Assembly (NCBI GenBank): GCA_963676835.2 | Contig: CAXXFF010000002.1 | Location: 1,376,001-1,440,000 of the forward strand | From: Marispirochaeta sp. | GTDB lineage: Bacteria; Spirochaetota; Spirochaetia; JC444; Marispirochaetaceae | Length of the DNA: 64,000 nt | Direction of reading: 5' to 3' | In this document: piece by piece, positions 1 through 64,000 of the stretch | How the letters are laid out: every line of letters begins with the position of its first letter | Position numbering within the stretch: position 1 is the first letter of the stretch | Notes under the pieces: model-generated | What the model was told of the DNA's origin: nothing | The model's database searches: none | What the model saw: only the letters and a program-made list of their open reading frames with translations | Program-made: the position numbers and the translations under genes

Positions 1-255
1 GAGGCCGATAAAAACGGAACCGAGAATAGCGAAGACTGTGACGGTAAAGGTAACGGGAATACCTTTGGATACTACCTTGATAATCTGTCCGTAGGACTCA
101 TCTGCAAAAAGAAAGAGTCCGCCCAAAAGCAGTATGGAAAGGGTGAAGGTTATACGCCAGGAATCAAGAATACGGCGTTCGCTCTTTACAGGAATGAGGG
201 CCCCGTCGGTTACCTCGATGCGGGGCCCTTTTGCCGGCTGGTCTAACGCAGCCAT
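1..255 (-). CDS. Polar amino-acid ABC transporter permease (N-terminal part, runs off the window edge)
   Basis: Manual translation from ATG at 255: MAALDQPAKGPRIEVTDGALIP...KGIPVTFTVTVFAILGSVFIGL. Hydrophobic segments; overlaps the stop of the upstream amino-acid binding protein gene. Confidence 0.8.
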   Translation of the reverse strand, partial: MAALDQPAKGPRIEVTDGALIPVKSERRILDSWRITFTLSILLLGGLFLFADESYGQIIKVVSKGIPVTFTVTVFAILGSVFIGL

Positions 256-986
256 TTTTTAATCAGTTCATCCCGTTTGCCGGACTCAATAACCTTTTTC
301 AGGCCGGCATTGATTTTCTCCAGAAGCTCAGTATTGCCCTTCTGTACAGCGATTCCGTAGAACTCTTCGGTAAAGGGTTCTCCGACAATCTTGAGTTTGC
401 CTTTGTAGTTGTCATTTGCCAGAACATAGTCGGCAGCAACAGGTGAGTCACATACAACACCATCCACATTGCCGTTCATCAGATCTTCCACTGCAAGGCC
501 GATTTCATCGTATGTTTTACGTTCAACCCCTGCTACTGCTTCAACGGCAAAATCTCCGGTGGTACCAATCTGTACACCAACGGTCATTCCCTTCATGTCC
601 TGCAGGGTAGTAACACCGTTAAGTGCGGATTTTACAATCAGAATCTGTCCGGCGTTAATGTAGGGATCAGAGAAATCCATGGTGTTCTTACGTTCGTCGG
701 TGATGGTTACGGAAGAAATGATACCGTCGTAGGCGCCGTTGGCAAGGCCTGCGAAGATTCCGTCCCAGGCGGTATTCTTGATTTCATACTTAAAACCGCC
801 AGCTTTGGCAATCTCTGCCATAAGGTCGATGTCAAATCCGACCATATCGCCGTTTTCATCGATGAATTCCATGGGAGCCCAGGCAACGTCAGAGGCGATG
901 ACTATCTTGTCCTCTTTCTTGCATCCGCTTACTGCTACGAGCAGAATTAGTAAAATTGTAATAAACAGGGCACTTCGTTTCAACAT
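243..986 (-). CDS. Basic/polar amino-acid ABC transporter substrate-binding lipoprotein (family 3)
   Basis: Lipobox VSGC; family-3 motifs APMEF, GFDIDL, AWDGIFAGL and TITDERK..MDFSDPY. Confidence 0.93.
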   Translation of the reverse strand: MLKRSALFITILLILLVAVSGCKKEDKIVIASDVAWAPMEFIDENGDMVGFDIDLMAEIAKAGGFKYEIKNTAWDGIFAGLANGAYDGIISSVTITDERKNTMDFSDPYINAGQILIVKSALNGVTTLQDMKGMTVGVQIGTTGDFAVEAVAGVERKTYDEIGLAVEDLMNGNVDGVVCDSPVAADYVLANDNYKGKLKIVGEPFTEEFYGIAVQKGNTELLEKINAGLKKVIESGKRDELIKKWLR

Positions 987-1052
987 TCTTTGTTCTCCTT
1001 GAGAATCAGTTAATTTATATCAAGATAGGGTATTTCCTGTTAGGAAGTCAAT

Positions 1053-1083
1053 AAAAAAACCGCTCTCCATGGCAGGAGAGCGG
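1053..1083 (-). terminator. Intrinsic terminator downstream of the PPIase gene
   Basis: Stem CCGCTCTCC/GGAGAGCGG (1060-1083) with an adjacent A7 run that reads as a U-tract on the - strand. Confidence 0.8.
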
Positions 1084-1105
1084 CTTTAATTCGGGCAAAA
1101 TTCGG

Positions 1106-2239
1106 TTAGTCGGCCGACTGGGGTTCCGCTGCCGGTGCCGGCGGAGCGGGTTTCAGATCCGGGCGCAGGATCTTTATATCCGATGCTTTCTGGGCGTTTA
1201 CCAGAAACTCTTCGAAAACCATCTGCTGCTTTCTCGGCTGCAGCTGTTCCATCAGCGACTGCCGGGCCTGGTCAAAGGTGGGCAGCCAGGGCTCTTTTTT
1301 GCCTTCCACCTTTATAATGTGGTAACCGAAGCTGGTTTCAACAATGCCGCTGATCTCTCCTGCATTCAGTGCAAAGGCAGCCTCGGAAAAGGGTTTGACC
1401 ATTTTATCCGCGGGAAAAAATCCCAGATCTCCTCCGTTTACGCTTGAGGGGCCTTCGGATTTTTCCTTTGCCAGTTCTGCGAAGTCCGCACCTCCCGCCA
1501 GTTCCTGCTGAATGGCTTCAATTCTGCTCAATGCATCTGCCTTCTGTTCCGCTGTAGCATCCTCTGCTACTTTTATAAGGATATGCCTGGCATGTACGGT
1601 TTCCGGCTGGGTTATCTGTTCGAGGTTTGCGTTATAGGCCCTGCGCAGTTCCTCTTCGGTAACTGCGACATCCCGAATTACCTCCTGCTGGAGAACAAAG
1701 ACCTGGAGGCTCTGGGTAATCTCCTTGCGCAGCCGGTCCATGGTGTAGCCTTTTGCATTAAGCTCCTGCTGAAAGGCTTCTTCCGTGGGATATTTGTCTT
1801 TTACTTCCTGCATTTCCATATCCACCCTGTCGGGGTCGACGGAAAGGTTCAGTTCTCTGAACTTCTGTAAAAGCACATACTTGGTTATCATTGCCTGGAG
1901 TACCTGCTTTTCCAGTACGCTTTCCTGGTCGGGGGTAAGTGTTTTGCCTGTCTGCAGGGTGTAGTTCATCTTGTTATTATCCATCTGGGCATCGAATGCC
2001 TCTTCGGTGATGGATTCGCCGTTAACTGTGGCTATGGCTCCGGTGTTAACCGAAAGTGAAGAACGTCTTTTCTCAGGTTCTTCATCTGAAGAAGAAGCCG
2101 GTTGTGCTGCGGCGGTGCTTTCGGGTTTGGCCGGAGTTTCTGCTTTTTCTTTCTGTCCTCCCGCGAAAATCGGGACAGAAAGGGTGGTGAGCAGAAGAAA
2201 CAGGCTTAGAGATGTACGTATCATTGGTCGCGAAATCAT
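1106..2239 (-). CDS. PpiC/parvulin-type peptidyl-prolyl isomerase with SurA-like N-terminal domain (PrsA/SurA-like foldase)
   Basis: Signal peptide; IATVNGESIT; parvulin motifs HARHILI, FAELAKEKSEGPS..GGDLGFF and ETSFGYHIIKV. An AAGGAG RBS favours the ATG at 2239. Confidence 0.9.
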   Translation of the reverse strand: MISRPMIRTSLSLFLLLTTLSVPIFAGGQKEKAETPAKPESTAAAQPASSSDEEPEKRRSSLSVNTGAIATVNGESITEEAFDAQMDNNKMNYTLQTGKTLTPDQESVLEKQVLQAMITKYVLLQKFRELNLSVDPDRVDMEMQEVKDKYPTEEAFQQELNAKGYTMDRLRKEITQSLQVFVLQQEVIRDVAVTEEELRRAYNANLEQITQPETVHARHILIKVAEDATAEQKADALSRIEAIQQELAGGADFAELAKEKSEGPSSVNGGDLGFFPADKMVKPFSEAAFALNAGEISGIVETSFGYHIIKVEGKKEPWLPTFDQARQSLMEQLQPRKQQMVFEEFLVNAQKASDIKILRPDLKPAPPAPAAEPQSAD

Positions 2240-2403
2240 TATCACTCCTTTATTTCACTCCTGTATATCGGTCATATATTAGACCCTAGGACTATAGCTC
2301 ATCAGGACATTTTTGTCAGGCAGAAGGTTTATACTTGACTATGCAGGTAATAAATAGCGAATTTTATATATGGCCTCGTGTTTATTTCTAGGAGGAGATA
2401 GTC

Positions 2404-2952
2404 GTGAAAAGATACCTGAAACACGCAATTTTTCTGCTTCTGTATATGAGTTTGGCAGTCAACCTGCTGGCAGATACCTCATGGCTTCCGGGGTACCGGG
2501 TGTATGGTGAAGATGATTCAGTGTCGTATCCGGTTCAAATGACAGACCGGGAATGGAAAAGCCGTCTATCAGAGGAACAGTTTTATATTCTACGGGAAAA
2601 GGGCACCGAATATGCGTATACCGGGGAGTATGACAAATTCTATAAGAAAGGTACCTACTACTCGGCAGCTACCGGCCAGCCTTTGTTCCGGTCTTCTGCC
2701 AAATTTAATTCCGGTACCGGCTGGCCCAGCTTCTTTGCCCCTGTAGACCGGAGTGCGGTAGTTCTTATTGAGGACAATTCCCTCTTTATGCAGAGGGTAG
2801 AGGTTGTAGACAGCCTGAGCGGTTCTCATCTGGGGCATGTTTTTCCCGACGGACCTGCTCCCACGGGGCTGCGTTTCTGTATAAACTCGGATGCGCTCAT
2901 CTTTGTCCCTGAAGGGGAGGAGCCCCCTGAGCTGATTAACAGCGGCCGCTGA
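2404..2952 (+). CDS. msrB: Peptide-methionine (R)-S-oxide reductase with signal peptide
   Basis: [15 protein letters not shown] and [21 protein letters not shown] motifs; lacks the Zn CxxC pairs; RBS AGGAGG. Confidence 0.95.
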
Positions 2953-3069
2953 CACGTAAGCTGCAGACGGACAGATATTTCTTGCCGAAGCGCATCTTCA
3001 GCGATACCATTAATAGTGGAGCTACCGCTGATTGTGCACCTGTCATGAATGTGTGAATGGAGGTTTGGC

Positions 3070-3555
3070 ATGAAAAAGATACTGATTGCATATGATTTTT
3101 CCGACCTGAGCGGTCCGGTACTGCGAACAGCTTCAGACCTTGCAAAGGCCTTCAACGCTTCTGTACTGCTTCTGCATACTGAACCGCCCCGTACCGGCTA
3201 TATCTATTACTCTCCCGGTTATACCTATCATGGAATTCTCGGTTTCGGCCTGGAGGAGACGGTGATGCAGGAGATAGAATCGGAGCAGCTCAAACACGAC
3301 CGGCAGGCTCTGGATGTTCTTGAGAAGCAGCTGGAGAAAGACGGCATAGCTGCGGAATCGCTGCTGTTGACCGGAGATCCCTCTGCGGCGATCCTGGATA
3401 CGGCCCGTGAACAGGAAGTCGATATGGTAGTCGTGGGCGCCCATTCCCATGGTGCTTTTTATAAATTTCTCTTCGGCTGTGTTGATGCGGATCTGGTTCA
3501 GAAAGCCCCCTGTCCGGTGCTTATTGTGCCGGAAACAGCGGTCAAAAAGCAGTAG
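3070..3555 (+). CDS. Universal stress protein (UspA family)
   Basis: MKKILIAYDFS N-terminus; GDPSAAIL, DMVVVGAH and APCPVLIVP motifs. Confidence 0.92.
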   Translation: MKKILIAYDFSDLSGPVLRTASDLAKAFNASVLLLHTEPPRTGYIYYSPGYTYHGILGFGLEETVMQEIESEQLKHDRQALDVLEKQLEKDGIAAESLLLTGDPSAAILDTAREQEVDMVVVGAHSHGAFYKFLFGCVDADLVQKAPCPVLIVPETAVKKQ

Positions 3556-3643
3556 ACCCATCGCTTGTAACGAATCAGGCTTTTAACTACAATGCCTCTC
3601 ATATCGCCTTCCTTAAAAATGAGAAGAATGAGAGGAGTTCTGT

Positions 3644-5335
3644 ATGAGCGACGTGGAAAGCAAATCCAATTTTATCTGGGATGCCATCGATACGGATATT
3701 GCTGCCGGCAAAGTAAAGGATAAGGTTATTACCCGCTTTCCGCCGGAACCGAACGCCTATCTGCATATCGGCCATGCCAAGGCCATTTATATCGATTTTG
3801 AAACCGCCCGCCGCTATGGCGGACACACCAACCTGCGCATGGATGATACCAATCCTCTCAAGGAGGAGCAGGAGTACATCGACGGTATTCAGGAAGATGT
3901 CCTCTGGCTGGGCTATCAGTGGGAAAACCTTACCTATGCTTCCGACGTTTTTGATACCATGTATGAACTTGCCGAAATGATGGTCGAAAAGGGCCTTGCC
4001 TATGTTGATGATCTTTCTGCAGAAGAGATTCGTGAATATCGCGGAACTCTGACGGAGCCTGGCAAGGAGAGTCCCCACCGAAACCGGACTCCCGGGGAGA
4101 ACATGGATCTGTTCCGCCGTATGCGGGATGGCGAGTTCAAGGACGGTGAAAAGGTTCTGCGTGCAAAAATAGATATGACCTCGGGCAATATTAATATGCG
4201 CGACCCGGTTATGTACCGGATTCAGCATGCCGACCACTATCGTCAGGGTGGAAAATGGTGTATCTACCCAATGTATGACTGGGCCCACGGCCTTGAGGAC
4301 TCTTTTGAGGGGGTAACCCATTCTCTCTGTACCCTGGAGTTTGAGGATCACCGTCCTCTGTATGACTGGTTTCTTCTCCAGCTCCCGATACACAAGCCGC
4401 GGCAGATAGAGTTCAGCAGGCTGCAGATTACCCGAACCCTGCTTTCCAAGCGTTTTTATATTCGTCTCATGCAGGATAAACTTATCTCCGGCTGGGATGA
4501 TCCCAGGGTTCCGACGATCCGTGGTCTGCGCCGCCGCGGGTATACCCCTGAAGCCATCAAGGCCTTTGTGGAGATGATCGGTATATCAAAATCCCACAGT
4601 GTTATCGATTCGGGAATGCTCGAATTCTGTCTGCGGGAAGATCTGAACCGGCGTTCTCTGCGGCGGATGGCGGTGCTGAAGCCGGTGAAGCTTACCATAA
4701 GCAACTATCCCGAGGATCAGGTTGAATGGTTCGACGGGGAGAATAATCCCGAAGATCCGGAAGGTGGAAGCCGAAAGATCCCCTTCTGTCGGGATCTCTA
4801 TATTGAAGCAGAGGATTTTATGATCGATCCTCCCAAAAAGTTTTTCCGTCTCGGTCCGGGCAGGGAAATACGGCTGAAGCATGCCTACTATGTCACCTGT
4901 ACGGACTTTACTCAGGATGCCGATGGAAATGTTACAGAAATTGTCTGTACCTACGACCCTGAGAGCAGGGGAGGATGGTCTGAGGACGGGCGCAAGGTAA
5001 AGGGAACCAGTCACTGGGTAAGTGCAAGGCATGCGGTGGATGCCGAGGTGCGTAACTACTCAGACCTTTTCAAGGTGGAAAAGCCCTGGGAAAATACTGA
5101 AGACTTTGCTGCGATAATGAATGAGAACTCCCTGGAAGTACTCGAAGGTGTGAAAATCGAACCGGAACTGGCTGCGGCTGCGGCTGGATCTGTCAATGGA
5201 AGCATTGAAGGTATCTTTCAGTTTCTCCGTCAGGGATATTACACCGTTGATCTGGATTCAACTCCCGACAAGCCGGTTTTCAACCGGACTGTCGGGCTGA
5301 AAGACAGCTGGGCAAAGACGCAGAAAAAGGGCTGA
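3644..5335 (+). CDS. glnS: Glutamine--tRNA ligase
   Basis: [18 protein letters not shown] (HIGH), [22 protein letters not shown], and C-terminal [17 protein letters not shown]. Confidence 0.97.
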
Positions 5336-5345
5336 CAGGGGGTTT

Positions 5346-5873
5346 TTATTCCTGCTCTTCTTCTTTTGAGTCTTTTCTGCTGTCTGTTTCCTGATTGGCT
5401 TCGGAGAGAATACCGAGTTCTTCTTCGCTGAATACCTGGCTGGTATTCAGTATGATGATAAAATCTTCCCCGATTTTGCCTATACCTTTAATAAAAGCGG
5501 CATTGATCTGGGTGCTGAACTTCGGCGCCGGTTCAATGCTGCTGTGTTCAATCTCTACAACTTCGCTTACGGAATCAACAAAGGCTCCAACCTGAATCTC
5601 TTCACCTTCGTTAATTATCTCCAGAATTATTATGCTGGTGTCTTCGGTCTGCTGGGTGGAGGGAAGTTCCAGTTTCAGCCGCAGGTCGATAACGGGAACT
5701 ACGCTTCCCCTGAGGTTTATTACACCCTTCATAAATGCAGGCATCCTGGGTATCCGGGTTATCCGGGGAACCTCAAGAACCTCCCGCACACCCTGTACAT
5801 CTACTGCATAGCTTTCGTTTTCAAGGTTAAAGGTAAGGTACTGATGGGAAACAGCTGTTTGTGTGCCGGACAT
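5346..5873 (-). CDS. cheW: Chemotaxis coupling protein CheW
   Basis: QYLTF, VREVLE, GVINLRGSVVPVIDLR and VDSVSEV motifs; GGAGG RBS before the ATG at 5873. Confidence 0.93.
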   Translation of the reverse strand: MSGTQTAVSHQYLTFNLENESYAVDVQGVREVLEVPRITRIPRMPAFMKGVINLRGSVVPVIDLRLKLELPSTQQTEDTSIIILEIINEGEEIQVGAFVDSVSEVVEIEHSSIEPAPKFSTQINAAFIKGIGKIGEDFIIILNTSQVFSEEELGILSEANQETDSRKDSKEEEQE

Positions 5874-5948
5874 GGATTGCCTCCTCTTACCATCTATTAT
5901 GATTCCAAAAGTCAGACTATGCAAATTCCGGCGGCATTTTTTCTCCGA

Positions 5949-6734
5949 CTATACGGCAGTCTGCGCCTGTTTTTTGTTCCGGTCGGCAATAAGCCTGAGT
6001 CCTTCCAGTATCAGCCATGGTTCAACCAGAGTAATACTTTCTGTCAGGGGGGCAATAACCGGCGCTCTCCCTCCGGTGGCGATTACTGTCGCCTCTCCGC
6101 CAAGTTCCAGGCGTATACGTCGGATAAGCCCTTCCACGAGGCCGGCATACCCGAAGAGAACTCCTGAGCGGATTGACTGGGTGGTATTTTTGCCGATTGC
6201 CTTTTCCGGAGGCTGGAGCCATACCTGGGGAAGCTGGGCAGTTGATGATGAAAGGGCTGCAGCAGCAGCCTGAATCCCCGGAGCAATGGCCACGCCAACC
6301 AGTTCGCCCGGTTTCTGAACCGCCGTAAAGGTGAGAGCTGTTCCGAAGTCGACGACTATGCAGTTGCCGCCGACCCGCTGGTAGGCGGCAACGGCGTTAC
6401 AGACAAGGTCGGTGCCAACTTCAGAGGGGTTGTCGGTGCGGATTTTAATGCCGGTTTTTACTCCGGGCCCCACAATTATAGGCTCTCTTCCGGTAAGGGC
6501 TTCAATCACTTCACGGAGTTTTTCGGTTAACAGGGGAACCACCGAACTGATAATGGAGGTGTCGATGGCCTCCCGGGGGATGCCTTCTTCCCTGAGAATG
6601 TCCCGGAAAAGCACGGCGTATTCATCAGGCATCTTGTTGTGGTCTGTGTGAATTCGCCATTGGCCGATCCAGCCTGAGCCTCCGAAGAGGCCCAGCACTA
6701 TATTTGAGTTTCCGATATCAACAGCAAGCAGCAT
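5949..6734 (-). CDS. coaX: Type III pantothenate kinase
   Basis: LLAVDIGNSNI, SSVVP, EVGTDL, VVDFGTA, IGKNT and IATGG motifs. Confidence 0.95.
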   Translation of the reverse strand: MLLAVDIGNSNIVLGLFGGSGWIGQWRIHTDHNKMPDEYAVLFRDILREEGIPREAIDTSIISSVVPLLTEKLREVIEALTGREPIIVGPGVKTGIKIRTDNPSEVGTDLVCNAVAAYQRVGGNCIVVDFGTALTFTAVQKPGELVGVAIAPGIQAAAAALSSSTAQLPQVWLQPPEKAIGKNTTQSIRSGVLFGYAGLVEGLIRRIRLELGGEATVIATGGRAPVIAPLTESITLVEPWLILEGLRLIADRNKKQAQTAV

Positions 6735-6739
6735 GCCTG

Positions 6740-7315
6740 TTATTCCTGTTCATCCGGCAGGTCCGGCAGGGAGGATTTTCCCTGGCCGCTATCGATTCGT
6801 TTCCATGCGCTCACAACCGCAAGTGAAATAATTGCCGCTGCCCCTGCTTCCGCTACTCCGTTGGTGGCGGCCACTCCGGCAGCGACAGACCAGGGTAAAA
6901 AGTTGAGCAGGCTTAATGCACCCAGAACCAGTATGGTGTTGGTCAGGCTGCCGGCGATTCCAGCGGCAATAATCCCGGGTACAGGGTATTTCTTCAGCAG
7001 ATTCCATACTCCCCAGGCGGCAACTCCGATCAGAAGCCGGGGAAGGACGGAGACCAGGGGATTCTGGAACATCAGATCAATCGGCCCCTGGGGGGCGATC
7101 ATTGCCCTGATCATGCCGAAAAGACCGAAGACGAGGCCGATTATGGTTCCCGCAATGGGGCCCTCGAGAATTGCCCCGATGATAACCGGAATATGCATGG
7201 TAGTGAGGGATGCCCCGGCAAACCAGGGGATAAACCCCAGGGGGGTCATTGCCAGAACGATGGAAAGAGCACCCAGAGCTCCTGTTGTGGCAATAGAACG
7301 GGTTTTTGAAGTCAT
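6740..7315 (-). CDS. panT: ECF transporter S component, pantothenate (PanT-like)
   Basis: TPLGFIP, TTMHIPVIIGAILEGP, VLPRLLIG, GSLTNTILVL and NGVAE motifs; lies next to coaX. Confidence 0.85.
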   Translation of the reverse strand: MTSKTRSIATTGALGALSIVLAMTPLGFIPWFAGASLTTMHIPVIIGAILEGPIAGTIIGLVFGLFGMIRAMIAPQGPIDLMFQNPLVSVLPRLLIGVAAWGVWNLLKKYPVPGIIAAGIAGSLTNTILVLGALSLLNFLPWSVAAGVAATNGVAEAGAAAIISLAVVSAWKRIDSGQGKSSLPDLPDEQE

Positions 7316-8181
7316 ATGTTTCTCCTTAAAGGCAGGTTTATTTGAATAGTCTCCATGAGACTTTTATCGGTTCCGAGGTAGTGAAGTACAAGGGCCAGGG
7401 CAAAAACGGTAAAACATACACACAGGCAGATATTGTCCAGGCGGGTGATTGATTGGTTTTTCAGCCGTGTTCGTGTTCTCTCTTCCCTGAATCCCCTGAG
7501 GTGGATGGATTCTGCCAGGACCTCCGCTCTGTGCAGGGTGCTGAGGAAAAGGGGTACCATAAGAGGAACAGACGCATAAATCCTCTTAAAAGGATTTGAT
7601 GAGCGGAACCCGAGGCTTCCCCCCCTGGCGGTCTGGGCCTTTATCAGCCGCAGGCTCTCTTCCCGAAGGATGGGAATAAAGCGGAAGGTGAGCATTGAAA
7701 CAAGGGCAAGTGAGCCGGTTTTAAAGCCTGCTTTCTGCAGGGGAGTGAGCAGTGCTTCCAGTCCGTAGCTTATCTCTGCGGTATTCATGGAGGCGGTAGT
7801 TATGCCCAGAAGGGTCATGAAGCAGAGAATCCTGAGGCTCAGAAGGATCACCGCGGGGATATCCGTATAGTAGAGGATCGGTTCCCCCGTCGTTCTGGGC
7901 AGAGTCAGGGCGTGAATAAGCAGCACCAGCAGTAAAAACGGGAGCACCGGAACAAGGGGCTTCAGCAGCGAAGCAGTACTGATACACCCTGCAGCCGCGG
8001 CAATAATAAAAAACAGCAGCAGCAGTGTGAGACTGCTTATGGATGATGCCATGCTGATTACAGCAATTCCTGCAATCAGAAGAATAATCTTCACTCCTGG
8101 ATGAATCCTGCGCAGGGGGCCGCAGTCTCCGTGGAGGGATCTGAAATTCAGTCCGGAACCGAAGGAGCTGAAATCTTTCAT
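7312..8181 (-). CDS. ecfT: ECF transporter transmembrane component T
   Basis: HPGVK, LTFRFIPILREE, AQTARG and VPLMVPLF motifs. Confidence 0.9.
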   Translation of the reverse strand: MKDFSSFGSGLNFRSLHGDCGPLRRIHPGVKIILLIAGIAVISMASSISSLTLLLLFFIIAAAAGCISTASLLKPLVPVLPFLLLVLLIHALTLPRTTGEPILYYTDIPAVILLSLRILCFMTLLGITTASMNTAEISYGLEALLTPLQKAGFKTGSLALVSMLTFRFIPILREESLRLIKAQTARGGSLGFRSSNPFKRIYASVPLMVPLFLSTLHRAEVLAESIHLRGFREERTRTRLKNQSITRLDNICLCVCFTVFALALVLHYLGTDKSLMETIQINLPLRRNI

Positions 8182-9053
8182 GATAAACTTCTCCCGGGCT
8201 GTACTGCATCGAAAATCAGCTTTCCCATTTGATCTGCATTCATTCCGGCATCAAACCCTTCCAGTGAAATGCCCTGTTTGAGCAGCAGGTTTCTCAATTG
8301 AAAAATATCCGGGGGAAGAATAGATGCTTCCTCCAGGAGCTCCTGCTGCAGGAAAAGTTTCCGGGGAGGCGCTGTGGCGATAATACGGCCCCGGGAAAGC
8401 ATAACCACCATATCCGCTTTCAGGGTATGATTCATGTTGTGGGTTGAGAACAGTACGGTTTTTCCCCGTTTCTTCAAGGTCTGTATCAGCTGCATAAGGC
8501 TGTCGGCGGCTGCAGGATCGAGTCCTGCAGCAGGCTCATCAAGGATCAGGATATCCGGGTCCAGGGCAAGCACCCCCGCAAGGGCGGCCTTGCGCCGTTC
8601 ACCCCCTGAGAGAGAGAGGGCCTGGCGGTCTTTGTATTCACCGTAGGGGAGCCCGGCGGTTTCCATGGCACTTTTTACCCTCAGGGCAAGTTCCTGTCCT
8701 TCCAGGCCGTAGTTGGAGGGCCCGAATGCCACATCGTCTCCCACATAGGTTTTGAACAGCATATCCTCCGGGCGCTGCATGGCCATGACTGCCTTCTGAC
8801 GCAGTATGTCCAGATCCTTCTCTTTAAGACCTTTTCTGTGCAGCGAAATACCTGCAACCTCAGCCTGGCCCTCTGTGGGCAGAAGAATGGCTGCAATAAG
8901 CTGAAGAAGTGTTGATTTTCCGCTGCCGGTGGTGCCGATAAATGCGGTAATTCCGCCTGCGGGAATTTCAAGGTTTATATCCTGAAGCGTCAGGTGAGAA
9001 TCCTCTGTGTGGTAGCGATAGCAGACTTTGGAAAGATGAATAACGGTGCTCAT
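8178..9053 (-). CDS. ecfA2: ECF transporter ATPase (EcfA2-type)
   Basis: Walker A GTTGSGKST, DVAFGP, LSGGERRK and LDEPAAGLDP. Confidence 0.88.
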   Translation of the reverse strand: MSTVIHLSKVCYRYHTEDSHLTLQDINLEIPAGGITAFIGTTGSGKSTLLQLIAAILLPTEGQAEVAGISLHRKGLKEKDLDILRQKAVMAMQRPEDMLFKTYVGDDVAFGPSNYGLEGQELALRVKSAMETAGLPYGEYKDRQALSLSGGERRKAALAGVLALDPDILILDEPAAGLDPAAADSLMQLIQTLKKRGKTVLFSTHNMNHTLKADMVVMLSRGRIIATAPPRKLFLQQELLEEASILPPDIFQLRNLLLKQGISLEGFDAGMNADQMGKLIFDAVQPGRSLS

Positions 9054-9859
9054 TACTCTGTCTCCCCGCCTGAAGCTATCAGTGCAGCCAGTTCTTCCAG
9101 GCTTGAGGGGTGCCGGGTAAAAGAGAGCCCCATGCTTTCCAGTGCCTCGGTAATTTTCAGGGTAAAGGGCTGATGAAGATCCCTGCGGATGCGGAAAACT
9201 TCTTCCGGCTTTCCATAGTTGCTGATCCGTCCCTTATCCATCACTGCCAGCCGGTCTGCCGCAAGGGCCTCTTCCGGGTGGTGGGATATGCTGAGTACTC
9301 CGATATTCTGCCGGGTAAGCCTGCGGCAGAGTTTATAGAAATTCCTGCGGGCCTCAGGATCCAGCATGGAGGACGATTCGTCAAAAAGAATATACTCCGG
9401 CTGCATGGCAAGTACCCCGGCTATGGCCAGGCGCTGCTGCTGACCTACGGAAAGAGCCCCGGTTTCCTGTTTCTCCATTCCGGTAAGGCCCATGGCCTGC
9501 AGGGCTTCCCTGACTCTGGCGGCAATCTCTTCTCTGGGCAGTCCCAGGTTCTCCGGTCCGAAGGCCGCTTCATCATCCACTTCGCCGGCTATCAGCTGAT
9601 CTTTCGGGTCCTGCCGGACCAGGCCGACCCTGCTGCTTTCGGGGGAATCTCCGGGATTCATTTTATTTCCGTTGATAAGGATCTCTCCCCCGGAGGCGGG
9701 GAGCAGGCCGGCGATGACCCGTGCGAGGGTAGATTTGCCGGAACCGTTTGAGCCCATGAGAACACAGAGTTCCCCCGGTTTCAGACTGAAGTCAAGGTCT
9801 GTGAGTACTGTCCTGTCGGACCCCGGGTAGCGGCAGCTGAGATTGCGCAGCTCAAGCAC
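9053..9859 (-). CDS. ecfA1: ECF transporter ATPase (EcfA1-type)
   Basis: Walker A GSNGSGKST, AFGPENLGLP, LSVGQQQRLAIAG and FDESSSMLDP; GTG start. Confidence 0.88.
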   Translation of the reverse strand: MLELRNLSCRYPGSDRTVLTDLDFSLKPGELCVLMGSNGSGKSTLARVIAGLLPASGGEILINGNKMNPGDSPESSRVGLVRQDPKDQLIAGEVDDEAAFGPENLGLPREEIAARVREALQAMGLTGMEKQETGALSVGQQQRLAIAGVLAMQPEYILFDESSSMLDPEARRNFYKLCRRLTRQNIGVLSISHHPEEALAADRLAVMDKGRISNYGKPEEVFRIRRDLHQPFTLKITEALESMGLSFTRHPSSLEELAALIASGGETE

Positions 9860-9947
9860 GGTGGATACCTTTCACAAAGGCCGGTGTGAGATTTTCGAGT
9901 CTGTTGGTGCAGGGTGTAATCCCCTGTATAATCATCATAATCCTTCG

Positions 9948-9980
9948 GACGTCTCGGTCGTCTTATCTGATCCAAGCGTC
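9948..9980 (-). ncRNA. pan-motif-like cis-regulatory RNA hairpin in the leader of the pantothenate operon
   Basis: - strand reads GACG-CUUGG-A-UC-loop-GA-CCGAG-A-CGUC, a stem with two bulged A residues. It lies between a sigma70-like promoter and ecfA1-ecfA2-ecfT-panT-coaX. Confidence 0.65.
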
Positions 9981-9988
9981 ACGCTGCA

Positions 9989-10017
9989 AAGTTAACGAAC
10001 CTTCCATCTTTGGTCAA
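9989..10017 (-). promoter_or_regulatory. sigma70-type promoter of the ECF-panT-coaX operon
   Basis: TTGACC (10017-10012), 17-bp spacer, TAACTT (9994-9989). Confidence 0.6.
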
Positions 10018-10059
10018 GGTCAATTTTGAGGCTTTGTGTATTGCAGGGCTAAGGTGTAA

Positions 10060-10088
10060 TTGACCCGCCGGGGTTATACCTGTACCTT
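10060..10088 (+). promoter_or_regulatory. Candidate csoR promoter with a C-tract/G-tract operator-like palindrome
   Basis: TTGACC-17-TACCTT; TGACCC-GCCG-GGGTTA overlaps the -35 and spacer and resembles CsoR-family operators. Confidence 0.4.
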
Positions 10089-10168
10089 TTTTTACAGGAT
10101 TTTTTACAGGTTTGCAGGATTTTCTGCTGTGGTTTCTGTGGAAAATATTTTAAGGAGAATATACGTAT

Positions 10169-10468
10169 ATGGAACATCCCGGGCAGAAATGCACTCACTC
10201 AGTTCATCATTCAGAGGCATTTAAAGCGGAGCTGATTTCCCGTCTGAACCGTATTCGGGGACAGTTAGGCGGAATCAGTCGAATGATCGAAGAAGATGTC
10301 TACTGTGACGATGTCCTCAACCAGATATCCTCCGTCACTGCGGCAATCAGCGGGGTAAAGCGTAAGCTTCTCGAAGCTCATATTCGCACCTGTGTGGTTG
10401 AGCAGCTCCAGGAAGGTCGGGAAGAAGTTGTGGATGAACTTATGACCACCATCAAGAAAATGGTATAG
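10169..10468 (+). CDS. csoR: CsoR/RcnR family metal-sensing repressor
   Basis: RLNRIRGQLGGI, YCDDVLNQI and HIRTCV (C-H-C copper-type fingerprint); RBS AAGGAG. Confidence 0.88.
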   Translation: MEHPGQKCTHSVHHSEAFKAELISRLNRIRGQLGGISRMIEEDVYCDDVLNQISSVTAAISGVKRKLLEAHIRTCVVEQLQEGREEVVDELMTTIKKMV

Positions 10469-10495
10469 TCTTCAGCCATGCTCTTCGGTCAAATG

Positions 10496-11488
10496 TCAGG
10501 CTGGAAACCAGATCCTGTAGCGGGGGGTTGGCGCCTTCTGCAGTGACATCGTTCCATTCAGCTCAGCTATCATAGACTGGATAAGACGCATTCCGAGCCC
10601 TCCGGAATTGAGGGGATCAATGTTTTCGGGGATAGGCTCTCCGCTGTTTTCTGTTATGAGCAGATAGCCCCGCTTCCCGTTTTCCCTGGCTGTTTCCAGA
10701 GTAACTGTATACTTTATTTTTTCGCTTTTCTCTTTTTGTACTGCATGTTTGCAGGTGTTGGTGGTTATCTCATTAAGAATCAGTCCAAGGGTTGTTGCCT
10801 TTTTTGAAGAAAGGTATGCGTCGGCGAACTGCAGCTTGAGTTTAATGCCTTCACAGCCGAAGGCGTGGAGAGCTCCCCTGGCGACTTTGCTCAGGTAAGG
10901 GCGGATTTTTACCTTATGGGGTTTGTGCTGGTGGATCAGCTGTTCATGTATAGACTGAATGGCATCCACCTGGCAGCTCAGGTCGGTCAGAATGTCCGGA
11001 TTTCCAAGCTGCATGCCTTTCAGGGAGATAAGACTAGAAACTATGGTCAGGTTGTTTTTAACCCGGTGATGCAGCTCGTTGGTCATTGTTTCATGGTGCT
11101 CAAGCTGAATTTTCAACTGTTCCTCAAGGTTCTTGCGTATGGTTATATCCTTGATAAAAAGGGCTACCTGGTTTTTGGTATCTTCTTTTTTTGCCAGGTG
11201 AATAAGCAGCTTTTTTCTATCTTTCTTACCGGGACTGATGGAATTGATAGAGTAGGTAAACTCCTTTTTGTCCGGAAGGTTGTTGAGTTTTATTGCCTGA
11301 ATAAGCCGTGCATTGCGTTTGAAAAGCGAATCTATTGAGTTTTTCTTTATTTCCTGGGGGCTGGTATTGAATATTTCCACGGCTTTCTGGTTTACGTGCA
11401 GAATCTTCAGCGAGGCCGAGTCTGCAATCAGCACGCCGTCCGGATAGAGATCAATGGGAAGTATCACATTCTCCTTGGCTATGTCCAT
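10496..11488 (-). CDS. Cytoplasmic PAS sensor histidine kinase (HisKA_2 type)
   Basis: N-terminal PAS-like region ending KDITIRK; ELHHRVKNNL H-box; LILNEITTNTCKHA; GLGMRLI. Confidence 0.88.
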   Translation of the reverse strand: MDIAKENVILPIDLYPDGVLIADSASLKILHVNQKAVEIFNTSPQEIKKNSIDSLFKRNARLIQAIKLNNLPDKKEFTYSINSISPGKKDRKKLLIHLAKKEDTKNQVALFIKDITIRKNLEEQLKIQLEHHETMTNELHHRVKNNLTIVSSLISLKGMQLGNPDILTDLSCQVDAIQSIHEQLIHQHKPHKVKIRPYLSKVARGALHAFGCEGIKLKLQFADAYLSSKKATTLGLILNEITTNTCKHAVQKEKSEKIKYTVTLETARENGKRGYLLITENSGEPIPENIDPLNSGGLGMRLIQSMIAELNGTMSLQKAPTPRYRIWFPA

Positions 11489-11661
11489 TTTTCAAGTCAC
11501 ACTTTGTTTAAGATGCTTTAATTATAGCATTCCCCGGAAATATCACAAGAAAATATTAACAAAATTGAGATATTCTTGGAAATTGGGATATCTGCACACA
11601 AAATTTTTATCACCCGACACTCCTCTTGACCCGGAAGGCGGCTGAATTGTACAAAAATCAG

Positions 11662-12408
11662 ATGGAAGACCTAAACTCTGATAATCAGGCTGATATTAAA
11701 AGCCGTATTCTGTATGAAGATAATCACCTCATTGTTATTAATAAGCTTCCCGGAGAGCTTGTACAGGGCGATAAAACCGGGGATGATCCCCTTCCGGTTC
11801 TGCTTGCAGCCTATCTTAAAAAGCGGGATGGAAAGCCCGGGAATGTCTTCCTGGGAGTCCCTCACAGGCTTGACCGCCCGACCAGTGGTGTTCTTGTGTA
11901 CGCAAAAACATCCAAAGCACTTTCACGGATGAATAATCTTTTCCGGGAAGGCAGGGTAAAAAAAACGTACTGGGCCCTGACGGGAATAGCCCCGGAGGAG
12001 TCCGAGGGTACTTTTGTCGACTACCTTCTCAAGGACAGCAAAAAGAATAAATCTTTTGTGGTTGCCGAGGGGCGAAAAGGGGCAAAAAAGGCGGTTCTTC
12101 ACTACCGGCTCCTCGCTTCCGGAGACCGCTATCACCTGCTGGAAGTTGAGATCGACACCGGACGGCATCATCAGATCCGTTGTCAGCTTGCTTCCAGGGG
12201 AATGATCATCAAAGGGGATCTTAAATACGGTTCTTCCAGGTCGAACAAAGATGGAGGAATTTCCCTCCATGCCCGGCATATTTCGTTTACCCACCCCGTT
12301 GGCGATGAAGAAAAGCTGGTCAGCTGTACAGCGCCTCCCCCGGCGAAGGATAATCTCTGGAACTGGTTTATTGATTATCTGGATAAAACCGGCGCTGGCG
12401 GAGATTGA
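11662..12408 (+). CDS. RluA-family RNA pseudouridine synthase
   Basis: ILYEDNHLIVINK, HRLDRPTSG (catalytic D), TGRHHQIR, GDLKYG and LHA motifs. Confidence 0.93.
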   Translation: MEDLNSDNQADIKSRILYEDNHLIVINKLPGELVQGDKTGDDPLPVLLAAYLKKRDGKPGNVFLGVPHRLDRPTSGVLVYAKTSKALSRMNNLFREGRVKKTYWALTGIAPEESEGTFVDYLLKDSKKNKSFVVAEGRKGAKKAVLHYRLLASGDRYHLLEVEIDTGRHHQIRCQLASRGMIIKGDLKYGSSRSNKDGGISLHARHISFTHPVGDEEKLVSCTAPPPAKDNLWNWFIDYLDKTGAGGD

Positions 12409-12425
12409 GAAAGCTGGCAGGGCAT

Positions 12426-12453
12426 AAAAAAACCTCCGCGAAATGCGGAGGTT
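12426..12453. terminator. Intrinsic terminator between convergent rluA-like gene and tRNA-Asp
   Basis: Stem AACCTCCGC/GCGGAGGTT with an A-run on the left (U-tract on the - strand). Confidence 0.8.
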
Positions 12454-12459
12454 AATAAA

Positions 12460-12533
12460 CGGGAGTGACGGGACTTGAACCCGCGGTCTCCGGCTTGACA
12501 GGCCGGCGCGATAACCAGCTTCGCCACACCCCC
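12460..12533 (-). tRNA. tRNA-Asp (GTC), CCA not encoded
   Basis: - strand GGGGGTGTGGCGAAGCTGGTTATCGCGCCGGCCTGTCAAGCCGGAGACCGCGGGTTCAAGTCCCGTCACTCCCG folds as a cloverleaf with anticodon GTC and T-loop TTCAAGT; upstream TTGACA-17-TATTTT. Confidence 0.95.
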
Positions 12534-12572
12534 GTTAAGGTCAGCAGAAAATAGCTGATATCCGGATTTTTG

Positions 12573-15428
12573 TCAAGCAGAACCATTCTCTTTTTTTTCT
12601 TTACCCCCAAGAAAGGCGGTGAGAGCCTCAATGGGCATTGGTTTGGCGAAAAAATACCCCTGTATTACTGGGCTGGAGTGCTGTTCCAGAAACTGCAGCT
12701 GTTTTTTCGTCTCAACTCCCTCGGCGATAATCTTGAATCCGAGACTGGTTCCAAGGCCGATTACCGAGGTGACGATTGCCTCAGCCTCGGCTGATTTATG
12801 CAGATCCATAATAAACGAACGGTCTATCTTCAGGGTATCGATTTTAAAGCGGTTCAGATAGCTCAGGGATGAGTAGCCTGTGCCGAAATCGTCAATGGCC
12901 CGGTGGAATCCAAGCTCTGCAAGCTGCTGAATCTTGCTGATTGCCGCATCAACATTCTCCATGGCGGTACTTTCGGTTATTTCCAGTTCCAGCAGGTTTG
13001 GAGGGAAGTTTTCCTCTTTTACGGCTGCCACCACGGATTCTATAAAGGATTCCTGACCGAATTGTACGGCAGAAACATTGACTCCCAGCGTGAGGGGATG
13101 CTCCATTTTTCTGTTTAACTGCCCGATTTCTTTCATCGCATTGCGTAATACCCAGGTATCAATGGCACTTATCAGACCGCACCGCTCTGCCACCGGAATG
13201 AATTCTCCGGGAGAAATCCATCCCTCTTCCGGATCCTGCCAGCGGATAAGGGCTTCGACCCCACTGAAGCGTTTGTCCTGCAGGCTGTACTGGGGCTGAT
13301 AAAATATATGCAGGTGTCCGTCGACAACCGCCCGGCGCAGCCGTTCTTCCAGAATATTTCTGCGGTGGTTTATCTCTTCTATTTTCTGGTTGAATACAGT
13401 AATGCTGCCGTCCTGTCTTTTTTTTGACCTGTACATTGCCATATCCGCGTTCTGCATCAGCCTGCTCGGATTTGTACCATCTTCGGGGAAAAAGGTAACT
13501 CCGAAGCTTGCCCGGGGGTAAATAACTTTCTTGTTGAAAAACAAGGGCTCCTCCAGGGCCTGCTGAATCCGTTTTACCGCCTCCATGGTATCTGACTGGT
13601 CGGCAATAACCGGCAGGAGTATGGTGAACTCATCTCCTCCCATCCGGGCAACGGTGTCATCCTCTCTGACGGAGGCTGTCAGCCGTTTGGCAATCTCCTG
13701 CAGATAGATATCGCCCACGGAATGCCCCAGGGTATCATTTATCTGTTTGAAGTTATCCATGTCCAGAAAGAGTACGGCGCCTTTGGTTTTGTTCCGGTTG
13801 GAAGATGCCAGGGCAAGATCGAGCCTGTCGATAAACAGTATCCGGTTGGGAAGGTCGGTCATTGCATCATGATAGGCCATGCGGTGGAGTCGGGCTTCGT
13901 TCTGCTTGAGGTCGGAAATATCGTGAAAGATACTGATGTACTGTACCGGTTCCCCCTGGTCATTCTTCAGGGTGGTTATGGTCAGCCATTCCGGGTAGGA
14001 ATGACCGTCTCTGTGGCGGTTCCATATCTCACCGCTCCAGCTTCCTTTGTGTAGAATGGAGTTCCACATCTCTTCATAGAACTCTTTGCTGTGATGTTCC
14101 GACCGGAGAACTCTGGGGTTTTTCCCCAGCACCTCATCTTTCGAATACCCGGTTATCTGGGTAAAGGCCTCGTTTACCAGGGTTATACTGCCGTCGAGAT
14201 CCGTGATGGCTATGCCTTCAAGGGTGTTGTCGAATACGGTGTCCGACAGCAACTGAAGGGTTCCAAGGCTTTTGCGGGTAAGTTCCCCCTGTTCGAGTTT
14301 GTCCAGAAAATGGTTGAAGTGTTTTCCCAAAGCCTGAATTTCTTTCAGGTCGGAGTTCCAGCTGTCTCTGGTGTAGTCACCCTTTATGCTGCGGTCCAGG
14401 CTTTTGATTACCTGATTGATGGAAGACTGGATGGACCGGCTGAACCTGGCTGAAAGACTCAGAAAAACTGCGCTTGTTGCCAGCAGAAGCAGTACCAGCA
14501 GCAGGCTCAGCTGCCAGATGGGCTGATTAACTTCTCCCATCAGAACCGATGATGTAGCCGTGAGCTTTATGTTCGGAATATGTACAAAGTAAAGGAGCCG
14601 CAGTTTTCTGTTTCCGTCGCCGGCAACGTAGTGGAGATGTCCCTCGGGGCTGCTGTTAATCTGTTCAAGGATAGTATCTGAAAAATCCGGTTCAGCTTCA
14701 GATATGGGGGTTATTCTGCTTATGCCCGGGTGAACCAGCATATTGCCTCTGCTGTCCATTATGGATATACGCTGTCGGGTGTCCTCGGTAAGATAGGCGA
14801 TTATTTTCTCCAGATGATTCCGGTCTATAAGATTGGGGAAGTCGTCGGGATAAGCAGTCACTGTTACTATCCAGTCCCATTCGGGGATATAGGTCATGTA
14901 CAGGACTTTATAGCGGGCTTCCAGTTCCCCCGGGTTGCGCCAGTAATAGGCCAGAAATCCCTGCTGTTGTTGTATCTGCTGCTGCACAAAATCTTCAGTG
15001 CCGATGTTTACCCCCTCCAGGGCTCTGAATTTGTGAATTAAAACATCTGCATTTGAGTTAAGTACGTAAAAATATCCTTCCCTGCCAATCTGGTAATCCC
15101 GGAGAATCTCTGCAGCAACGGTTTTTTCCTGTTCTTCAGACAGTTCTGTATGGGTCCGCAGTGTGCTGAGTTTGTTACGGAAGTCCATGATGTAATTTTC
15201 AAGCCGGTGTTCCACCTCTATCTCAACCCAGGTGTTCATCAGCTCCTTGATTTCTCTGGTATTTGCCCGCAGGGAAGCGTTGATTCTCTGGTTTATTACA
15301 AGAGACAGAACCACAAGCAAAATAACCGAAACGATAAGCTGTATGCCCAGGCTGGTGAGACCGTACCAGCGAAAGAGTTTCTGGTCGAGACGAATTGTTC
15401 TGTTGTAGTGGTGCATTCCTTTTTCCAT
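12573..15428 (-). CDS. Membrane Cache-PAS-GGDEF-EAL diguanylate cyclase/phosphodiesterase
   Basis: Two TM segments flank a Cache domain (GYFYVL, GFLAYYW); PAS (TGYSKDEVLGKNPR); REDD I-site plus GGDEF; EAL and DDFGTGYSSL. Confidence 0.93.
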   Translation of the reverse strand: MEKGMHHYNRTIRLDQKLFRWYGLTSLGIQLIVSVILLVVLSLVINQRINASLRANTREIKELMNTWVEIEVEHRLENYIMDFRNKLSTLRTHTELSEEQEKTVAAEILRDYQIGREGYFYVLNSNADVLIHKFRALEGVNIGTEDFVQQQIQQQQGFLAYYWRNPGELEARYKVLYMTYIPEWDWIVTVTAYPDDFPNLIDRNHLEKIIAYLTEDTRQRISIMDSRGNMLVHPGISRITPISEAEPDFSDTILEQINSSPEGHLHYVAGDGNRKLRLLYFVHIPNIKLTATSSVLMGEVNQPIWQLSLLLVLLLLATSAVFLSLSARFSRSIQSSINQVIKSLDRSIKGDYTRDSWNSDLKEIQALGKHFNHFLDKLEQGELTRKSLGTLQLLSDTVFDNTLEGIAITDLDGSITLVNEAFTQITGYSKDEVLGKNPRVLRSEHHSKEFYEEMWNSILHKGSWSGEIWNRHRDGHSYPEWLTITTLKNDQGEPVQYISIFHDISDLKQNEARLHRMAYHDAMTDLPNRILFIDRLDLALASSNRNKTKGAVLFLDMDNFKQINDTLGHSVGDIYLQEIAKRLTASVREDDTVARMGGDEFTILLPVIADQSDTMEAVKRIQQALEEPLFFNKKVIYPRASFGVTFFPEDGTNPSRLMQNADMAMYRSKKRQDGSITVFNQKIEEINHRRNILEERLRRAVVDGHLHIFYQPQYSLQDKRFSGVEALIRWQDPEEGWISPGEFIPVAERCGLISAIDTWVLRNAMKEIGQLNRKMEHPLTLGVNVSAVQFGQESFIESVVAAVKEENFPPNLLELEITESTAMENVDAAISKIQQLAELGFHRAIDDFGTGYSSLSYLNRFKIDTLKIDRSFIMDLHKSAEAEAIVTSVIGLGTSLGFKIIAEGVETKKQLQFLEQHSSPVIQGYFFAKPMPIEALTAFLGGKEKKENGSA

Positions 15429-15604
15429 CTATGCCTGTTCTATCCCTATTTGAGTGTAGTCAGAAATTTTGACTCAGGCAAATATTTGTTTACAGTCTCA
15501 AGTTATAATTTAAGAGGGTACGGCTGAATTTTCTTTATTTCTTTTTTACTTACCCCTCCTTGCCTTGCCGGGGTAACTCCCGGTAAGCTTGGAGCAACAG
15601 GAGA

Positions 15605-16411
15605 GTGAGCCCCATGGATCTGCACAGCACACTGGAAAATGTAAAAGGCCTTATGAGAAGGGTCGGTGAGTATCAGAAGAAACAGTTCCGCACCTTTCAG
15701 CACGGAAGTGGTGACGAGAAAACTGAAAGAGAGTATGTCTCTCATGTCGACATTGAGAGTGAAAAGATGCTCCACGAAGGTCTTACGGAGATTTTTCCGG
15801 AGGCTGCATTCTACGGCGAGGAGACCCTCAAGGACCGGGGAGAATACACCTGGGTGGTTGATCCTCTGGACGGCACCATCAACTATCTTTCCGGGATTGA
15901 CCACTGGGCTATCTCTGTTGCCCTTTTAAAAGGGGATGAACCAATTCTCGGGGTTGTGCTTAAGCCGTTCAGTGCTGAAACCTTTTGCGCCATTAAAAAC
16001 TTCGGAGCATTCTACAATAATCAGCCTCTGAAGCAGGTTCTCCATCTGCCCATGAAGATGTCGCTCATCGGCACCGGCTTTCCCTTCCGCTCCCCGGACA
16101 CCAAGGGTCATTTCTTCCCCTGTGCCGAAGAGGTTCTCTTCTCAAGCCGGGGTCTGCGGCGTATCGGCAGTGCTGCTCTGGATTTGTGTAAAGTTGCGGC
16201 AGGATTTCTTCAGGGCTTTTTTGAGGTTGATCTTGAACCTTACGATGCGGCTGCGGGGCTGTTGATGCTTCAGGAAACGGGCTGTCAGGTTACCAATTTT
16301 TCCGGCGGACCCTATGATCTGTTCGGGTCGCGTACTCTGGTCGCAGGCTTTCCCGGCGTCCATGATGAGCTTCAGCTTATCTGCGCAAAGCACTACGCCG
16401 GGATTATTTAG
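15605..16411 (+). CDS. Inositol monophosphatase family protein (SuhB-like)
   Basis: GEE, WVVDPLDGTINY, RRIGSAALDL and YDAAAG motifs. Confidence 0.92.
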   Translation: MSPMDLHSTLENVKGLMRRVGEYQKKQFRTFQHGSGDEKTEREYVSHVDIESEKMLHEGLTEIFPEAAFYGEETLKDRGEYTWVVDPLDGTINYLSGIDHWAISVALLKGDEPILGVVLKPFSAETFCAIKNFGAFYNNQPLKQVLHLPMKMSLIGTGFPFRSPDTKGHFFPCAEEVLFSSRGLRRIGSAALDLCKVAAGFLQGFFEVDLEPYDAAAGLLMLQETGCQVTNFSGGPYDLFGSRTLVAGFPGVHDELQLICAKHYAGII

Positions 16412-16416
16412 AGGTT

Positions 16417-16860
16417 TTAAAGGATTCCGCCGTGGAAGTAGAGTTCGTAAATTCTTGCGGTGTCAAAAATAACGTACTCTTCTCCGCGAACCTGTTCAAA
16501 TGATCCGGTCCAGGTGCAGTAGTAACTGAAATCACCTTCGGCAAAGCCGTTGATTCCCCGGTACGGATTCTGTTCATCGATGCGGGAAAGGGCTTTTCCC
16601 AGGAATTCAGGGAAATCTTCGGGGATTGCATCTTCCAGAAGGCAGCCGTAGTAGTTCATTCCCCAGGAGGGGCGGTCTCCCTGCCAGACAATCTCCTGGC
16701 CGATAAAACGTTCCTGACCGAAGAATGAATCCAGATAACGGAATCCCCCGTCTGAGTAATGAAGATCTTTCGAGCTTTTTCTTGTGGAGGAGACCGGAAT
16801 CATTCCGGATGCATAACAGTTTTTTTTCGCTTTTATAAGAAAAGAAATCAGATCGTCCAT
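16417..16860 (-). CDS. Conserved hypothetical protein (DUF5680-like)
   Basis: FLIKAKKNCYA, YLDSFFG, GQEIVW, WGMNYYG, PYRG and FHGG pattern; RBS AAGGAG. Confidence 0.75.
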   Translation of the reverse strand: MDDLISFLIKAKKNCYASGMIPVSSTRKSSKDLHYSDGGFRYLDSFFGQERFIGQEIVWQGDRPSWGMNYYGCLLEDAIPEDFPEFLGKALSRIDEQNPYRGINGFAEGDFSYYCTWTGSFEQVRGEEYVIFDTARIYELYFHGGIL

Positions 16861-16955
16861 TACTACTCCTTGTTATGTCTACAGTATAGTATCCCTGACG
16901 ATTTTCTTCCACCTGCTTTCTTCGATTGTGGTTAAAAACAACAGTTCTAAATTTA

Positions 16956-17104
16956 AGGCACTTCTAAAAACGTAGTATTTTTGCCATAGCCTAGGAGGAT
17001 AGATTTTATAGCGCCCGCGAACTCTTGTGGTAACAAGAGTTGAGGACCGCGGGAAATCTTGACGACGCAGGATATGGTGAAAAGAGTAGTTTTTAGTGGT
17101 GGCC
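16956..17104. mobile_element. ~150-bp palindromic MITE/REP-like element, copy 1
   Basis: Near-identical to 43300-43453; imperfect terminal inverted repeats (GGCACTTCTAAAAAC ... GTTTTTAGTGGTGGCC); central stem AACTCTTGT/ACAAGAGTT. Confidence 0.75.
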
Positions 17105-17307
17105 TTTTGAGAATGATGCATCCATGGATACCGGATTTCTACGGAAATTGCCACATTCCGGGCAATTTTCCTTTACGAAACCCTTGGGCAACTCCTTTGG
17201 GGGAGGCAATTCTTCTATATCAATCTGTACGATTGCTATAATTAAAATTGCTTGGTTAAAAACAGCCAAATAGACGCGGGAGTGTTTTTAGGTATACACT
17301 CCCGGAC

Positions 17308-18201
17308 ATGAGATCCGGTGTACTGAAGAATGATTCCCTGCTGCTGTTGACTGCCATGATTTGGGGCTTCGCCTTCGTGGCCCAGCGGGTGGGGATGAAG
17401 ACAATTGGTCCTTTCACTTATAATGGAGTCCGTTTTGCTCTGGGAGCAGCAAGTCTGCTGCCGCTGCTGTTTATTCGCAGGGAGAAGCGGTCGGTAAACA
17501 CTGCTCCGCTGTTGCGGCGTCTGCTGATCGGCGGAATTACCGGTCTTTTCCTGTTTATTGCGGCATCCCTCCAGCAGGTGGGGCTGCTTTTTACCACCGC
17601 CGGGAAAGCCGGTTTTATTACCACCCTCTATGTGGTGTTTGTACCTCTGTTTGCCGTTGCCCTGGGACGCCGTACAGGAACCGCCGGATGGGTGGGGGTT
17701 GCCCTTGCTGTGGCAGGGCTTTACCTTTTGAGTGTTGAAAAAGGGTTCCGGGTTTCCCCGGGAGATCTTTTTGTTCTGGGAAGTGCAGTCTTCTGGTCGT
17801 TTCATGTCCTCTATATTGACCGCTACGGCCGGACTGTTGATTCAATAGAGCTTTCGGTTGTTCAGTATGTAGTCTGTTCAGTTCTTTGCCTGGGGACTGC
17901 TTTCATTCAGGAGACTCCCTCTGTTGGAGGAATCCTGGAAGCTGCAGTGCCGATCCTCTACGGGGGGATCTGTTCCGTGGGAATTGCCTATACCCTTCAG
18001 GTGATTGCCCAGAAACATGCCCCGCCGTCTCATGCGGCGATTATTCTGAGCCTTGAAGGCGCCTTTGCTGCCCTGGGGGGCTGGCTGCTGCTGGCTGAAG
18101 TACTTGATCCCCGGGCCCTTGCGGGATGTCTTTTGATGTTTTCTGCCATGCTCGCCTCCCAGTGGGATGTTATCTGGGGGAAGAGGGCAGATCACAATTA
18201 G
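17308..18201 (+). CDS. DMT/EamA family transporter
   Basis: IWGFAFVAQ, TTAGKAGFIT, GDLFVL, AYTLQ and LSLE motifs; about 10 TM segments. Confidence 0.92.
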   Translation: MRSGVLKNDSLLLLTAMIWGFAFVAQRVGMKTIGPFTYNGVRFALGAASLLPLLFIRREKRSVNTAPLLRRLLIGGITGLFLFIAASLQQVGLLFTTAGKAGFITTLYVVFVPLFAVALGRRTGTAGWVGVALAVAGLYLLSVEKGFRVSPGDLFVLGSAVFWSFHVLYIDRYGRTVDSIELSVVQYVVCSVLCLGTAFIQETPSVGGILEAAVPILYGGICSVGIAYTLQVIAQKHAPPSHAAIILSLEGAFAALGGWLLLAEVLDPRALAGCLLMFSAMLASQWDVIWGKRADHN

Positions 18202-18223
18202 GCTGTTCTTTTTGTTTGGCTCT

Positions 18224-20593
18224 TTACGGGGTGGACTCTGCAGAGAAAAGTGAGCGGATCTTTGTGAATACCTTTCTTAAGAGTGGGTCTTCTCCGGACT
18301 CATTTTCAATACGCTCCGCAGCGCTGCTGTTTCCCTCTTCCAGATATGATGCATACTGTTCTGTAATGGAGAGTGCTTCGCTTCGTGCTTCGCCGGCTCT
18401 GTATTCGGTAACCTTACGGGTGTACTCATCCAGTCCGGGGAAGATTCCGCTTATTTCGCTGTCTCTGAAGAAATCCTGCAGCACCTGCTCCGCCTTTGTA
18501 TAGTCCGATGCGGAGACATTTCCCCCGAGGAGGGAGTTCAGGTTGGCCTGATAGGCGGTGTAGCCCTTTGCCAGGGCGGTATAGCGGTCGTCGCCCTGCC
18601 TGCGGGTAACCACATCCACCAGCTCTACCACGGCAGCATCAAGATCCTTTTCCAGCTGTTTGCGCTGTTCCTCCGAGCGGGAGAGACTGGTCTGAGCGGT
18701 ACTCAGTTCTTTTCTGGAGGTGGACAGCTGGGTGGAGAGTTCGGATACCCTGGTATTAAGGCTGGCGATGGTCCTGTTTTTCTCGTCAACAGTTCCGCTC
18801 TGCTCTGCTTTAAGTTCCGCAAGCTGTTCATCGGAAAGAGATCCTTTAGATTCCTCGAGGGCTGAAAGCTGTTCCCTGGCTGCTGCAAGCTCTGTCTGCG
18901 CCTGATTCAGCTGATCTTCGTACTCCGCCAGCATGGTGCGGCCTTCGGAAATGAGGGCTTCCTGCTCTGCAATACGGGTATCCCGGTCTTCTGCTTCGGT
19001 TTTCAGGGTTTCGATTGTTTCCAGCAGTGCAGCTGCTTCTTCGCTCAACTCCTGGTCTCTGGCCGCAGCTTCGGCTTCGAGTTCTGCTATGCGGGTTTCG
19101 TACTCCGCTTTGAGGTCATCTATCTCCCGGCGGCTGTCGGCGGTAAGACGGTTCTGGTTGTCTGTATATTCTGAGGTAATGGTATTTTCTATCCGCTTCA
19201 CAGCTTCAACCAGCCGTTCGCTTTCTCCCGGAACTGCGGCAGCTGCAGCCAGTCGGTAGCTGCTCAGAGCCTGGTCTGTTGCACCGGTTTCCAGAAACTC
19301 CTGCCCCTGGGCAAGCAGTCTGTCCGCCCGGCTGTTGCGGGCCTCGGTTTCCAGAAGTGCAAGGTTTTCAACAGCCGCCTTTATGGAGGGCAGGGCAGTG
19401 ATGGCCTGATTGTACAGCTCTCTGGCTTCGTCTCTGCGGCCTTCAGTTTTAGCTGTCTCCGCCTGGGCAACCAGGGCTCTGGCGTTCAGCAGCCGCTGGG
19501 CTGTATTCACGAGGTCGCCGGTATCTGCGGATTCGGTATTCAGCTCTACTTCTATTTCCCCTTCCAGGGTATCCAGAATAAGCCGTTCCACCCCTCTCCG
19601 TTTGGCTATGCGGGGAAGGTTGTCAATTTTCGGATCATCCAGCAGGGTTCTTAATGAGGCAATTCCGGTCAGGGCTGCTTCATACTGCCCATTTTCCATG
19701 CTGTTCATGATGGACTGGTAGAAAGCGAGGATCTGATCGGTAACCAGGTTCTCTGTTTCCTGCAGCCGGGCTATCTCTTCGAGCCGTGCACGGGCGTCGC
19801 TTGATTCTGCGGTAAGCGCCTGACGTTCCGCTTCATAACGGGCGGTAAGTTCCGCCTCCCGTTCGGCGGCGTCGGCGGCAAGTTTCTCTTTTTCAGCGTT
19901 GGTTTGAACCAGAATCTGCTGAGCAGCATCCCTGGAGCGTGCCAGCTCTTCCTCTTTAGCCCGCAGGGCCGCCTGGGATTCTATACGGTACTCTTCTATT
20001 TTTGCCTGCAGTTCCTGCTGTTTCTGTATCTCAAAATCTCTGAGCCGGTTGTCCAGCTCTTCCGGGGTAATATCAAGCTTCTGCAGCCGGGCCCGCTCCA
20101 CCAGCAGGGCTGATTCCATCTCTGCCCGGAGTTCAATCTCACGTCTTTCCAGGGCAGTCTGAAAATCGGACTGGAGGTTTTTACTCTGTTCTTCTATCTT
20201 GCCCAGCTCTTCCTGGATCCGGAGAATCTCTTCCTCTTTTGCCGCTATGCGGGCATCGGATTCTCTCTTCAGTTCTTCTATCAGGCGGCCTTCGGCGCTG
20301 GCCACTGCGCTGACTTCCAGGTTCATACTTTCCTGGCGTGTTTCAAACATTCGGGAGGAGAGATAAAAAGTTGCTCCCACGGCGGCAATAGAAAGGGTGA
20401 TGATGATTGTAGGGAGCCAGAAGCTCCGTTTAAGAGGATTCAGTCTGAAGATTTCGTCAGAAACGGTAATCTGGTTCTGCTTTACAACTTCCTCTATCTC
20501 CGCAAGAATTTCGTTCCGTTCTTCTTCCGAGGCGAAGGTAAGCAGGTCATCCTGCTGGGGTGTGTCTGTAAACGGCTGATCCGGACTGCTCAT
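18224..20593 (-). CDS. Membrane-anchored long coiled-coil protein with TPR-like helices, function unknown
   Basis: Single TM near residues 58-78, then E/A/L/R-rich heptad repeats and TPR-like segments (EARELYNQA, DQALSSYRLA). Confidence 0.75.
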   Translation of the reverse strand: MSSPDQPFTDTPQQDDLLTFASEEERNEILAEIEEVVKQNQITVSDEIFRLNPLKRSFWLPTIIITLSIAAVGATFYLSSRMFETRQESMNLEVSAVASAEGRLIEELKRESDARIAAKEEEILRIQEELGKIEEQSKNLQSDFQTALERREIELRAEMESALLVERARLQKLDITPEELDNRLRDFEIQKQQELQAKIEEYRIESQAALRAKEEELARSRDAAQQILVQTNAEKEKLAADAAEREAELTARYEAERQALTAESSDARARLEEIARLQETENLVTDQILAFYQSIMNSMENGQYEAALTGIASLRTLLDDPKIDNLPRIAKRRGVERLILDTLEGEIEVELNTESADTGDLVNTAQRLLNARALVAQAETAKTEGRRDEARELYNQAITALPSIKAAVENLALLETEARNSRADRLLAQGQEFLETGATDQALSSYRLAAAAAVPGESERLVEAVKRIENTITSEYTDNQNRLTADSRREIDDLKAEYETRIAELEAEAAARDQELSEEAAALLETIETLKTEAEDRDTRIAEQEALISEGRTMLAEYEDQLNQAQTELAAAREQLSALEESKGSLSDEQLAELKAEQSGTVDEKNRTIASLNTRVSELSTQLSTSRKELSTAQTSLSRSEEQRKQLEKDLDAAVVELVDVVTRRQGDDRYTALAKGYTAYQANLNSLLGGNVSASDYTKAEQVLQDFFRDSEISGIFPGLDEYTRKVTEYRAGEARSEALSITEQYASYLEEGNSSAAERIENESGEDPLLRKVFTKIRSLFSAESTP

Positions 20594-20770
20594 GATCTCC
20601 CTTGTTCCCTTTCCATTGGGCTTTCTCGGGTACGGTATTGCTCTCCGCGCATATATACCCGGTTCAAATATCGGCAGGGCCCTTTATAAATATTAGGCAG
20701 CTTTTGCGCGAATGTGTATTAAGTAAACAGCTTTTTACGCCGAATCTTTTAGTACAGGTGTAATTTCAAG

Positions 20771-22444
20771 GTGAGTATACGCGCAAAGATTATCCTCATA
20801 GTTGTTCCTCTTTTAGTGACGGCCCTGCTGATCAGCAGTACCATAAGCTCGTACTCGGCCCGCAGCGGTATGACCCGTATAGCCATGTCCTCCATGGCAT
20901 TCAAAGCCCAGGAACTGAACAAGTATATGGAGAGCCAGTGGAATCTGCTGGTAACCAATGAGCTTTCCGAAAATAAAGAGTATGTGGATGTTGCCCGCTC
21001 CGCCATGGAAGCCTATGCTGCCTCGGTGGTAAGTACTCCCACAGAGCTGATTTTCGCCTTTCCGGTTTCCACTGATTCCGGAGAAATGAATCCGGAACTT
21101 TCAACAGGTGAATTAGAACTGACCGATGCCGACAGAGCGGCACTGCAGGCTCTTGCTCTTGAGGATAAGCGAGGCTGGCTTGAGTTTTCATTAAACGGCA
21201 ATCCCCGGGTAGGGCATGCTTTCCGCTTTTCGCCCTTTGACTGGATGGTGATTGTCTCTGAAGATTCCTCTGCGTTTTATAAGGAAGTTACAGAGCTTAC
21301 TACCCGCAACTATATGGTTCTCGGCGGATCTATAGTTATTTCTATTATTATCCTGCTTATTGTTACCGGTGTTATTACCCGGCCTCTGACCCGGGTGGCG
21401 TCCACCATGAAGGAAATTATCAACGACAGTGATCTCTCCCGGCGGGTTCCGGTGGAGTATAACGATGAGACCGGGGATCTTGCCAATACCTTCAACATAA
21501 TGGCAGAGGGGCTGAACAAGGCCTCGGAAAGCGTTAAAAGCCAGGCGTTGAAAGCGGTGATGGCCCAGAAAAATGAGCACAAGATCCGCAATATCTTTCA
21601 GAAATATGTTCCCAAGGATGTAATAGACTCTATTTTTGATAATCCCGAGTCAATGCTGAAAGGGGATAACCAGATTGTCGCCATCCTCTTCTCCGATATC
21701 CGCTCCTTTACCACCATCTCCGAAGGCTACATGCCGGATGAGCTGGTAAATGTCCTTAATGAGTACTTCGAGATTATGGTTGATATTATCATGGAGCATG
21801 GGGGAATCATCGACAAGTATATCGGTGATGCCATCATGGCCTTTTTCGGTGCTCCGGTAAAATACAAGAATGATGCCCTCAATGCGGTTGCGGTTGCCCT
21901 GAAGATGCAGGCAGCCCTGCGTGTTTTCAACCGGAATCTCGAGGAAAAAGGCAAGCCCAAGTTTATTACCGGAATTGGAATTAACTACGGAATGGTTACG
22001 GTGGGTAATATCGGCAGCCAGAAGAAGATGGACTACACCATTATCGGAGACATGGTAAACCTCGGCTCCCGCCTGGAGGGCCTCACTAAACCCTACAAGC
22101 AGGACGTAATATTTTCCGAAAGTGTCTACCGCAAGGTAAAGGATACCTATCCCTGCCGTCTGGTTGATAAGGTTCAGGTAAAGGGAAAGACCGTTGGAGC
22201 CAATATCTACACCGCCTATGAAGAGGTGAATGTCCGCCAGGAGCAGGCTCTGAAGATTCACCATGCCGCCATGTCCCGTTACTATGCCCTGGATTTTACA
22301 GGAGCCCGGCAGTACTTTGAAGCGCTGTTGAAGATTGTTCCCGATGATTATCTGGCCGGAATGTATCTTGAACGCTGTACCCGTTATATTACCGATCCTC
22401 CTCCTTCCGACTGGAACGGCGTGGAAATTCTAACCAGTAAATAG
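20771..22444 (+). CDS. Class III adenylate cyclase with periplasmic sensor and HAMP domains
   Basis: Two TMs; HAMP (DETGDLANTFNIM); LFSDIRSFT; DKYIGDAIMA (Lys implies ATP); DYTIIGDMVNLGSRLEG. Confidence 0.92.
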   Translation: MSIRAKIILIVVPLLVTALLISSTISSYSARSGMTRIAMSSMAFKAQELNKYMESQWNLLVTNELSENKEYVDVARSAMEAYAASVVSTPTELIFAFPVSTDSGEMNPELSTGELELTDADRAALQALALEDKRGWLEFSLNGNPRVGHAFRFSPFDWMVIVSEDSSAFYKEVTELTTRNYMVLGGSIVISIIILLIVTGVITRPLTRVASTMKEIINDSDLSRRVPVEYNDETGDLANTFNIMAEGLNKASESVKSQALKAVMAQKNEHKIRNIFQKYVPKDVIDSIFDNPESMLKGDNQIVAILFSDIRSFTTISEGYMPDELVNVLNEYFEIMVDIIMEHGGIIDKYIGDAIMAFFGAPVKYKNDALNAVAVALKMQAALRVFNRNLEEKGKPKFITGIGINYGMVTVGNIGSQKKMDYTIIGDMVNLGSRLEGLTKPYKQDVIFSESVYRKVKDTYPCRLVDKVQVKGKTVGANIYTAYEEVNVRQEQALKIHHAAMSRYYALDFTGARQYFEALLKIVPDDYLAGMYLERCTRYITDPPPSDWNGVEILTSK

Positions 22445-22591
22445 CCGGCTTCCACCTTAGCCTGGGAGGGCCTGATCCGCGGGTTAAAGTTTTTTCCGTT
22501 ATGGGTTACTGTCTTCAGGACTGCTTGTCTCTGCTTCTTAATCATCAGCACCGGCTTGCGTTAACTTTTTCTGAAACGGACAGATGCCTCA

Positions 22592-23317
22592 ATGAAATAT
22601 ACCATCGACCTTCATACCCATTCTATTTCATCAAACCATGCCTACAGCACCCTGCAGGAGATGGCCGCCCATGCCCGGGATACGGGTATTACAACCTTTG
22701 CTCTTACTGATCACGGGCCCGCTCTCCCCGGCGGGGCTCATGAGTATCACTTCGGGAATATGAAGATCCTGCCGGAAACCATTTACGGCGTCGAGGTTCT
22801 CAAGGGTATCGAGGCGAATGTAACCAGCGAAGAGGGGGAGATTGATCTTGCAGGTGAAAGACTTGAACTTCTTGATATCGTGCTGGTTGGTTTTCACCGG
22901 GACAGCGGGTATAACAGCATATCCGTTGAGAAGAACACCGAAACCGCAGTTAAGCTCTTCGCATCAAACAAAGTCGATATTATGACTCATCCGGGTAACC
23001 TGGAGTATCCTGTTGATCTCCATGAACTTGTGGCAGCTGCAGGCAGGTACAATGTAGCCCTGGAGATGAATAACAGCTCCTTTGTGGCCAGCCGCAAACA
23101 TTCCAGCGATAACTGTAAACAGCTATTGTCCATAGCCAAAGAGGCGGGCATCTATATTTCCCTTGGCAGTGATTCCCATATCTCCTTCGATGTTGGACGG
23201 CTCGATATTGTTGCCGGGCTTGTTGAGGATATCGACTATCCCCGGGATAAAATACTCAACACAAGCCGAGAGCTACTGGCGGAGTTTCTTTCCATACGGC
23301 ATTCAAAAAGCAGATAA
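22592..23317 (+). CDS. PHP-domain phosphatase (YcdX-like)
   Basis: DLHTHS, HAYST, TDHGP, GIEAN, HPGN, EMNNSS and GSDSH motifs. Confidence 0.92.
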   Translation: MKYTIDLHTHSISSNHAYSTLQEMAAHARDTGITTFALTDHGPALPGGAHEYHFGNMKILPETIYGVEVLKGIEANVTSEEGEIDLAGERLELLDIVLVGFHRDSGYNSISVEKNTETAVKLFASNKVDIMTHPGNLEYPVDLHELVAAAGRYNVALEMNNSSFVASRKHSSDNCKQLLSIAKEAGIYISLGSDSHISFDVGRLDIVAGLVEDIDYPRDKILNTSRELLAEFLSIRHSKSR

Positions 23318-23420
23318 AGTTTCAGGATAACTTTTTTACCTTCTTAAATTTCCGGACAGAGGCTTGCATTAATATGTTCTAACTGTTAAAACAGGTAAAA
23401 CAAGCAAAAAAGAGGTGATT

Positions 23421-24092
23421 ATGCCGGCAGTGCGGGAATGGTCCGGAGAACCGAAGACCAAGGAAGAGCAGGTATACGAGCAGTTAAAGGAGCTCATTCT
23501 GAAAGGGGAAATTCCCGCAAAGGAGTTTCTTTCCCAGAGAACTCTGGCTGCAAAGGTTGATGCGGCGGTGATTACCGTACGGGCGGCCCTGCGACAGCTG
23601 GAGAGTGACGGTCTGGTTGAGAATGTGCCCCGCTGGGGGGTCCGTCTTCCGGAAGAGACCGAAGCCACCCTGACGGACCGCTACTACATGCGGACTCTCT
23701 TCGAGTGCGAAGCGGTACGGCAGCTTGTACGCAGGAGGGACAGTCTTGATCCTGCGCCCCTGCTTGAGCTCGCCCGGGAGTGTGATCGTATTGACCTTGA
23801 TCCGGAAGGGGATGCGGAAGCCTTCGGTAATGTCCATTATGCCTTTCACCGCGAGATCGTGGCTTTAACTGAATCGCCCCTCATGAGCCGGATGTTTGAG
23901 CGGATCAACCTGAAAAACCTCTTTTTCTGGAATGCCTATCACACCTGGCATGGAATTGATTCCCGTCATCTGGGCGACCATGAGGCCCTGGTTAACAGTC
24001 TCTTTTCTCTGGATGAAGCGGCTGCCGCAGAGCTTATGGAAGCACATGTTCAGAGGGGACTCTCCTTTGAACTCAAAGGAATAAATGCATAA
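23421..24092 (+). CDS. GntR family (FCD) transcriptional regulator
   Basis: VYEQLKELILKG..LSQRTLA..TVRAALRQLESDGLV winged HTH; FCD motifs FHREI and DHEAL. Confidence 0.9.
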   Translation: MPAVREWSGEPKTKEEQVYEQLKELILKGEIPAKEFLSQRTLAAKVDAAVITVRAALRQLESDGLVENVPRWGVRLPEETEATLTDRYYMRTLFECEAVRQLVRRRDSLDPAPLLELARECDRIDLDPEGDAEAFGNVHYAFHREIVALTESPLMSRMFERINLKNLFFWNAYHTWHGIDSRHLGDHEALVNSLFSLDEAAAAELMEAHVQRGLSFELKGINA

Positions 24093-24146
24093 AACCCCGG
24101 AGAAGAACGGACTTCGGGATAATTTAAATTTCTAAGGACAGTTATT

Positions 24147-25361
24147 ATGAGCATGGAACAGACATGGAGATGGTACGGACCGGAAGACCCGGTAACCCTC
24201 AACGATATCCGGCAGGCGGGTGCCACCGGAATTGTAACCGCACTGCATGATATCCCCATCGGGGAAGTGTGGCCTGTTGAGGAGCTTGAGAAGCGTAAGC
24301 GCATGATCGAGTGGGACGACTCGGTAAGCCCCGCACGGAACCGGGGACTGAGCTGGTCGGTTATAGAGAGTATTCCCGTCCACGAGGATATCAAGCTCGG
24401 TCTTCCCTCCAGGGAGAGATTCATCGAACAGTACAAGCAGAGCATCCGCAATGCCGGCAGTGTCGGGGTAAAGACTGTCTGCTATAACTTTATGCCCATT
24501 CTGGACTGGACGCGGACGGATCTTGAGTTTCAGCTTGAAGATGGTTCCCTTGCTCTGCGTTTTGATATGGACGAGTTTGCCGCCTTCGATCTCTATATGC
24601 TCAAACGCCCGGGGGCGGAACAGGAGTGGGATGCAGAGCGTCAGAAATCTGCCCTTGAGGCCTTTGAGGCCATGTCCGGGGAGGACAAGGCCCTGCTTCA
24701 GCACAACATTATTGCCGGCCTCCCGGGAGGGCAGGAGGGCTATACCCTGAAGCAGTTTCAGGCAAAACTGAATACCTACAGTACAGTGGATGATGCCGCC
24801 CTGCGGGAGAATCTTGCCTACTTTCTTAAAGCTATAGTACCTGTGGCCATTGAGGCGGATGTAAAGCTTGCCATCCATCCCGATGATCCTCCCTATCCTT
24901 TATTCGGTCTTCCCCGCATAGTCAGTACCGAGGATGACCTGCGCCAGATTCTCAGTGTCTATGACACCGTCTACAACGGGTTTACCCTCTGCACCGGCAG
25001 CTATGGTGTGCGGGCGGATAACGATCTGGTGCATATGGTGGAGAAGTACGGAACCAAGCTTAACTTCGCCCACCTCCGCAGTACCCAGCGGGAGGCTGAC
25101 GGAAGCTTTTTTGAGGCAGCCCACCTGCAGGGAAATGTGGATATGTACCGGGTAATGCGGGCAATCCTCAAAGAGGAGAAGCTCCGGATTGCCCTGGGCC
25201 GGCGGGATTCAAGCATTCCCATGCGGGCGGACCACGGCCATACCATTCTGGATGACCTGAACAAGAAGACCAACCCGGGCTATTCGGCCATTGGTATTCT
25301 CCGGGGTATGGCGGAACTCCGGGGTCTTGAACTGGGACTCGAACGGAGCGGGGCTATCTAG
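24147..25361 (+). CDS. uxuA: Mannonate dehydratase
   Basis: [47 protein letters not shown] and PGYSAIG. Confidence 0.96.
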
Positions 25362-25430
25362 TTATCCAGGTTCTCTCCTCTTTTGACTCTTCTTTGACTC
25401 TTCCTTTTTTCTGTGGAATACTCATGACCA

Positions 25431-27656
25431 ATGGGAACAGAAACAAGAATTGTAACCACAAGCGGCGGCCACAACTGCGGCGGCCGCTGTCTTTTTGATG
25501 TTTATGTGGAGAACGGCCGGGCCGTAAAAATCCGGGGATCTGAACGGACCTTCGGTCCGGACAATCTTAAACTGACCCCCTGCAGCCGGGCTGGAAGCTA
25601 CATTGAGCGGCTGAATCATCCCGACAGGCTGAAGTATCCCCTGCGTAGAACCGGCAGGCGGGGAGAGGGCAGTTTTGAACGGATCAGCTGGGACGAAGCC
25701 CTGGATACGGTTGCATCGGAACTTACCCGTATAAGCAGCAAGTACGGACCCCAGTCGCGGTGGGTAAACTACGCCACCGGTTCCCTGGGAAAGCTTGCGG
25801 AGCGGATGTTCTTCAAGCGCCTTCTTGCCCTTACCGGGGGCTACCTCGACAGCTATAACACCTATAGCAATGCCTGCACTGTACAGGCCACACCCTATAC
25901 CTACGGAACAGCGGTAACTGCCAGCTCCCGGGATACCTGGTTTCATTCAAAGCTGATAATTCTCTGGGGCCATAACCCTGTTGAGACAATCTTCGGTACC
26001 GGAACCGGCTGGTACCTGAAAGAGGCCAAAAAGCGGGGAGCCCGCATTATAGTCATTGATCCCCGGCGTTCCGACTCTGCTAAAACCCTGGCGGACTGGT
26101 GGATTCCCGTTCGGCCCACCACGGACAATGCTCTGATGGATGCCATGACCTGGGTAATGATCACGGAGAATATCTATAACAGAGAGTTTGTGGAGAAATT
26201 CTGTATAGGCTTTGACGAAGAGAGTATGCCCGAAGGTATAGCGGAGGGGCATTCCCTTTCCGCATATGTTCTTGGAACCCATGACGGTGTTGCCAAAACT
26301 CCCGAGTGGGCCGAAGCCATCTGTGGGGTGCCTGCGGATGATATAAGGAAGCTTGCCCGGGAGTTTGCTCTTTCAAAACCGGCTGCTCTTGTGCAGGGCT
26401 GGGGACCTCAGCGGCATGCCTACGGCGAGCAGCCCGCCCGGGGAGCAACGGTGCTGGCGGCAATTACCGGAAATGTCGGGATCGACGGGGGCTGGGCATC
26501 CGGGGCTGCTCAGGGACGTCGGGTCCCCCTTGCATCTGTGGTGCCGGAGAACCCGGTTAAGGCTTCCATTCCTATTTATATCTGGCCTGACGCCATAGAG
26601 AAAGGTACCAGCCTCGGCGCAGACGACGGCCTGGTGGGGGCTGATAAGCTTGATTCAAATATCAAGTTTATTGCAAATCTGGCGGGGAATATTATTGGCA
26701 ATCAGCATTCCGATATTAATGCTACAGCTGAACTGCTGGCAGACGAGAGTAAATGTGAGTTTATCCTGGTTGCCGATGAGTTTATGACCAACAGCGCCAG
26801 ACTTGCCGATATAGTTCTTCCAAGTACCAATTTTATGGAGCGCATTGATATTCTCGAGTCGGGCAACCAGGGGCGCTACGCAGTATTTCTTGAGAAAATA
26901 GTAGAGCCTGAGTTTGAACGGCGTACCGGCTACGACTGGATAGCCGAAATCGCGGACAGAATAGGTCTGGGCTCTGAGTTTCGGGAAGGGCGCAGCTATG
27001 AGGACTGGGCTCGATATGTTGTGGCGGAAACTCAGAAGAGGGTCCCTGACTTCCCGGATTTTGAAAAATTCCGCAGAGAGAGCATCTATTTTCCCGAATC
27101 AGGCGCCCCTTATGTGGCCTTTCGTGAGCAGATAGAGGACCCTGCCAACAACCCCTTTCCAACACCCTCAGGAAAGATCGAGCTCTTTTCAGAGCGGCTG
27201 TATAGAATGAATAAGCCCGATGTTATTCCGGCAGTGCCCAAATATGTTCCCGCCTGGGAAGGGCCGGAGGATCCCCTGATAAAGGAGTTTCCCCTCCAGC
27301 TTATCGCCTGGCACAGTAAGCGCAGTGCACATTCCACCTTTGCCAATCTGGAGCGTGCCGAAAAGGTGGTCGCTATGCATGTGAGCATGAACACTCAGGA
27401 CGCCGCAGCCCGGGGTATTGGTGATGGTGATCTGGTGAGGATATTCAACAGCAGGGGTGAAGTCCGGGTTCCTGCTAAAGTGAGTGATGATATTATGGCC
27501 GGCGTTGCCGCACTTCCTCAGGGAGGCTGGCCCCGGCCGGACGCCTCGGGAGCAGACCGTGGGGGATGTATCAACACCCTGACTAAATATCAGCCTACTC
27601 CCCTGGCGAAGGGAAACCCCCAGCATACCAACCTGGCGGAGATTGAGAAGGTGTAA
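25431..27656 (+). CDS. DMSO-reductase family molybdopterin oxidoreductase, catalytic subunit (DmsA/YnfE-like), no Tat leader
   Basis: HNCGGRC..C Fe-S motif; HPDRLKYPL; ISWDEALD; YSNAC (Ser ligand); WGHNPVET; KTPEWAE; TPSGKIE; GNPQHT. Confidence 0.88.
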   Translation: MGTETRIVTTSGGHNCGGRCLFDVYVENGRAVKIRGSERTFGPDNLKLTPCSRAGSYIERLNHPDRLKYPLRRTGRRGEGSFERISWDEALDTVASELTRISSKYGPQSRWVNYATGSLGKLAERMFFKRLLALTGGYLDSYNTYSNACTVQATPYTYGTAVTASSRDTWFHSKLIILWGHNPVETIFGTGTGWYLKEAKKRGARIIVIDPRRSDSAKTLADWWIPVRPTTDNALMDAMTWVMITENIYNREFVEKFCIGFDEESMPEGIAEGHSLSAYVLGTHDGVAKTPEWAEAICGVPADDIRKLAREFALSKPAALVQGWGPQRHAYGEQPARGATVLAAITGNVGIDGGWASGAAQGRRVPLASVVPENPVKASIPIYIWPDAIEKGTSLGADDGLVGADKLDSNIKFIANLAGNIIGNQHSDINATAELLADESKCEFILVADEFMTNSARLADIVLPSTNFMERIDILESGNQGRYAVFLEKIVEPEFERRTGYDWIAEIADRIGLGSEFREGRSYEDWARYVVAETQKRVPDFPDFEKFRRESIYFPESGAPYVAFREQIEDPANNPFPTPSGKIELFSERLYRMNKPDVIPAVPKYVPAWEGPEDPLIKEFPLQLIAWHSKRSAHSTFANLERAEKVVAMHVSMNTQDAAARGIGDGDLVRIFNSRGEVRVPAKVSDDIMAGVAALPQGGWPRPDASGADRGGCINTLTKYQPTPLAKGNPQHTNLAEIEKV

Positions 27657-27675
27657 TATCAAAAAGGAAAATCAT

Positions 27676-28095
27676 ATGAAAAAAGAATGGAACCAATCCG
27701 AAATTGTTCTCTACACGACCCCCGAAGGGGATATTAAAGTAGATGCCATTTTACAGAACGAAACCATCTTGCTTACCCAGAATGGTATGGCGGAATTATT
27801 TGGAGTGCAAAGACCGGCTATTACAAAACACTTAAAAAATATTTTTGACACTGAAGAACTGAATGAGAAAGTGGTTAGTTCTGTTTTGGAACATACCACT
27901 CCTCATGGTGCAATAGAGGGAAAAACGCAGACAAAAGAAGTAAAGTATTACACACTTGATGCCATTATAGCTGTAGGTTACAGGGTTAATTCCAAACGTG
28001 CCACGCATTTCAGGATTTGGGCAACTGATATTCTGAAGGAATATATCATTAAAGGCTTTTCCATGGATGATGTACGCTTGAAGAGCTGGAAATAA
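27676..28095 (+). pseudogene. Truncated RhuM-family (virulence RhuM) protein
   Basis: LTQNGMAELF, YTLDAIIAVGYRVNSKRATHFRIWAT and EYIIKGF motifs, but the ORF stops after about 139 aa; visibly AT-rich. Confidence 0.7.
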
Positions 28096-28149
28096 AGCTC
28101 CTTTCAAATAAAAAGGGTTTAAACGAATAATTTTGATATTTCGTGATCC

Positions 28150-29538
28150 CTACAAGGAATGAATCGGCCGTTCCCAGGCGGCCATGGCGGCTTCTTTAAC
28201 CGCTTCGGCCAGGCTCGGGTGGGCGTGGATGGTGCGTGCCAGATCTTCGGCACTGCCGCCGAACTCCATCAGCACCGCCGCTTCATGAATCAGCTCCGAT
28301 GCATGTTCTCCGGCTATATGCACCCCTAATACGGTATCATCCTTTTTACGGGTAAGAATCTTCACCATTCCTTCGTTGTTGCCTGCGGCTATTGCCCTTC
28401 CGTTACCGGAGAAGCGGAAAATACCTTTTTTGTACTCTATGCCTTCTTTTCTACACTGCTCCTCGGTCTTTCCAACCATGGCGGCTTCGGGATGGGTGTA
28501 GAGGGCTCCTGGAATAAGGGAGTAGTTTACCTTTCCATATTTACCTGCAAGCATTTCCACACAGGCTGCCGCCTCTTCGCTGGCCTTGTGGGCCAGCATG
28601 GGGCCTGCAATGCAGTCACCTACGGCAAAGATTCCCGCAGCACCGGTTTCGTATCGGTCTGAAACCGTAATACGGCCGTTTTCTGTTTCTATGCCCAGGG
28701 CTATGGTGTCGATTCCTTCCCAAACGGGTTTTCTTCCCGCCGCAACCAGCACCTTGTTGCCTCGAAATTCGCTGAAATTGCCGTCGGCTGCCTGGGCTTT
28801 CAAGTTGACTTCTGAATTACCGCTGTTGCCTTCGAGGATTTTTACTCCGCAGTGGAACTCGATTCCCTGTTTTTCCAGACTCTTCTGTACTGTTTTGGCA
28901 ATATCCCTGTCCCAGCCGGTAAGTATCTCCGGCATGGATTCGATAATCTGCACACAGGCGCCGAGTCTGGACCAGACACTCCCAAGTTCCAGCCCTATTA
29001 CCCCGGCTCCGACAATAAGCAGTCTTTCGGGAATTTCGCTGAATTCCAGGGCATCTGTGGAATCTACTACTGAAGTGTGATCAAAGGGCAGAAAGGGCAG
29101 TTCTGCAGGCCTGCTGCCGGTGGCAATGAGAATGGAGTCCGAGCGGTACTCTTCAGATCCGACTCTGACTATCCCGGGTGTGCTTACCTCGGCGCTGCCC
29201 CGAATAACATCAACCTTGTTTCCTTTCAGCAGGGAGGCAACTCCCCGGGTGAGGCTTCCTACAACCCGGTTCTTACGGCTTATCATGGCTTTGACATCAA
29301 TTGACGGGGGCGCGCAGACAATACCGTGGTCTGCTGCCTCCTTCTGAATCTGCCGGAAGAGGGCGGAGGAGCTTAAAAGGGCCTTGGAAGGAATACAGCC
29401 CACATTAAGGCAGGTTCCTCCCATGGTTGCCGCTTTCTCCACCAGCAGAACCTTCATTCCCAGCTGAGCAGCCCTGATGGCACCAACATAGCCTCCCGGT
29501 CCGGCTCCTATAACAATGAGGTTGTAGTTTGTGCTCAT
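28150..29538 (-). CDS. lpdA: Dihydrolipoyl dehydrogenase (E3)
   Basis: GAGPGGY, GGTCLNVGCIPSK, GAGVIGLE, MLAHKA and HAHPSLAE. Confidence 0.96.
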   Translation of the reverse strand: MSTNYNLIVIGAGPGGYVGAIRAAQLGMKVLLVEKAATMGGTCLNVGCIPSKALLSSSALFRQIQKEAADHGIVCAPPSIDVKAMISRKNRVVGSLTRGVASLLKGNKVDVIRGSAEVSTPGIVRVGSEEYRSDSILIATGSRPAELPFLPFDHTSVVDSTDALEFSEIPERLLIVGAGVIGLELGSVWSRLGACVQIIESMPEILTGWDRDIAKTVQKSLEKQGIEFHCGVKILEGNSGNSEVNLKAQAADGNFSEFRGNKVLVAAGRKPVWEGIDTIALGIETENGRITVSDRYETGAAGIFAVGDCIAGPMLAHKASEEAAACVEMLAGKYGKVNYSLIPGALYTHPEAAMVGKTEEQCRKEGIEYKKGIFRFSGNGRAIAAGNNEGMVKILTRKKDDTVLGVHIAGEHASELIHEAAVLMEFGGSAEDLARTIHAHPSLAEAVKEAAMAAWERPIHSL

Positions 29539-29540
29539 CG

Positions 29541-30713
29541 CTATAGTTCCAGCAGGAGCCGCTGGGGATTTTCCAGCTGCCGTTTTATGGATGTCAGAAA
29601 ACCAACAGCTTCTTTTCCGTCGATAATGCGGTGGTCGTAGGTAAGGGCAAGATACATCATGGGACGGATAACCACCTGATCGTTCTCGGCAACCGGACGC
29701 TTCTGTATGGTGTGCATTCCCAGTACTGCTGTCTGGGGCGGTGTGGGGATCGGCGTAGACAGGAGCGAGCCGAAGATGCCGCCGTTGGTTATGGTAAAGG
29801 TTCCTCCGGACATATCGTCCAGGGTGAGTTTCTTTTCCCGTGCTTTGTTTCCGAAGCCGGCAATAGCTCTTTCTATGTCTGCAAAGCCCATGGCTTCGGC
29901 CTGTTTCAGTACAGGAACCACCAGACCGCGATCGGTGGAAACCGCAATTCCCACGTTGCAGGTTTTATAGAGGATCATGTCCGTACCGTCGATGGACGAG
30001 TTTACCCGGGGAAAGTCCTTCAGGGCACGGCAGGCGGCCTTTACAAAAAAGGACATGAATCCGAGCTTTACCTTTTTTGAGGCAAGAAATTCCTCGCCCA
30101 GGCTTTTGCGGATTTCCATAACCGGTGCAAGATTCACCTCGTTGAAGGTGGTAAGGTGGGCGGATTCCCGTTTTGAGGCAACCAGATTTGCCGCTATGCT
30201 CCTGCGGATCCGGGACATGGGCTCCCGGGTGTATTCAGTACCGGTTTTTGCTTCGGTACTCTGTACTGCCGGTGCCGGGACATCCGGTGCGGGCGGCGGT
30301 GCCGGTGCAGATAGAGAATTTTCTTCAGGTATGGTCTCTTCAACATGGGCGCACATATCCGCCTTGGTTACCCTGCCGTCCTTTCCGCTTCCGGAGATCG
30401 TATCAGGATCAACACCGGTCTCCGCTGCCATTCTCCGGACTGCCGGTGACTGATGTCCCGGTTTACTGTCCAGGGCTTCTGCAGGTGTTATGCTGCCTAT
30501 GACGGTACCCGGTGTAACTTCAGTATCCCGGGGTATGAGAATTTTCAGAATACCTTCAGCCGGCGCCGGCACCGCCATGGTCGCTTTGTCGCTTTCCAGT
30601 TCGCAGAGCTCGGCCCCTTCCGTTACGTTGCTTCCGTCTTCAAAAAGCCAGCTGCTCAAGTAGGCGGTGGAAATGGATTCTCCCATTTCCGGAACGGATA
30701 TATCAATTTTCAT
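29541..30713 (-). CDS. sucB: Dihydrolipoyllysine succinyltransferase (E2o)
   Basis: Lipoyl domain ELESDKA; E3-binding [36 protein letters not shown]. Confidence 0.95.
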
Positions 30714-33394
30714 TTGGCGTGCTCCTTGAATGCCCCGGTAAGTATTGCTTCGTGTTCAATGAGGTGCCGGGAGTAGCGTCCGGCTGCGGGGCTTGCTTTT
30801 GCCGGTCTGCCGGCATACTCAGTCTTAAGGCCGCTGATTTCTTCCAGATATTCACGGATAAAAGTCCAGGCTCCCTTGTTTCGGGGCTCTTCCTGTACCC
30901 AGCGGATAGTGTGCAGCTTCGGCATCTGTGCAAGTATTCCTCTCAGCCCCTCTGCGTCAAAAGGATAGAGCTGTTCAATTCGCAGCAGGGAGTAGTCCGT
31001 GTCATTGATTTCTGCAAGCCTGTCTGCGAGATCGTGATAGATTTTTCCACTGCAGGCGAGCAGTATGCCCGCATTGCTGTTGCCGTCGTGTATCAGCGGT
31101 TTAAATCCGGGATTCTTGAAATCATCCAGGGGAGAGACCGCCCGCTTGTCCCGGAGAAGGCTCTTGGGGGTCATGACTATCAAAGGTTTACGCCAGTCCG
31201 CTTTTGCCTGCCGACGCAGGAGGTGAAAGTACTGGGCCGGGGTACTGCAGTTGCAGACCTGCATGTTTTCCTCTGCACAGAGCTGAAGAAAGCGCTCCAG
31301 GTAGCCCGAGGAGTGTTCCGGCCCCTGTCCTTCAAAGCCGTGGGGCAGGAGCAGCACCAGGCCGGATGTCTGCTGCCACTTTGTTTCCGATGCAGCAATA
31401 TACTGATCTATAATAACCTGGGCTTCATTTACAAAGTCACCAAACTGGGCCTCCCAGAGTACCAGCACATTGGGCCTTGTAAGGGAGTAGCCGAACTCGA
31501 AACCCAGTACAGCGAATTCCGAAAGGGGGCTGTCGTATACCCGGAAAAACTCCTGGTCCGGGGCAATGTGCTGCAGGGGGTAATATGGCTCAGGCGCCTC
31601 TTCGGTATGGTTCCACCAGACTGCATGGCGCTGGCTGAAGGTTCCCCGGCCGGAATCCTCTCCTGAGAGCCGTACCGGACAGCCTTCGCTTACCAGAGAG
31701 GCAAAAGCAAGCTGCTCCGCTGTAGCCCAGTCTATGGCTGTTCCTTTTTTTATCATCTCCCGGCGGCCCTGAATAATTTTCATAAGTTTCCGGTTGAGGT
31801 TCAGGTCCTCCGGTACATCCGTAAGTCTTTCGCCCAGTTCCTTTAACCGCTTTTTGGCAAGCCCTGTTTTTGTTCCCCCGCTGTGAGTGTAGGGCTTCAG
31901 GGGAGTCTCAGGCTTAAAGGTTCCGCTGTTCTTATCTGCTTCTTTCAGGTACTCCCGGTACTCAGCAAGAAAAGAGTCCTGGTCTGCCTGAGGATAAATT
32001 TCCCGGTCTGATAAAATCTTGCCGTAGTGAGCATAGACGCCTTCGGCGGCTTTAATGCGGGAATACATTCCCGGATGGGTAAAGGTCGGCTCATCGGATT
32101 CGTTATGGCCGTGAACCCGGTAGCAGATAAGGTCGATAACCACATCGAATCCAAATTTCTGCCGGTATCTCAATGCAAGATCCATGGCACGTACAACCTG
32201 TTCCGGGTCGTAGCCGTTGACGTGAAATATCGGGACCGGCTGCCCTTTAGCCAGGCTGGTGGGAAAGAGGGTTGACCGGGAATCGGACCATGCCGTGGTA
32301 AAACCGATCTGATTGTTGACTACCAGATGGATAGTTCCTCCCGTGGTATAGCCTTTGAGTTTTGCAAGATTCAGGGTTTCCGCCACAATCCCCTGGCCGG
32401 AGAAGGCGGCATCACCGTGAATAAGCACGGGAATAACCTTCTTCCTGCATTTATCCTGGAGCCTGTTCTGGAATCCCCGTGCCTTTCCCTCTACAACGGG
32501 GTTTACTGATTCCAGATGGCTGGGGTTTGAGGCCAGATGCAGTACCATTTCCCCTTCGGGAAAGGATATGTGTGATTCGTAGCCCAGGTGGTATTTCACA
32601 TCGCCGGAGAGCATGTAATGCACCGGTTCGGGGGTGCTGCCGAAGGTTCCGAGGATTTCGTCCATGGGTTTCTGCATGGTGTGGGCAAGTACATTCAGTC
32701 TTCCCCGGTGACTCATTCCCAGAACAATTTCCTTTACACCCTTTCCGGCAGCTGAGCGGGCCAGAAAATTGAGGGCCGGAATAAGGGCCTCCGCTCCTTC
32801 CAGGGAGAAGCGCTTCTGACCGAGATACTGGCTGCCCAGGAAGCGTTCGAACTCCTTGGCCCGGATAAGATCCTGCTGAATGCGAATCTGTTCTTCCCGG
32901 CAGGGCTCCCACAGCTCAGTGCGGTGTTCCAGCTTCTCCATCAACCATGTCCGCATGCTTCTGTTCTGGATGTGCATAAACTCACTGCCCATGGTGGAAC
33001 AGTAGATACTGTGGAAGGTCTCTATCAGCTCTTTCAGGGTCTTTACGGGACTTTCCAGAAACTGTCCGCCGTAGAATGTATCATTCAGGTCGGCTTCTGT
33101 GAGGCCGTAGGTACCCGGATTCAGATGGCGCTGTACCCCGGTTTCCACCACCTGTATATGGCGCATGGCACGGGTGAGGTAGCCTTTCAGGGGGTTCACA
33201 TCCGCATACAGGTAGCCTGCATGGCGGAATGCTGAAATAAGACGGTTAACCCTGCTCTGGTTCTGCTGCAGTGAATTCTGTGTCTCCGGGGTGATGTTTT
33301 CCGGAAAACAGGTTTCCATTCCGGGGATGTCCGATTCGGAAAGGACGCCCTCCAGGTATGCAATATTTTCCGGCGCAATGGTCTGGTTTTTCAC
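30710..33394 (-). CDS. sucA: 2-oxoglutarate dehydrogenase E1
   Basis: [34 protein letters not shown], ThDP motif [17 protein letters not shown] and GQGPEHSS. Confidence 0.95.
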
Positions 33395-33415
33395 CGCTTT
33401 GCCTCGTATAAAGAT

Positions 33416-34291
33416 TTAGCTTTGAGAAAGTCTGCTGCGGAGCAGGGCGGGTATCTCTTCGGGAAGATCGGCAACATCAATCCCCGCAGCTTTGAGGGCG
33501 GCGATTTTCGCCTCGGGAGTTCCCTGTCCGCCGGAGATGATGGCTCCCGCGTGACCCATCCGTTTTCCCGGAGGGGCGGTTCTTCCGCAGATAAAGGCTG
33601 TTACCGGCTTTTTCATATTGGCGGCGATATACCCGGCGGCTTTCTCTTCCGCATCTCCGCCGATTTCACCGATAAGCACAACACCCTTTGTGACCGGATC
33701 CTTCTCGAACATTTCAAGAAGTTCGATATAGCTCGTCCCGATAACCGGATCTCCTCCTATGCCGATACAGGTGGACTGACCCAGTCCGGCCTGAGTCAGG
33801 CTGTATACCACTTCATAGGTAAGGGTTCCCGACCGGGAAATAACACCGATACTTCCGGGAGAGTGAATCTTTGCAGGCATAATCCCTGCCTTGCAGAGAC
33901 CCGGGCTTATCAGTCCTGGACAGTTGGGCCCGATAAGACGGGCACCTTTTTTCTGCACATAGTAATAGGTTTCAAGCATCTCATTTACCGGCACCCCTTC
34001 GGTGATGCAGATAATAAGGGGAATTCCCGACTCCGCTGCAGCCCGGATAGCGGAGCTTGCGAATCTGGCGGGAACAAAGATAACCGAAACATCAGCACTG
34101 GTGGCCCTCCGGCACTCGATTACACTGTCGAATACGGGTATTCCGTGAACGCTCTGTCCTCCCTTGCCGGGGGTTACACCGCCGACAATGTTGGTGCCGT
34201 CCTTTTTCATGGTAAGGGCATGAAAGGATCCGTCCCTTCCGGTGATGCCCTGGATCATTACTCTGCTTTTCTGGTTGATTAGAATGCTCAT
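33416..34291 (-). CDS. sucD: Succinate--CoA ligase alpha subunit
   Basis: [29 protein letters not shown] and RMGHAGA (phospho-His). Confidence 0.96.
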
Positions 34292-35460
34292 GCTGTACCT
34301 TTCTTCTTTCCTGATGTTGCAGGACCGGCGGATTGACTGAGTTCTACAGCTTTTTTAACCGCCGTACTGAGGGAATCCTCCGCTGCAAGTCCTGCGGAGG
34401 AGAGGATTTCCCGCCCTTCCTGGTCGTTGGTACCGATAAGACGAATTACCATGGGAACTGTCAGATCAATCTTTTTACGGGCTTCTATAATTCCTTTGGC
34501 TATGTCGTCGCAGCGGGTTATCCCGCCGAAGATATTGATCAGAATGGCGTTAACCTTCGGATTTCTCATTAAAATGGTAAGGGCGGTAACTACCTTCTCC
34601 GGGTTGGAGCTGCCGCCCACGTCCAGGAAGTTGGCGGGGGATGCGCCGTAATACTTGATAATGTCCATGGTTGCCATGGCAAGGCCCGCGCCGTTTACAA
34701 TACAGCCGATTTCACCGTCCATGGAGACAAAACTCAGTCCTGCCTCTTTCGCTTCTGTCTCATCCGCAGAGTATTCTTCAGGATTTCTTAGATCAAGCAG
34801 TTCGGGAATTATCTCGGCAGCGTTGTCGTCGATGGTTATTTTACCGTCCAGGGCAGAGAGAGATGAGTCTGCAAGGCAGGCCAGAGGATTGATCTCAACC
34901 AGGGAGCAGCCTTTATCGAGATAGAGGCAGTAGATTCGCCGGATAATGTCCACTCCCTGCATGGTCAGGATGTCGCTCTGGAAAATCTCTCTGCAGGTAT
35001 GCGTCAGTTCTTCTTCATCCAGCCCTTTGTGCGGGTAGACGGGAACTTTCAGTATCTTCTCCGGTTCTTTTTCCGCAAGTTCCTCGATGTCCATCCCTCC
35101 CGCTGCGGAGAGCATCAGGGTGAGACAGTTTGCGCCCCTGTCCAGAGTCAGGCCGAGGTAGTATTCCTGAACAATTTCGGCCTTGGGCACTACGAGCAGC
35201 CGTTCGACGGTCTCTCCTTTAATATTCATTCCGATGATTGTTTCAGCGGCTTCCTCTGCCGTTTCCGGTGAGTCCGCGGTTTTTACTCCCCCCGCCTTGC
35301 CTCTGCCGCCGGTGAGAACCTGAGCCTTGATTACTACAGAACCGCCAAGGGCCTTCGCTGCAGAGACTGCCTCGGCGGGGGTTGCGGCAACAATCCCTTC
35401 CGGGTGGGGGATAAGGTAGCCCGCAAACAGTTCGCGGGCCTGATATTCATGGATCTTCAT
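34288..35460 (-). CDS. sucC: Succinate--CoA ligase beta subunit
   Basis: [42 protein letters not shown] and [10 protein letters not shown]. Confidence 0.96.
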
Positions 35461-35527
35461 CTCTTCTGTTCTCCTACTTGCATTTGTGCCTTTCTGCCTT
35501 GATCCCTTCTGCTTCGGGCAGTCCGTT

Positions 35528-36826
35528 TTACTGCCGCAGCCGCGGCGGCTTGTTCAGCATTACCGCAAGAATTGATTTATCCGTCTGCTCCATGCCGTTA
35601 TGGCTGATCTGCCGTGCGTATTCTATGGTGTCTTCCGATTTGTCACCGATAATGCCCGACTCGCTTCCCACTGTTTTATCGGAAATTGCAAGTTTGGCAC
35701 TCATTGCCGCCGATTCCACACAGGAGTAGATCTTGAGGGCACAGGTCTTCTTTGCGCCGTCGCAGATAACTCCCATAAGGTTGGCGAACATAATGTTTAT
35801 AGTGTTTTCCACCCGGTCCAGAGAGCCTGTAATTAGATAGACATAGGCGCAGGCGGTGCCGATGGCGGCGGTAAATGCCCCGCAAAGGGCGGAAAGGCGT
35901 CCCTTGTGGTAGGTAAGGTAGAGGGCCACCATATGACTCAGGGCCAGTGCCTTGATTGTTGCGGTTTTATCGCTTTTGAGAAAATCGGCCATTACCTGTA
36001 CCGGTACTGTTGCGGTAATTCCCTGGTTTCCGCTGCCGGAGTTGATTACCACCGGCAGGGGGCAGCCGGACATCCGCGCGTCGGAGGCGGCAGAAGCAAG
36101 GACCGCGCCGTACTGGAATGCTTCTTCCAGGGTGGTGATATTACTGCTGTCCGTGGTGTTCATTGTTTTTCCCACGCTCAGGCCGTATGACTCTCCAATG
36201 GAGTGTTCTGCAATAGCCATGTTTGTCTCTGAAACATTCAGCAGGAAGCTGCCTTCGTTTTCAGTCAGGTTGTCTACAAAGGCAAGGATATCCTGAACTG
36301 TCCAGCTCTCCGGATATACCCCTTCTTCGTCGGCATCGAGACCGTTTATATCCTGCTTTAGAAGAATCTCGCCGTTTTTAACCTTCTCCACCACCATATC
36401 GTGCTCTCCGGCAATGGTTATTCTTGCACTTTCTTCTCCGGAGGTAAGGGTTGCGGAGATATAGACCGGCGGAACATCTGCTGCAAGTTCCAGGCTTACC
36501 GGATGGGCTTCTTTAAAGGAAAGTATTTTATCTGCAGTGTTTTCCGGCAGGGTTGAAAGAATGTTCAGACCCATGGAGGAGTCCCCGAAAAGGACGCCAA
36601 GTAAAACGGAGGTATCTGTGCCGGTAAGGCTGCTGTTTGGTATTCCAACACCCATTACATTTTTAATTATATCTCTGCTGGCAAGAATTGCTACAGAATC
36701 GGGCTCTGCTCCGAGGAGATCCCGGGCAAGTGCGCCGGTTAGAGCTGCGGCTGCAGGCTCGGTGCATCCCATGGCTGTCTTCAGCTCCTTCTTCAGGAGT
36801 GAAAGGTATGTGTTGTGCTTGTTCAT
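35528..36826 (-). CDS. cyuA: L-cysteine desulfidase (CyuA/YhaM, serine-dehydratase-alpha-like Fe-S family)
   Basis: GCTEPAA, KNVMGVGIP, DARMSG, INSGSGNQG, RLSALCG and ICDGAKKTCALK. The ATG at 36826 is preferred over the 36889 start. Confidence 0.85.
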   Translation of the reverse strand: MNKHNTYLSLLKKELKTAMGCTEPAAAALTGALARDLLGAEPDSVAILASRDIIKNVMGVGIPNSSLTGTDTSVLLGVLFGDSSMGLNILSTLPENTADKILSFKEAHPVSLELAADVPPVYISATLTSGEESARITIAGEHDMVVEKVKNGEILLKQDINGLDADEEGVYPESWTVQDILAFVDNLTENEGSFLLNVSETNMAIAEHSIGESYGLSVGKTMNTTDSSNITTLEEAFQYGAVLASAASDARMSGCPLPVVINSGSGNQGITATVPVQVMADFLKSDKTATIKALALSHMVALYLTYHKGRLSALCGAFTAAIGTACAYVYLITGSLDRVENTINIMFANLMGVICDGAKKTCALKIYSCVESAAMSAKLAISDKTVGSESGIIGDKSEDTIEYARQISHNGMEQTDKSILAVMLNKPPRLRQ

Positions 36827-36850
36827 GAAGCGGAGACTAACACGCGAAAA

Positions 36851-36987
36851 ATTGGATGTCCAGTATTTTATTAAAAAAATATTGAGCAATCAACAAAAAT
36901 TGTTGAGGCAGTATTGCACTGATTGAAAAAATAATATAAATTGCCGAGAGATCTTCAATAATGGTAAAATTATGTTGAGGATTCGAT
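36851..36987. promoter_or_regulatory. Divergent promoter region with three palindromic operator-like sites
   Basis: ATTGGATGTCCAGT (36851), ATTGAGCAATCAAC (36881), GTTGAGGATTCGAT (36974). Promoter candidates: TGGACA-17-TAGTCT and TTGATT-17-TAAAAT on -, TTGCAC-17-TAAATT on +. Confidence 0.6.
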
Positions 36988-37011
36988 AAAAATAGGCCCG
37001 GAAGGTTACAA

Positions 37012-38037
37012 ATGCAGGAATGGACGAAAAGAAAGCGCTTGGAAACAGTACTGAAAGGGGAACTTGCAGACCGGCCCCCTGTTTCCGCCTGGCGTCATTT
37101 TACCGAAGTGGAAAATGACCCCATTGCCCTGGCCGATAAAATGCTTGAATTTCAGGCTCAGTACGACTGGGATTTCATTAAAGTTAATTCCCGGGCAGTC
37201 TATTACCATGAGCCCTGGGGAAACAGATACGACAATACTCAGTACACCGATGTAAAACCCCTGTTACTGGAAAAGGCCATTAACAGTGTTGAAGATCTGG
37301 CAAAGATTGATGTGAAACCCGGAGATTATGAAAGCTTCGGTGAGCAGATTGTCTGTGCAGAGCGTATTATGAAGGGGCGGACTGAAGATGTGCCTGTTCT
37401 CTACACCCTTTTTACCCCCATCGGCATTCTGCTGAATCTCTGTGGAGAGCGGAGTATCGGACGCTACCGGGAGTCTCCCCGGGACGAGAGCTATATGTTT
37501 ACCCTTTTAGAGGAGAACCGGCCCCTGGTTCACCAGGCGCTCCAGAATATTACTGATACTTTCACCGATTATGTGGCAAAGCTCATGGATACCGGCATAG
37601 ACGGTCTTTTTTACGCCGGTCTGGGTATGGCCAGGGAAGGTTTTTTTACCATGGAAGAGTGGGAAGAGCTGGTGAAGCCCTACGATCTGCAGATCCTTGA
37701 AAGCATAAAGGATAAAATCACCCTTTTTCATACCTGCGGTATCTATGGAAACCCCGAGCGTTTTGTAGATTTTCCCATCAGTGCTCTCCACTGGGCCCCC
37801 AGTGCCACCGGAAACCCGCCCCTTAAGGGCAGCGGTGAATGGCTTAAGGGAATGATTGCCATGGGCGGTGTGGATGAACGCCTTTTCGGACAGGACAAGG
37901 CGGAAGAGATCGGAAAGCTGGCTGCAAAGGCCATCGAGGAAAACAGGGATCAGCCCTTTATCCTTGCTCCGGACTGTTCAGTCTCTATCCGGACTCTGGA
38001 CAGTGAACTTAAAGCCTTCAGGGATTCGGTAAGGTAG
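37012..38037 (+). CDS. UroD/MtaA-fold (URO-D-like) protein, paralog 1; not a heme UroD
   Basis: DRPPVSAWRHF, TLFTP, LVKPYDLQILE, HTCG, MGGVD and LAPDCS; no RQAGR motif. Confidence 0.8.
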   Translation: MQEWTKRKRLETVLKGELADRPPVSAWRHFTEVENDPIALADKMLEFQAQYDWDFIKVNSRAVYYHEPWGNRYDNTQYTDVKPLLLEKAINSVEDLAKIDVKPGDYESFGEQIVCAERIMKGRTEDVPVLYTLFTPIGILLNLCGERSIGRYRESPRDESYMFTLLEENRPLVHQALQNITDTFTDYVAKLMDTGIDGLFYAGLGMAREGFFTMEEWEELVKPYDLQILESIKDKITLFHTCGIYGNPERFVDFPISALHWAPSATGNPPLKGSGEWLKGMIAMGGVDERLFGQDKAEEIGKLAAKAIEENRDQPFILAPDCSVSIRTLDSELKAFRDSVR

Positions 38038-38043
38038 GCTCCC

Positions 38044-39294
38044 ATGATCAGTGTCTCCGGATTAATTAACTATCTGGAAACAATTAAACCGTCTCTTGTT
38101 TATCATAACCGGTTTCTTTTTGATCACCCGGAAACCGCATTTAATGAATATGTTTCTTCAGCGCATCTCATGCAATGGGCCGAAGAAGAGGGCTTTGCGG
38201 TAGAGAAATATGCCGTACCCCTAAATACAGCCTTCAAGGCAACCCGCACTGTAGGCCGGGGCGGACCGGTTATCGGCTTTATTGCCGAATATGATGCCCT
38301 GAAGGATATCGGTCACGGCTGCGGTCACAACCTTATTGCAACCATGAGCTTCGGAGCGGCCCTTGCCGTTGCGGAGGCTGCGGGAAAAACCGGTCTCGAC
38401 TGCACCATTGTCATAGTGGGGACCCCGGCGGAAGAATCCGGGGGGGGAAAGATCCTTATGGCTGATGCAGGCTGTTTTAAGGGCATCGATTTTGCCATGA
38501 TGATGCATCCGTCGGATAAAAACATGGTGGAGGATTTTTCCTTTGCCAATGTTATCTACTCCTACGAGTTTACCGGGAAACCTGCCCATGCTTCAGCGGC
38601 ACCCTGGGAGGGGAATAATGCCCTGGAGGGGCTGCTCCAGACCCTAAACCTGATAAACGGTTACCGTTGTCAGTTCAAGGATTATTCACGGGTAAATCCC
38701 TGGATTATCGAGAGCGGCAATGCCACTAATGTAATCTCCCCCCATTCCAGGATGGAGATAAACATCCGCTCCAACGATCTGGACTATCTGGATGAGCTTA
38801 TTGAGATTGTCCGCCGCTGTGCAGCAGGCAGTGCTCAGACCTACGGTCTTTCCCTTGAAACAAATAAGGTGAGCCCCCGCTATGCTCCGGTAGCCAACTG
38901 CCCTGTTATTGAGCGGGTTATGCGGAAGCACTTTGAAAGTATCGGGTGGAATGTAGAACCCAAGGCCCGTGATCATGGCGTGGGATCTACGGATATGGGC
39001 AATGTTACCCAGGTTATTCCCGCCATACACGGCCATATAAAACTCGGACAGGGACTGAAAACCCATACCGCCGAGTTTCGGGATGAGACTCTGACACCTT
39101 CCGGGATAGAGACGCTTGTTACCGGCGCAGCGGTAATGGCCGCTACAGCCCTGGAGATTGCTGGTTCGGATGAAAATCTCAAGGAAATGCAGCATGCTTT
39201 TCTGGCCCGGAAGGCATCGCGAAAGTCTGAAAAGAAGACTGCGCAGAAGAAAGCCCCCCAGGAAAAAGCCCAGGAAAAAGAAAGGAAGAATTGA
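38044..39294 (+). CDS. M20D family amidohydrolase (Acy1L2/AbgB-like)
   Basis: HPETAFNE, EYDAL, HGCGHN, GTPAEESGGGK, MMHP and GSTDMGNV. Confidence 0.9.
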   Translation: MISVSGLINYLETIKPSLVYHNRFLFDHPETAFNEYVSSAHLMQWAEEEGFAVEKYAVPLNTAFKATRTVGRGGPVIGFIAEYDALKDIGHGCGHNLIATMSFGAALAVAEAAGKTGLDCTIVIVGTPAEESGGGKILMADAGCFKGIDFAMMMHPSDKNMVEDFSFANVIYSYEFTGKPAHASAAPWEGNNALEGLLQTLNLINGYRCQFKDYSRVNPWIIESGNATNVISPHSRMEINIRSNDLDYLDELIEIVRRCAAGSAQTYGLSLETNKVSPRYAPVANCPVIERVMRKHFESIGWNVEPKARDHGVGSTDMGNVTQVIPAIHGHIKLGQGLKTHTAEFRDETLTPSGIETLVTGAAVMAATALEIAGSDENLKEMQHAFLARKASRKSEKKTAQKKAPQEKAQEKERKN

Positions 39295-40469
39295 TGAAGA
39301 AGAGAATATCCGCACCACTGATCATTCCCTGCAGGGATAAGGAACTTATAAAAGACGGTTATGTTGAGTTTGAGGACGGGATAATAACCGCTGTCGGTTC
39401 CCTCTCTGATCTTAAGGGCAATGATGGTGTAGAGACTGAACATTATGAAGGTGCTGCCATTATGCCCGGGCTTATCAACTCCCATGAGCATCTGAATACC
39501 AAATCGGCCTATACCTCCTGGACCATGGATGTTATCCGTAACGAGCCCATAACCGCCCAGACAATCCGGGCGGTGCGAAACGCGGCGGGAATGCTCAATG
39601 ACGGTATTACCACCATCCGTGAGTGCGGCTGCCGCGACCGTATAAACATCAGCCTCTCAAAGGCATCCCGGGAAAAATGGGTGCAGGCTCCCAATATTAT
39701 TGCCTGCGGAAGCCCGATCTCCATGATCGGCGGCCATTGCTATTATTATTCCCACGAGATCTCCGGACCTGTCGAGGCCGTTGCTGCTGTACGGACGGAG
39801 CTTAAATATGGCGCCCACTTTATCAAAGTCCATGCCACCGGCGGTGCGGGTACAAAAGAGGGCAGCCCCGAATGGCGGCAGCTCTCCCTGGAGGAGCTCA
39901 CCGCCATTGCCAATGAAGCCCATGCCAACGACAAACGGGTCTGTTCCCACTCCATCGGGCGTGAGGGGTGTAAAAACACTATACTTGCAGGGGTGGACTC
40001 CCTTGAACACGGCCATTATCTGGATGATGAACTTCTGTCCATGATGGCGGAACGGGGAACCTATTATGTTCCCACCCTTACCGGGTACATTCCCCTTGCC
40101 CGGCATGGCCTTGAACTTGGCCGGCCGGCATGGATGGTTGAAAACGCCAAAGCCCTGCTGGAGAAGCATCAGGAAGTGATGGTCAAGCTGAAGAAATATC
40201 CGGAAATTGTGGTTGCCACCGGATCGGACAGTACTGGGAGTGTTGCAACTGAAATAGAAGAACTGAACAATTCCGGCTTCGAGCCCATGGACACTCTTCT
40301 TTTTGCCACCCGCAACGGAGCGGATGTCCTGGGGATTCTGGATAAAACCGGCACCCTTGAAAGGGGAAAAGAGGCGGATATGATTGTTCTTGAGGGTAAT
40401 CCCCTGGAGGATCTTTCCGTTCTTAAACGGGTTAAACATGTCATAAAAACCGGAGATTTTATCCGGTAA
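39291..40469 (+). CDS. Metal-dependent amidohydrolase (TIM-barrel, Xaa-Pro dipeptidase/ochratoxinase-like group)
   Basis: PGLINSHEH, IKVHATGG, CSHS, SLEHG, GSDS and GNPLEDL. Confidence 0.9.
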   Translation: MMKKRISAPLIIPCRDKELIKDGYVEFEDGIITAVGSLSDLKGNDGVETEHYEGAAIMPGLINSHEHLNTKSAYTSWTMDVIRNEPITAQTIRAVRNAAGMLNDGITTIRECGCRDRINISLSKASREKWVQAPNIIACGSPISMIGGHCYYYSHEISGPVEAVAAVRTELKYGAHFIKVHATGGAGTKEGSPEWRQLSLEELTAIANEAHANDKRVCSHSIGREGCKNTILAGVDSLEHGHYLDDELLSMMAERGTYYVPTLTGYIPLARHGLELGRPAWMVENAKALLEKHQEVMVKLKKYPEIVVATGSDSTGSVATEIEELNNSGFEPMDTLLFATRNGADVLGILDKTGTLERGKEADMIVLEGNPLEDLSVLKRVKHVIKTGDFIR

Positions 40470-40526
40470 TTATTGTTACCAAATTGGGGCGACTCAATTT
40501 AAAATAAAAACCTTGGGAGAGGTATT

Positions 40527-41534
40527 ATGAAGCGATTTTTTGTTTTTGCTTTGCTTGTTGTAATGATTTCTTCCCCCCTGCTGGCCGGCGGTCAGGAAGA
40601 GGGCGGTGCCGGAAAACCGGTTGAAATCAGATTCGGTCATCAGATGACTCCGGAAAGTACTGAAGGACAGGCCTATCAGTATTTCAAGGAGATGGTTGAA
40701 GAGAAAACCGGCGGTTCTGTTATTATCACCCTGTACCCCGCAGAGCAGCTTGGTGACAGTAAGAGTCAGATTGAAAGTACTCTTATCGGTACTCAGGATG
40801 TTGTCGCCACCGGAGCTTCGCTCTTCTCACGCTTCGATCCTATCTTCAGTGCTTTTACTGTTCCTTTCCTTTTCAAGGACAATGCGGCATTCAGTGAAAT
40901 GATGCAGGGATCCATCGGAAAAATGCAGCAGGATGCCCTGGTTGAAGCAGGTCTTGTACTGGTCAACCCTTCCAGAAACATGATGCGCGGACCCTACCGT
41001 GTTATGGCATCCAAGGTTCCCATCAACAGTGTTGATGATATCAAGGGCCTCCGTTTCCGTACCTACGAAAACAAGATCTACATGGGTGCATGGTCCGAGC
41101 TCGGAGCAAACCCCATTGTTATTCCCTGGGGCGAGGCCTATATGGCACTGATGCAGGATACTGTACAGGCTGTTGTTTCTCCCATGAGTCTTCTCTATTC
41201 CATGAAATTTACTGAGGAAGCCAAGTATGTGACTGCAATCAATGAGTACACTTCCGACTGTATCTGGGCCATGAACAAGGCAAAGTGGGACACTCTTTCT
41301 GCGGATCAGCAGGCTATCATCACTGAATGTGCCGGCCTGGCTGGTGAAAAGCTTACCGAGCTTGATGCCGCCAATATCGATGCCTCTATTAAAAAGATGG
41401 AAGAAGAGAACGGCGCTGTTTTCTCTACTGTTGACACCGCACCTTTCCGTGCGAAGCTGATGGATTTCTACCGGGATCTTGAAGCATCCGGAAAGCTTCC
41501 CGAAGGTTTTGTAGCTTCTGCTCTTGGTGAGTAA
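40527..41534 (+). CDS. dctP: TRAP transporter substrate-binding protein
   Basis: Signal peptide; VEEKTGG..LYPAEQLG; DIKGLRFRT; LGANP; EAYMAL. Confidence 0.92.
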   Translation: MKRFFVFALLVVMISSPLLAGGQEEGGAGKPVEIRFGHQMTPESTEGQAYQYFKEMVEEKTGGSVIITLYPAEQLGDSKSQIESTLIGTQDVVATGASLFSRFDPIFSAFTVPFLFKDNAAFSEMMQGSIGKMQQDALVEAGLVLVNPSRNMMRGPYRVMASKVPINSVDDIKGLRFRTYENKIYMGAWSELGANPIVIPWGEAYMALMQDTVQAVVSPMSLLYSMKFTEEAKYVTAINEYTSDCIWAMNKAKWDTLSADQQAIITECAGLAGEKLTELDAANIDASIKKMEEENGAVFSTVDTAPFRAKLMDFYRDLEASGKLPEGFVASALGE

Positions 41535-42009
41535 GTTGAAAACTCTTCTGGAAAAATTATCCAAACTGCAGCTGGGGATCGCTTTTGCGGCCCTGGCTGC
41601 CGTTATTATCATTAATTTTCTCGAGATATGCATGCGCTACTTTGCAGGGCAGTCCATGGTCTGGATTCAGGATTACAGTCTGCTGCTGATGGTCTGGATT
41701 ATATTCCCCGGTGCGGGGGTTATCGCCTACCAGAAGCGGGATGTAACCATAACCATTCTTACCGACCATCTGCCAGAAACTTTCGGCAAATACCTGGAAA
41801 TAGCTGTATGCATTGTTGTCAGTATTTTCTTTGCACTGCTTGGGCGATACAGCACGACTCTGTTTCTTAAACAGGGAGGGCAGACTACGGTTACCGCCAT
41901 GATACCACTGCGTTTCTACTCCCTTTCCCTTGTTGTTACTTCTTTCTATATGGCGGTTGTTTATCTGCATAACGCCGTGGATTTATTCCTGAAAAGAAAA
42001 GGCGGCTGA
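41527..42009 (+). CDS. dctQ: TRAP transporter small permease
   Basis: Four TMs; MRYF..WIQD..LMVW pattern; lies between dctP and dctM. Confidence 0.88.
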   Translation: MSKLKTLLEKLSKLQLGIAFAALAAVIIINFLEICMRYFAGQSMVWIQDYSLLLMVWIIFPGAGVIAYQKRDVTITILTDHLPETFGKYLEIAVCIVVSIFFALLGRYSTTLFLKQGGQTTVTAMIPLRFYSLSLVVTSFYMAVVYLHNAVDLFLKRKGG

Positions 42010-42013
42010 GACT

Positions 42014-43294
42014 ATGGAATTAGGTCTGATATTACTAGGTTCTTTTCTCCTCATGATGGTTCTGGGCTTTCCCATAAGCGCCTCCATGGGTCTTTCGACT
42101 CTTATGGCCATCTTTACCAAACACTTTAACCCGGAAATCCTTCCCCTGCAGCTGCAGAGCGGCGCAGCCAACTCAACCCTTATTGCGATTCCCTATTTCC
42201 TGCTGGCGGGAAATATTATGAATTCCGCAGGCATAAGTCAGAGAATTTTTGACTTTGCCAATGCTCTCATCGGGTTTATGCGCGGCGGTCTGGCTCAGGT
42301 TAATGTACTTGCAAGTATGATATTCTCCGGTATCTCCGGATCCTCCACTGCCGATGCCGCCGGTCTCGGTCTGATTGAAATAGATGCCATGAACAAGAAG
42401 GGATACGACAAGCCCTTCTCCGTTGCCATTACCCTGGCATCTTCCGTAATAGGTCCCATTATTCCTCCCAGCATCAGCTTTATTATCTTTGCCATGCTGG
42501 CGGAAGTATCGGTGGCTAAACTTTTTGCCGCCGGTCTTATTCCCGGAATCATTGTGGGAATTCTTCTGATGATAACCAACTACCTGATTGCCAAAAAGGG
42601 TAAGATCACCATACCGGAACCGGAACCTTTCCGCATGAGTGAGGTTGGCAGAACCTTCAAGGCAGGATTCCTTGCAATTATTGCTCCGGTTATTCTTTTG
42701 GGTGGAATTCTTTCAGGTATTGTAACTCCCACCGAGACAGGAATAATTGCGGTTATCTACTCTATTCTGGTGGGTCTTATCTACAGGGAACTGAGCCTGA
42801 AAGGCCTGACCGATGCGGTTAAATCCACCATTACCGCCACGGCGGTTATCATGTTTATGATCGGTATGGGTAAGTCCATCGGCTGGGTTGTTACCATTGA
42901 ACAGCTCCCCCAGCAGGCTTCAGCAGGACTTCTTGCACTGACCCACAACAAGTATGTAATGCTTGTGGGGCTCAACATATTCCTGCTTATTCTGGGAATG
43001 TTTCTGGAAGCAAACACCATCAAGCTTATTATGGTGCCTCTGATGCTGCCCATAATTGATGCCATGGGTATCAGCCGGCTGCAGTTCGGTGTAATTCAGA
43101 CTCTCAATGCCCTGGTGGGAATTACCACACCTCCGGTGGGAATCGGCCTGTTCGTTATGAGCTCGGTGACGGGAATGAAGATAACCGAGATTGTTAAAGC
43201 CTTTAAGCCTTTTTATGTCACCCTGCTCATCGCACTGTTAGCGGTTACCTATATTCCCGCTCTCACCACCTGGCTGCCGTCGGTGCTGTTTTAG
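42014..43294 (+). CDS. dctM: TRAP transporter large permease
   Basis: AIPYFLLAGNIM, GISGSSTADAA, IGPIIPPS, TPTE and TPPVG. Confidence 0.94.
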   Translation: MELGLILLGSFLLMMVLGFPISASMGLSTLMAIFTKHFNPEILPLQLQSGAANSTLIAIPYFLLAGNIMNSAGISQRIFDFANALIGFMRGGLAQVNVLASMIFSGISGSSTADAAGLGLIEIDAMNKKGYDKPFSVAITLASSVIGPIIPPSISFIIFAMLAEVSVAKLFAAGLIPGIIVGILLMITNYLIAKKGKITIPEPEPFRMSEVGRTFKAGFLAIIAPVILLGGILSGIVTPTETGIIAVIYSILVGLIYRELSLKGLTDAVKSTITATAVIMFMIGMGKSIGWVVTIEQLPQQASAGLLALTHNKYVMLVGLNIFLLILGMFLEANTIKLIMVPLMLPIIDAMGISRLQFGVIQTLNALVGITTPPVGIGLFVMSSVTGMKITEIVKAFKPFYVTLLIALLAVTYIPALTTWLPSVLF

Positions 43295-43299
43295 TTCAT

Positions 43300-43453
43300 G
43301 GGCACCTCAAAAACGTGGTATTTTTACCATAGCCGAGGAGAATAGATTTTGTAGCGCCCGCACCCTGCACCAAAATTGTTTTGGTGCAGGGGAGGACCGC
43401 GGGAAATCTTAACGACGAAGGATATGGGGAAAAGAGTAGTTTTTGAGTTGCCC
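43300..43453. mobile_element. ~154-bp palindromic MITE/REP-like element, copy 2
   Basis: TIR GGGCACCTCAAAAAC ... GTTTTTGAGTTGCCC (14/15 match); central stem CCCTGCACCAAAA/TTTTGGTGCAGGG; starts 6 bp after the dctM stop. Confidence 0.78.
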
Positions 43454-43473
43454 TAATAATTGGAGAAGAACGT

Positions 43474-43755
43474 ATGAGTATTTTTGAAGCCGTTATGCTG
43501 ATCTGCTTCGGTGCCGCCTGGCCGCTGAACATCTATAAGTCCTACAAAACCCGTTCAACAGTGGGTAAAAGCCTCCCTTTTATCCTGGTAATCTTCACCG
43601 GATATATCTCCGGGGTTACCCACAAGATTCTGTATAACCGGGATATTGTCCTGGTGCTGTATATCATTAATCTCCTGATGGTTTTTATTGATATCCTGCT
43701 CTATTTCAGAAACAGGGCGCTGGATAATAAACGGACAGATGAGGTTTCCCCGTAG
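43474..43755 (+). CDS. Small 3-TM PQ-loop/SemiSWEET-like membrane protein
   Basis: FEAVMLICFGAAWPLNIYKSYKTRSTVGKS followed by two more hydrophobic helices; RBS GGAG. Confidence 0.75.
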   Translation: MSIFEAVMLICFGAAWPLNIYKSYKTRSTVGKSLPFILVIFTGYISGVTHKILYNRDIVLVLYIINLLMVFIDILLYFRNRALDNKRTDEVSP

Positions 43756-43812
43756 CCTGGCTTGTTTTAATCAGGAACAGTGTAAATAGATAACCCTGAT
43801 GAAATGGTATCC

Positions 43813-43845
43813 AACCACTGTGCCCCGGCGGTACAGTGGTTTTTA
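43813..43845 (+). terminator. Intrinsic terminator ending the UroD-like/TRAP operon
   Basis: Stem AACCACTGT/ACAGTGGTT followed by a T-run. Confidence 0.75.
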
Positions 43846-43852
43846 TTGAAAA

Positions 43853-43988
43853 GTTGAAAATCCAACAAAAATTTAAAAAAATACCGAAAAAGCAACATTT
43901 TTATCCGTTTTCAATTGCATCTTGTTTGTATCCCTAGTATTATAGCGAAGAATCAACAAACAGGTTGGATCTATATTGAAGATTCAAC
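43853..43988 (+). promoter_or_regulatory. rpiR promoter flanked by operator-like palindromes
   Basis: GTTGAAAATCCAAC (43853); TTGCAT-17-TATTAT (43915-43943); ATTGAAGATTCAAC (43975). Confidence 0.65.
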
Positions 43989-44028
43989 AAATATTTATCG
44001 ATTTTACTGAAAGATAATAAGGGGTGCT

Positions 44029-44886
44029 ATGAACAGGGATAAGCTGCAGCAAATGATATCCGCTACACGGCTCACAAAAAAAGAGAGTCTTGTGGCAGAG
44101 TATTTAATCAACAATCTCAATACCATCTGCTTCATGTCTGCATCTGAACTGGCCCGTACCCTTGATGTCAGCGATACTACGGTAAACAGAACGGTTAAAA
44201 CCCTCGGGTACAGCACTTTCCTGAGTTTTCAGGCCAAGGTACAGCAGTCAATGCTTAACCAGTCCAAGGAGTCATTCTTTCTTCCTCCTTCCGAGCGTCT
44301 TAACCAGGAGATACAGGACAAGTCGGTCGAGCAGTATGTGCTGCGCCTTTCCGAGGTGTTTTCGGAAAATGCCAACAGTGTCTTTGAGAGGAACTCCCAG
44401 GAGACCATTGAAGCCGCAATAAACATGCTGCTTACCAGTAAGACAAAGTACATCTGCGGACAGCGTCCCACCATCTATCTTGCAGAGCGCTTCGGGGTAG
44501 TCTTAAGGATGATTATTGAAAATGTCCGCATAGTTTCAGGCAGCTACTCCTTTGAGCAGGTTCTGGATATTACCCCCGATGACTGTCTGTTTGTAATTGA
44601 TTTCAACCGCTACAGCAAGAATGCAGACCGGCAGATTCAGTATGCCCGGGAGAAGGGGAGTAAGGTGATTCTGCTTACCGACCGGCCCACAGCGCCTTTT
44701 GCCAGGTTTGCCGATGTTGTGCTGGTGGTTAATGTACTGGGCTTGAGTTTTTTCAACTCCGGCATTGCACCGCTCATGCTGCTGGAGTATATCTGCTCCC
44801 GTCTTACGGTGCTTCAGGATAAGAAGGTTAAGGAACGGCTTGCCGGTCTTGACCCCTATTTCGACAGTTTCAGGTTGCAAAGCTGA
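44029..44886 (+). CDS. MurR/RpiR family transcriptional regulator
   Basis: LTKKESLVAEYL..MSASELA..VSDTTVNR..LGY HTH; SIS domain (FNRYS, VILLTDRPTAP). Confidence 0.92.
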   Translation: MNRDKLQQMISATRLTKKESLVAEYLINNLNTICFMSASELARTLDVSDTTVNRTVKTLGYSTFLSFQAKVQQSMLNQSKESFFLPPSERLNQEIQDKSVEQYVLRLSEVFSENANSVFERNSQETIEAAINMLLTSKTKYICGQRPTIYLAERFGVVLRMIIENVRIVSGSYSFEQVLDITPDDCLFVIDFNRYSKNADRQIQYAREKGSKVILLTDRPTAPFARFADVVLVVNVLGLSFFNSGIAPLMLLEYICSRLTVLQDKKVKERLAGLDPYFDSFRLQS

Positions 44887-44924
44887 CTGTCTGACAGTCG
44901 GCATAATTATTTTTTGGAGGAACA

Positions 44925-46448
44925 ATGAAACGGTTTCTTTTATTCAGCATGATTTTTCTTCTCGTATTTGTTGCTGCAGGCTGTGGTTCTAAAAAGGAAT
45001 CAGCAGAGGCTGCGGCTCCGGCGGTCAAGGAAATTACCTACGCCAATGCGGCGGATATTTCCACCCTGGATCCCCGTAACGCCACCGGTACCGATACCGC
45101 GGCTATTCTTGCACACATGTTCAGCAGTCTGTTAAAGACAGACAAGGACATGCAGGTTGTTCCCGATCTGGCGGCGTCCTATGAAAATATCGACTCCACC
45201 ACCTGGAAATTCACCCTCAAAGACAATGTTACCTTCCACGACGGTTCCAAACTTACCAGCGCCGACGTAAAGTACACCTTTGACACCATTGCCGACAAGG
45301 ATAAGAAGTACAGACTTGCCTCAGACTTCTCTTTTATCAGTATCGAAGTTATTGATGACTACAGCTTCTTTCTTAAAACGGCAGAGCCCTTTGCCGACCT
45401 TCAGATCCGCCTGAACTATGTAAAGATTCTTCCCAAGGCCTACCTTGAAGAAGTGGGTGATGAAGAGTTTGCCAAAAACCCCATTGGAAGCGGTCCTTTC
45501 AAGTATGTGGAGCGCCTGAAGGATGAGCGGGTTGTAATCGAAGCCTATGACGGCTACTTCGGCGGCAAACCTGCCCTGGACAAGATTACCTACAAGATTA
45601 TTCCCGAAGCAGCTTCCCGTATTGCTGCACTCGAAGCGGGTGAAGTAGACATTATTGGAAAGGTTTCCACCAGCCAGGTTCCCCGGCTTCAGTCTCTGGA
45701 TAATATTGAGGTTGTGGGCAATCCCACCACCCGGGTTATCTTCCTCGGCATGAACAGCATTGCAGAAGGTCCCCTGCAGGATGTTCGGGTACGTAAGGCA
45801 CTTAACTATGCGGTAGACCGGGATCTTATTATTGAAGGTGTTCTTGACGGTTACGGCAACAAGCTTGCATCCATCTCCAACCCCGAATTCTTCGGCTATG
45901 ATGCCTCAATTGCAGGTTTTGAGTATAACCCTGAAAAAGCAAAAGCCCTGCTTGCTGAAGCCGGCTATGCAGACGGACTCGACCTGGATTTCTCTGTTAC
46001 TACCTCCTACCTGAACGGTACTGATGTTGCCCAGGCGATTGCCGCACAGCTTGCCGAGGTTGGTGTTAATGTCAATCTCCAGCAGATCGATGCAGGGCAG
46101 CAGCGTGAGCAGATTATCAACAAGACCATATCCGGCCTCTATATGTTCGGAATCGGCGGTCCCTACTGTACCATCGACCTTGTTGCCAAGCTCTCTTTCT
46201 CCACCGGTGAGCGTTATTCAACCTACTCAAACCCCGAGTTTGACGCCCTGCGCAAGAAAGCGGCGGCAACCATTGATGACGCGGAACGGGCAGCTCTTCT
46301 CTCTGATCTTCAGCAGATGGCTATCGATAACGCTGCTGGTCTCTTCCTGTATCAGCAGTACGGACTTCTGGCCCAGAACAGCCGTGTCCAGAACTGGTCA
46401 CCCAGAATCGATGAAATGATCGTTCTGATTGACGCAGACGTAAAATAA
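44925..46448 (+). CDS. Peptide/nickel (family 5, GsiB/DppA-like) ABC substrate-binding lipoprotein
   Basis: Lipobox AAGC; TLDP; VVPDLA; FHDGSKLTSADVKYT; PIGSGPF; DVRVRKALNYAVDR. Confidence 0.93.
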   Translation: MKRFLLFSMIFLLVFVAAGCGSKKESAEAAAPAVKEITYANAADISTLDPRNATGTDTAAILAHMFSSLLKTDKDMQVVPDLAASYENIDSTTWKFTLKDNVTFHDGSKLTSADVKYTFDTIADKDKKYRLASDFSFISIEVIDDYSFFLKTAEPFADLQIRLNYVKILPKAYLEEVGDEEFAKNPIGSGPFKYVERLKDERVVIEAYDGYFGGKPALDKITYKIIPEAASRIAALEAGEVDIIGKVSTSQVPRLQSLDNIEVVGNPTTRVIFLGMNSIAEGPLQDVRVRKALNYAVDRDLIIEGVLDGYGNKLASISNPEFFGYDASIAGFEYNPEKAKALLAEAGYADGLDLDFSVTTSYLNGTDVAQAIAAQLAEVGVNVNLQQIDAGQQREQIINKTISGLYMFGIGGPYCTIDLVAKLSFSTGERYSTYSNPEFDALRKKAAATIDDAERAALLSDLQQMAIDNAAGLFLYQQYGLLAQNSRVQNWSPRIDEMIVLIDADVK

Positions 46449-46459
46449 ACTTCTTTATA

Positions 46460-46492
46460 AAGCCGGGGAGGCATATTCTGCCTCCCCCGCTT
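46460..46492 (+). other. GC-rich stem-loop after the SBP gene (mRNA stabiliser or partial terminator)
   Basis: GGGGAGGCA-TATTC-TGCCTCCCC with only a weak U-tract. Confidence 0.55.
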
Positions 46493-46505
46493 CTGGAATT
46501 AACTT

Positions 46506-47426
46506 ATGCGGAAATATCTTCTTAACAGATTTCTCCAGTCTCTTATTGCTATTTTAGGCATTACCATGGTGGTCTTTTTTGTCCTCCATCTGGCCGGTGA
46601 TCCGGTTGATCTGCTGGTTCCTCCCAGCGCATCCATCGAGGATATAGAACGTCTTCGCGCAGAGATGGGCTTTGATGATCCCGTAATGGTTCAGTATGCC
46701 AGGTTCATGGCTGATATGTTCCGCGGCGACCTGGGAATGTCCTACAACTATAACGAACCGGCTCTTACTCTGGTCCTGGAACGTCTACCCGCAACCTTGA
46801 GTCTGACCGGTGCGGCACTCTTTATTTCCCTTTTGTTCGGCATTCCCGCTGGGGTTATCTCTGCGGTAAAACGGAATACCAGAACCGACGCCGTGATCCG
46901 CTCTCTCGCGCTTCTGGGGCAGTGTCTGCCTGCATTCTGGCTGGGAATTATTATGATCCTGCTTTTTTCCGTGAAACTGCACTGGCTCCCGACTTCGGGC
47001 AATGAATCCTGGAAGTCCATAATTATGCCGGCCTTTACCCTCGGAGTATATACAGCGGCGACGGTAACCCGTCTGCTGCGATCAAATATGATTGAAGTTT
47101 TGAGTAAGGAATATATTGATACTGCCAAGGCAAAGGGGCTTGCACCGCGTATGGTGATAATGAAGCATGCCCTTAAAAATGCCATCAGCACCGTACTCAC
47201 CGTGCTTGGTATGCAGGTGGCCTTTCTGCTGGGTGGTTCGGTAATAACCGAGACTGTTTTCGGCTGGCCCGGTATCGGCAGACTTGCGGTTCAGTCCATT
47301 ACCAACAGCGATTTTAATGTTGTACTGGTAATTGTTATTCTCATGGCTTCCGGTTTTGTGCTGATCAACTTCATTGTTGACCTTCTTTACAGCATTATCA
47401 ATCCCAGAGTGAAGCTTCACGGTTAG
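46506..47426 (+). CDS. Peptide ABC permease (DppB-like)
   Basis: GDPV, GDLGMS, ERLPAT, PAFWLG, TAKAKGL and ETVFGWPGIG. Confidence 0.93.
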   Translation: MRKYLLNRFLQSLIAILGITMVVFFVLHLAGDPVDLLVPPSASIEDIERLRAEMGFDDPVMVQYARFMADMFRGDLGMSYNYNEPALTLVLERLPATLSLTGAALFISLLFGIPAGVISAVKRNTRTDAVIRSLALLGQCLPAFWLGIIMILLFSVKLHWLPTSGNESWKSIIMPAFTLGVYTAATVTRLLRSNMIEVLSKEYIDTAKAKGLAPRMVIMKHALKNAISTVLTVLGMQVAFLLGGSVITETVFGWPGIGRLAVQSITNSDFNVVLVIVILMASGFVLINFIVDLLYSIINPRVKLHG

Positions 47427-47437
47427 GACGGTAGTAT

Positions 47438-48274
47438 ATGTTACGCAGTTTAATTGACAGTAAAACCGGTCTTATCGGGGTGCTTATACTCATCGGTGTG
47501 GTACTGATGGCCCTGTTCGGAAGTTTCCTCACTCCCCATGATCCGGTAAAGCAGGATATCCTCAACAAGCTCCAGCCCCCGGCATGGAGCGGAGGAACGG
47601 TGGAACATCTGTTCGGCACCGACCAGCTGGGCCGGGATATTCTCTCCCGTATTATCCTTGGAAGCCGGATAACTCTTATTGTTGCCTTTTTCGGTACCAT
47701 TGTTGCAGGAATTGCCGGTGTAATTATCGGCTCCATTGCCGGGTATTATGGTAAATGGGTGGACGCAGTAATTATGCGTATTGTGGATATACAGCTCTCC
47801 TTTCCCTTTATTCTGCTTGCCATATTTATTGCGGCAGTTCTGGGGCCGGGTCTTGAGAATATTATTCTTATAGCCGGTATTAGCGGCTGGGTGCGCTATG
47901 CCAGGCTTGTGCGGGGAGAGATCCTTGCAATCAAGGAGATGGAGTATATCGAGGCGATCCGTTCTGTTGGCGGCTCGGATATGAGGATCATCTTCAAGCA
48001 TATTCTTCCCAATGTGATGAGCCCGATTATTGTAATCGCCACCCTGGAGATGGCCAGGATTATCCTGATGGAATCCGCCCTGAGCTTTCTCGGTCTGGGC
48101 GTTCCCATAGAGATTCCCACCTGGGGCCGTATGCTGGCCGAGAGCCGCACCTATATGGTGACTGCCCCTGCCATGGCCATAATTCCCGGAGTCTTTATAA
48201 CCCTGTCGGTCCTGGGGGTAAACCTTCTGGGTGACTGGCTGCGGGATTATCTTGATCCCAAACTGAATGTATAG
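47438..48274 (+). CDS. Peptide ABC permease (DppC-like)
   Basis: HLFGTDQLGRDILSR, ARLVRG, HILPN and ESALSFLGLG. Confidence 0.93.
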   Translation: MLRSLIDSKTGLIGVLILIGVVLMALFGSFLTPHDPVKQDILNKLQPPAWSGGTVEHLFGTDQLGRDILSRIILGSRITLIVAFFGTIVAGIAGVIIGSIAGYYGKWVDAVIMRIVDIQLSFPFILLAIFIAAVLGPGLENIILIAGISGWVRYARLVRGEILAIKEMEYIEAIRSVGGSDMRIIFKHILPNVMSPIIVIATLEMARIILMESALSFLGLGVPIEIPTWGRMLAESRTYMVTAPAMAIIPGVFITLSVLGVNLLGDWLRDYLDPKLNV

Positions 48275-48283
48275 GAGGGACCC

Positions 48284-49294
48284 ATGAAGGAGTCCTTGCT
48301 TAAGATAGATAAACTTAATGTTACCTTTGATACCCCCAAAGGGCTGGCCAAGGCGGTTAACGGAATCAGCTTTGATCTTGCGAAAGGGGAGAAGCTCGGT
48401 CTGGTCGGCGAGTCGGGTTCCGGAAAGAGTGTAACCGCCAAGAGTATAATCCGCCTGCTGCAGTCGCCCCCGGCTTCCATTGAAGGTCAAATAGCCCTTG
48501 CCGGGGAGGAGCTGCTTACCAAGCCGGAAGCAGAAATGCGTAAATACCGGGGTAATAAAATCTCCATGATATTTCAGGAACCCATGGTAAGCCTGAATCC
48601 TCTCTTTACTGTTGGGAATCAGCTTATCGAACCCTTAAAGCTGCATAAGCAGTTAGGTAAAAAGGACGCTGAAGCAAAGGCTGTAGAGATGCTCCGTCAT
48701 GTAGGCATTCCTTCTCCGGAGCAGCGGATGAAGCAGTATCCCTTCGAGCTTTCCGGCGGTATGCGTCAGCGGATTATGATTGCCATGGCTCTGTTGTGTG
48801 AACCCCGGGTACTGATTGCCGATGAGCCGACAACGGCTCTGGATGTTACCATCCAGGCCCAGATTATCGATCTTCTCAACCGTATAAACCGGGAGTTTGG
48901 TACTGCCATTATTCTGATAACCCACGATCTGGGGGTTGTTGCCGAAATGGTGGATACCGTTGCGGTAATGTACGGAGGCTATATTATGGAAAAGGCTCCG
49001 GTGGTAGAACTCTATGAGAAACCTCTCCATCCCTATACTCAGGGTCTGTTGAATTCTGTTCCCAGCATGAACGATGACCGGGAAGAGCTTAAAACCATTG
49101 AGGGTCAGGTAAACAGTATTTACAATCAGCCTGTTGGCTGTGCCTTTCATCCCCGCTGCCCCCTGGCACATGAGCGCTGCCGTACTGAGGTTCCACCGGA
49201 TGTTTTGAAAGACGGCCGGTTGGTTAAATGCTGGAATTATGCAGCTGAAGACAAACGGGATGCAGACGATGCAAACAAAGGAAAGGGGGAATAG
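48284..49294 (+). CDS. Peptide ABC ATPase (DppD-like)
   Basis: GESGSGKS, YPFELSGGMRQR, ADEPTTALD, HPYT and a C-terminal Cys cluster. Confidence 0.94.
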   Translation: MKESLLKIDKLNVTFDTPKGLAKAVNGISFDLAKGEKLGLVGESGSGKSVTAKSIIRLLQSPPASIEGQIALAGEELLTKPEAEMRKYRGNKISMIFQEPMVSLNPLFTVGNQLIEPLKLHKQLGKKDAEAKAVEMLRHVGIPSPEQRMKQYPFELSGGMRQRIMIAMALLCEPRVLIADEPTTALDVTIQAQIIDLLNRINREFGTAIILITHDLGVVAEMVDTVAVMYGGYIMEKAPVVELYEKPLHPYTQGLLNSVPSMNDDREELKTIEGQVNSIYNQPVGCAFHPRCPLAHERCRTEVPPDVLKDGRLVKCWNYAAEDKRDADDANKGKGE

Positions 49295-49295
49295 C

Positions 49296-50264
49296 ATGGC
49301 GAATCAGACACAGGATCTGCTGGTTCTTGAAAATGTAAAAAAATATTTCCCCGTACACGGTAAACCGTCGGAGTTTGTAAAGGCCGTTGATGATGTCAGC
49401 ATCCGGGTTAAGCAGGGCTCTGTTCTCGGTGTAGTCGGAGAGTCGGGCTGCGGGAAATCGACTCTGGCGCGGCTTATAATGCGGCTTATTGAGCCGACAT
49501 CAGGAAGTGTCTTCTTTGAGGGTAAAGAGCTGACCGCGCTGCCCCAGCGGGACCTCCGGAAAATCAGGCGGAATATCCAGATTATCTTTCAGGATCCCTA
49601 TGCTTCACTGAATCCCCGGCAGCGGATCGGCAATATGCTCAAGGAGCCCTTGAAGATTCACCGTATTGCTGCGGGTGAAGCAGCTGACCGGCGTGCCCGG
49701 GAGCTGGTGGAAATGGTCGGAATGAACGCTGACAGTCTGGACAAGTTTCCCCACGAGTTTTCCGGCGGCCAGCGGCAGCGTCTTTGTATTGCCCGTGCCC
49801 TGGCGGTGGAGCCGAAACTGCTTATCTGCGATGAGTGTGTCTCCGCCCTGGATGTTTCCATTCAGGCGCAGATTGTAAACCTGCTGAAAGACCTTCAGAA
49901 AAAGCTCAATCTGACCATGATATTTGTTTCCCACGACCTCCGGGTTGTGAAACATATCTCCAGCGATGTTGCTGTCATGTATCTGGGGAGAATTCTTGAA
50001 ACAGCTCCCAAGCATGAACTCTTCGGCAATACTGCTCATCCCTATTCGAAGGTCCTTCTGGGGGCGGTGCCTGTTTGTGATCCCACGGTGAAAAAGGAAC
50101 GCATTTTTCTGCAGGGAGATCTTCCCAGTCCGATTCATCAGCCTTCGGGATGCAAATTTCACACCCGCTGTTTTAAGGTGCAGGATGCCTGCAAGGGGCA
50201 GGAGCCGCTGCTTGATATGATTGCCAAAGATCACTATTGCCGTTGTCCCTACTGGGAGAACTGA
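49296..50264 (+). CDS. Peptide ABC ATPase (DppF-like)
   Basis: GESGCGKST, FPHEFSGGQRQR, DECVSALDVS and GCKFHTRC; ATG at 49296 follows a GGGGG RBS. Confidence 0.93.
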   Translation: MANQTQDLLVLENVKKYFPVHGKPSEFVKAVDDVSIRVKQGSVLGVVGESGCGKSTLARLIMRLIEPTSGSVFFEGKELTALPQRDLRKIRRNIQIIFQDPYASLNPRQRIGNMLKEPLKIHRIAAGEAADRRARELVEMVGMNADSLDKFPHEFSGGQRQRLCIARALAVEPKLLICDECVSALDVSIQAQIVNLLKDLQKKLNLTMIFVSHDLRVVKHISSDVAVMYLGRILETAPKHELFGNTAHPYSKVLLGAVPVCDPTVKKERIFLQGDLPSPIHQPSGCKFHTRCFKVQDACKGQEPLLDMIAKDHYCRCPYWEN

Positions 50265-50285
50265 TTTTTACTGGAGAATACCAAC

Positions 50286-51320
50286 ATGACCAAAACAGAA
50301 CGCATTAAAACAGCCATAGAGGGGGGAATCCCCGACAAGGTTCCCTATTCAATCTGGTCCCATGTACCCGGGATCGATATGATTCCTGAGAAGATCTCGG
50401 ATTTTACCGTTGATTTTTATAAAACCTACAATGTGGATTTTATAAAGACCATGAACAACGGTATGTACTGTATTGAGGATTTCGGCTGCACCGTTGATTA
50501 TTCGGAGATTGAAAAAGGCGGGGTTGCTAAACTTGTCTCTTCCCCGGTTAATTCAATTGCCGATTATGCAAAGATCAAGCGGGTGGGACTTGACTCAGGG
50601 GCTCTGGCCCGGGAGCTGGAATACCTCAGGCTGCTGATGGAAAAGCTCGACGGTGAAGATGTTCCGGTTGTCTTTACCATTTTCAGCCCCATTACTACGG
50701 CGGACAAGCTTGCCGGGGGGAAGCTTGTGGAACATATCCGCAGCGGCGAAACTTCTCTGATAAAACAGGCCCTTGCAGAAATTACGGCTACCACGAAAGC
50801 ACTGGTTAAAAAGGTTACAACCAGCGGCGCCGCTGGAGTTTTCTTTGCCTCCCAGATGAGCAGCTATGATGTAATGACTGAAGAGGAGTATGAAGAGTTC
50901 GGCAAGCCCTACGATATTGAGGTTCTAAAGGCTTCCGAAGGCTGGTTCAATACCATTCATGCCCACGGGGATAATATTATTTTCAATATTCTCAAGGACT
51001 ATCCCGTCGAAGTTTTCAACTGGCATATCGGAGAGACCCTGCCCGACCTTGAAGAAGGCCTGGACAGGACCGGTAAATGTATCATGGGGGGTATTCAGCG
51101 GATGGATATTACCAACGGCAGGCGAAACGAGATTGCGAACCAGATTTACCATGCCATTAAGAGTACCCATGGGCGGAACATTATCCTTACCCCGGGCTGT
51201 GTTATCCGCTATCCTCTGGAGCCGTCCACTCTTGGCTACATTTCCAGAATCAAGCAGAGTGTTGAATCCTCTCTCGGTTTGGGTACAGCGGCTCATCAAG
51301 GAGCAGGAGGAAAGGCATGA
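50286..51320 (+). CDS. UroD/MtaA-fold (URO-D-like) protein, paralog 2
   Basis: DKVPYSIWSH, TIFSP, FGKPYDIEVL, HAHG, MGGI and LTPGCVI; no RQAGR motif. Confidence 0.8.
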   Translation: MTKTERIKTAIEGGIPDKVPYSIWSHVPGIDMIPEKISDFTVDFYKTYNVDFIKTMNNGMYCIEDFGCTVDYSEIEKGGVAKLVSSPVNSIADYAKIKRVGLDSGALARELEYLRLLMEKLDGEDVPVVFTIFSPITTADKLAGGKLVEHIRSGETSLIKQALAEITATTKALVKKVTTSGAAGVFFASQMSSYDVMTEEEYEEFGKPYDIEVLKASEGWFNTIHAHGDNIIFNILKDYPVEVFNWHIGETLPDLEEGLDRTGKCIMGGIQRMDITNGRRNEIANQIYHAIKSTHGRNIILTPGCVIRYPLEPSTLGYISRIKQSVESSLGLGTAAHQGAGGKA

Positions 51321-52387
51321 CAGAAACGCCGGTTATAGAACTTAGGGGATCCGAGTATGAACAGGGAGTGCAGCATGGGCGTCAGCTTAAAGAGATAATT
51401 CTCTACAATCTCGAACGGACCCGGGAAAAGCTCATCGACACCCGCTGTGATATGCAGCGCTACGAGGCATTTTTACAGAAGAATGCCACCTTTTATAAAG
51501 AGAAGCATCCTGAACTTTTTGAAGAGATGAAGGGTATTGCAGAGGGCTCCGAACTGCCCCTGGATGATATTCTTATGCTGAATATTCCTGCCTATTTTAT
51601 GACCGATTTCTTTGCACAGGAATGCACCATGATTATGGCCCGGGGCAAAGCGACAGCCGACGGCTGCACCTATGTCATCAAGAACCGGGATATGAGCATG
51701 GACATTCAGCAGCGCTCTTTTCGCCGGGTTTATCCCGACGGGCTGGTTATTGTTGAGGTAAACGGAGCAGGAATTATTACCTATCCTGCCGGGGGCTTAA
51801 ATAACCGCGGGCTGACGGTAACCACCACCGGCTTCTGGTCAAAGAAGGCCGCTCCGGTGCTGGATGATGTTGAATCCCGCCATATTTTTATGAACGTACA
51901 GCTTCTGCTGAAAAACTGCTCCACCGTGGATGAGATGCTGGAGTATATAAAGCGGGAGCCCTGCATGAACGGTCTCAACATAATTGCCGCGGATAAAGAG
52001 AAAGCTTGCGTTGTGGAGATGACCCGTGACCGCCAGGTTATTCAGTGGGATGACGGCACAGGTATTCTTTACCGGTCCAATCACTACTTTTCAGACGAAC
52101 TGAAAGAGCTGAATCCGGAACCGGAACAGTACCCATCCACCTACAATCGCTCCCGGCTGGTAAAAAGGATGCTTGATGAGCGCTACGGAAGAGTCCGCTT
52201 TCAGGACCTTTTCCGCATCCTTTCCGACCATACCGATGCTCCCAACTGCCTCTGCCGGCATCCTGAAGGGGAAGCAAAGGGAAAAACCGTTTCCACCAGC
52301 CTCTTTGTGCTGGAGGATAATGAGGCATGGACCACCCTGGGATACCCCTGTATGAGTCTTCGCTACGCAACACTTGAGGAGAAATAA
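51317..52387 (+). CDS. C45 family Ntn-hydrolase (acyl-CoA:6-aminopenicillanate acyltransferase-like)
   Basis: GVQHG, EEMKGIAEG, autoprocessing site E-C-T near residue 103, KNRD, GLNNRGL, SNHY and ILSDH. Confidence 0.87.
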   Translation: MTETPVIELRGSEYEQGVQHGRQLKEIILYNLERTREKLIDTRCDMQRYEAFLQKNATFYKEKHPELFEEMKGIAEGSELPLDDILMLNIPAYFMTDFFAQECTMIMARGKATADGCTYVIKNRDMSMDIQQRSFRRVYPDGLVIVEVNGAGIITYPAGGLNNRGLTVTTTGFWSKKAAPVLDDVESRHIFMNVQLLLKNCSTVDEMLEYIKREPCMNGLNIIAADKEKACVVEMTRDRQVIQWDDGTGILYRSNHYFSDELKELNPEPEQYPSTYNRSRLVKRMLDERYGRVRFQDLFRILSDHTDAPNCLCRHPEGEAKGKTVSTSLFVLEDNEAWTTLGYPCMSLRYATLEEK

Positions 52388-53601
52388 TGAACAGCCCTGT
52401 CCATGAATATGTACAGCAACGACTTTCAAGACTGAAAGAGTCCATGATAGAGAAGGGGATTGATGCTGCATTTATCATCAAACCCGAGAATGTTTTTTAC
52501 TACAGCAATTTCAATCCCGTTCTGAACAGCCACCCGGCGATTATGCTGGTAAAGCTGGAAGGGACGGCCCAGGGGGAATCCACCCTTTTAATTCACGCCA
52601 TCCGCCACGATCATGCCCGGGATGAAGGTGCCATTGACAATATAGCCCTCTACGGCAAATGGGGGAGCCATAAAACCCTTTCCATGGATCCTGTTGAGGC
52701 GGCATCAAAGATTCTCGGCAAGGTGGAGACTCTTGGTATTGAAGAGGAGAATATCTCCTACCGTTATTTTACCAGACTCACTCAAGCACTGGGCTGTTCT
52801 AAAACAGTAGACATTTCCGGTCTCATAAAGAGTGAGAAACTGATCAAGGATGACCATGAAATCAGCTGCATGCGCATTGCTGCAAAGCTGGTTGATATCG
52901 GGGTCGAGACGGCCATTGTAGAGATTGCCCGGGGGGCCAACGAAATAGAAGCCTGTACCGAAGGGCAGTATGCCATGCGCAAGCTCTGGCAGACCCGCTA
53001 TCCGGAGCACGAAATCAGCGGCTTCGGAACCTCAGAAGGCGGAATGATCGATAGTCTCGATATGTGGTCCCTCAGTAATGAGAGGATTGCCTACGGCTGC
53101 GACTGTCCCCGGGCCTATACGCCGAAGAAGGGGGATGTGGTGCTGCCCATGGCCTGGGCCAAGGTGAGCGGCTATCATGCGGAAAATGAGCGTACCGTAA
53201 TTATGGACAGTCTCTCTGAAGAGCGGGACAGAGCCTACCGGGCCATGCTTGCAGCCCGGGCAGAGGTTTTTTCCATTCTGAAACCCGGTACTCTCTATGA
53301 AGATCTGTACAATGCCGCCGCGGCGGTATTTACCGAGTACGGTTTTGAGGAAATTCTTCCCGGAAGAATCGGCCATGGCATCGGGAATTCCGGTCATGAC
53401 TATCCTTCCCTTGCCAGGGGAAATACCATTCCGCTGCAGAAAAACATGGCCCTTACTGTTGAGCCCGGGCTTATGACCGATACCCTTGGCGGTATGCGCC
53501 ATTCCGACTCGGTTATCATTACCGAAGAGGGCTACGAATCGCTTACGGAACTGCCCAACGGGACTATCCGCATTGCCGACGGTACGGTAGAGTATCTGTA
53601 A
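52387..53601 (+). CDS. M24 (pita-bread) family hydrolase, Xaa-Pro peptidase/creatinase-like with altered metal ligands
   Basis: Creatinase_N-like start (NVFYYSNF); IKDDHEI; GYHAENERT; GHGIG; VEPG; RHSD. Confidence 0.85.
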   Translation: MNSPVHEYVQQRLSRLKESMIEKGIDAAFIIKPENVFYYSNFNPVLNSHPAIMLVKLEGTAQGESTLLIHAIRHDHARDEGAIDNIALYGKWGSHKTLSMDPVEAASKILGKVETLGIEEENISYRYFTRLTQALGCSKTVDISGLIKSEKLIKDDHEISCMRIAAKLVDIGVETAIVEIARGANEIEACTEGQYAMRKLWQTRYPEHEISGFGTSEGGMIDSLDMWSLSNERIAYGCDCPRAYTPKKGDVVLPMAWAKVSGYHAENERTVIMDSLSEERDRAYRAMLAARAEVFSILKPGTLYEDLYNAAAAVFTEYGFEEILPGRIGHGIGNSGHDYPSLARGNTIPLQKNMALTVEPGLMTDTLGGMRHSDSVIITEEGYESLTELPNGTIRIADGTVEYL

Positions 53602-53632
53602 TTTCCAACTTGTGACCGGGGGGATTCTGCTT

Positions 53633-54202
53633 ATGGAAATGCTGGACAGAGTTAAAGATATGATCTGGGGTAGAAAAGATTCAGGTATTTTCAGGGAGAT
53701 TCCCACCGGCTTGTCAGGGAAACTTTTTACCAGTCCTATGCCTTTCGGTGCCTATGACAAGGGTAACCGGCTCATAAAAGCCTATCACCGTCACGGGGTG
53801 AGCCATGTCTTTTCCCTGGTTACCGATGCGGAAGTTGAGAAAAAGGCACGGAAAAACATTTTTAAAGAATATGCTTCAGCAGGGATAGGTTGTTCCCGCT
53901 ATGTTATACAGGATTTTCAGGCTCCCGAAATCAAGCTTATGCAGGATCTGGTGGCCGAAGGTGTGGACCGTCTCAGAAAGGGAGAGAAGATTATTATCCA
54001 CTGTCATGCCGGAGTCGGCCGCACCGCAGTTGCTGCTGCCTGTATCTACATGAAGGTTAAAAATTGTTCAGCCGACAGCGCCATAGACCATGTAAAAGCC
54101 GACATGATGGTGAATCTTACTGCAGAACAGAAACGACTGATTCATCTCTTCGGAGAGCACCTGTCAGTTAAACCCTGGGGCGGTAACGGAACTCAATCCT
54201 AA
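53633..54202 (+). CDS. Dual-specificity/tyrosine protein phosphatase family protein
   Basis: IQDFQAP general-acid loop; HCHAGVGRT P-loop; TAEQ. Confidence 0.88.
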   Translation: MEMLDRVKDMIWGRKDSGIFREIPTGLSGKLFTSPMPFGAYDKGNRLIKAYHRHGVSHVFSLVTDAEVEKKARKNIFKEYASAGIGCSRYVIQDFQAPEIKLMQDLVAEGVDRLRKGEKIIIHCHAGVGRTAVAAACIYMKVKNCSADSAIDHVKADMMVNLTAEQKRLIHLFGEHLSVKPWGGNGTQS

Positions 54203-56398
54203 ATAAATCCCCGGGCGCAGATCTCCGTTCAGTTCAAAGCGCAGGCTGAGCTCTCCTACAGGAAAATTTGCAATCAAACCGGTACTGCCTCCGTAATACC
54301 AGTCCGGTTCGGTGCTGCTCAGCTCCATCCCCGGAGGCTGCAGAGCCGCGGCATTGGCAGTAATCTGAATAAATATCTCCCGGCCCAGCAGCAGAGGAAG
54401 TCTGCCGATCTGTTTGCGTATATTCAATGCTGCTGTAGCATAGGCGCCTGCAGCTATTTCACCGGGCAGGTAGCCGTGAAAGCCCGCGTTCTTTCCGAGG
54501 AAAAAATACTCCGACTCTTTCGGTGAATCTGCAAGGTTGATACCGCCATCCCCCCGGGAGGTGATAATAAGCCCCGGCAGGATTGGCAGGAAGCCGTTTC
54601 CGTTCCAGCTCACCGAACTGATCAGACGGCTCCCTTCTTCCAGGGCTGTATCATTTTCTATTCTCAGGCTGACCCCTGATTCGGGGTTTACCGGATCGTC
54701 CAGGGTATCCAGGGTAAAGGAGGTTCTTCCTCCGATTCTGCTCCAGCCTTCTCCGGGCAGAACATTTTCGCCAAGCTGACGATTAAAATAGCAGTACTCG
54801 GCGTAGGGCTGCAGGGTAAGATGGAAATACACACTTGGAGCCAGGGTGAGCAGCATATCTCCCCCTGCCCGGGTAAGGGAATAAAAGCTGTCCAGGGTGC
54901 TGCCGTCGTAATAATAGACTGGTTCCTGCTCCAGGTAGCCGAATACCGAAGCCAGCAGGCTGTTCTGATTGGTAGTCATGTATCCCGTACGGATAGACCC
55001 GGTATTAGATACACTGATAAAGGTAACCAGCCCCGATACTCGTTCTCTACCGAAAGGTTTGATCAGAGCGGTTTCCAGCTTTCCACGGTGGAGAGTGCTG
55101 CCGGCAAAATACCCAGTATATTCCACCCCGAAACCAACCAGCACATCGGGAAGCTGAATGCTGGCAATATCAGCTTCCAGGGTGTAGCCCCCGGAAGAAT
55201 CGGGCAGAAGCCGGTAGGAGCAGCGTTTAAATCTGCCGCTGTCATAAAGATCCGCAAAAATATCCCGCAGCCGGCTGTTGGATATTTCCCCGGGGATCAA
55301 CTCGTTCAGCTGTGTTAGTATTTCCTTTGTATAAGGGTCTGAGTCTGCAAGAATTATTTTCCTGATTTTCAGCATACCTTTCCCCGGGTGGGGGTTCCGG
55401 TTCTTTTTCAGATCATCCTGAAGGGCGGCTATTTCTGTCAGCCTGCTCATAACGGCTTTTCCCGCAGTATAGCCGATCTCAATCAGCTCAGCGCCCTTGT
55501 CAAAATCTGCCATGGTATATCCGGACAATTCCGGGCGGATTACCAGATTGGAAATATCTTCATCGGAACCATAGGCGTCGGTGAGCAGCAGCTCTGTTGA
55601 CTGTTGAGACACAGCAGAAAGGGTTGTTAACTTGTCCGCTGTGGGCTGAAGGCTTCCCAGAGGAACGGTAATAATTACATCTGCTCCCATTTCGACGGCG
55701 GTAATGGCCGGCACGTTATCGACCCAGCCGCCGTCAATAAGGTAGCGGTTCCTGTAATGAACCGGTGTAAATATTCCGGGTACCGCCATGGAGGCCCGGA
55801 TGACTGTCTTAAGATCGCCGTAATCGAAAACAATCTTTTCTCCCGTAACCAGGTCGGTTGAGACTGCCCTGAAGCGGCGGGGCAGGGTATCGAAGTCCAT
55901 CTCTACCGGATAGGCGTACAGCAGGCTGTCGAGAAATTCCAGCACATGCTGGGCATGGGAAATTCCCACATCGGTTACAATGTTATCCTTGTAAAAGGGG
56001 AGTACCACCGGAAATGCGGTACGCAGAAGGCGCTGCTCAAAGACCATTTTATCCCGGCTGTAGTTATCAAAAAGAATTTCCTGCCAGTCGCTTTCGAGAA
56101 CCAGCTTCTTCATCTCCTGCGGTGAATATCCCGCAGAGTAGAGGCCGCCGACAATGCTGCCTATACTGGTCCCGACAACAATGTCCGGATCGACCCCGGC
56201 CTCTTCCATGGCAAGCAGCACCCCCACATGGGCAAATCCCAGGGCTCCGCCGCCGCCGAGAACCAGACCGATCCGGGGAGCTGAAGTTTCTGTCTGCTGT
56301 TCCGGCAGGGTCTCTGAAAACAGAGGCCATACCGGAACTGAGAAGATAAACAACAGGAAAAATAAAACTTTATGGATAGGGAAATTTCTGGTCTTCAA
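54164..56398 (-). CDS. Patatin-like phospholipase fused to POTRA and Omp85-type beta-barrel (PlpD-like)
   Basis: Signal peptide after a probable TTG start at 56398; GGGGALGFAHVG, GTSIG and DGG; C-terminal amphipathic beta-strands (DTLDDPVNPESG, FHGY). Confidence 0.82.
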   Translation of the reverse strand: MKTRNFPIHKVLFFLLFIFSVPVWPLFSETLPEQQTETSAPRIGLVLGGGGALGFAHVGVLLAMEEAGVDPDIVVGTSIGSIVGGLYSAGYSPQEMKKLVLESDWQEILFDNYSRDKMVFEQRLLRTAFPVVLPFYKDNIVTDVGISHAQHVLEFLDSLLYAYPVEMDFDTLPRRFRAVSTDLVTGEKIVFDYGDLKTVIRASMAVPGIFTPVHYRNRYLIDGGWVDNVPAITAVEMGADVIITVPLGSLQPTADKLTTLSAVSQQSTELLLTDAYGSDEDISNLVIRPELSGYTMADFDKGAELIEIGYTAGKAVMSRLTEIAALQDDLKKNRNPHPGKGMLKIRKIILADSDPYTKEILTQLNELIPGEISNSRLRDIFADLYDSGRFKRCSYRLLPDSSGGYTLEADIASIQLPDVLVGFGVEYTGYFAGSTLHRGKLETALIKPFGRERVSGLVTFISVSNTGSIRTGYMTTNQNSLLASVFGYLEQEPVYYYDGSTLDSFYSLTRAGGDMLLTLAPSVYFHLTLQPYAEYCYFNRQLGENVLPGEGWSRIGGRTSFTLDTLDDPVNPESGVSLRIENDTALEEGSRLISSVSWNGNGFLPILPGLIITSRGDGGINLADSPKESEYFFLGKNAGFHGYLPGEIAAGAYATAALNIRKQIGRLPLLLGREIFIQITANAAALQPPGMELSSTEPDWYYGGSTGLIANFPVGELSLRFELNGDLRPGIYLGLSSVTAPGFN

Positions 56399-56414
56399 AA
56401 TTTGAGTGCACCTG

Positions 56415-56888
56415 TTATCCCAGAAATTTTCTGATAATTCTTCCGATGAAACCCGAGGTTTTGCGTGAAATTCCACGGCTGACTTCCCTGCTCACCTGAT
56501 TTTTTACGGAATTGAGCAGATTTTCCGGGGATAAATTCTGTTTGATACTTCCTCTGCTGCTTTTTTCTTCGTTAACTGGCGCAGAGGCTCCTCCTCCCTG
56601 AGCGTATGACCATGCCGTCATGGTTTTCCAATCAGCGGTACTGCCCAGATAGGCGGTAAACATTTTTTCAATTGTGTCACCGGATACAATACTATCGGCT
56701 TCGTAATGACCTGTAGGGTCCTGGTACTCAGCAATAAAGCCTGTATCTAACAGGGCACACTGAATATAGTTCTCCCCGTCAGAGAGGATAAGGAAGTTAT
56801 TATCATCCGACAGCGACTTAAGCTGCTTGATCAGATCTGTTTCATCCACATTCTGCATTTGTGTTCCGTTTGCGGTTTCAATCTTCAT
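56415..56888 (-). CDS. Hypothetical protein
   Basis: 157-aa ORF with a GAGGGAG RBS; fills the gap upstream of the patatin gene. Confidence 0.7.
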   Translation of the reverse strand: MKIETANGTQMQNVDETDLIKQLKSLSDDNNFLILSDGENYIQCALLDTGFIAEYQDPTGHYEADSIVSGDTIEKMFTAYLGSTADWKTMTAWSYAQGGGASAPVNEEKSSRGSIKQNLSPENLLNSVKNQVSREVSRGISRKTSGFIGRIIRKFLG

Positions 56889-56957
56889 ATTTCTCTCCCT
56901 CTCTTGGTATACCTTATTGTACCACGTCCCACCCGGTAAATGTGGTACAATAAGGTA

Positions 56958-57620
56958 ATGGGTATGAGGTGGTCTTTTCCCGGTATAATTTTCTTAATGA
57001 CTGCCATGCATCTTTCTGCCGGAGGTGTCTCGGAGGAGGTCCATACCTCCTTTAAGGCAGGTCCCGGATATGAGGTGGATGGGGATACCTGTTTTCTGCT
57101 TACCTACCACCTGTACAAGGTCCCTGAGGGGGTGCGCCGCTTTCCTGACGGCGGCATTTCCAAAACTGTTTTTCTCGGTACATATCTGATGAAGCTTGAT
57201 AATGGAGCCGCTGTTATAGAGAAAGAGTTTCCGGGCGACCCGGTTCCCATGAACAGGGTTCCCTATGCATGGAAGGAAACTGTCGGCAGCGGAGTAAAAG
57301 CGGATGGCTATGACATGAATGTCACCAACAGATTGCTTCGTAGCGTAGGGCCTGCAGCCTGCGGACTCCCTTCGCCATTAGACTATATGGATAAAAAGAG
57401 CTCTTTGTATCTGCGTGATCTTGTCTCCCTGAAAGGAGATCTCCAGTATAGAAAAGAGATAATCCGAACCATGGTACCAACTTCCTCGGAGGCCGAAGAT
57501 CTTCTTGATCAAATGGATTCCTACGAGAAGAGACTCGATGGCCTTGAGTTGACCGAATACCGGATCTTTGCAGAGGTTTCCCGGCAGGCATTGAAAGAAA
57601 AAGCGGGAATGGAGGAATAG
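56958..57620 (+). CDS. Secreted hypothetical protein
   Basis: Signal peptide ending LSA-GGVSE; 5 bp from the next gene. Confidence 0.7.
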   Translation: MGMRWSFPGIIFLMTAMHLSAGGVSEEVHTSFKAGPGYEVDGDTCFLLTYHLYKVPEGVRRFPDGGISKTVFLGTYLMKLDNGAAVIEKEFPGDPVPMNRVPYAWKETVGSGVKADGYDMNVTNRLLRSVGPAACGLPSPLDYMDKKSSLYLRDLVSLKGDLQYRKEIIRTMVPTSSEAEDLLDQMDSYEKRLDGLELTEYRIFAEVSRQALKEKAGMEE

Positions 57621-57625
57621 TTGTT

Positions 57626-58360
57626 ATGAAAAAGGTGTTCAGCTCTCTGGTGTTACTAATGCTTCTCTCCAGTCTTTCGGCAGAAGACAAGGGCTGGGAA
57701 AAGCTTGAAATCTCTCTGGACGAATCGGTCTGGGCAAGTTCGGTCCTGACTGAAACTCTCGGCGGAAAACAGATGAGCTACGGCCCTGAGGCTCTGTTTG
57801 ACAATGATCTCTCTTCTCCCTGGGTTGAAGGGGCGGAAGGTGACGGCATTGGGGAGTCGGTTCTTATTACGACGCAGCAAATAGTCTCCCGGCTGGAACT
57901 CAATAACGGGTTTGCCTCGTCTTCACGTCTGTTTCTGCGGAATAACCGTATAAAGCGGCTTTCTGTCTCTTTTGTTGCCGGATTAACGGCCCCGGGCCTG
58001 GTTACAGAACGGGATTATTATCTCTATTTCACCCGGGAACAGCCTCTGGATCAGGTGTTTGCTCTGGAGGATACTCCCGAAATTCAGGGCATAGACCTCT
58101 CTTTATCAGAATCTGAGCAGGCTGATTTTTTTGAAGAAACAATCCTGGCATTTTCTAAGGACTATCCCGATTTTTATGCCATGATACTTAAGGATCTCGG
58201 TATTCCTCCGGAGGAGGGCGATTCACTTATGTACCGGAAGCTGATCATGGAGATGTACGGTTTTTTCGGTATCCGCATTGCCATAGCGGAGGTCTACCCC
58301 GGAACCCACTATAACGACACCTGCCTTGCGGAGCTTGAACTTGAGTTTGAAGACTTTTAG
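57626..58360 (+). CDS. Secreted protein with discoidin-like 'NADase-type glycan-binding' domain
   Basis: Signal peptide; ASSVL, ALFDND..PWVEG..GDGIGE, NG..NNRIK and EVYPG..YNDTCLAEL pattern. Confidence 0.7.
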   Translation: MKKVFSSLVLLMLLSSLSAEDKGWEKLEISLDESVWASSVLTETLGGKQMSYGPEALFDNDLSSPWVEGAEGDGIGESVLITTQQIVSRLELNNGFASSSRLFLRNNRIKRLSVSFVAGLTAPGLVTERDYYLYFTREQPLDQVFALEDTPEIQGIDLSLSESEQADFFEETILAFSKDYPDFYAMILKDLGIPPEEGDSLMYRKLIMEMYGFFGIRIAIAEVYPGTHYNDTCLAELELEFEDF

Positions 58361-58374
58361 GACTGGTAAGAGTT

Positions 58375-58854
58375 TTACCCCTTCCCTTCAAGAAGCTGAC
58401 TAATGCTCTCCACCAGCAGGTCATGATCATCGAAATGATTCGGCAGGCCGGAGATGCAGATGGAGCCGATCATGCCGCTGCCGTTCAGCATGATGGGATA
58501 GCCGCCTCCAACGTCGGCAAAATCATTGGGGTTGATCTTTCTGTCTTCCAGGGTTTTATCCTTCATCTCCAGCCAGTAGCGGAACCGCAGGGTGGACATC
58601 TGCATCAGTTCTACACTGCGTCGTTTACGCTGCAGCCATAGAGCGGTATCTGCTCGGACACCGTCGGCAAAGAAGCGGAATACCAACAGACCGATGATGG
58701 TAATTTCAATACCCACCGGATCCGGGTACCGTTTGCTTTTTTCGTTGAGGATCAGTCCGAGGTTGAGAGCATCACTGCGCGAAAATGCAGTAAAGGTAAG
58801 CTTTTCCTCCTCATTCTGAAGTTCCAGATACCTCTTTTCAGCTTCTTTATTCAT
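58375..58854 (-). CDS. Haem-degrading/GlcG-like domain protein (UPF0303-like)
   Basis: FSRSDALNLG, WLQRKRRSV, GGGYPI and ISGLP..DDH. Confidence 0.82.
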   Translation of the reverse strand: MNKEAEKRYLELQNEEEKLTFTAFSRSDALNLGLILNEKSKRYPDPVGIEITIIGLLVFRFFADGVRADTALWLQRKRRSVELMQMSTLRFRYWLEMKDKTLEDRKINPNDFADVGGGYPIMLNGSGMIGSICISGLPNHFDDHDLLVESISQLLEGKG

Positions 58855-58968
58855 GGCTTTCTCCTTTTTTTCCGGTCTTCATTCCGTCCCTTTATTTCGT
58901 TCGCTTGCGTCTGAGCTGCGTACACTTCTCTCGCTGATCGGATAGACACCTTTTTTCCTTTATTGGGT

Positions 58969-60780
58969 CTATTGCCCCAATTGCCCCAAATGAAGAGATA
59001 TATAGGTTTTTCCCCTTTCAAAGCGACTGCTGCTGGGAATGAGAGTGCCGTCCACATCAAGTATTGTAACATTTTTGTTTCCCGGAACTTCAAAGCCTGT
59101 AAGGGGATGCACGCTCTCTTTCTTCTGGTTCAGTCTTATGGTAAGGGTGTTTCCGGAGCTCTCGGCTCCGATGATGCGGACAGTACTCCGGTCCCGCCAG
59201 AAATCACCGAACTCACCCATTGCTCCCATCCATGCTCTTTTTGCGGCAGCGTGGGCCATTAGTGCCTCCTGAGCCTCAAGCTTGAAGCTTCTGTTGCGGG
59301 TGTCTGAAGGATGTACCAGCAGCACAGTGATGGAGTTGTTGTCGGCGTTGGCATCATGTACCTTTTTCCATTGAGTTACGGCGTCTTCAATGGTGTCTTC
59401 TGTAAGAAAGTCCAGGGCGTCATCCAGTGTTACCGGAATTTCAATTATCTGCGATTCCGCCGATCCAGGGCGGCGTTCGGTAAAAGCAAAGTAGGGGAAC
59501 GAAGTAAGAACATCGTTTGCGGAGAATGACGAATCATATGCATAGCCGGAGGATTCCAGGATCTCGATAAGCTCCGGCGGAAATGCCAGGTATCCCGCCC
59601 GGAAGGTTCCGGTGTTCTGTCCGCGGATGTCCCGGTCCAGAAGCTCCTTGCTTACCCGGGCCTCGCCGTTTATGGTAATGCCCTTCTGCGGATGGTAGTT
59701 TGCAAAATTCACATTCGGTGTGCCCGCCGGGGCTCTGGTAAAATCATAGGAATGGGCTACCGTATGACTGCCGATCTCATGACCCCGTCGGGCAAGCTCT
59801 CTTACGGCTTGCAGATTTTCGGGCACTATGTAGTAGCCGATATCCGCTGCATCGGTAAAGTATTTTGTATTGATAAAATAGGTTCCCCGGGCGCCGTATT
59901 TCTCTTCCAGAGCGGCAAATTTCAGGGAGTCCATAAAGGATGTCTGGGCGTCAATATCGTGGCTCAGAAGCAGGGCTGTACTTCTTGCCTGGGGAACTGC
60001 ACTAATGGCAACAGGCGACTTTGCATATCCTTCATACAGGGCTTTTACCAGGAGCATGATGGTATCCGCTGAAGGTTCAACGCTGTTTACAAAAAGCCGC
60101 TGGGCTTCGTAATCACCTCCGGTCTGGGGCAGCATTACTGTCTCTTCAAAGCTGACACCCAGGAAATAGGCAATCCCTCGGCCATAGTAGTTTCTCACAA
60201 GGGCCGCACTGCCGTCGGGGAAGCTGGCCAGAACGGCTCCCATGCCATCTGATTCTGCCCCATGAGACCATATTACTTCATTATAGGTGTTATCGTAGCC
60301 GTTGCCGAGGCTGATGGTCTTTTCGTTGGGATGATCTATATAGGCTAAAAGAGGATCATCATAAAATGTATGAAAAATAATTCTTTCCCGTTTTTTTGTG
60401 GAAACTATAGAGTTAATTCCCAGAAGCGGGTAGAGCCTGGAACCCGCCGGGCCCGGAATCAACAGAATACCTCCATCATCAACAAACTGGTAAAGAGCGT
60501 TCTCCCAGGGGGCCGTAAGGCGGTTATTTGCCGGGCCTGCCGCCATGACGGCTACATCGAAGTCTTGCAGTTTTTCCGGAGCGGAAACAGTGCTGTGAGG
60601 AATACCCAGTATCTCGGGAATCCGGCGGAGGGCATGTTCATCAATACGTGCTTTTTCGCTCTTCTCTCCCACCGGGGAAATCAGAGCAAGGCTGTAATCC
60701 CCGGGAGGCATACTCCATAACAGTGCAGCAGGAAGCAGCAGGACTGCGGCGACATACAGCAGAAAGGTTGGCCGGGTCAT
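58969..60780 (-). CDS. Secreted polysaccharide deacetylase (NodB-like) with an N-terminal glutamine-amidotransferase-like domain
   Basis: Signal peptide; LSHDID, HEIGSHTVAHS, FRAGYL, YDSS, EIPVT and LLVHP. Confidence 0.8.
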   Translation of the reverse strand: MTRPTFLLYVAAVLLLPAALLWSMPPGDYSLALISPVGEKSEKARIDEHALRRIPEILGIPHSTVSAPEKLQDFDVAVMAAGPANNRLTAPWENALYQFVDDGGILLIPGPAGSRLYPLLGINSIVSTKKRERIIFHTFYDDPLLAYIDHPNEKTISLGNGYDNTYNEVIWSHGAESDGMGAVLASFPDGSAALVRNYYGRGIAYFLGVSFEETVMLPQTGGDYEAQRLFVNSVEPSADTIMLLVKALYEGYAKSPVAISAVPQARSTALLLSHDIDAQTSFMDSLKFAALEEKYGARGTYFINTKYFTDAADIGYYIVPENLQAVRELARRGHEIGSHTVAHSYDFTRAPAGTPNVNFANYHPQKGITINGEARVSKELLDRDIRGQNTGTFRAGYLAFPPELIEILESSGYAYDSSFSANDVLTSFPYFAFTERRPGSAESQIIEIPVTLDDALDFLTEDTIEDAVTQWKKVHDANADNNSITVLLVHPSDTRNRSFKLEAQEALMAHAAAKRAWMGAMGEFGDFWRDRSTVRIIGAESSGNTLTIRLNQKKESVHPLTGFEVPGNKNVTILDVDGTLIPSSSRFERGKTYISLHLGQLGQ

Positions 60781-62111
60781 CTGGCGCTCCAGAAAAGCCG
60801 GTTATCTTCACTGTCCAGGATCAGTTCTATTGCTATGACCAGCCAGGCGGTGGATGCCACCGAGGGCCAGGTGGAAAACTGATGGGGCACTTCAAGGGTG
60901 GAGTAGGGGATTCCTCCATCAACTGCAATGGAGGCTGCAGTCCGGATGATTTCCAGGGGTGACCGGAAATCTCCTGCTTTTACCAGAGCAGCTGCCATTC
61001 CTAAAGCACCTTCGGGCCAGTTGATGTCCATTTCCCGCCAGGTAAGGCCATTCTTTCCGAATATTGCCGCAGTCACCGCAGGGTTTTCATATACCGGGTC
61101 ATCCGCATAGGGCCGGTACTGGCCGGGCTGTTTATTGGAAAAACGCTCCACCCCGGTATTCAGGGTAGTGTCCGCTTTTTCTGTTTCCCCCGCCGCCCGT
61201 AAAAACATGGAGCCCCAGCTGGCTGTGTCCAGTGGCAGTACGGTGTCTCTCTTTCCCTCTTTTTTAATTCCCTGAATAATCTGGGATTTTTCACTGTCCC
61301 ACATATTCAGCAGTCCCTGGTATGTAAGGGAGGCTGCAGTCCGCCAGCGCTCTTCGCCGGTTAGATCTGCCAGCCCGGAGAAGAGAAACCATGCATCTAT
61401 ATTGTGTTCAGCGCTGACCCACTCAAGGGGAGCGTCGGAGTAGCTGGTCTCAACGGTTCCGCCGTTGTCCTTAAGTATATGTGCTCCCATGCCGCCGGTT
61501 ACCAGGCCGAAGCGGGGATCGTTCCGGTCGATTATCTGGAGTGACTGAAGATGTCCGGCCACTTTCTCGGCCAGATAGAGGATGCGTTTGTTTATGCGGT
61601 CTGAAAGGTCCACCTCGCCGTCGGTACTCCGGCGTTTCTGCAGGTAAAAAACGGCTGCATAGCCGGCCCATGCGGAAGCTCCGCTGCGGACGGTTGCTTC
61701 GCTGTGGTCCTCTTCGGAGGGCCAGTTGTTATGCAGGTTAAAACCAAACCAGAGACTTCCGTCTCTGCGAAGCTGCCGTGACAGACTGAAAAGCAGGTCT
61801 TCAGCCTCCCGGTAGCGTTCGCACATGGTAAAGGCAATTGCCGTCAGGGCATCATCGTAGGTATAGGATCTTCCGCGGACGTAAGGGTAGGCCGGGTCGT
61901 TTTCATCAACGCGGTAGCTGATAATAAGGTTGCGGCGCTGGGGAACTGCTTTATCCAGCATACTGTTTGGTGGAATCTGTGCTTCAAGCCAGGCAAGTGC
62001 CTGATCTCTATAGCTGGTAAGCTCTTCCTGTGTATCCGCCGGGACGGCACTTAGATGTACAGCAAATCCGAATCCAGCAAGCAGCAGGCCGCAAATTTTC
62101 CCCATATTCAT
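60777..62111 (-). CDS. Secreted (alpha/alpha)6 six-hairpin glycosidase-like protein
   Basis: Signal peptide; YTYDDAL, SAEHNID, LDTASW, WPEG and STAW motifs; ATGA overlap with the deacetylase gene. Confidence 0.6.
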   Translation of the reverse strand: MNMGKICGLLLAGFGFAVHLSAVPADTQEELTSYRDQALAWLEAQIPPNSMLDKAVPQRRNLIISYRVDENDPAYPYVRGRSYTYDDALTAIAFTMCERYREAEDLLFSLSRQLRRDGSLWFGFNLHNNWPSEEDHSEATVRSGASAWAGYAAVFYLQKRRSTDGEVDLSDRINKRILYLAEKVAGHLQSLQIIDRNDPRFGLVTGGMGAHILKDNGGTVETSYSDAPLEWVSAEHNIDAWFLFSGLADLTGEERWRTAASLTYQGLLNMWDSEKSQIIQGIKKEGKRDTVLPLDTASWGSMFLRAAGETEKADTTLNTGVERFSNKQPGQYRPYADDPVYENPAVTAAIFGKNGLTWREMDINWPEGALGMAAALVKAGDFRSPLEIIRTAASIAVDGGIPYSTLEVPHQFSTWPSVASTAWLVIAIELILDSEDNRLFWSAR

Positions 62112-62207
62112 TGTTCTAATGTACAACGCAGCAGGGGAAAATACGAGGGGATTTTCCGGGTAGCACCCTTGCTGCTAATGGGGGATAATAGAATGCGGAG
62201 GCAGTAT

Positions 62208-63194
62208 ATGGAAATGACAGATCTCGGCCCTTTACGGGTTTCCCGTTTTACCCTTGGAACCTGGTCTTTTGCAGGCGGCGGAATATGGGGAGACCGGCAG
62301 AAGCCGGAGTCCATCCGCATTGTTCACCGGGCAATGGCTGCGGGAGTTAACCTGATAGATACCGCCGAAGGCTACGGCGATGGAGCAAGCGAAGAGGTTG
62401 TGGGAGAAGCAGTCGCGGGGCGTCGGGGCTCTGTTTTCCTGGCTACTAAATTTCTTCCCCAGCGCATCAGCAGGCCTGAGGATATTCGAACCATGTGCGA
62501 AGCAAGCCTCAGCCGCCTTAAAACCGATTATATTGACCTTTATCAGCAGCACTGGCCCTTCGAGAATCCGGACTTTTCCGCAGATGATGTTCAGAAGGTT
62601 GTGGAGGACCTTATTGCAGAAGGAAAGATCTGCCACTTCGGTGTCTGCAATTTCGGACCCGGGGATCTTGAAGCAGGCACGCTGCCGCTGATAAGCGATC
62701 AGGTAGCCTACAGCCTGGCATTCCGGGCTATCGAGTTTGAGATGCTTCCATACCTGAAAAAGCGCGGGCTGGGGGTTCTGACCTACAGTGCTCTCATGCA
62801 GGGGCTACTGTCGGGTAAATATTTGTCTCCGGAAGAGTTCCCCGCAGGTAGAAAGCGGACACGCCATTTTTCCGGAGCTAACGAGGCTGCCCGGCATGGT
62901 GAGGCGGGATACGAAGATCTTACCTTTACCCTGATCCGCAGGCTCAAGGAAATTGCTGCCGAGGCCGGGCTGACCCTGCCTGCCTGCGGCACCGGTTGGG
63001 TGCTGGCCCAGCCGGGAGTAAGCTCGGTGATAGCCGGTGCCGGTACGGAACAGCAGCTTGAAGAGAACCTGAAGCACTTTGATACAGCCTTGAGCGGGGA
63101 TGTTCGTACAGAGCTGACCCGGGCCTCGGAAGAGCTGAAAACGGCAATGGGGCCCAATGCGGATCTCTGGCAGGGGCAAAGCCGGATAAGCTGA
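62208..63194 (+). CDS. Aldo/keto reductase
   Basis: LGTW, DTAEGYGDGASEE, LATK, SLSRLKTDYIDLYQQHWP, GVCNF and YSALMQGLLSGK; GGAGG RBS. Confidence 0.94.
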   Translation: MEMTDLGPLRVSRFTLGTWSFAGGGIWGDRQKPESIRIVHRAMAAGVNLIDTAEGYGDGASEEVVGEAVAGRRGSVFLATKFLPQRISRPEDIRTMCEASLSRLKTDYIDLYQQHWPFENPDFSADDVQKVVEDLIAEGKICHFGVCNFGPGDLEAGTLPLISDQVAYSLAFRAIEFEMLPYLKKRGLGVLTYSALMQGLLSGKYLSPEEFPAGRKRTRHFSGANEAARHGEAGYEDLTFTLIRRLKEIAAEAGLTLPACGTGWVLAQPGVSSVIAGAGTEQQLEENLKHFDTALSGDVRTELTRASEELKTAMGPNADLWQGQSRIS

Positions 63195-63262
63195 TTTTTA
63201 TTCATAAAGAAAATCATGCCGATTAAGTTGAGAAATCCATGGGTTTTTCAAATACTATAGGT

Positions 63263-63376
63263 ATGAAAGGAAATTTAAATATTGATACCACTAAAATGGA
63301 GGCCGCAGTTAAAAGGGCGGACAAGCTGCTCTATGCCTGTAAGCATAACGGGCGTAATTGCCTTCGTCTGGGGTGA
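63263..63376 (+). pseudogene. 37-aa ORF matching only the C-terminal helix and strand of a GGDEF domain
   Basis: Manual translation MKGNLNIDTTKMEAAVKRADKLLYACKHNGRNCLRLG matches the RAD-x-ALY-x-AK-xx-GRN consensus. Confidence 0.55.
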
Positions 63377-63447
63377 CAGGACTAAAGGGTTGATATATCA
63401 GAATGGCCGTTCTTGACATTCCGTTTGCCGGAAACAACAATTTAATT

Positions 63448-64000
63448 ATGGTTAAAAGAATTCTCAGCAGTTTGTTTCTGAAACAACCGGTATTTCTGTT
63501 TTTAACTGTTTTTCTTGTCCTGGGTTTTCCTCTAACTGCGAAAGAGCCGGTAAAAATTGTTATTATGGAAACAATGCCCGTTCCTGCTCTGCTGGAAAAT
63601 GTAAATTCCTGTTTGCGGGAACTTGGAAATCTGGGATATACCAATTCAACTACGCAAATCATACATATTAAGGCAGCAGGAAGCCGGGAAAAGGCGGAGA
63701 ATGAACTATCGAAGCTTTTAGATACTTCCAGGCCGGATATTATAATCAGCTTTGCCACCCTGGCAAGTTTAACAGCAGTAAAGCTTACCGAACAATCCGG
63801 CATACCTGTTGTCTTTGCTCAGGTTTCAGATCCTCTAGGTTCCGGTATTGTCTCGTCCATGGATGCCCGACCGGAGTCTAATGTTACGGGAATAATTTTT
63901 ACTATTCCCCGGCGTGTAAAACTGCGCCATGCCCTCTCTGTTCTTCCGTACTCTCCATCGGCTGAAAAGCCTCTCCGTATCGGGTTTATTCACTCCTCAT
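63448..64000 (+). CDS. ABC_sub_bind-type substrate-binding protein (partial, runs off the window edge)
   Basis: Manual translation from ATG 63448: signal peptide, PDIIISFATLA, IPVVFAQVSDPLGSGIV, NVTG and RIGFIH. Confidence 0.8.
   Translation, partial: MVKRILSSLFLKQPVFLFLTVFLVLGFPLTAKEPVKIVIMETMPVPALLENVNSCLRELGNLGYTNSTTQIIHIKAAGSREKAENELSKLLDTSRPDIIISFATLASLTAVKLTEQSGIPVVFAQVSDPLGSGIVSSMDARPESNVTGIIFTIPRRVKLRHALSVLPYSPSAEKPLRIGFIHSS

Follow-up and report, generated by a model that had tools for sequence, protein, structure and literature searches.

A spirochaetal gene island that may serve the anaerobic breakdown of a cysteine adduct

The window analysed here comprises 64,000 nucleotides of a Marispirochaeta sp. 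genome (GCA_963676835.2, contig CAXXFF010000002.1), and the genes of interest occupy positions 28150 to 53601. All 22 are present as originally predicted: each open reading frame was confirmed in position and strand, and profile matches agreed with the families assigned. From sequence and context, the inventory comprises two importers, four amide or lactam hydrolases, two MtaA/UroD-fold enzymes, a desulfidase and a 2-oxoglutarate-to-succinate segment. The island is an insertion, absent from three genomes of the genus and carried by a second genome of the genus (L001) in a form about 90% identical; a similar cluster is also present in many gut bacteria. The literature search yielded no description of the gene set, in keeping with the earlier view that it does not represent a described pathway.

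On the minus strand, cyuA (35528..36889; the start is probably the ATG at 36826 and not the TTG at 36889) encodes a protein with PF03313 as its only domain match, and its product matches the solved [4Fe-4S] L-cysteine desulfidase (PDB 9HE0/9FSL) at E 2e-22. The active-site and cluster residues of MmCyuA (Cys23, Glu25, Arg223, Asn239, Cys287, Cys329, Cys336 and Lys339; PMC12647591) are all retained, as C42, E44, R272, N288, C336, C376, C383 and K386, and across a set of 25 non-redundant homologues these eight show at least 90% conservation; by family and by catalytic and cluster residues, the island protein is an L-cysteine desulfidase. The five genes behind cyuA all score above NCBIfam equivalog cut-offs: sucC, succinate-CoA ligase beta (34288..35460; PRK00696, 460 against 370); sucD, succinate-CoA ligase alpha (33416..34291; PRK05678, 427 against 336); sucA, 2-oxoglutarate dehydrogenase E1 (30710..33394; PRK09404, 1109 against 764); sucB, the E2 succinyltransferase (29541..30713; TIGR01347, 460 against 379); and lpdA, dihydrolipoyl dehydrogenase E3 (28150..29538; TIGR01350, 524 bits against 409). 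Four other spirochaetes carry sucAB-lpdA inside a TCA operon that also includes sdhAB and/or gltA and fumC; the island has only the sucCD-sucAB-lpdA part of that operon, and sdhAB, gltA and fumC have been dropped.

The first plus-strand unit begins with uro1 (37012..38037), followed by an HmrA/PM20D2-like M20D amidohydrolase (38044..39294; TIGR01891 above cut-off), which matches 3RAM at E 1e-55 as opposed to only 6e-11 for YxeP, and by a metal-dependent amidohydrolase of the prolidase/carboxypeptidase/ochratoxinase group (39291..40469; PF01979), which matches the Xaa-Pro dipeptidase 2QS8 at E 3e-41 and also 3MTW and 4C5Y. Next are the TRAP transporter genes dctPQM (40527..43294; PF03480, PF04290 and PF06808), for which no close liganded structure was found, and a 93-residue PQ-loop-like membrane protein (43474..43755) that is without a Pfam match, scores 0.93 to 0.97 against PQ-loop/membrane clusters of the ESM Atlas and is 85% conserved in L001. 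The second plus-strand unit consists of an rpiR-family regulator gene (44029..44886; PF01418 and PF01380), an Opp/Dpp-type family-5 ABC importer with a binding protein, two permeases and two ATPases (44925..50264; PF00496, PF00528 and PF00005), uro2 (50286..51320), a C45 Ntn-hydrolase (51317..52387; NF040521 above cut-off) with a conserved nucleophile position at Cys103 and a QEC motif found in all six non-redundant homologues, and an M24-fold hydrolase of the creatinase/DoeA-like branch (52387..53601; PF00557 and PF01321). Identification of the ABC system as the Gsi glutathione importer was rejected, as GsiB, GsiC and GsiD scored 180, 276 and 253 against cut-offs of 594, 463 and 484. M24 metallopeptidases such as Xaa-Pro peptidases bind metal through D, D, H, E and E; when aligned to prolidases, the island protein carries M255, E266, H330, E359 and S373 at these positions and, in its subfamily alignment, a distinct YGCDC motif. 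It was predicted to be an M24 amide hydrolase, and the fold is indeed present, but both of the usual metal-binding aspartates are missing.

The same palindrome had been noted at all three promoters. Because two of the units are divergent, the island has two intergenic promoter regions, and only one perfect TCAACA-N5-TGTTGA site, a candidate RpiR operator in the divergent region (36890..36906) that occurs once in the 4.43-Mb genome and keeps its left but not its right arm in L001. The other island copies are degenerate, with 3 to 4 mismatches in 12 (148 sites with at most 2 mismatches occur genome-wide); what does recur is the half-site CAACAAA, a motif chosen after the data had been seen, with four copies against 0.19 expected and three of the four kept in L001. 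Three of these lie in the rpiR promoter region (43858..44000; 0.13 expected, two kept in L001). Co-regulation of the units by RpiR, homologues of which (42 to 44% identity) occur in 3 of 34 uro2 lineages, is plausible, and RpiR would probably act as a repressor at both regions.

Uro1 and Uro2 (PF01208, E 1e-15 and 2e-21) are 27.7% identical and belong to an uncharacterised MtaA/UroD-fold family of 457 clusters at 50% identity (E up to 1e-30). The AlphaFold model of Uro1 (pLDDT 94.9) resembles UroD and MtaA with TM scores of 0.76 to 0.80, and that of Uro2 (pLDDT 92.3) finds its best fold match in MtaA (4AY7; TM 0.83, 18% identity). Uro1 carries H240-x-C242...C322 together with H29, K57 and H260, invariant in 41 of 41 homologues, and Uro2 carries H225-x-H227...C305 with W24, H26 and K54, invariant in 36 of 36 orthologues. 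The H-x-C...C arrangement is the zinc motif of MT2 methyltransferases, and both arrangements probably constitute a Zn site. Homologues bear the database name "uroporphyrinogen decarboxylase"; HemE/UROD enzymes have an N-terminal RQAGR substrate-binding motif, and a role in haem decarboxylation was rejected since this motif is absent from both proteins, with W-x-H in its place.

The neighbourhood survey, fixed beforehand as the result that could overturn a link to cysteine and sulfur genes, left that link intact. A cyuA gene lies within 8.5 kb of the uro2 orthologue in 22 of 34 non-redundant lineages, and in 15 of the 17 with at least 4.5 kb of flank on both sides; the chance of such proximity is about 1 to 2%, given the 0 to 2 cyuA-like copies per genome in five genomes checked. 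The minimal gut module consists of a TTT importer, uro2, a LysR gene and cyuA. Three proteobacterial relatives, among them an alphaproteobacterial sister clade (100/99 support) and Polaromonas, replace CyuA with a non-homologous Cds1-like cysteine desulfhydrase (562 bits against a cut-off of 600), accompanied in two of the three by RidA, and among 23 loci with uro1-type or more distant homologues, 11 have CyuA or a Cds1-like desulfhydrase in the vicinity. Because of this proximity and replacement, cysteine is very probably the released product: the UroD-like enzymes would, as had been proposed, carry out the committed cleavage by which cysteine is set free, and CyuA would then degrade it, a conclusion that we hold with high confidence. 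The survey and the recurrence of the order Opp-uro2-C45-M24(-cyuA/rpiR) in other phyla also favour the proposal of one functional unit. The island is most likely an anaerobic catabolic unit that imports a cysteine adduct and splits it into cysteine and a carbon fragment.

Our leading, though tentative, view of the Uro step is that it hydrolyses thiazolidines formed from cysteine and a 2-oxo acid, alphaKG-Cys being one example, and this is favoured over a succinate or itaconate thioether lyase because only the 2-oxoglutarate-to-succinate segment of the TCA operon was kept and because carbonyl-processing partners and thiazoline hydrolases accompany relatives, among which enoate enzymes are rare. 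Opine dehydrogenases, which act on the imine of an amino acid and a 2-oxo acid, occur in 4 of 34 uro2 lineages and in Gemmobacter and Microvirga, pointing to a carbonyl co-product, as do semialdehyde-reductase-type dehydrogenases beside two paralogues (L007 and L178) and sugar kinases or dehydrogenases beside four (L116, L138, L139 and L183); thiazoline (ATC) hydrolases adjoin the paralogues at L111 and L139. A 28% paralogue adjoining cyuA, a four-subunit 2-oxoacid:ferredoxin oxidoreductase (Kor-type) and a CoA-transferase pair points the same way, but it lacks the W-x-H and Lys of the family, and its Kor falls below 2-oxoglutarate-specific cut-offs. It also counts against a thiazolidine hydrolase that thiazolidines derived from 2-oxo acids can break down by spontaneous hydrolysis and that, to our knowledge, no hydrolase of the MtaA/UroD fold has been described. 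In the proposed scheme, the Opp and TRAP systems would import peptidic, N-acylated or lactam forms of the adduct, which the C45, M20, prolidase-like and metal-free M24 enzymes would trim, the thiazolidine being a proline analogue. The bond cut by Uro would be the N,S-ketal of, for example, 2-(2-carboxyethyl)thiazolidine-2,4-dicarboxylate (cysteine plus 2-oxoglutarate) or its pyruvate analogue: Zn would capture the thiolate, the ring would open to an iminium, and water would free cysteine and the 2-oxo acid, perhaps assisted by the conserved His and Lys. CyuA would convert cysteine to pyruvate, ammonia and H2S, and SucAB-LpdA and SucCD would take 2-oxoglutarate to succinate, yielding NADH and ATP. 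Cells do contain the alphaKG-cysteine thiazolidine as a metabolite (PMC13015485). That the whole family forms a new class of zinc-dependent hydrolases for thiazolidines (N,S-acetals/ketals) we advance a little more guardedly still.

A less likely explanation is that Uro zinc expels the thiolate from S-(dicarboxy- or tricarboxyalkyl)cysteines (2SC, itaconate-Cys or aconitate-Cys; free, N-acylated or in glutathione) by a retro-Michael C-S cleavage. It would explain the cysteine link equally well, the TTT importers present in 14 of 34 lineages would suit a polycarboxylate substrate, and an N-acetyl-2SC lyase route is known (PMC9706529). A 31% paralogue at L182 shares its operon with the gene of an FrdA/SdhA-like flavoprotein, and one uro2 orthologue (L044) has an Frd/NadB-like gene at a distance of 2 kb, neighbours that would fit an enoate product; S-oxide-reductase-like genes adjoin uro2 in G750, uroD in Polaromonas and rhizobial M24 genes, and most rhizobial M24 homologues keep company with a flavin monooxygenase, AhpD-like proteins and a BisC-like S-oxide reductase, a set that recalls thioether catabolism and argues against thiazolidines. 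If the adduct were one of aconitate, SucAB would receive its 2-oxoglutarate from the housekeeping enzymes aconitase and isocitrate dehydrogenase, and this genome has acnA and IDH-like genes elsewhere, along with fumC, and neither sdhB nor Kor. Succinated or itaconated cysteine, which were among the substrates originally suggested, would release fumarate or itaconate and are now less supported: the island holds no fumarase, Sdh/Frd, GNAT, YxeK, 2SL or itaconate-pathway genes, it kept the 2-oxoglutarate-oxidising sucAB as sdhAB, gltA and fumC were dropped, and among 83 uro2-orthologue loci a fumC homologue is near none and an Frd/NadB-like flavoprotein near only one. Opine dehydrogenases, ATC hydrolases and sugar kinases beside relatives are also left unexplained.

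Thiazolidine hydrolysis draws in part on the suc genes, and these could be passengers, a relocated TCA fragment fused by chance behind cyuA and uninformative on the substrate, which we consider unlikely. Outside the genus, sucA is near uro2 in 0 of 34 lineages, so that the best pointer to 2-oxoglutarate comes from two genomes that are close relatives of each other, and in one of these, L001, sucA is split in two. Nevertheless, the gap between cyuA and sucC (67 bp here, about 20 bp in L001) leaves no room for a separate promoter and contains no minus-strand terminator-like site, and the three island-less congeners (at least 97% complete) have no sucA at all. The island sucA is the sole copy in this genome (a single tblastn hit) and is 64% identical to the TCA-operon sucA of a congener (G1143); sucD has a second, 52% identical copy on C3. 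Alternatively, glutamyl residues could be the source of 2-oxoglutarate, or housekeeping enzymes could make it from aconitate.

More doubtful again is the idea that what enters is an N-(carboxyalkyl)cysteine, which is a cysteine opine, or the lactam of one, or else the cyclic form of deaminated glutathione; M24 or an oxoprolinase would open the lactam, an opine dehydrogenase would oxidise the amine, and Uro would use an intermediate that is not a simple thiazolidine or else act downstream of CyuA to release H2S from a mercapto-acid. Opine dehydrogenase and M24 genes occur together in three lineages, oxoprolinase and opine dehydrogenase genes adjoin the Microvirga uroD, and a gene pair resembling cucumopine synthase precedes one M24 homologue (36%), with oxoprolinase and RpiR genes in the vicinity, cucumopine being the adduct of histidine and 2-oxoglutarate. 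A nitrilase-family gene lies by one orthologue, yet it scores 160 against the cut-off of 500 of the dGSH amidase model; the island has no opine dehydrogenase, none was found in this genome at E 1e-15, and the minimal TTT-uro2-cyuA modules require no redox step. Very improbable is an orphan MT2-type role, with Uro moving a methyl or alkyl group to or from a thiol and the corrinoid protein encoded elsewhere: MtaA is the best fold match and Uro1 retains H-x-C...C, but Uro2 has H-x-H, scores for partnered MtaA/CmuA methyltransferases are far under the cut-offs (57 against 244 and 64 against 235 bits), neither the island nor the neighbours that were scanned yielded a B12-binding domain, and no island protein contains DxHxxG.

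These results offer a testable function for a large, mis-annotated enzyme family, would add catabolic C-S cleavage to the reactions of the MtaA/MetE/UroD fold and suggest that microbes act as a sink for cysteine adducts that form without enzymes. If thiazolidine hydrolysis is correct, gut and sediment anaerobes and some aerobes would be able to feed on the condensates that 2-oxo acids, aldehydes and sugars form spontaneously with cysteine, among them the alphaKG-cysteine adduct found in inflamed macrophages, and each branch of the family would work alongside an enzyme that handles its particular carbonyl partner. Because CyuA is the last step of the module in many gut Clostridia, adducts from the diet or the host would have an additional path to hydrogen sulfide there, a source of H2S in the gut that has so far gone unrecognised.

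Several known systems invite comparison. HemE/UROD (PF01208) has the same barrel as the Uro proteins (Foldseek TM 0.72 to 0.81), which differ in their 12 to 16% identity, probable metal site and lack of nearby tetrapyrrole genes. MtaA (4AY7/4AY8) is closest in fold (TM 0.79 to 0.83) and has His/Cys positions for a thiol-binding Zn that the Uro proteins probably share; Uro2 differs by its 18% identity and H-x-H, the family by its additional conserved W-x-H and Lys, and the loci by a catabolic context in which there is no corrinoid partner. The opine catabolic regions of Agrobacterium, such as those for agropine and cucumopine, resemble the island in family-5 ABC import, creatinase-like M24 enzymes and lactam opening, and they deal with adducts of amino acids and 2-oxoglutarate, as suggested by the loci of island relatives; the island differs by its sulfur link and the absence of a plant-tumour context, and we know of no opine pathway that includes an MtaA-fold enzyme. 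The cyuPA operon of E. coli, reportedly one for cysteine fermentation, combines an importer with a desulfidase for anaerobic energy use, as the island would. The desulfidase is the same, with all catalytic and cluster residues of MmCyuA (PMC12647591), but cyuPA takes up free cysteine, whereas the island would import a conjugate and add cleavage, trimming and 2-oxoglutarate oxidation. In PMC9706529, a yxe/scm 2SC locus is defined by at least three clustered members of YxeK (or 2SL), YxeL, YxeMNO, YxeP and YxeQ; the island was rejected as such a locus, having only the distant M20 enzyme (YxeP, E 6e-11) and no GNAT, luciferase-like protein, lyase or polar amino acid ABC system. As described there, the yxe/scm system of B. 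subtilis and its 2SL variant resemble the island in adduct import, C-S cutting, M20-type N-acyl removal and cysteine recovery; they salvage cysteine, whereas the island, without the GNAT acetylase, YxeK monooxygenase, 2SL or YxeMNO, would degrade it through CyuA (Cds1 in relatives), and in their stead it has an MtaA/UroD-fold enzyme for the predicted cut and a 2-oxoglutarate dehydrogenase module for the co-product.

All of the genes on which the original prediction of a cysteine-conjugate regulon was built were found at the coordinates assigned to them, and domain and family models bore out their families. The minus-strand unit runs cyuA-sucC-sucD-sucA-sucB-lpdA; one plus-strand unit comprises uro1-M20-amidohydrolase-dctPQM and a PQ-loop-like ORF, and the other comprises rpiR-sbp-oppBCDF-uro2-C45-M24. 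The products of sucA, sucB, lpdA, sucC, and sucD all score above NCBIfam equivalog cutoffs, and that of cyuA resembles a solved L-cysteine desulfidase (PDB sequence comparison, E value of 2e-22). Eight residues at the cluster and active site of CyuA are described in PMC12647591; the protein from the window has all eight, each at least 90% conserved among 25 nonredundant homologues. Among six Marispirochaeta genomes compared, uro genes occur in two and sucA occurs in three, and three congeners with completeness of at least 97% have neither. The block from approximately 27.7 to 56.4 kb is an insertion, since in these three island-less congeners gntR-uxuA-dmsA is joined within 2 to 6 kb to a homologue of the window ORF at 56415.

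The dmsA-like gene (positions 25431 to 27656, plus strand), which encodes a DmsA/YnfE-like molybdoenzyme behind gntR-uxuA, was rejected as an island member because gntR-uxuA-dmsA is also present in the three island-less congeners; it is core in the genus. Similar reductases occur beside uro2 in genome G750, beside the uroD-like gene of Polaromonas, and in rhizobial M24 clusters, and a possible role for them is S-oxide repair. A truncated RhuM-family ORF of 150 aa (27643 to 28095, plus strand) between dmsA and lpdA is missing at the matching place in L001, the corresponding island of a second Marispirochaeta MAG, and is thus a later insertion. Also absent from L001 is some 170 bp between dctM and the PQ-loop-like ORF (43295 to 43470), with an 8-bp-arm hairpin at 43367 to 43387. 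Dual-specificity phosphatase-like and patatin/Omp85-like genes (53612 to 56476) lie within the variable block, with no evident link to the pathway; a 789-aa coiled-coil-rich, membrane-anchored ORF (18224 to 20593, minus strand) adjoins an adenylate-cyclase-like gene and is conserved in the second MAG.

Uro1 (37012 to 38037) and Uro2 (50286 to 51320) are 27.7% identical, and their AlphaFold models have pLDDT values of 94.9 and 92.3, respectively. The top fold match of Uro2 is MtaA (4AY7; TM score of 0.83, 18% identity), followed by UroD, and Uro1 matches both at TM scores of 0.76 to 0.80; a PDB sequence search returned nothing significant for Uro1, and MtaA was the sole match to the Uro2 profile. 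Invariant residues are H240-x-C242...C322 in Uro1 and H225-x-H227...C305 in Uro2. Across 130 rows (Uro2 and 129 full-length representatives from among the 150 matches listed), W24 is conserved in 126, H26 in 121, K54 in 124, H225 in 123, and C305 in 116, with His (95) or Cys (24) at position 227. These conserved residues define an uncharacterized family, for which alignment with MtaA suggests a probable Zn site that binds thiols. The family is large yet patchy, with 457 clusters at E values up to 1e-30 and carriers, each count including the center genome, in 7/399 Clostridia, 4/351 members of one order, and 3/401 members of the window's phylum. A scan of genome contigs with Uro1 gave only three loci, and the single Uro1 orthologue among 399 Clostridia genomes belongs to the center genome itself; the neighborhood context of Uro1 comes from three outside loci. 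The assignment of Streptococcus mutans SMU.932 (tcyD) as a UroD-like gene was not confirmed, and it was not used.

Of 333 uro2 loci confirmed in a metagenome scan, the best 80 were analyzed with three genome loci; these 83 orthologue loci, which amount to 34 lineages at a 90% identity threshold, and 23 others constitute our sample of the approximately 457-cluster family. In the 34 lineages from the best 80 of 333 plus three genome loci, cyuA lies within 8.5 kb of uro2 in 22, and in 15 of the 17 whose flanks each extend 4.5 kb or more; the other neighbors are LysR (21 lineages), M24 (16), a TTT importer (14), AbgT (10), C45 (7), family-5 SBP (6), opine dehydrogenase (4), and RpiR (3), and sucA is found in none. 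The five genomes checked have 0 to 2 cyuA-like genes each, so chance proximity would be about 1 to 2%, an informal estimate because the lineages are related. In the smallest module, which consists of TTT, uro2, LysR, and cyuA, the step from an imported polycarboxylate to a CyuA substrate would thus fall to Uro2 alone. Another spirochaete repeats the window order sbp-oppBCDF-uro2-C45-M24, and locus L058 has oppCDF-uro2-C45-M24-cyuA plus rpiR. A PLP enzyme takes the place of CyuA in Gemmobacter, Microvirga, and Polaromonas; that of Gemmobacter scores 562 against a cutoff of 600 for the cysteine desulfhydrase Cds1, RidA adjoins it there and in Microvirga, and the Uro copies of these two genera form a sister clade of Uro2 (support of 100/99). 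For Uro1-type or distant homologues, CyuA or Cds1 is nearby in 11 of 23 loci, and the other 12 have a methionine-type ABC system (one), an ATC (thiazoline) hydrolase (two), a SufS-like protein (one), too short a contig (two), or neither (six). The link of homologous clusters to cysteine genes, on which the original prediction had been staked beforehand, was therefore found in both samples. A Nit1-like link at locus L044 was judged to be weak (a single locus, opposite strand, and a score far under the cutoff).

Gene content, fold, conserved residues, and co-occurrence make it very probable that a cysteine adduct is imported, its amide bonds are trimmed, and cysteine is freed by the Uro enzymes and then desulfidated by CyuA. 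We propose more tentatively, at somewhat less than even chances, that the cut is a Zn-assisted hydrolysis of a cysteine-2-oxo-acid thiazolidine and that the 2-oxoglutarate released would be oxidized by SucAB-LpdA and SucCD. In four other spirochaetes, sucAB-lpdA lies within a TCA operon, which in one Marispirochaeta congener (G1143) reads sdhA-sdhB-sucC-sucD-sucA-sucB-lpdA-gltA-fumC with acnA convergent (the names sdh, gltA, fumC, and acnA in these operons being assigned by eye from translations). The island copies are 57 to 78% identical to those of this congener, but of the operon the island retains just the part leading from 2-oxoglutarate to succinate, which begins 67 bp behind cyuA; in the window's genome, fumC and acnA are on another contig, and a search matched neither sdhB nor 2-oxoacid:ferredoxin oxidoreductase. 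Retention of this segment alone suits a substrate that yields 2-oxoglutarate, not one that yields fumarate or itaconate. The latter would be expected of the main rival, in which the Uro enzymes are retro-Michael lyases acting on S-carboxyalkyl cysteines; an FrdA-like flavoprotein in the operon of one UroD-like paralogue, a similar gene near one orthologue, and the rhizobial M24 loci speak for it, but no fumC homologue is near uro2 in any of the 83 loci (best 80 of 333 plus three genome loci), and we consider it less likely than thiazolidine hydrolysis. The link between sucAB and the island is confined to two related genomes, and SucAB could also be fed by an aconitate adduct or glutamyl residues. 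In L001 (3762 to 6433), sucA is in two frames, split near residue 792, through either a sequencing error or a real break.

The thiazolidine reading also draws on the partners of Uro relatives, which appear mostly to act on carbonyls: opine dehydrogenase (six lineages in all), semialdehyde-reductase-type dehydrogenases (L007 and L178), sugar kinases or dehydrogenases (L116, L138, L139, and L183), and, with a 28% paralogue, a four-subunit 2-oxoacid:ferredoxin oxidoreductase, cyuA, and a CoA-transferase pair. One chemistry, thiazolidine formation, joins cysteine to 2-oxo acids, aldehydes, and sugars alike; it counts against this reading that thiazolidines can open spontaneously. PMC13015485 reports a thiazolidine, confirmed by NMR, that arises from alphaKG and cysteine by condensation and is found in activated macrophages alongside the adducts of fumarate and itaconate. 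The distant UroD-like genes at L138, L139, L116, and L183 are accompanied by Liv-type ABC importers and by SufS-like, ATC-hydrolase, or cyuA genes, and these loci are candidate cysteine-sugar adduct pathways. The cluster spanning L104 (1 to 19200) and L119 (11178 to 14399) of G002:C11 encodes a UGSC-family protein, thioredoxin, TrxB, a UroD-like paralogue, the four-subunit oxidoreductase, CyuA, the CoA-transferase pair, an IDH/IPMDH-like dehydrogenase, TAXI-TRAP, and TTT and is possibly a reductive variant.

PDB searches gave no close liganded structure for either binding protein, from which no ligand can be inferred, and no plasmid homologue of C45 was found at an E value of 1e-20. The metal aspartates are missing from M24, whose YGCDC motif is distinct. 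Two window hydrolases, M24 and the amidohydrolase, are related to proline peptidases and would suit a proline-like ring in its N-acyl or lactam form. Deaminated glutathione has cyclic forms. One 36% M24 homologue follows a cucumopine-synthase-like gene pair, on a non-Agrobacterium plasmid of Sinorhizobium medicae (L109, 10798 to 13188), with oxoprolinase and RpiR genes in the vicinity. Another four M24 loci from rhizobia, with flavin monooxygenase, AhpD-like, and BisC-like reductase genes, are reminiscent of thioether catabolism. A recurring cluster on rhizobial plasmids (L164, L165, L166, and L110) comprises LysR, flavin monooxygenase, Opp, a YGCDC-related M24, a BisC-like reductase, and AhpD/CMD, with RidA and a Cds1-like enzyme also in L165, and looks like an aerobic, monooxygenase-based counterpart of the island pathway.

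The claim that all three promoters carry the same palindrome was an overstatement: TCAACA-N5-TGTTGA is perfect at 36890 to 36906, in the region common to two divergent units, whereas the other copies have 3 to 4 mismatches in 12. This site is the sole perfect one in the window's genome, which has seven further sites at one mismatch and 148 at no more than two; its right arm is lost in L001, at approximately 90% protein identity. The half-site CAACAAA, a motif chosen post hoc, is present in four copies across the two intergenic regions, where shuffled sequence would give 0.19; L001 retains three of these copies. No palindrome with two or fewer mismatches was found upstream of clostridial rpiR/opp genes; CAACA/TGTTG half-sites precede rpiR in loci L048 and L050, not in L101 or L103. 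On these motifs, a shared operator for the island units is plausible.

RQAGR is the UroD motif, and its absence from both Uro1 and Uro2 sets them apart from HemE. From partnered MT2 methyltransferases they differ in scoring far under the cutoff for MtaA-family models, and no corrinoid protein was found in the island or in the scanned neighboring loci. The yxe/scm pathway for S-(2-succino)cysteine, as set out in PMC9706529, works alike, but the island fails its locus definition, and a search of the open-access literature found no description of the island gene set. Overall, the island appears to be a real and widespread variant of cysteine-adduct catabolism, one that is undescribed and has a new enzyme family at its core.
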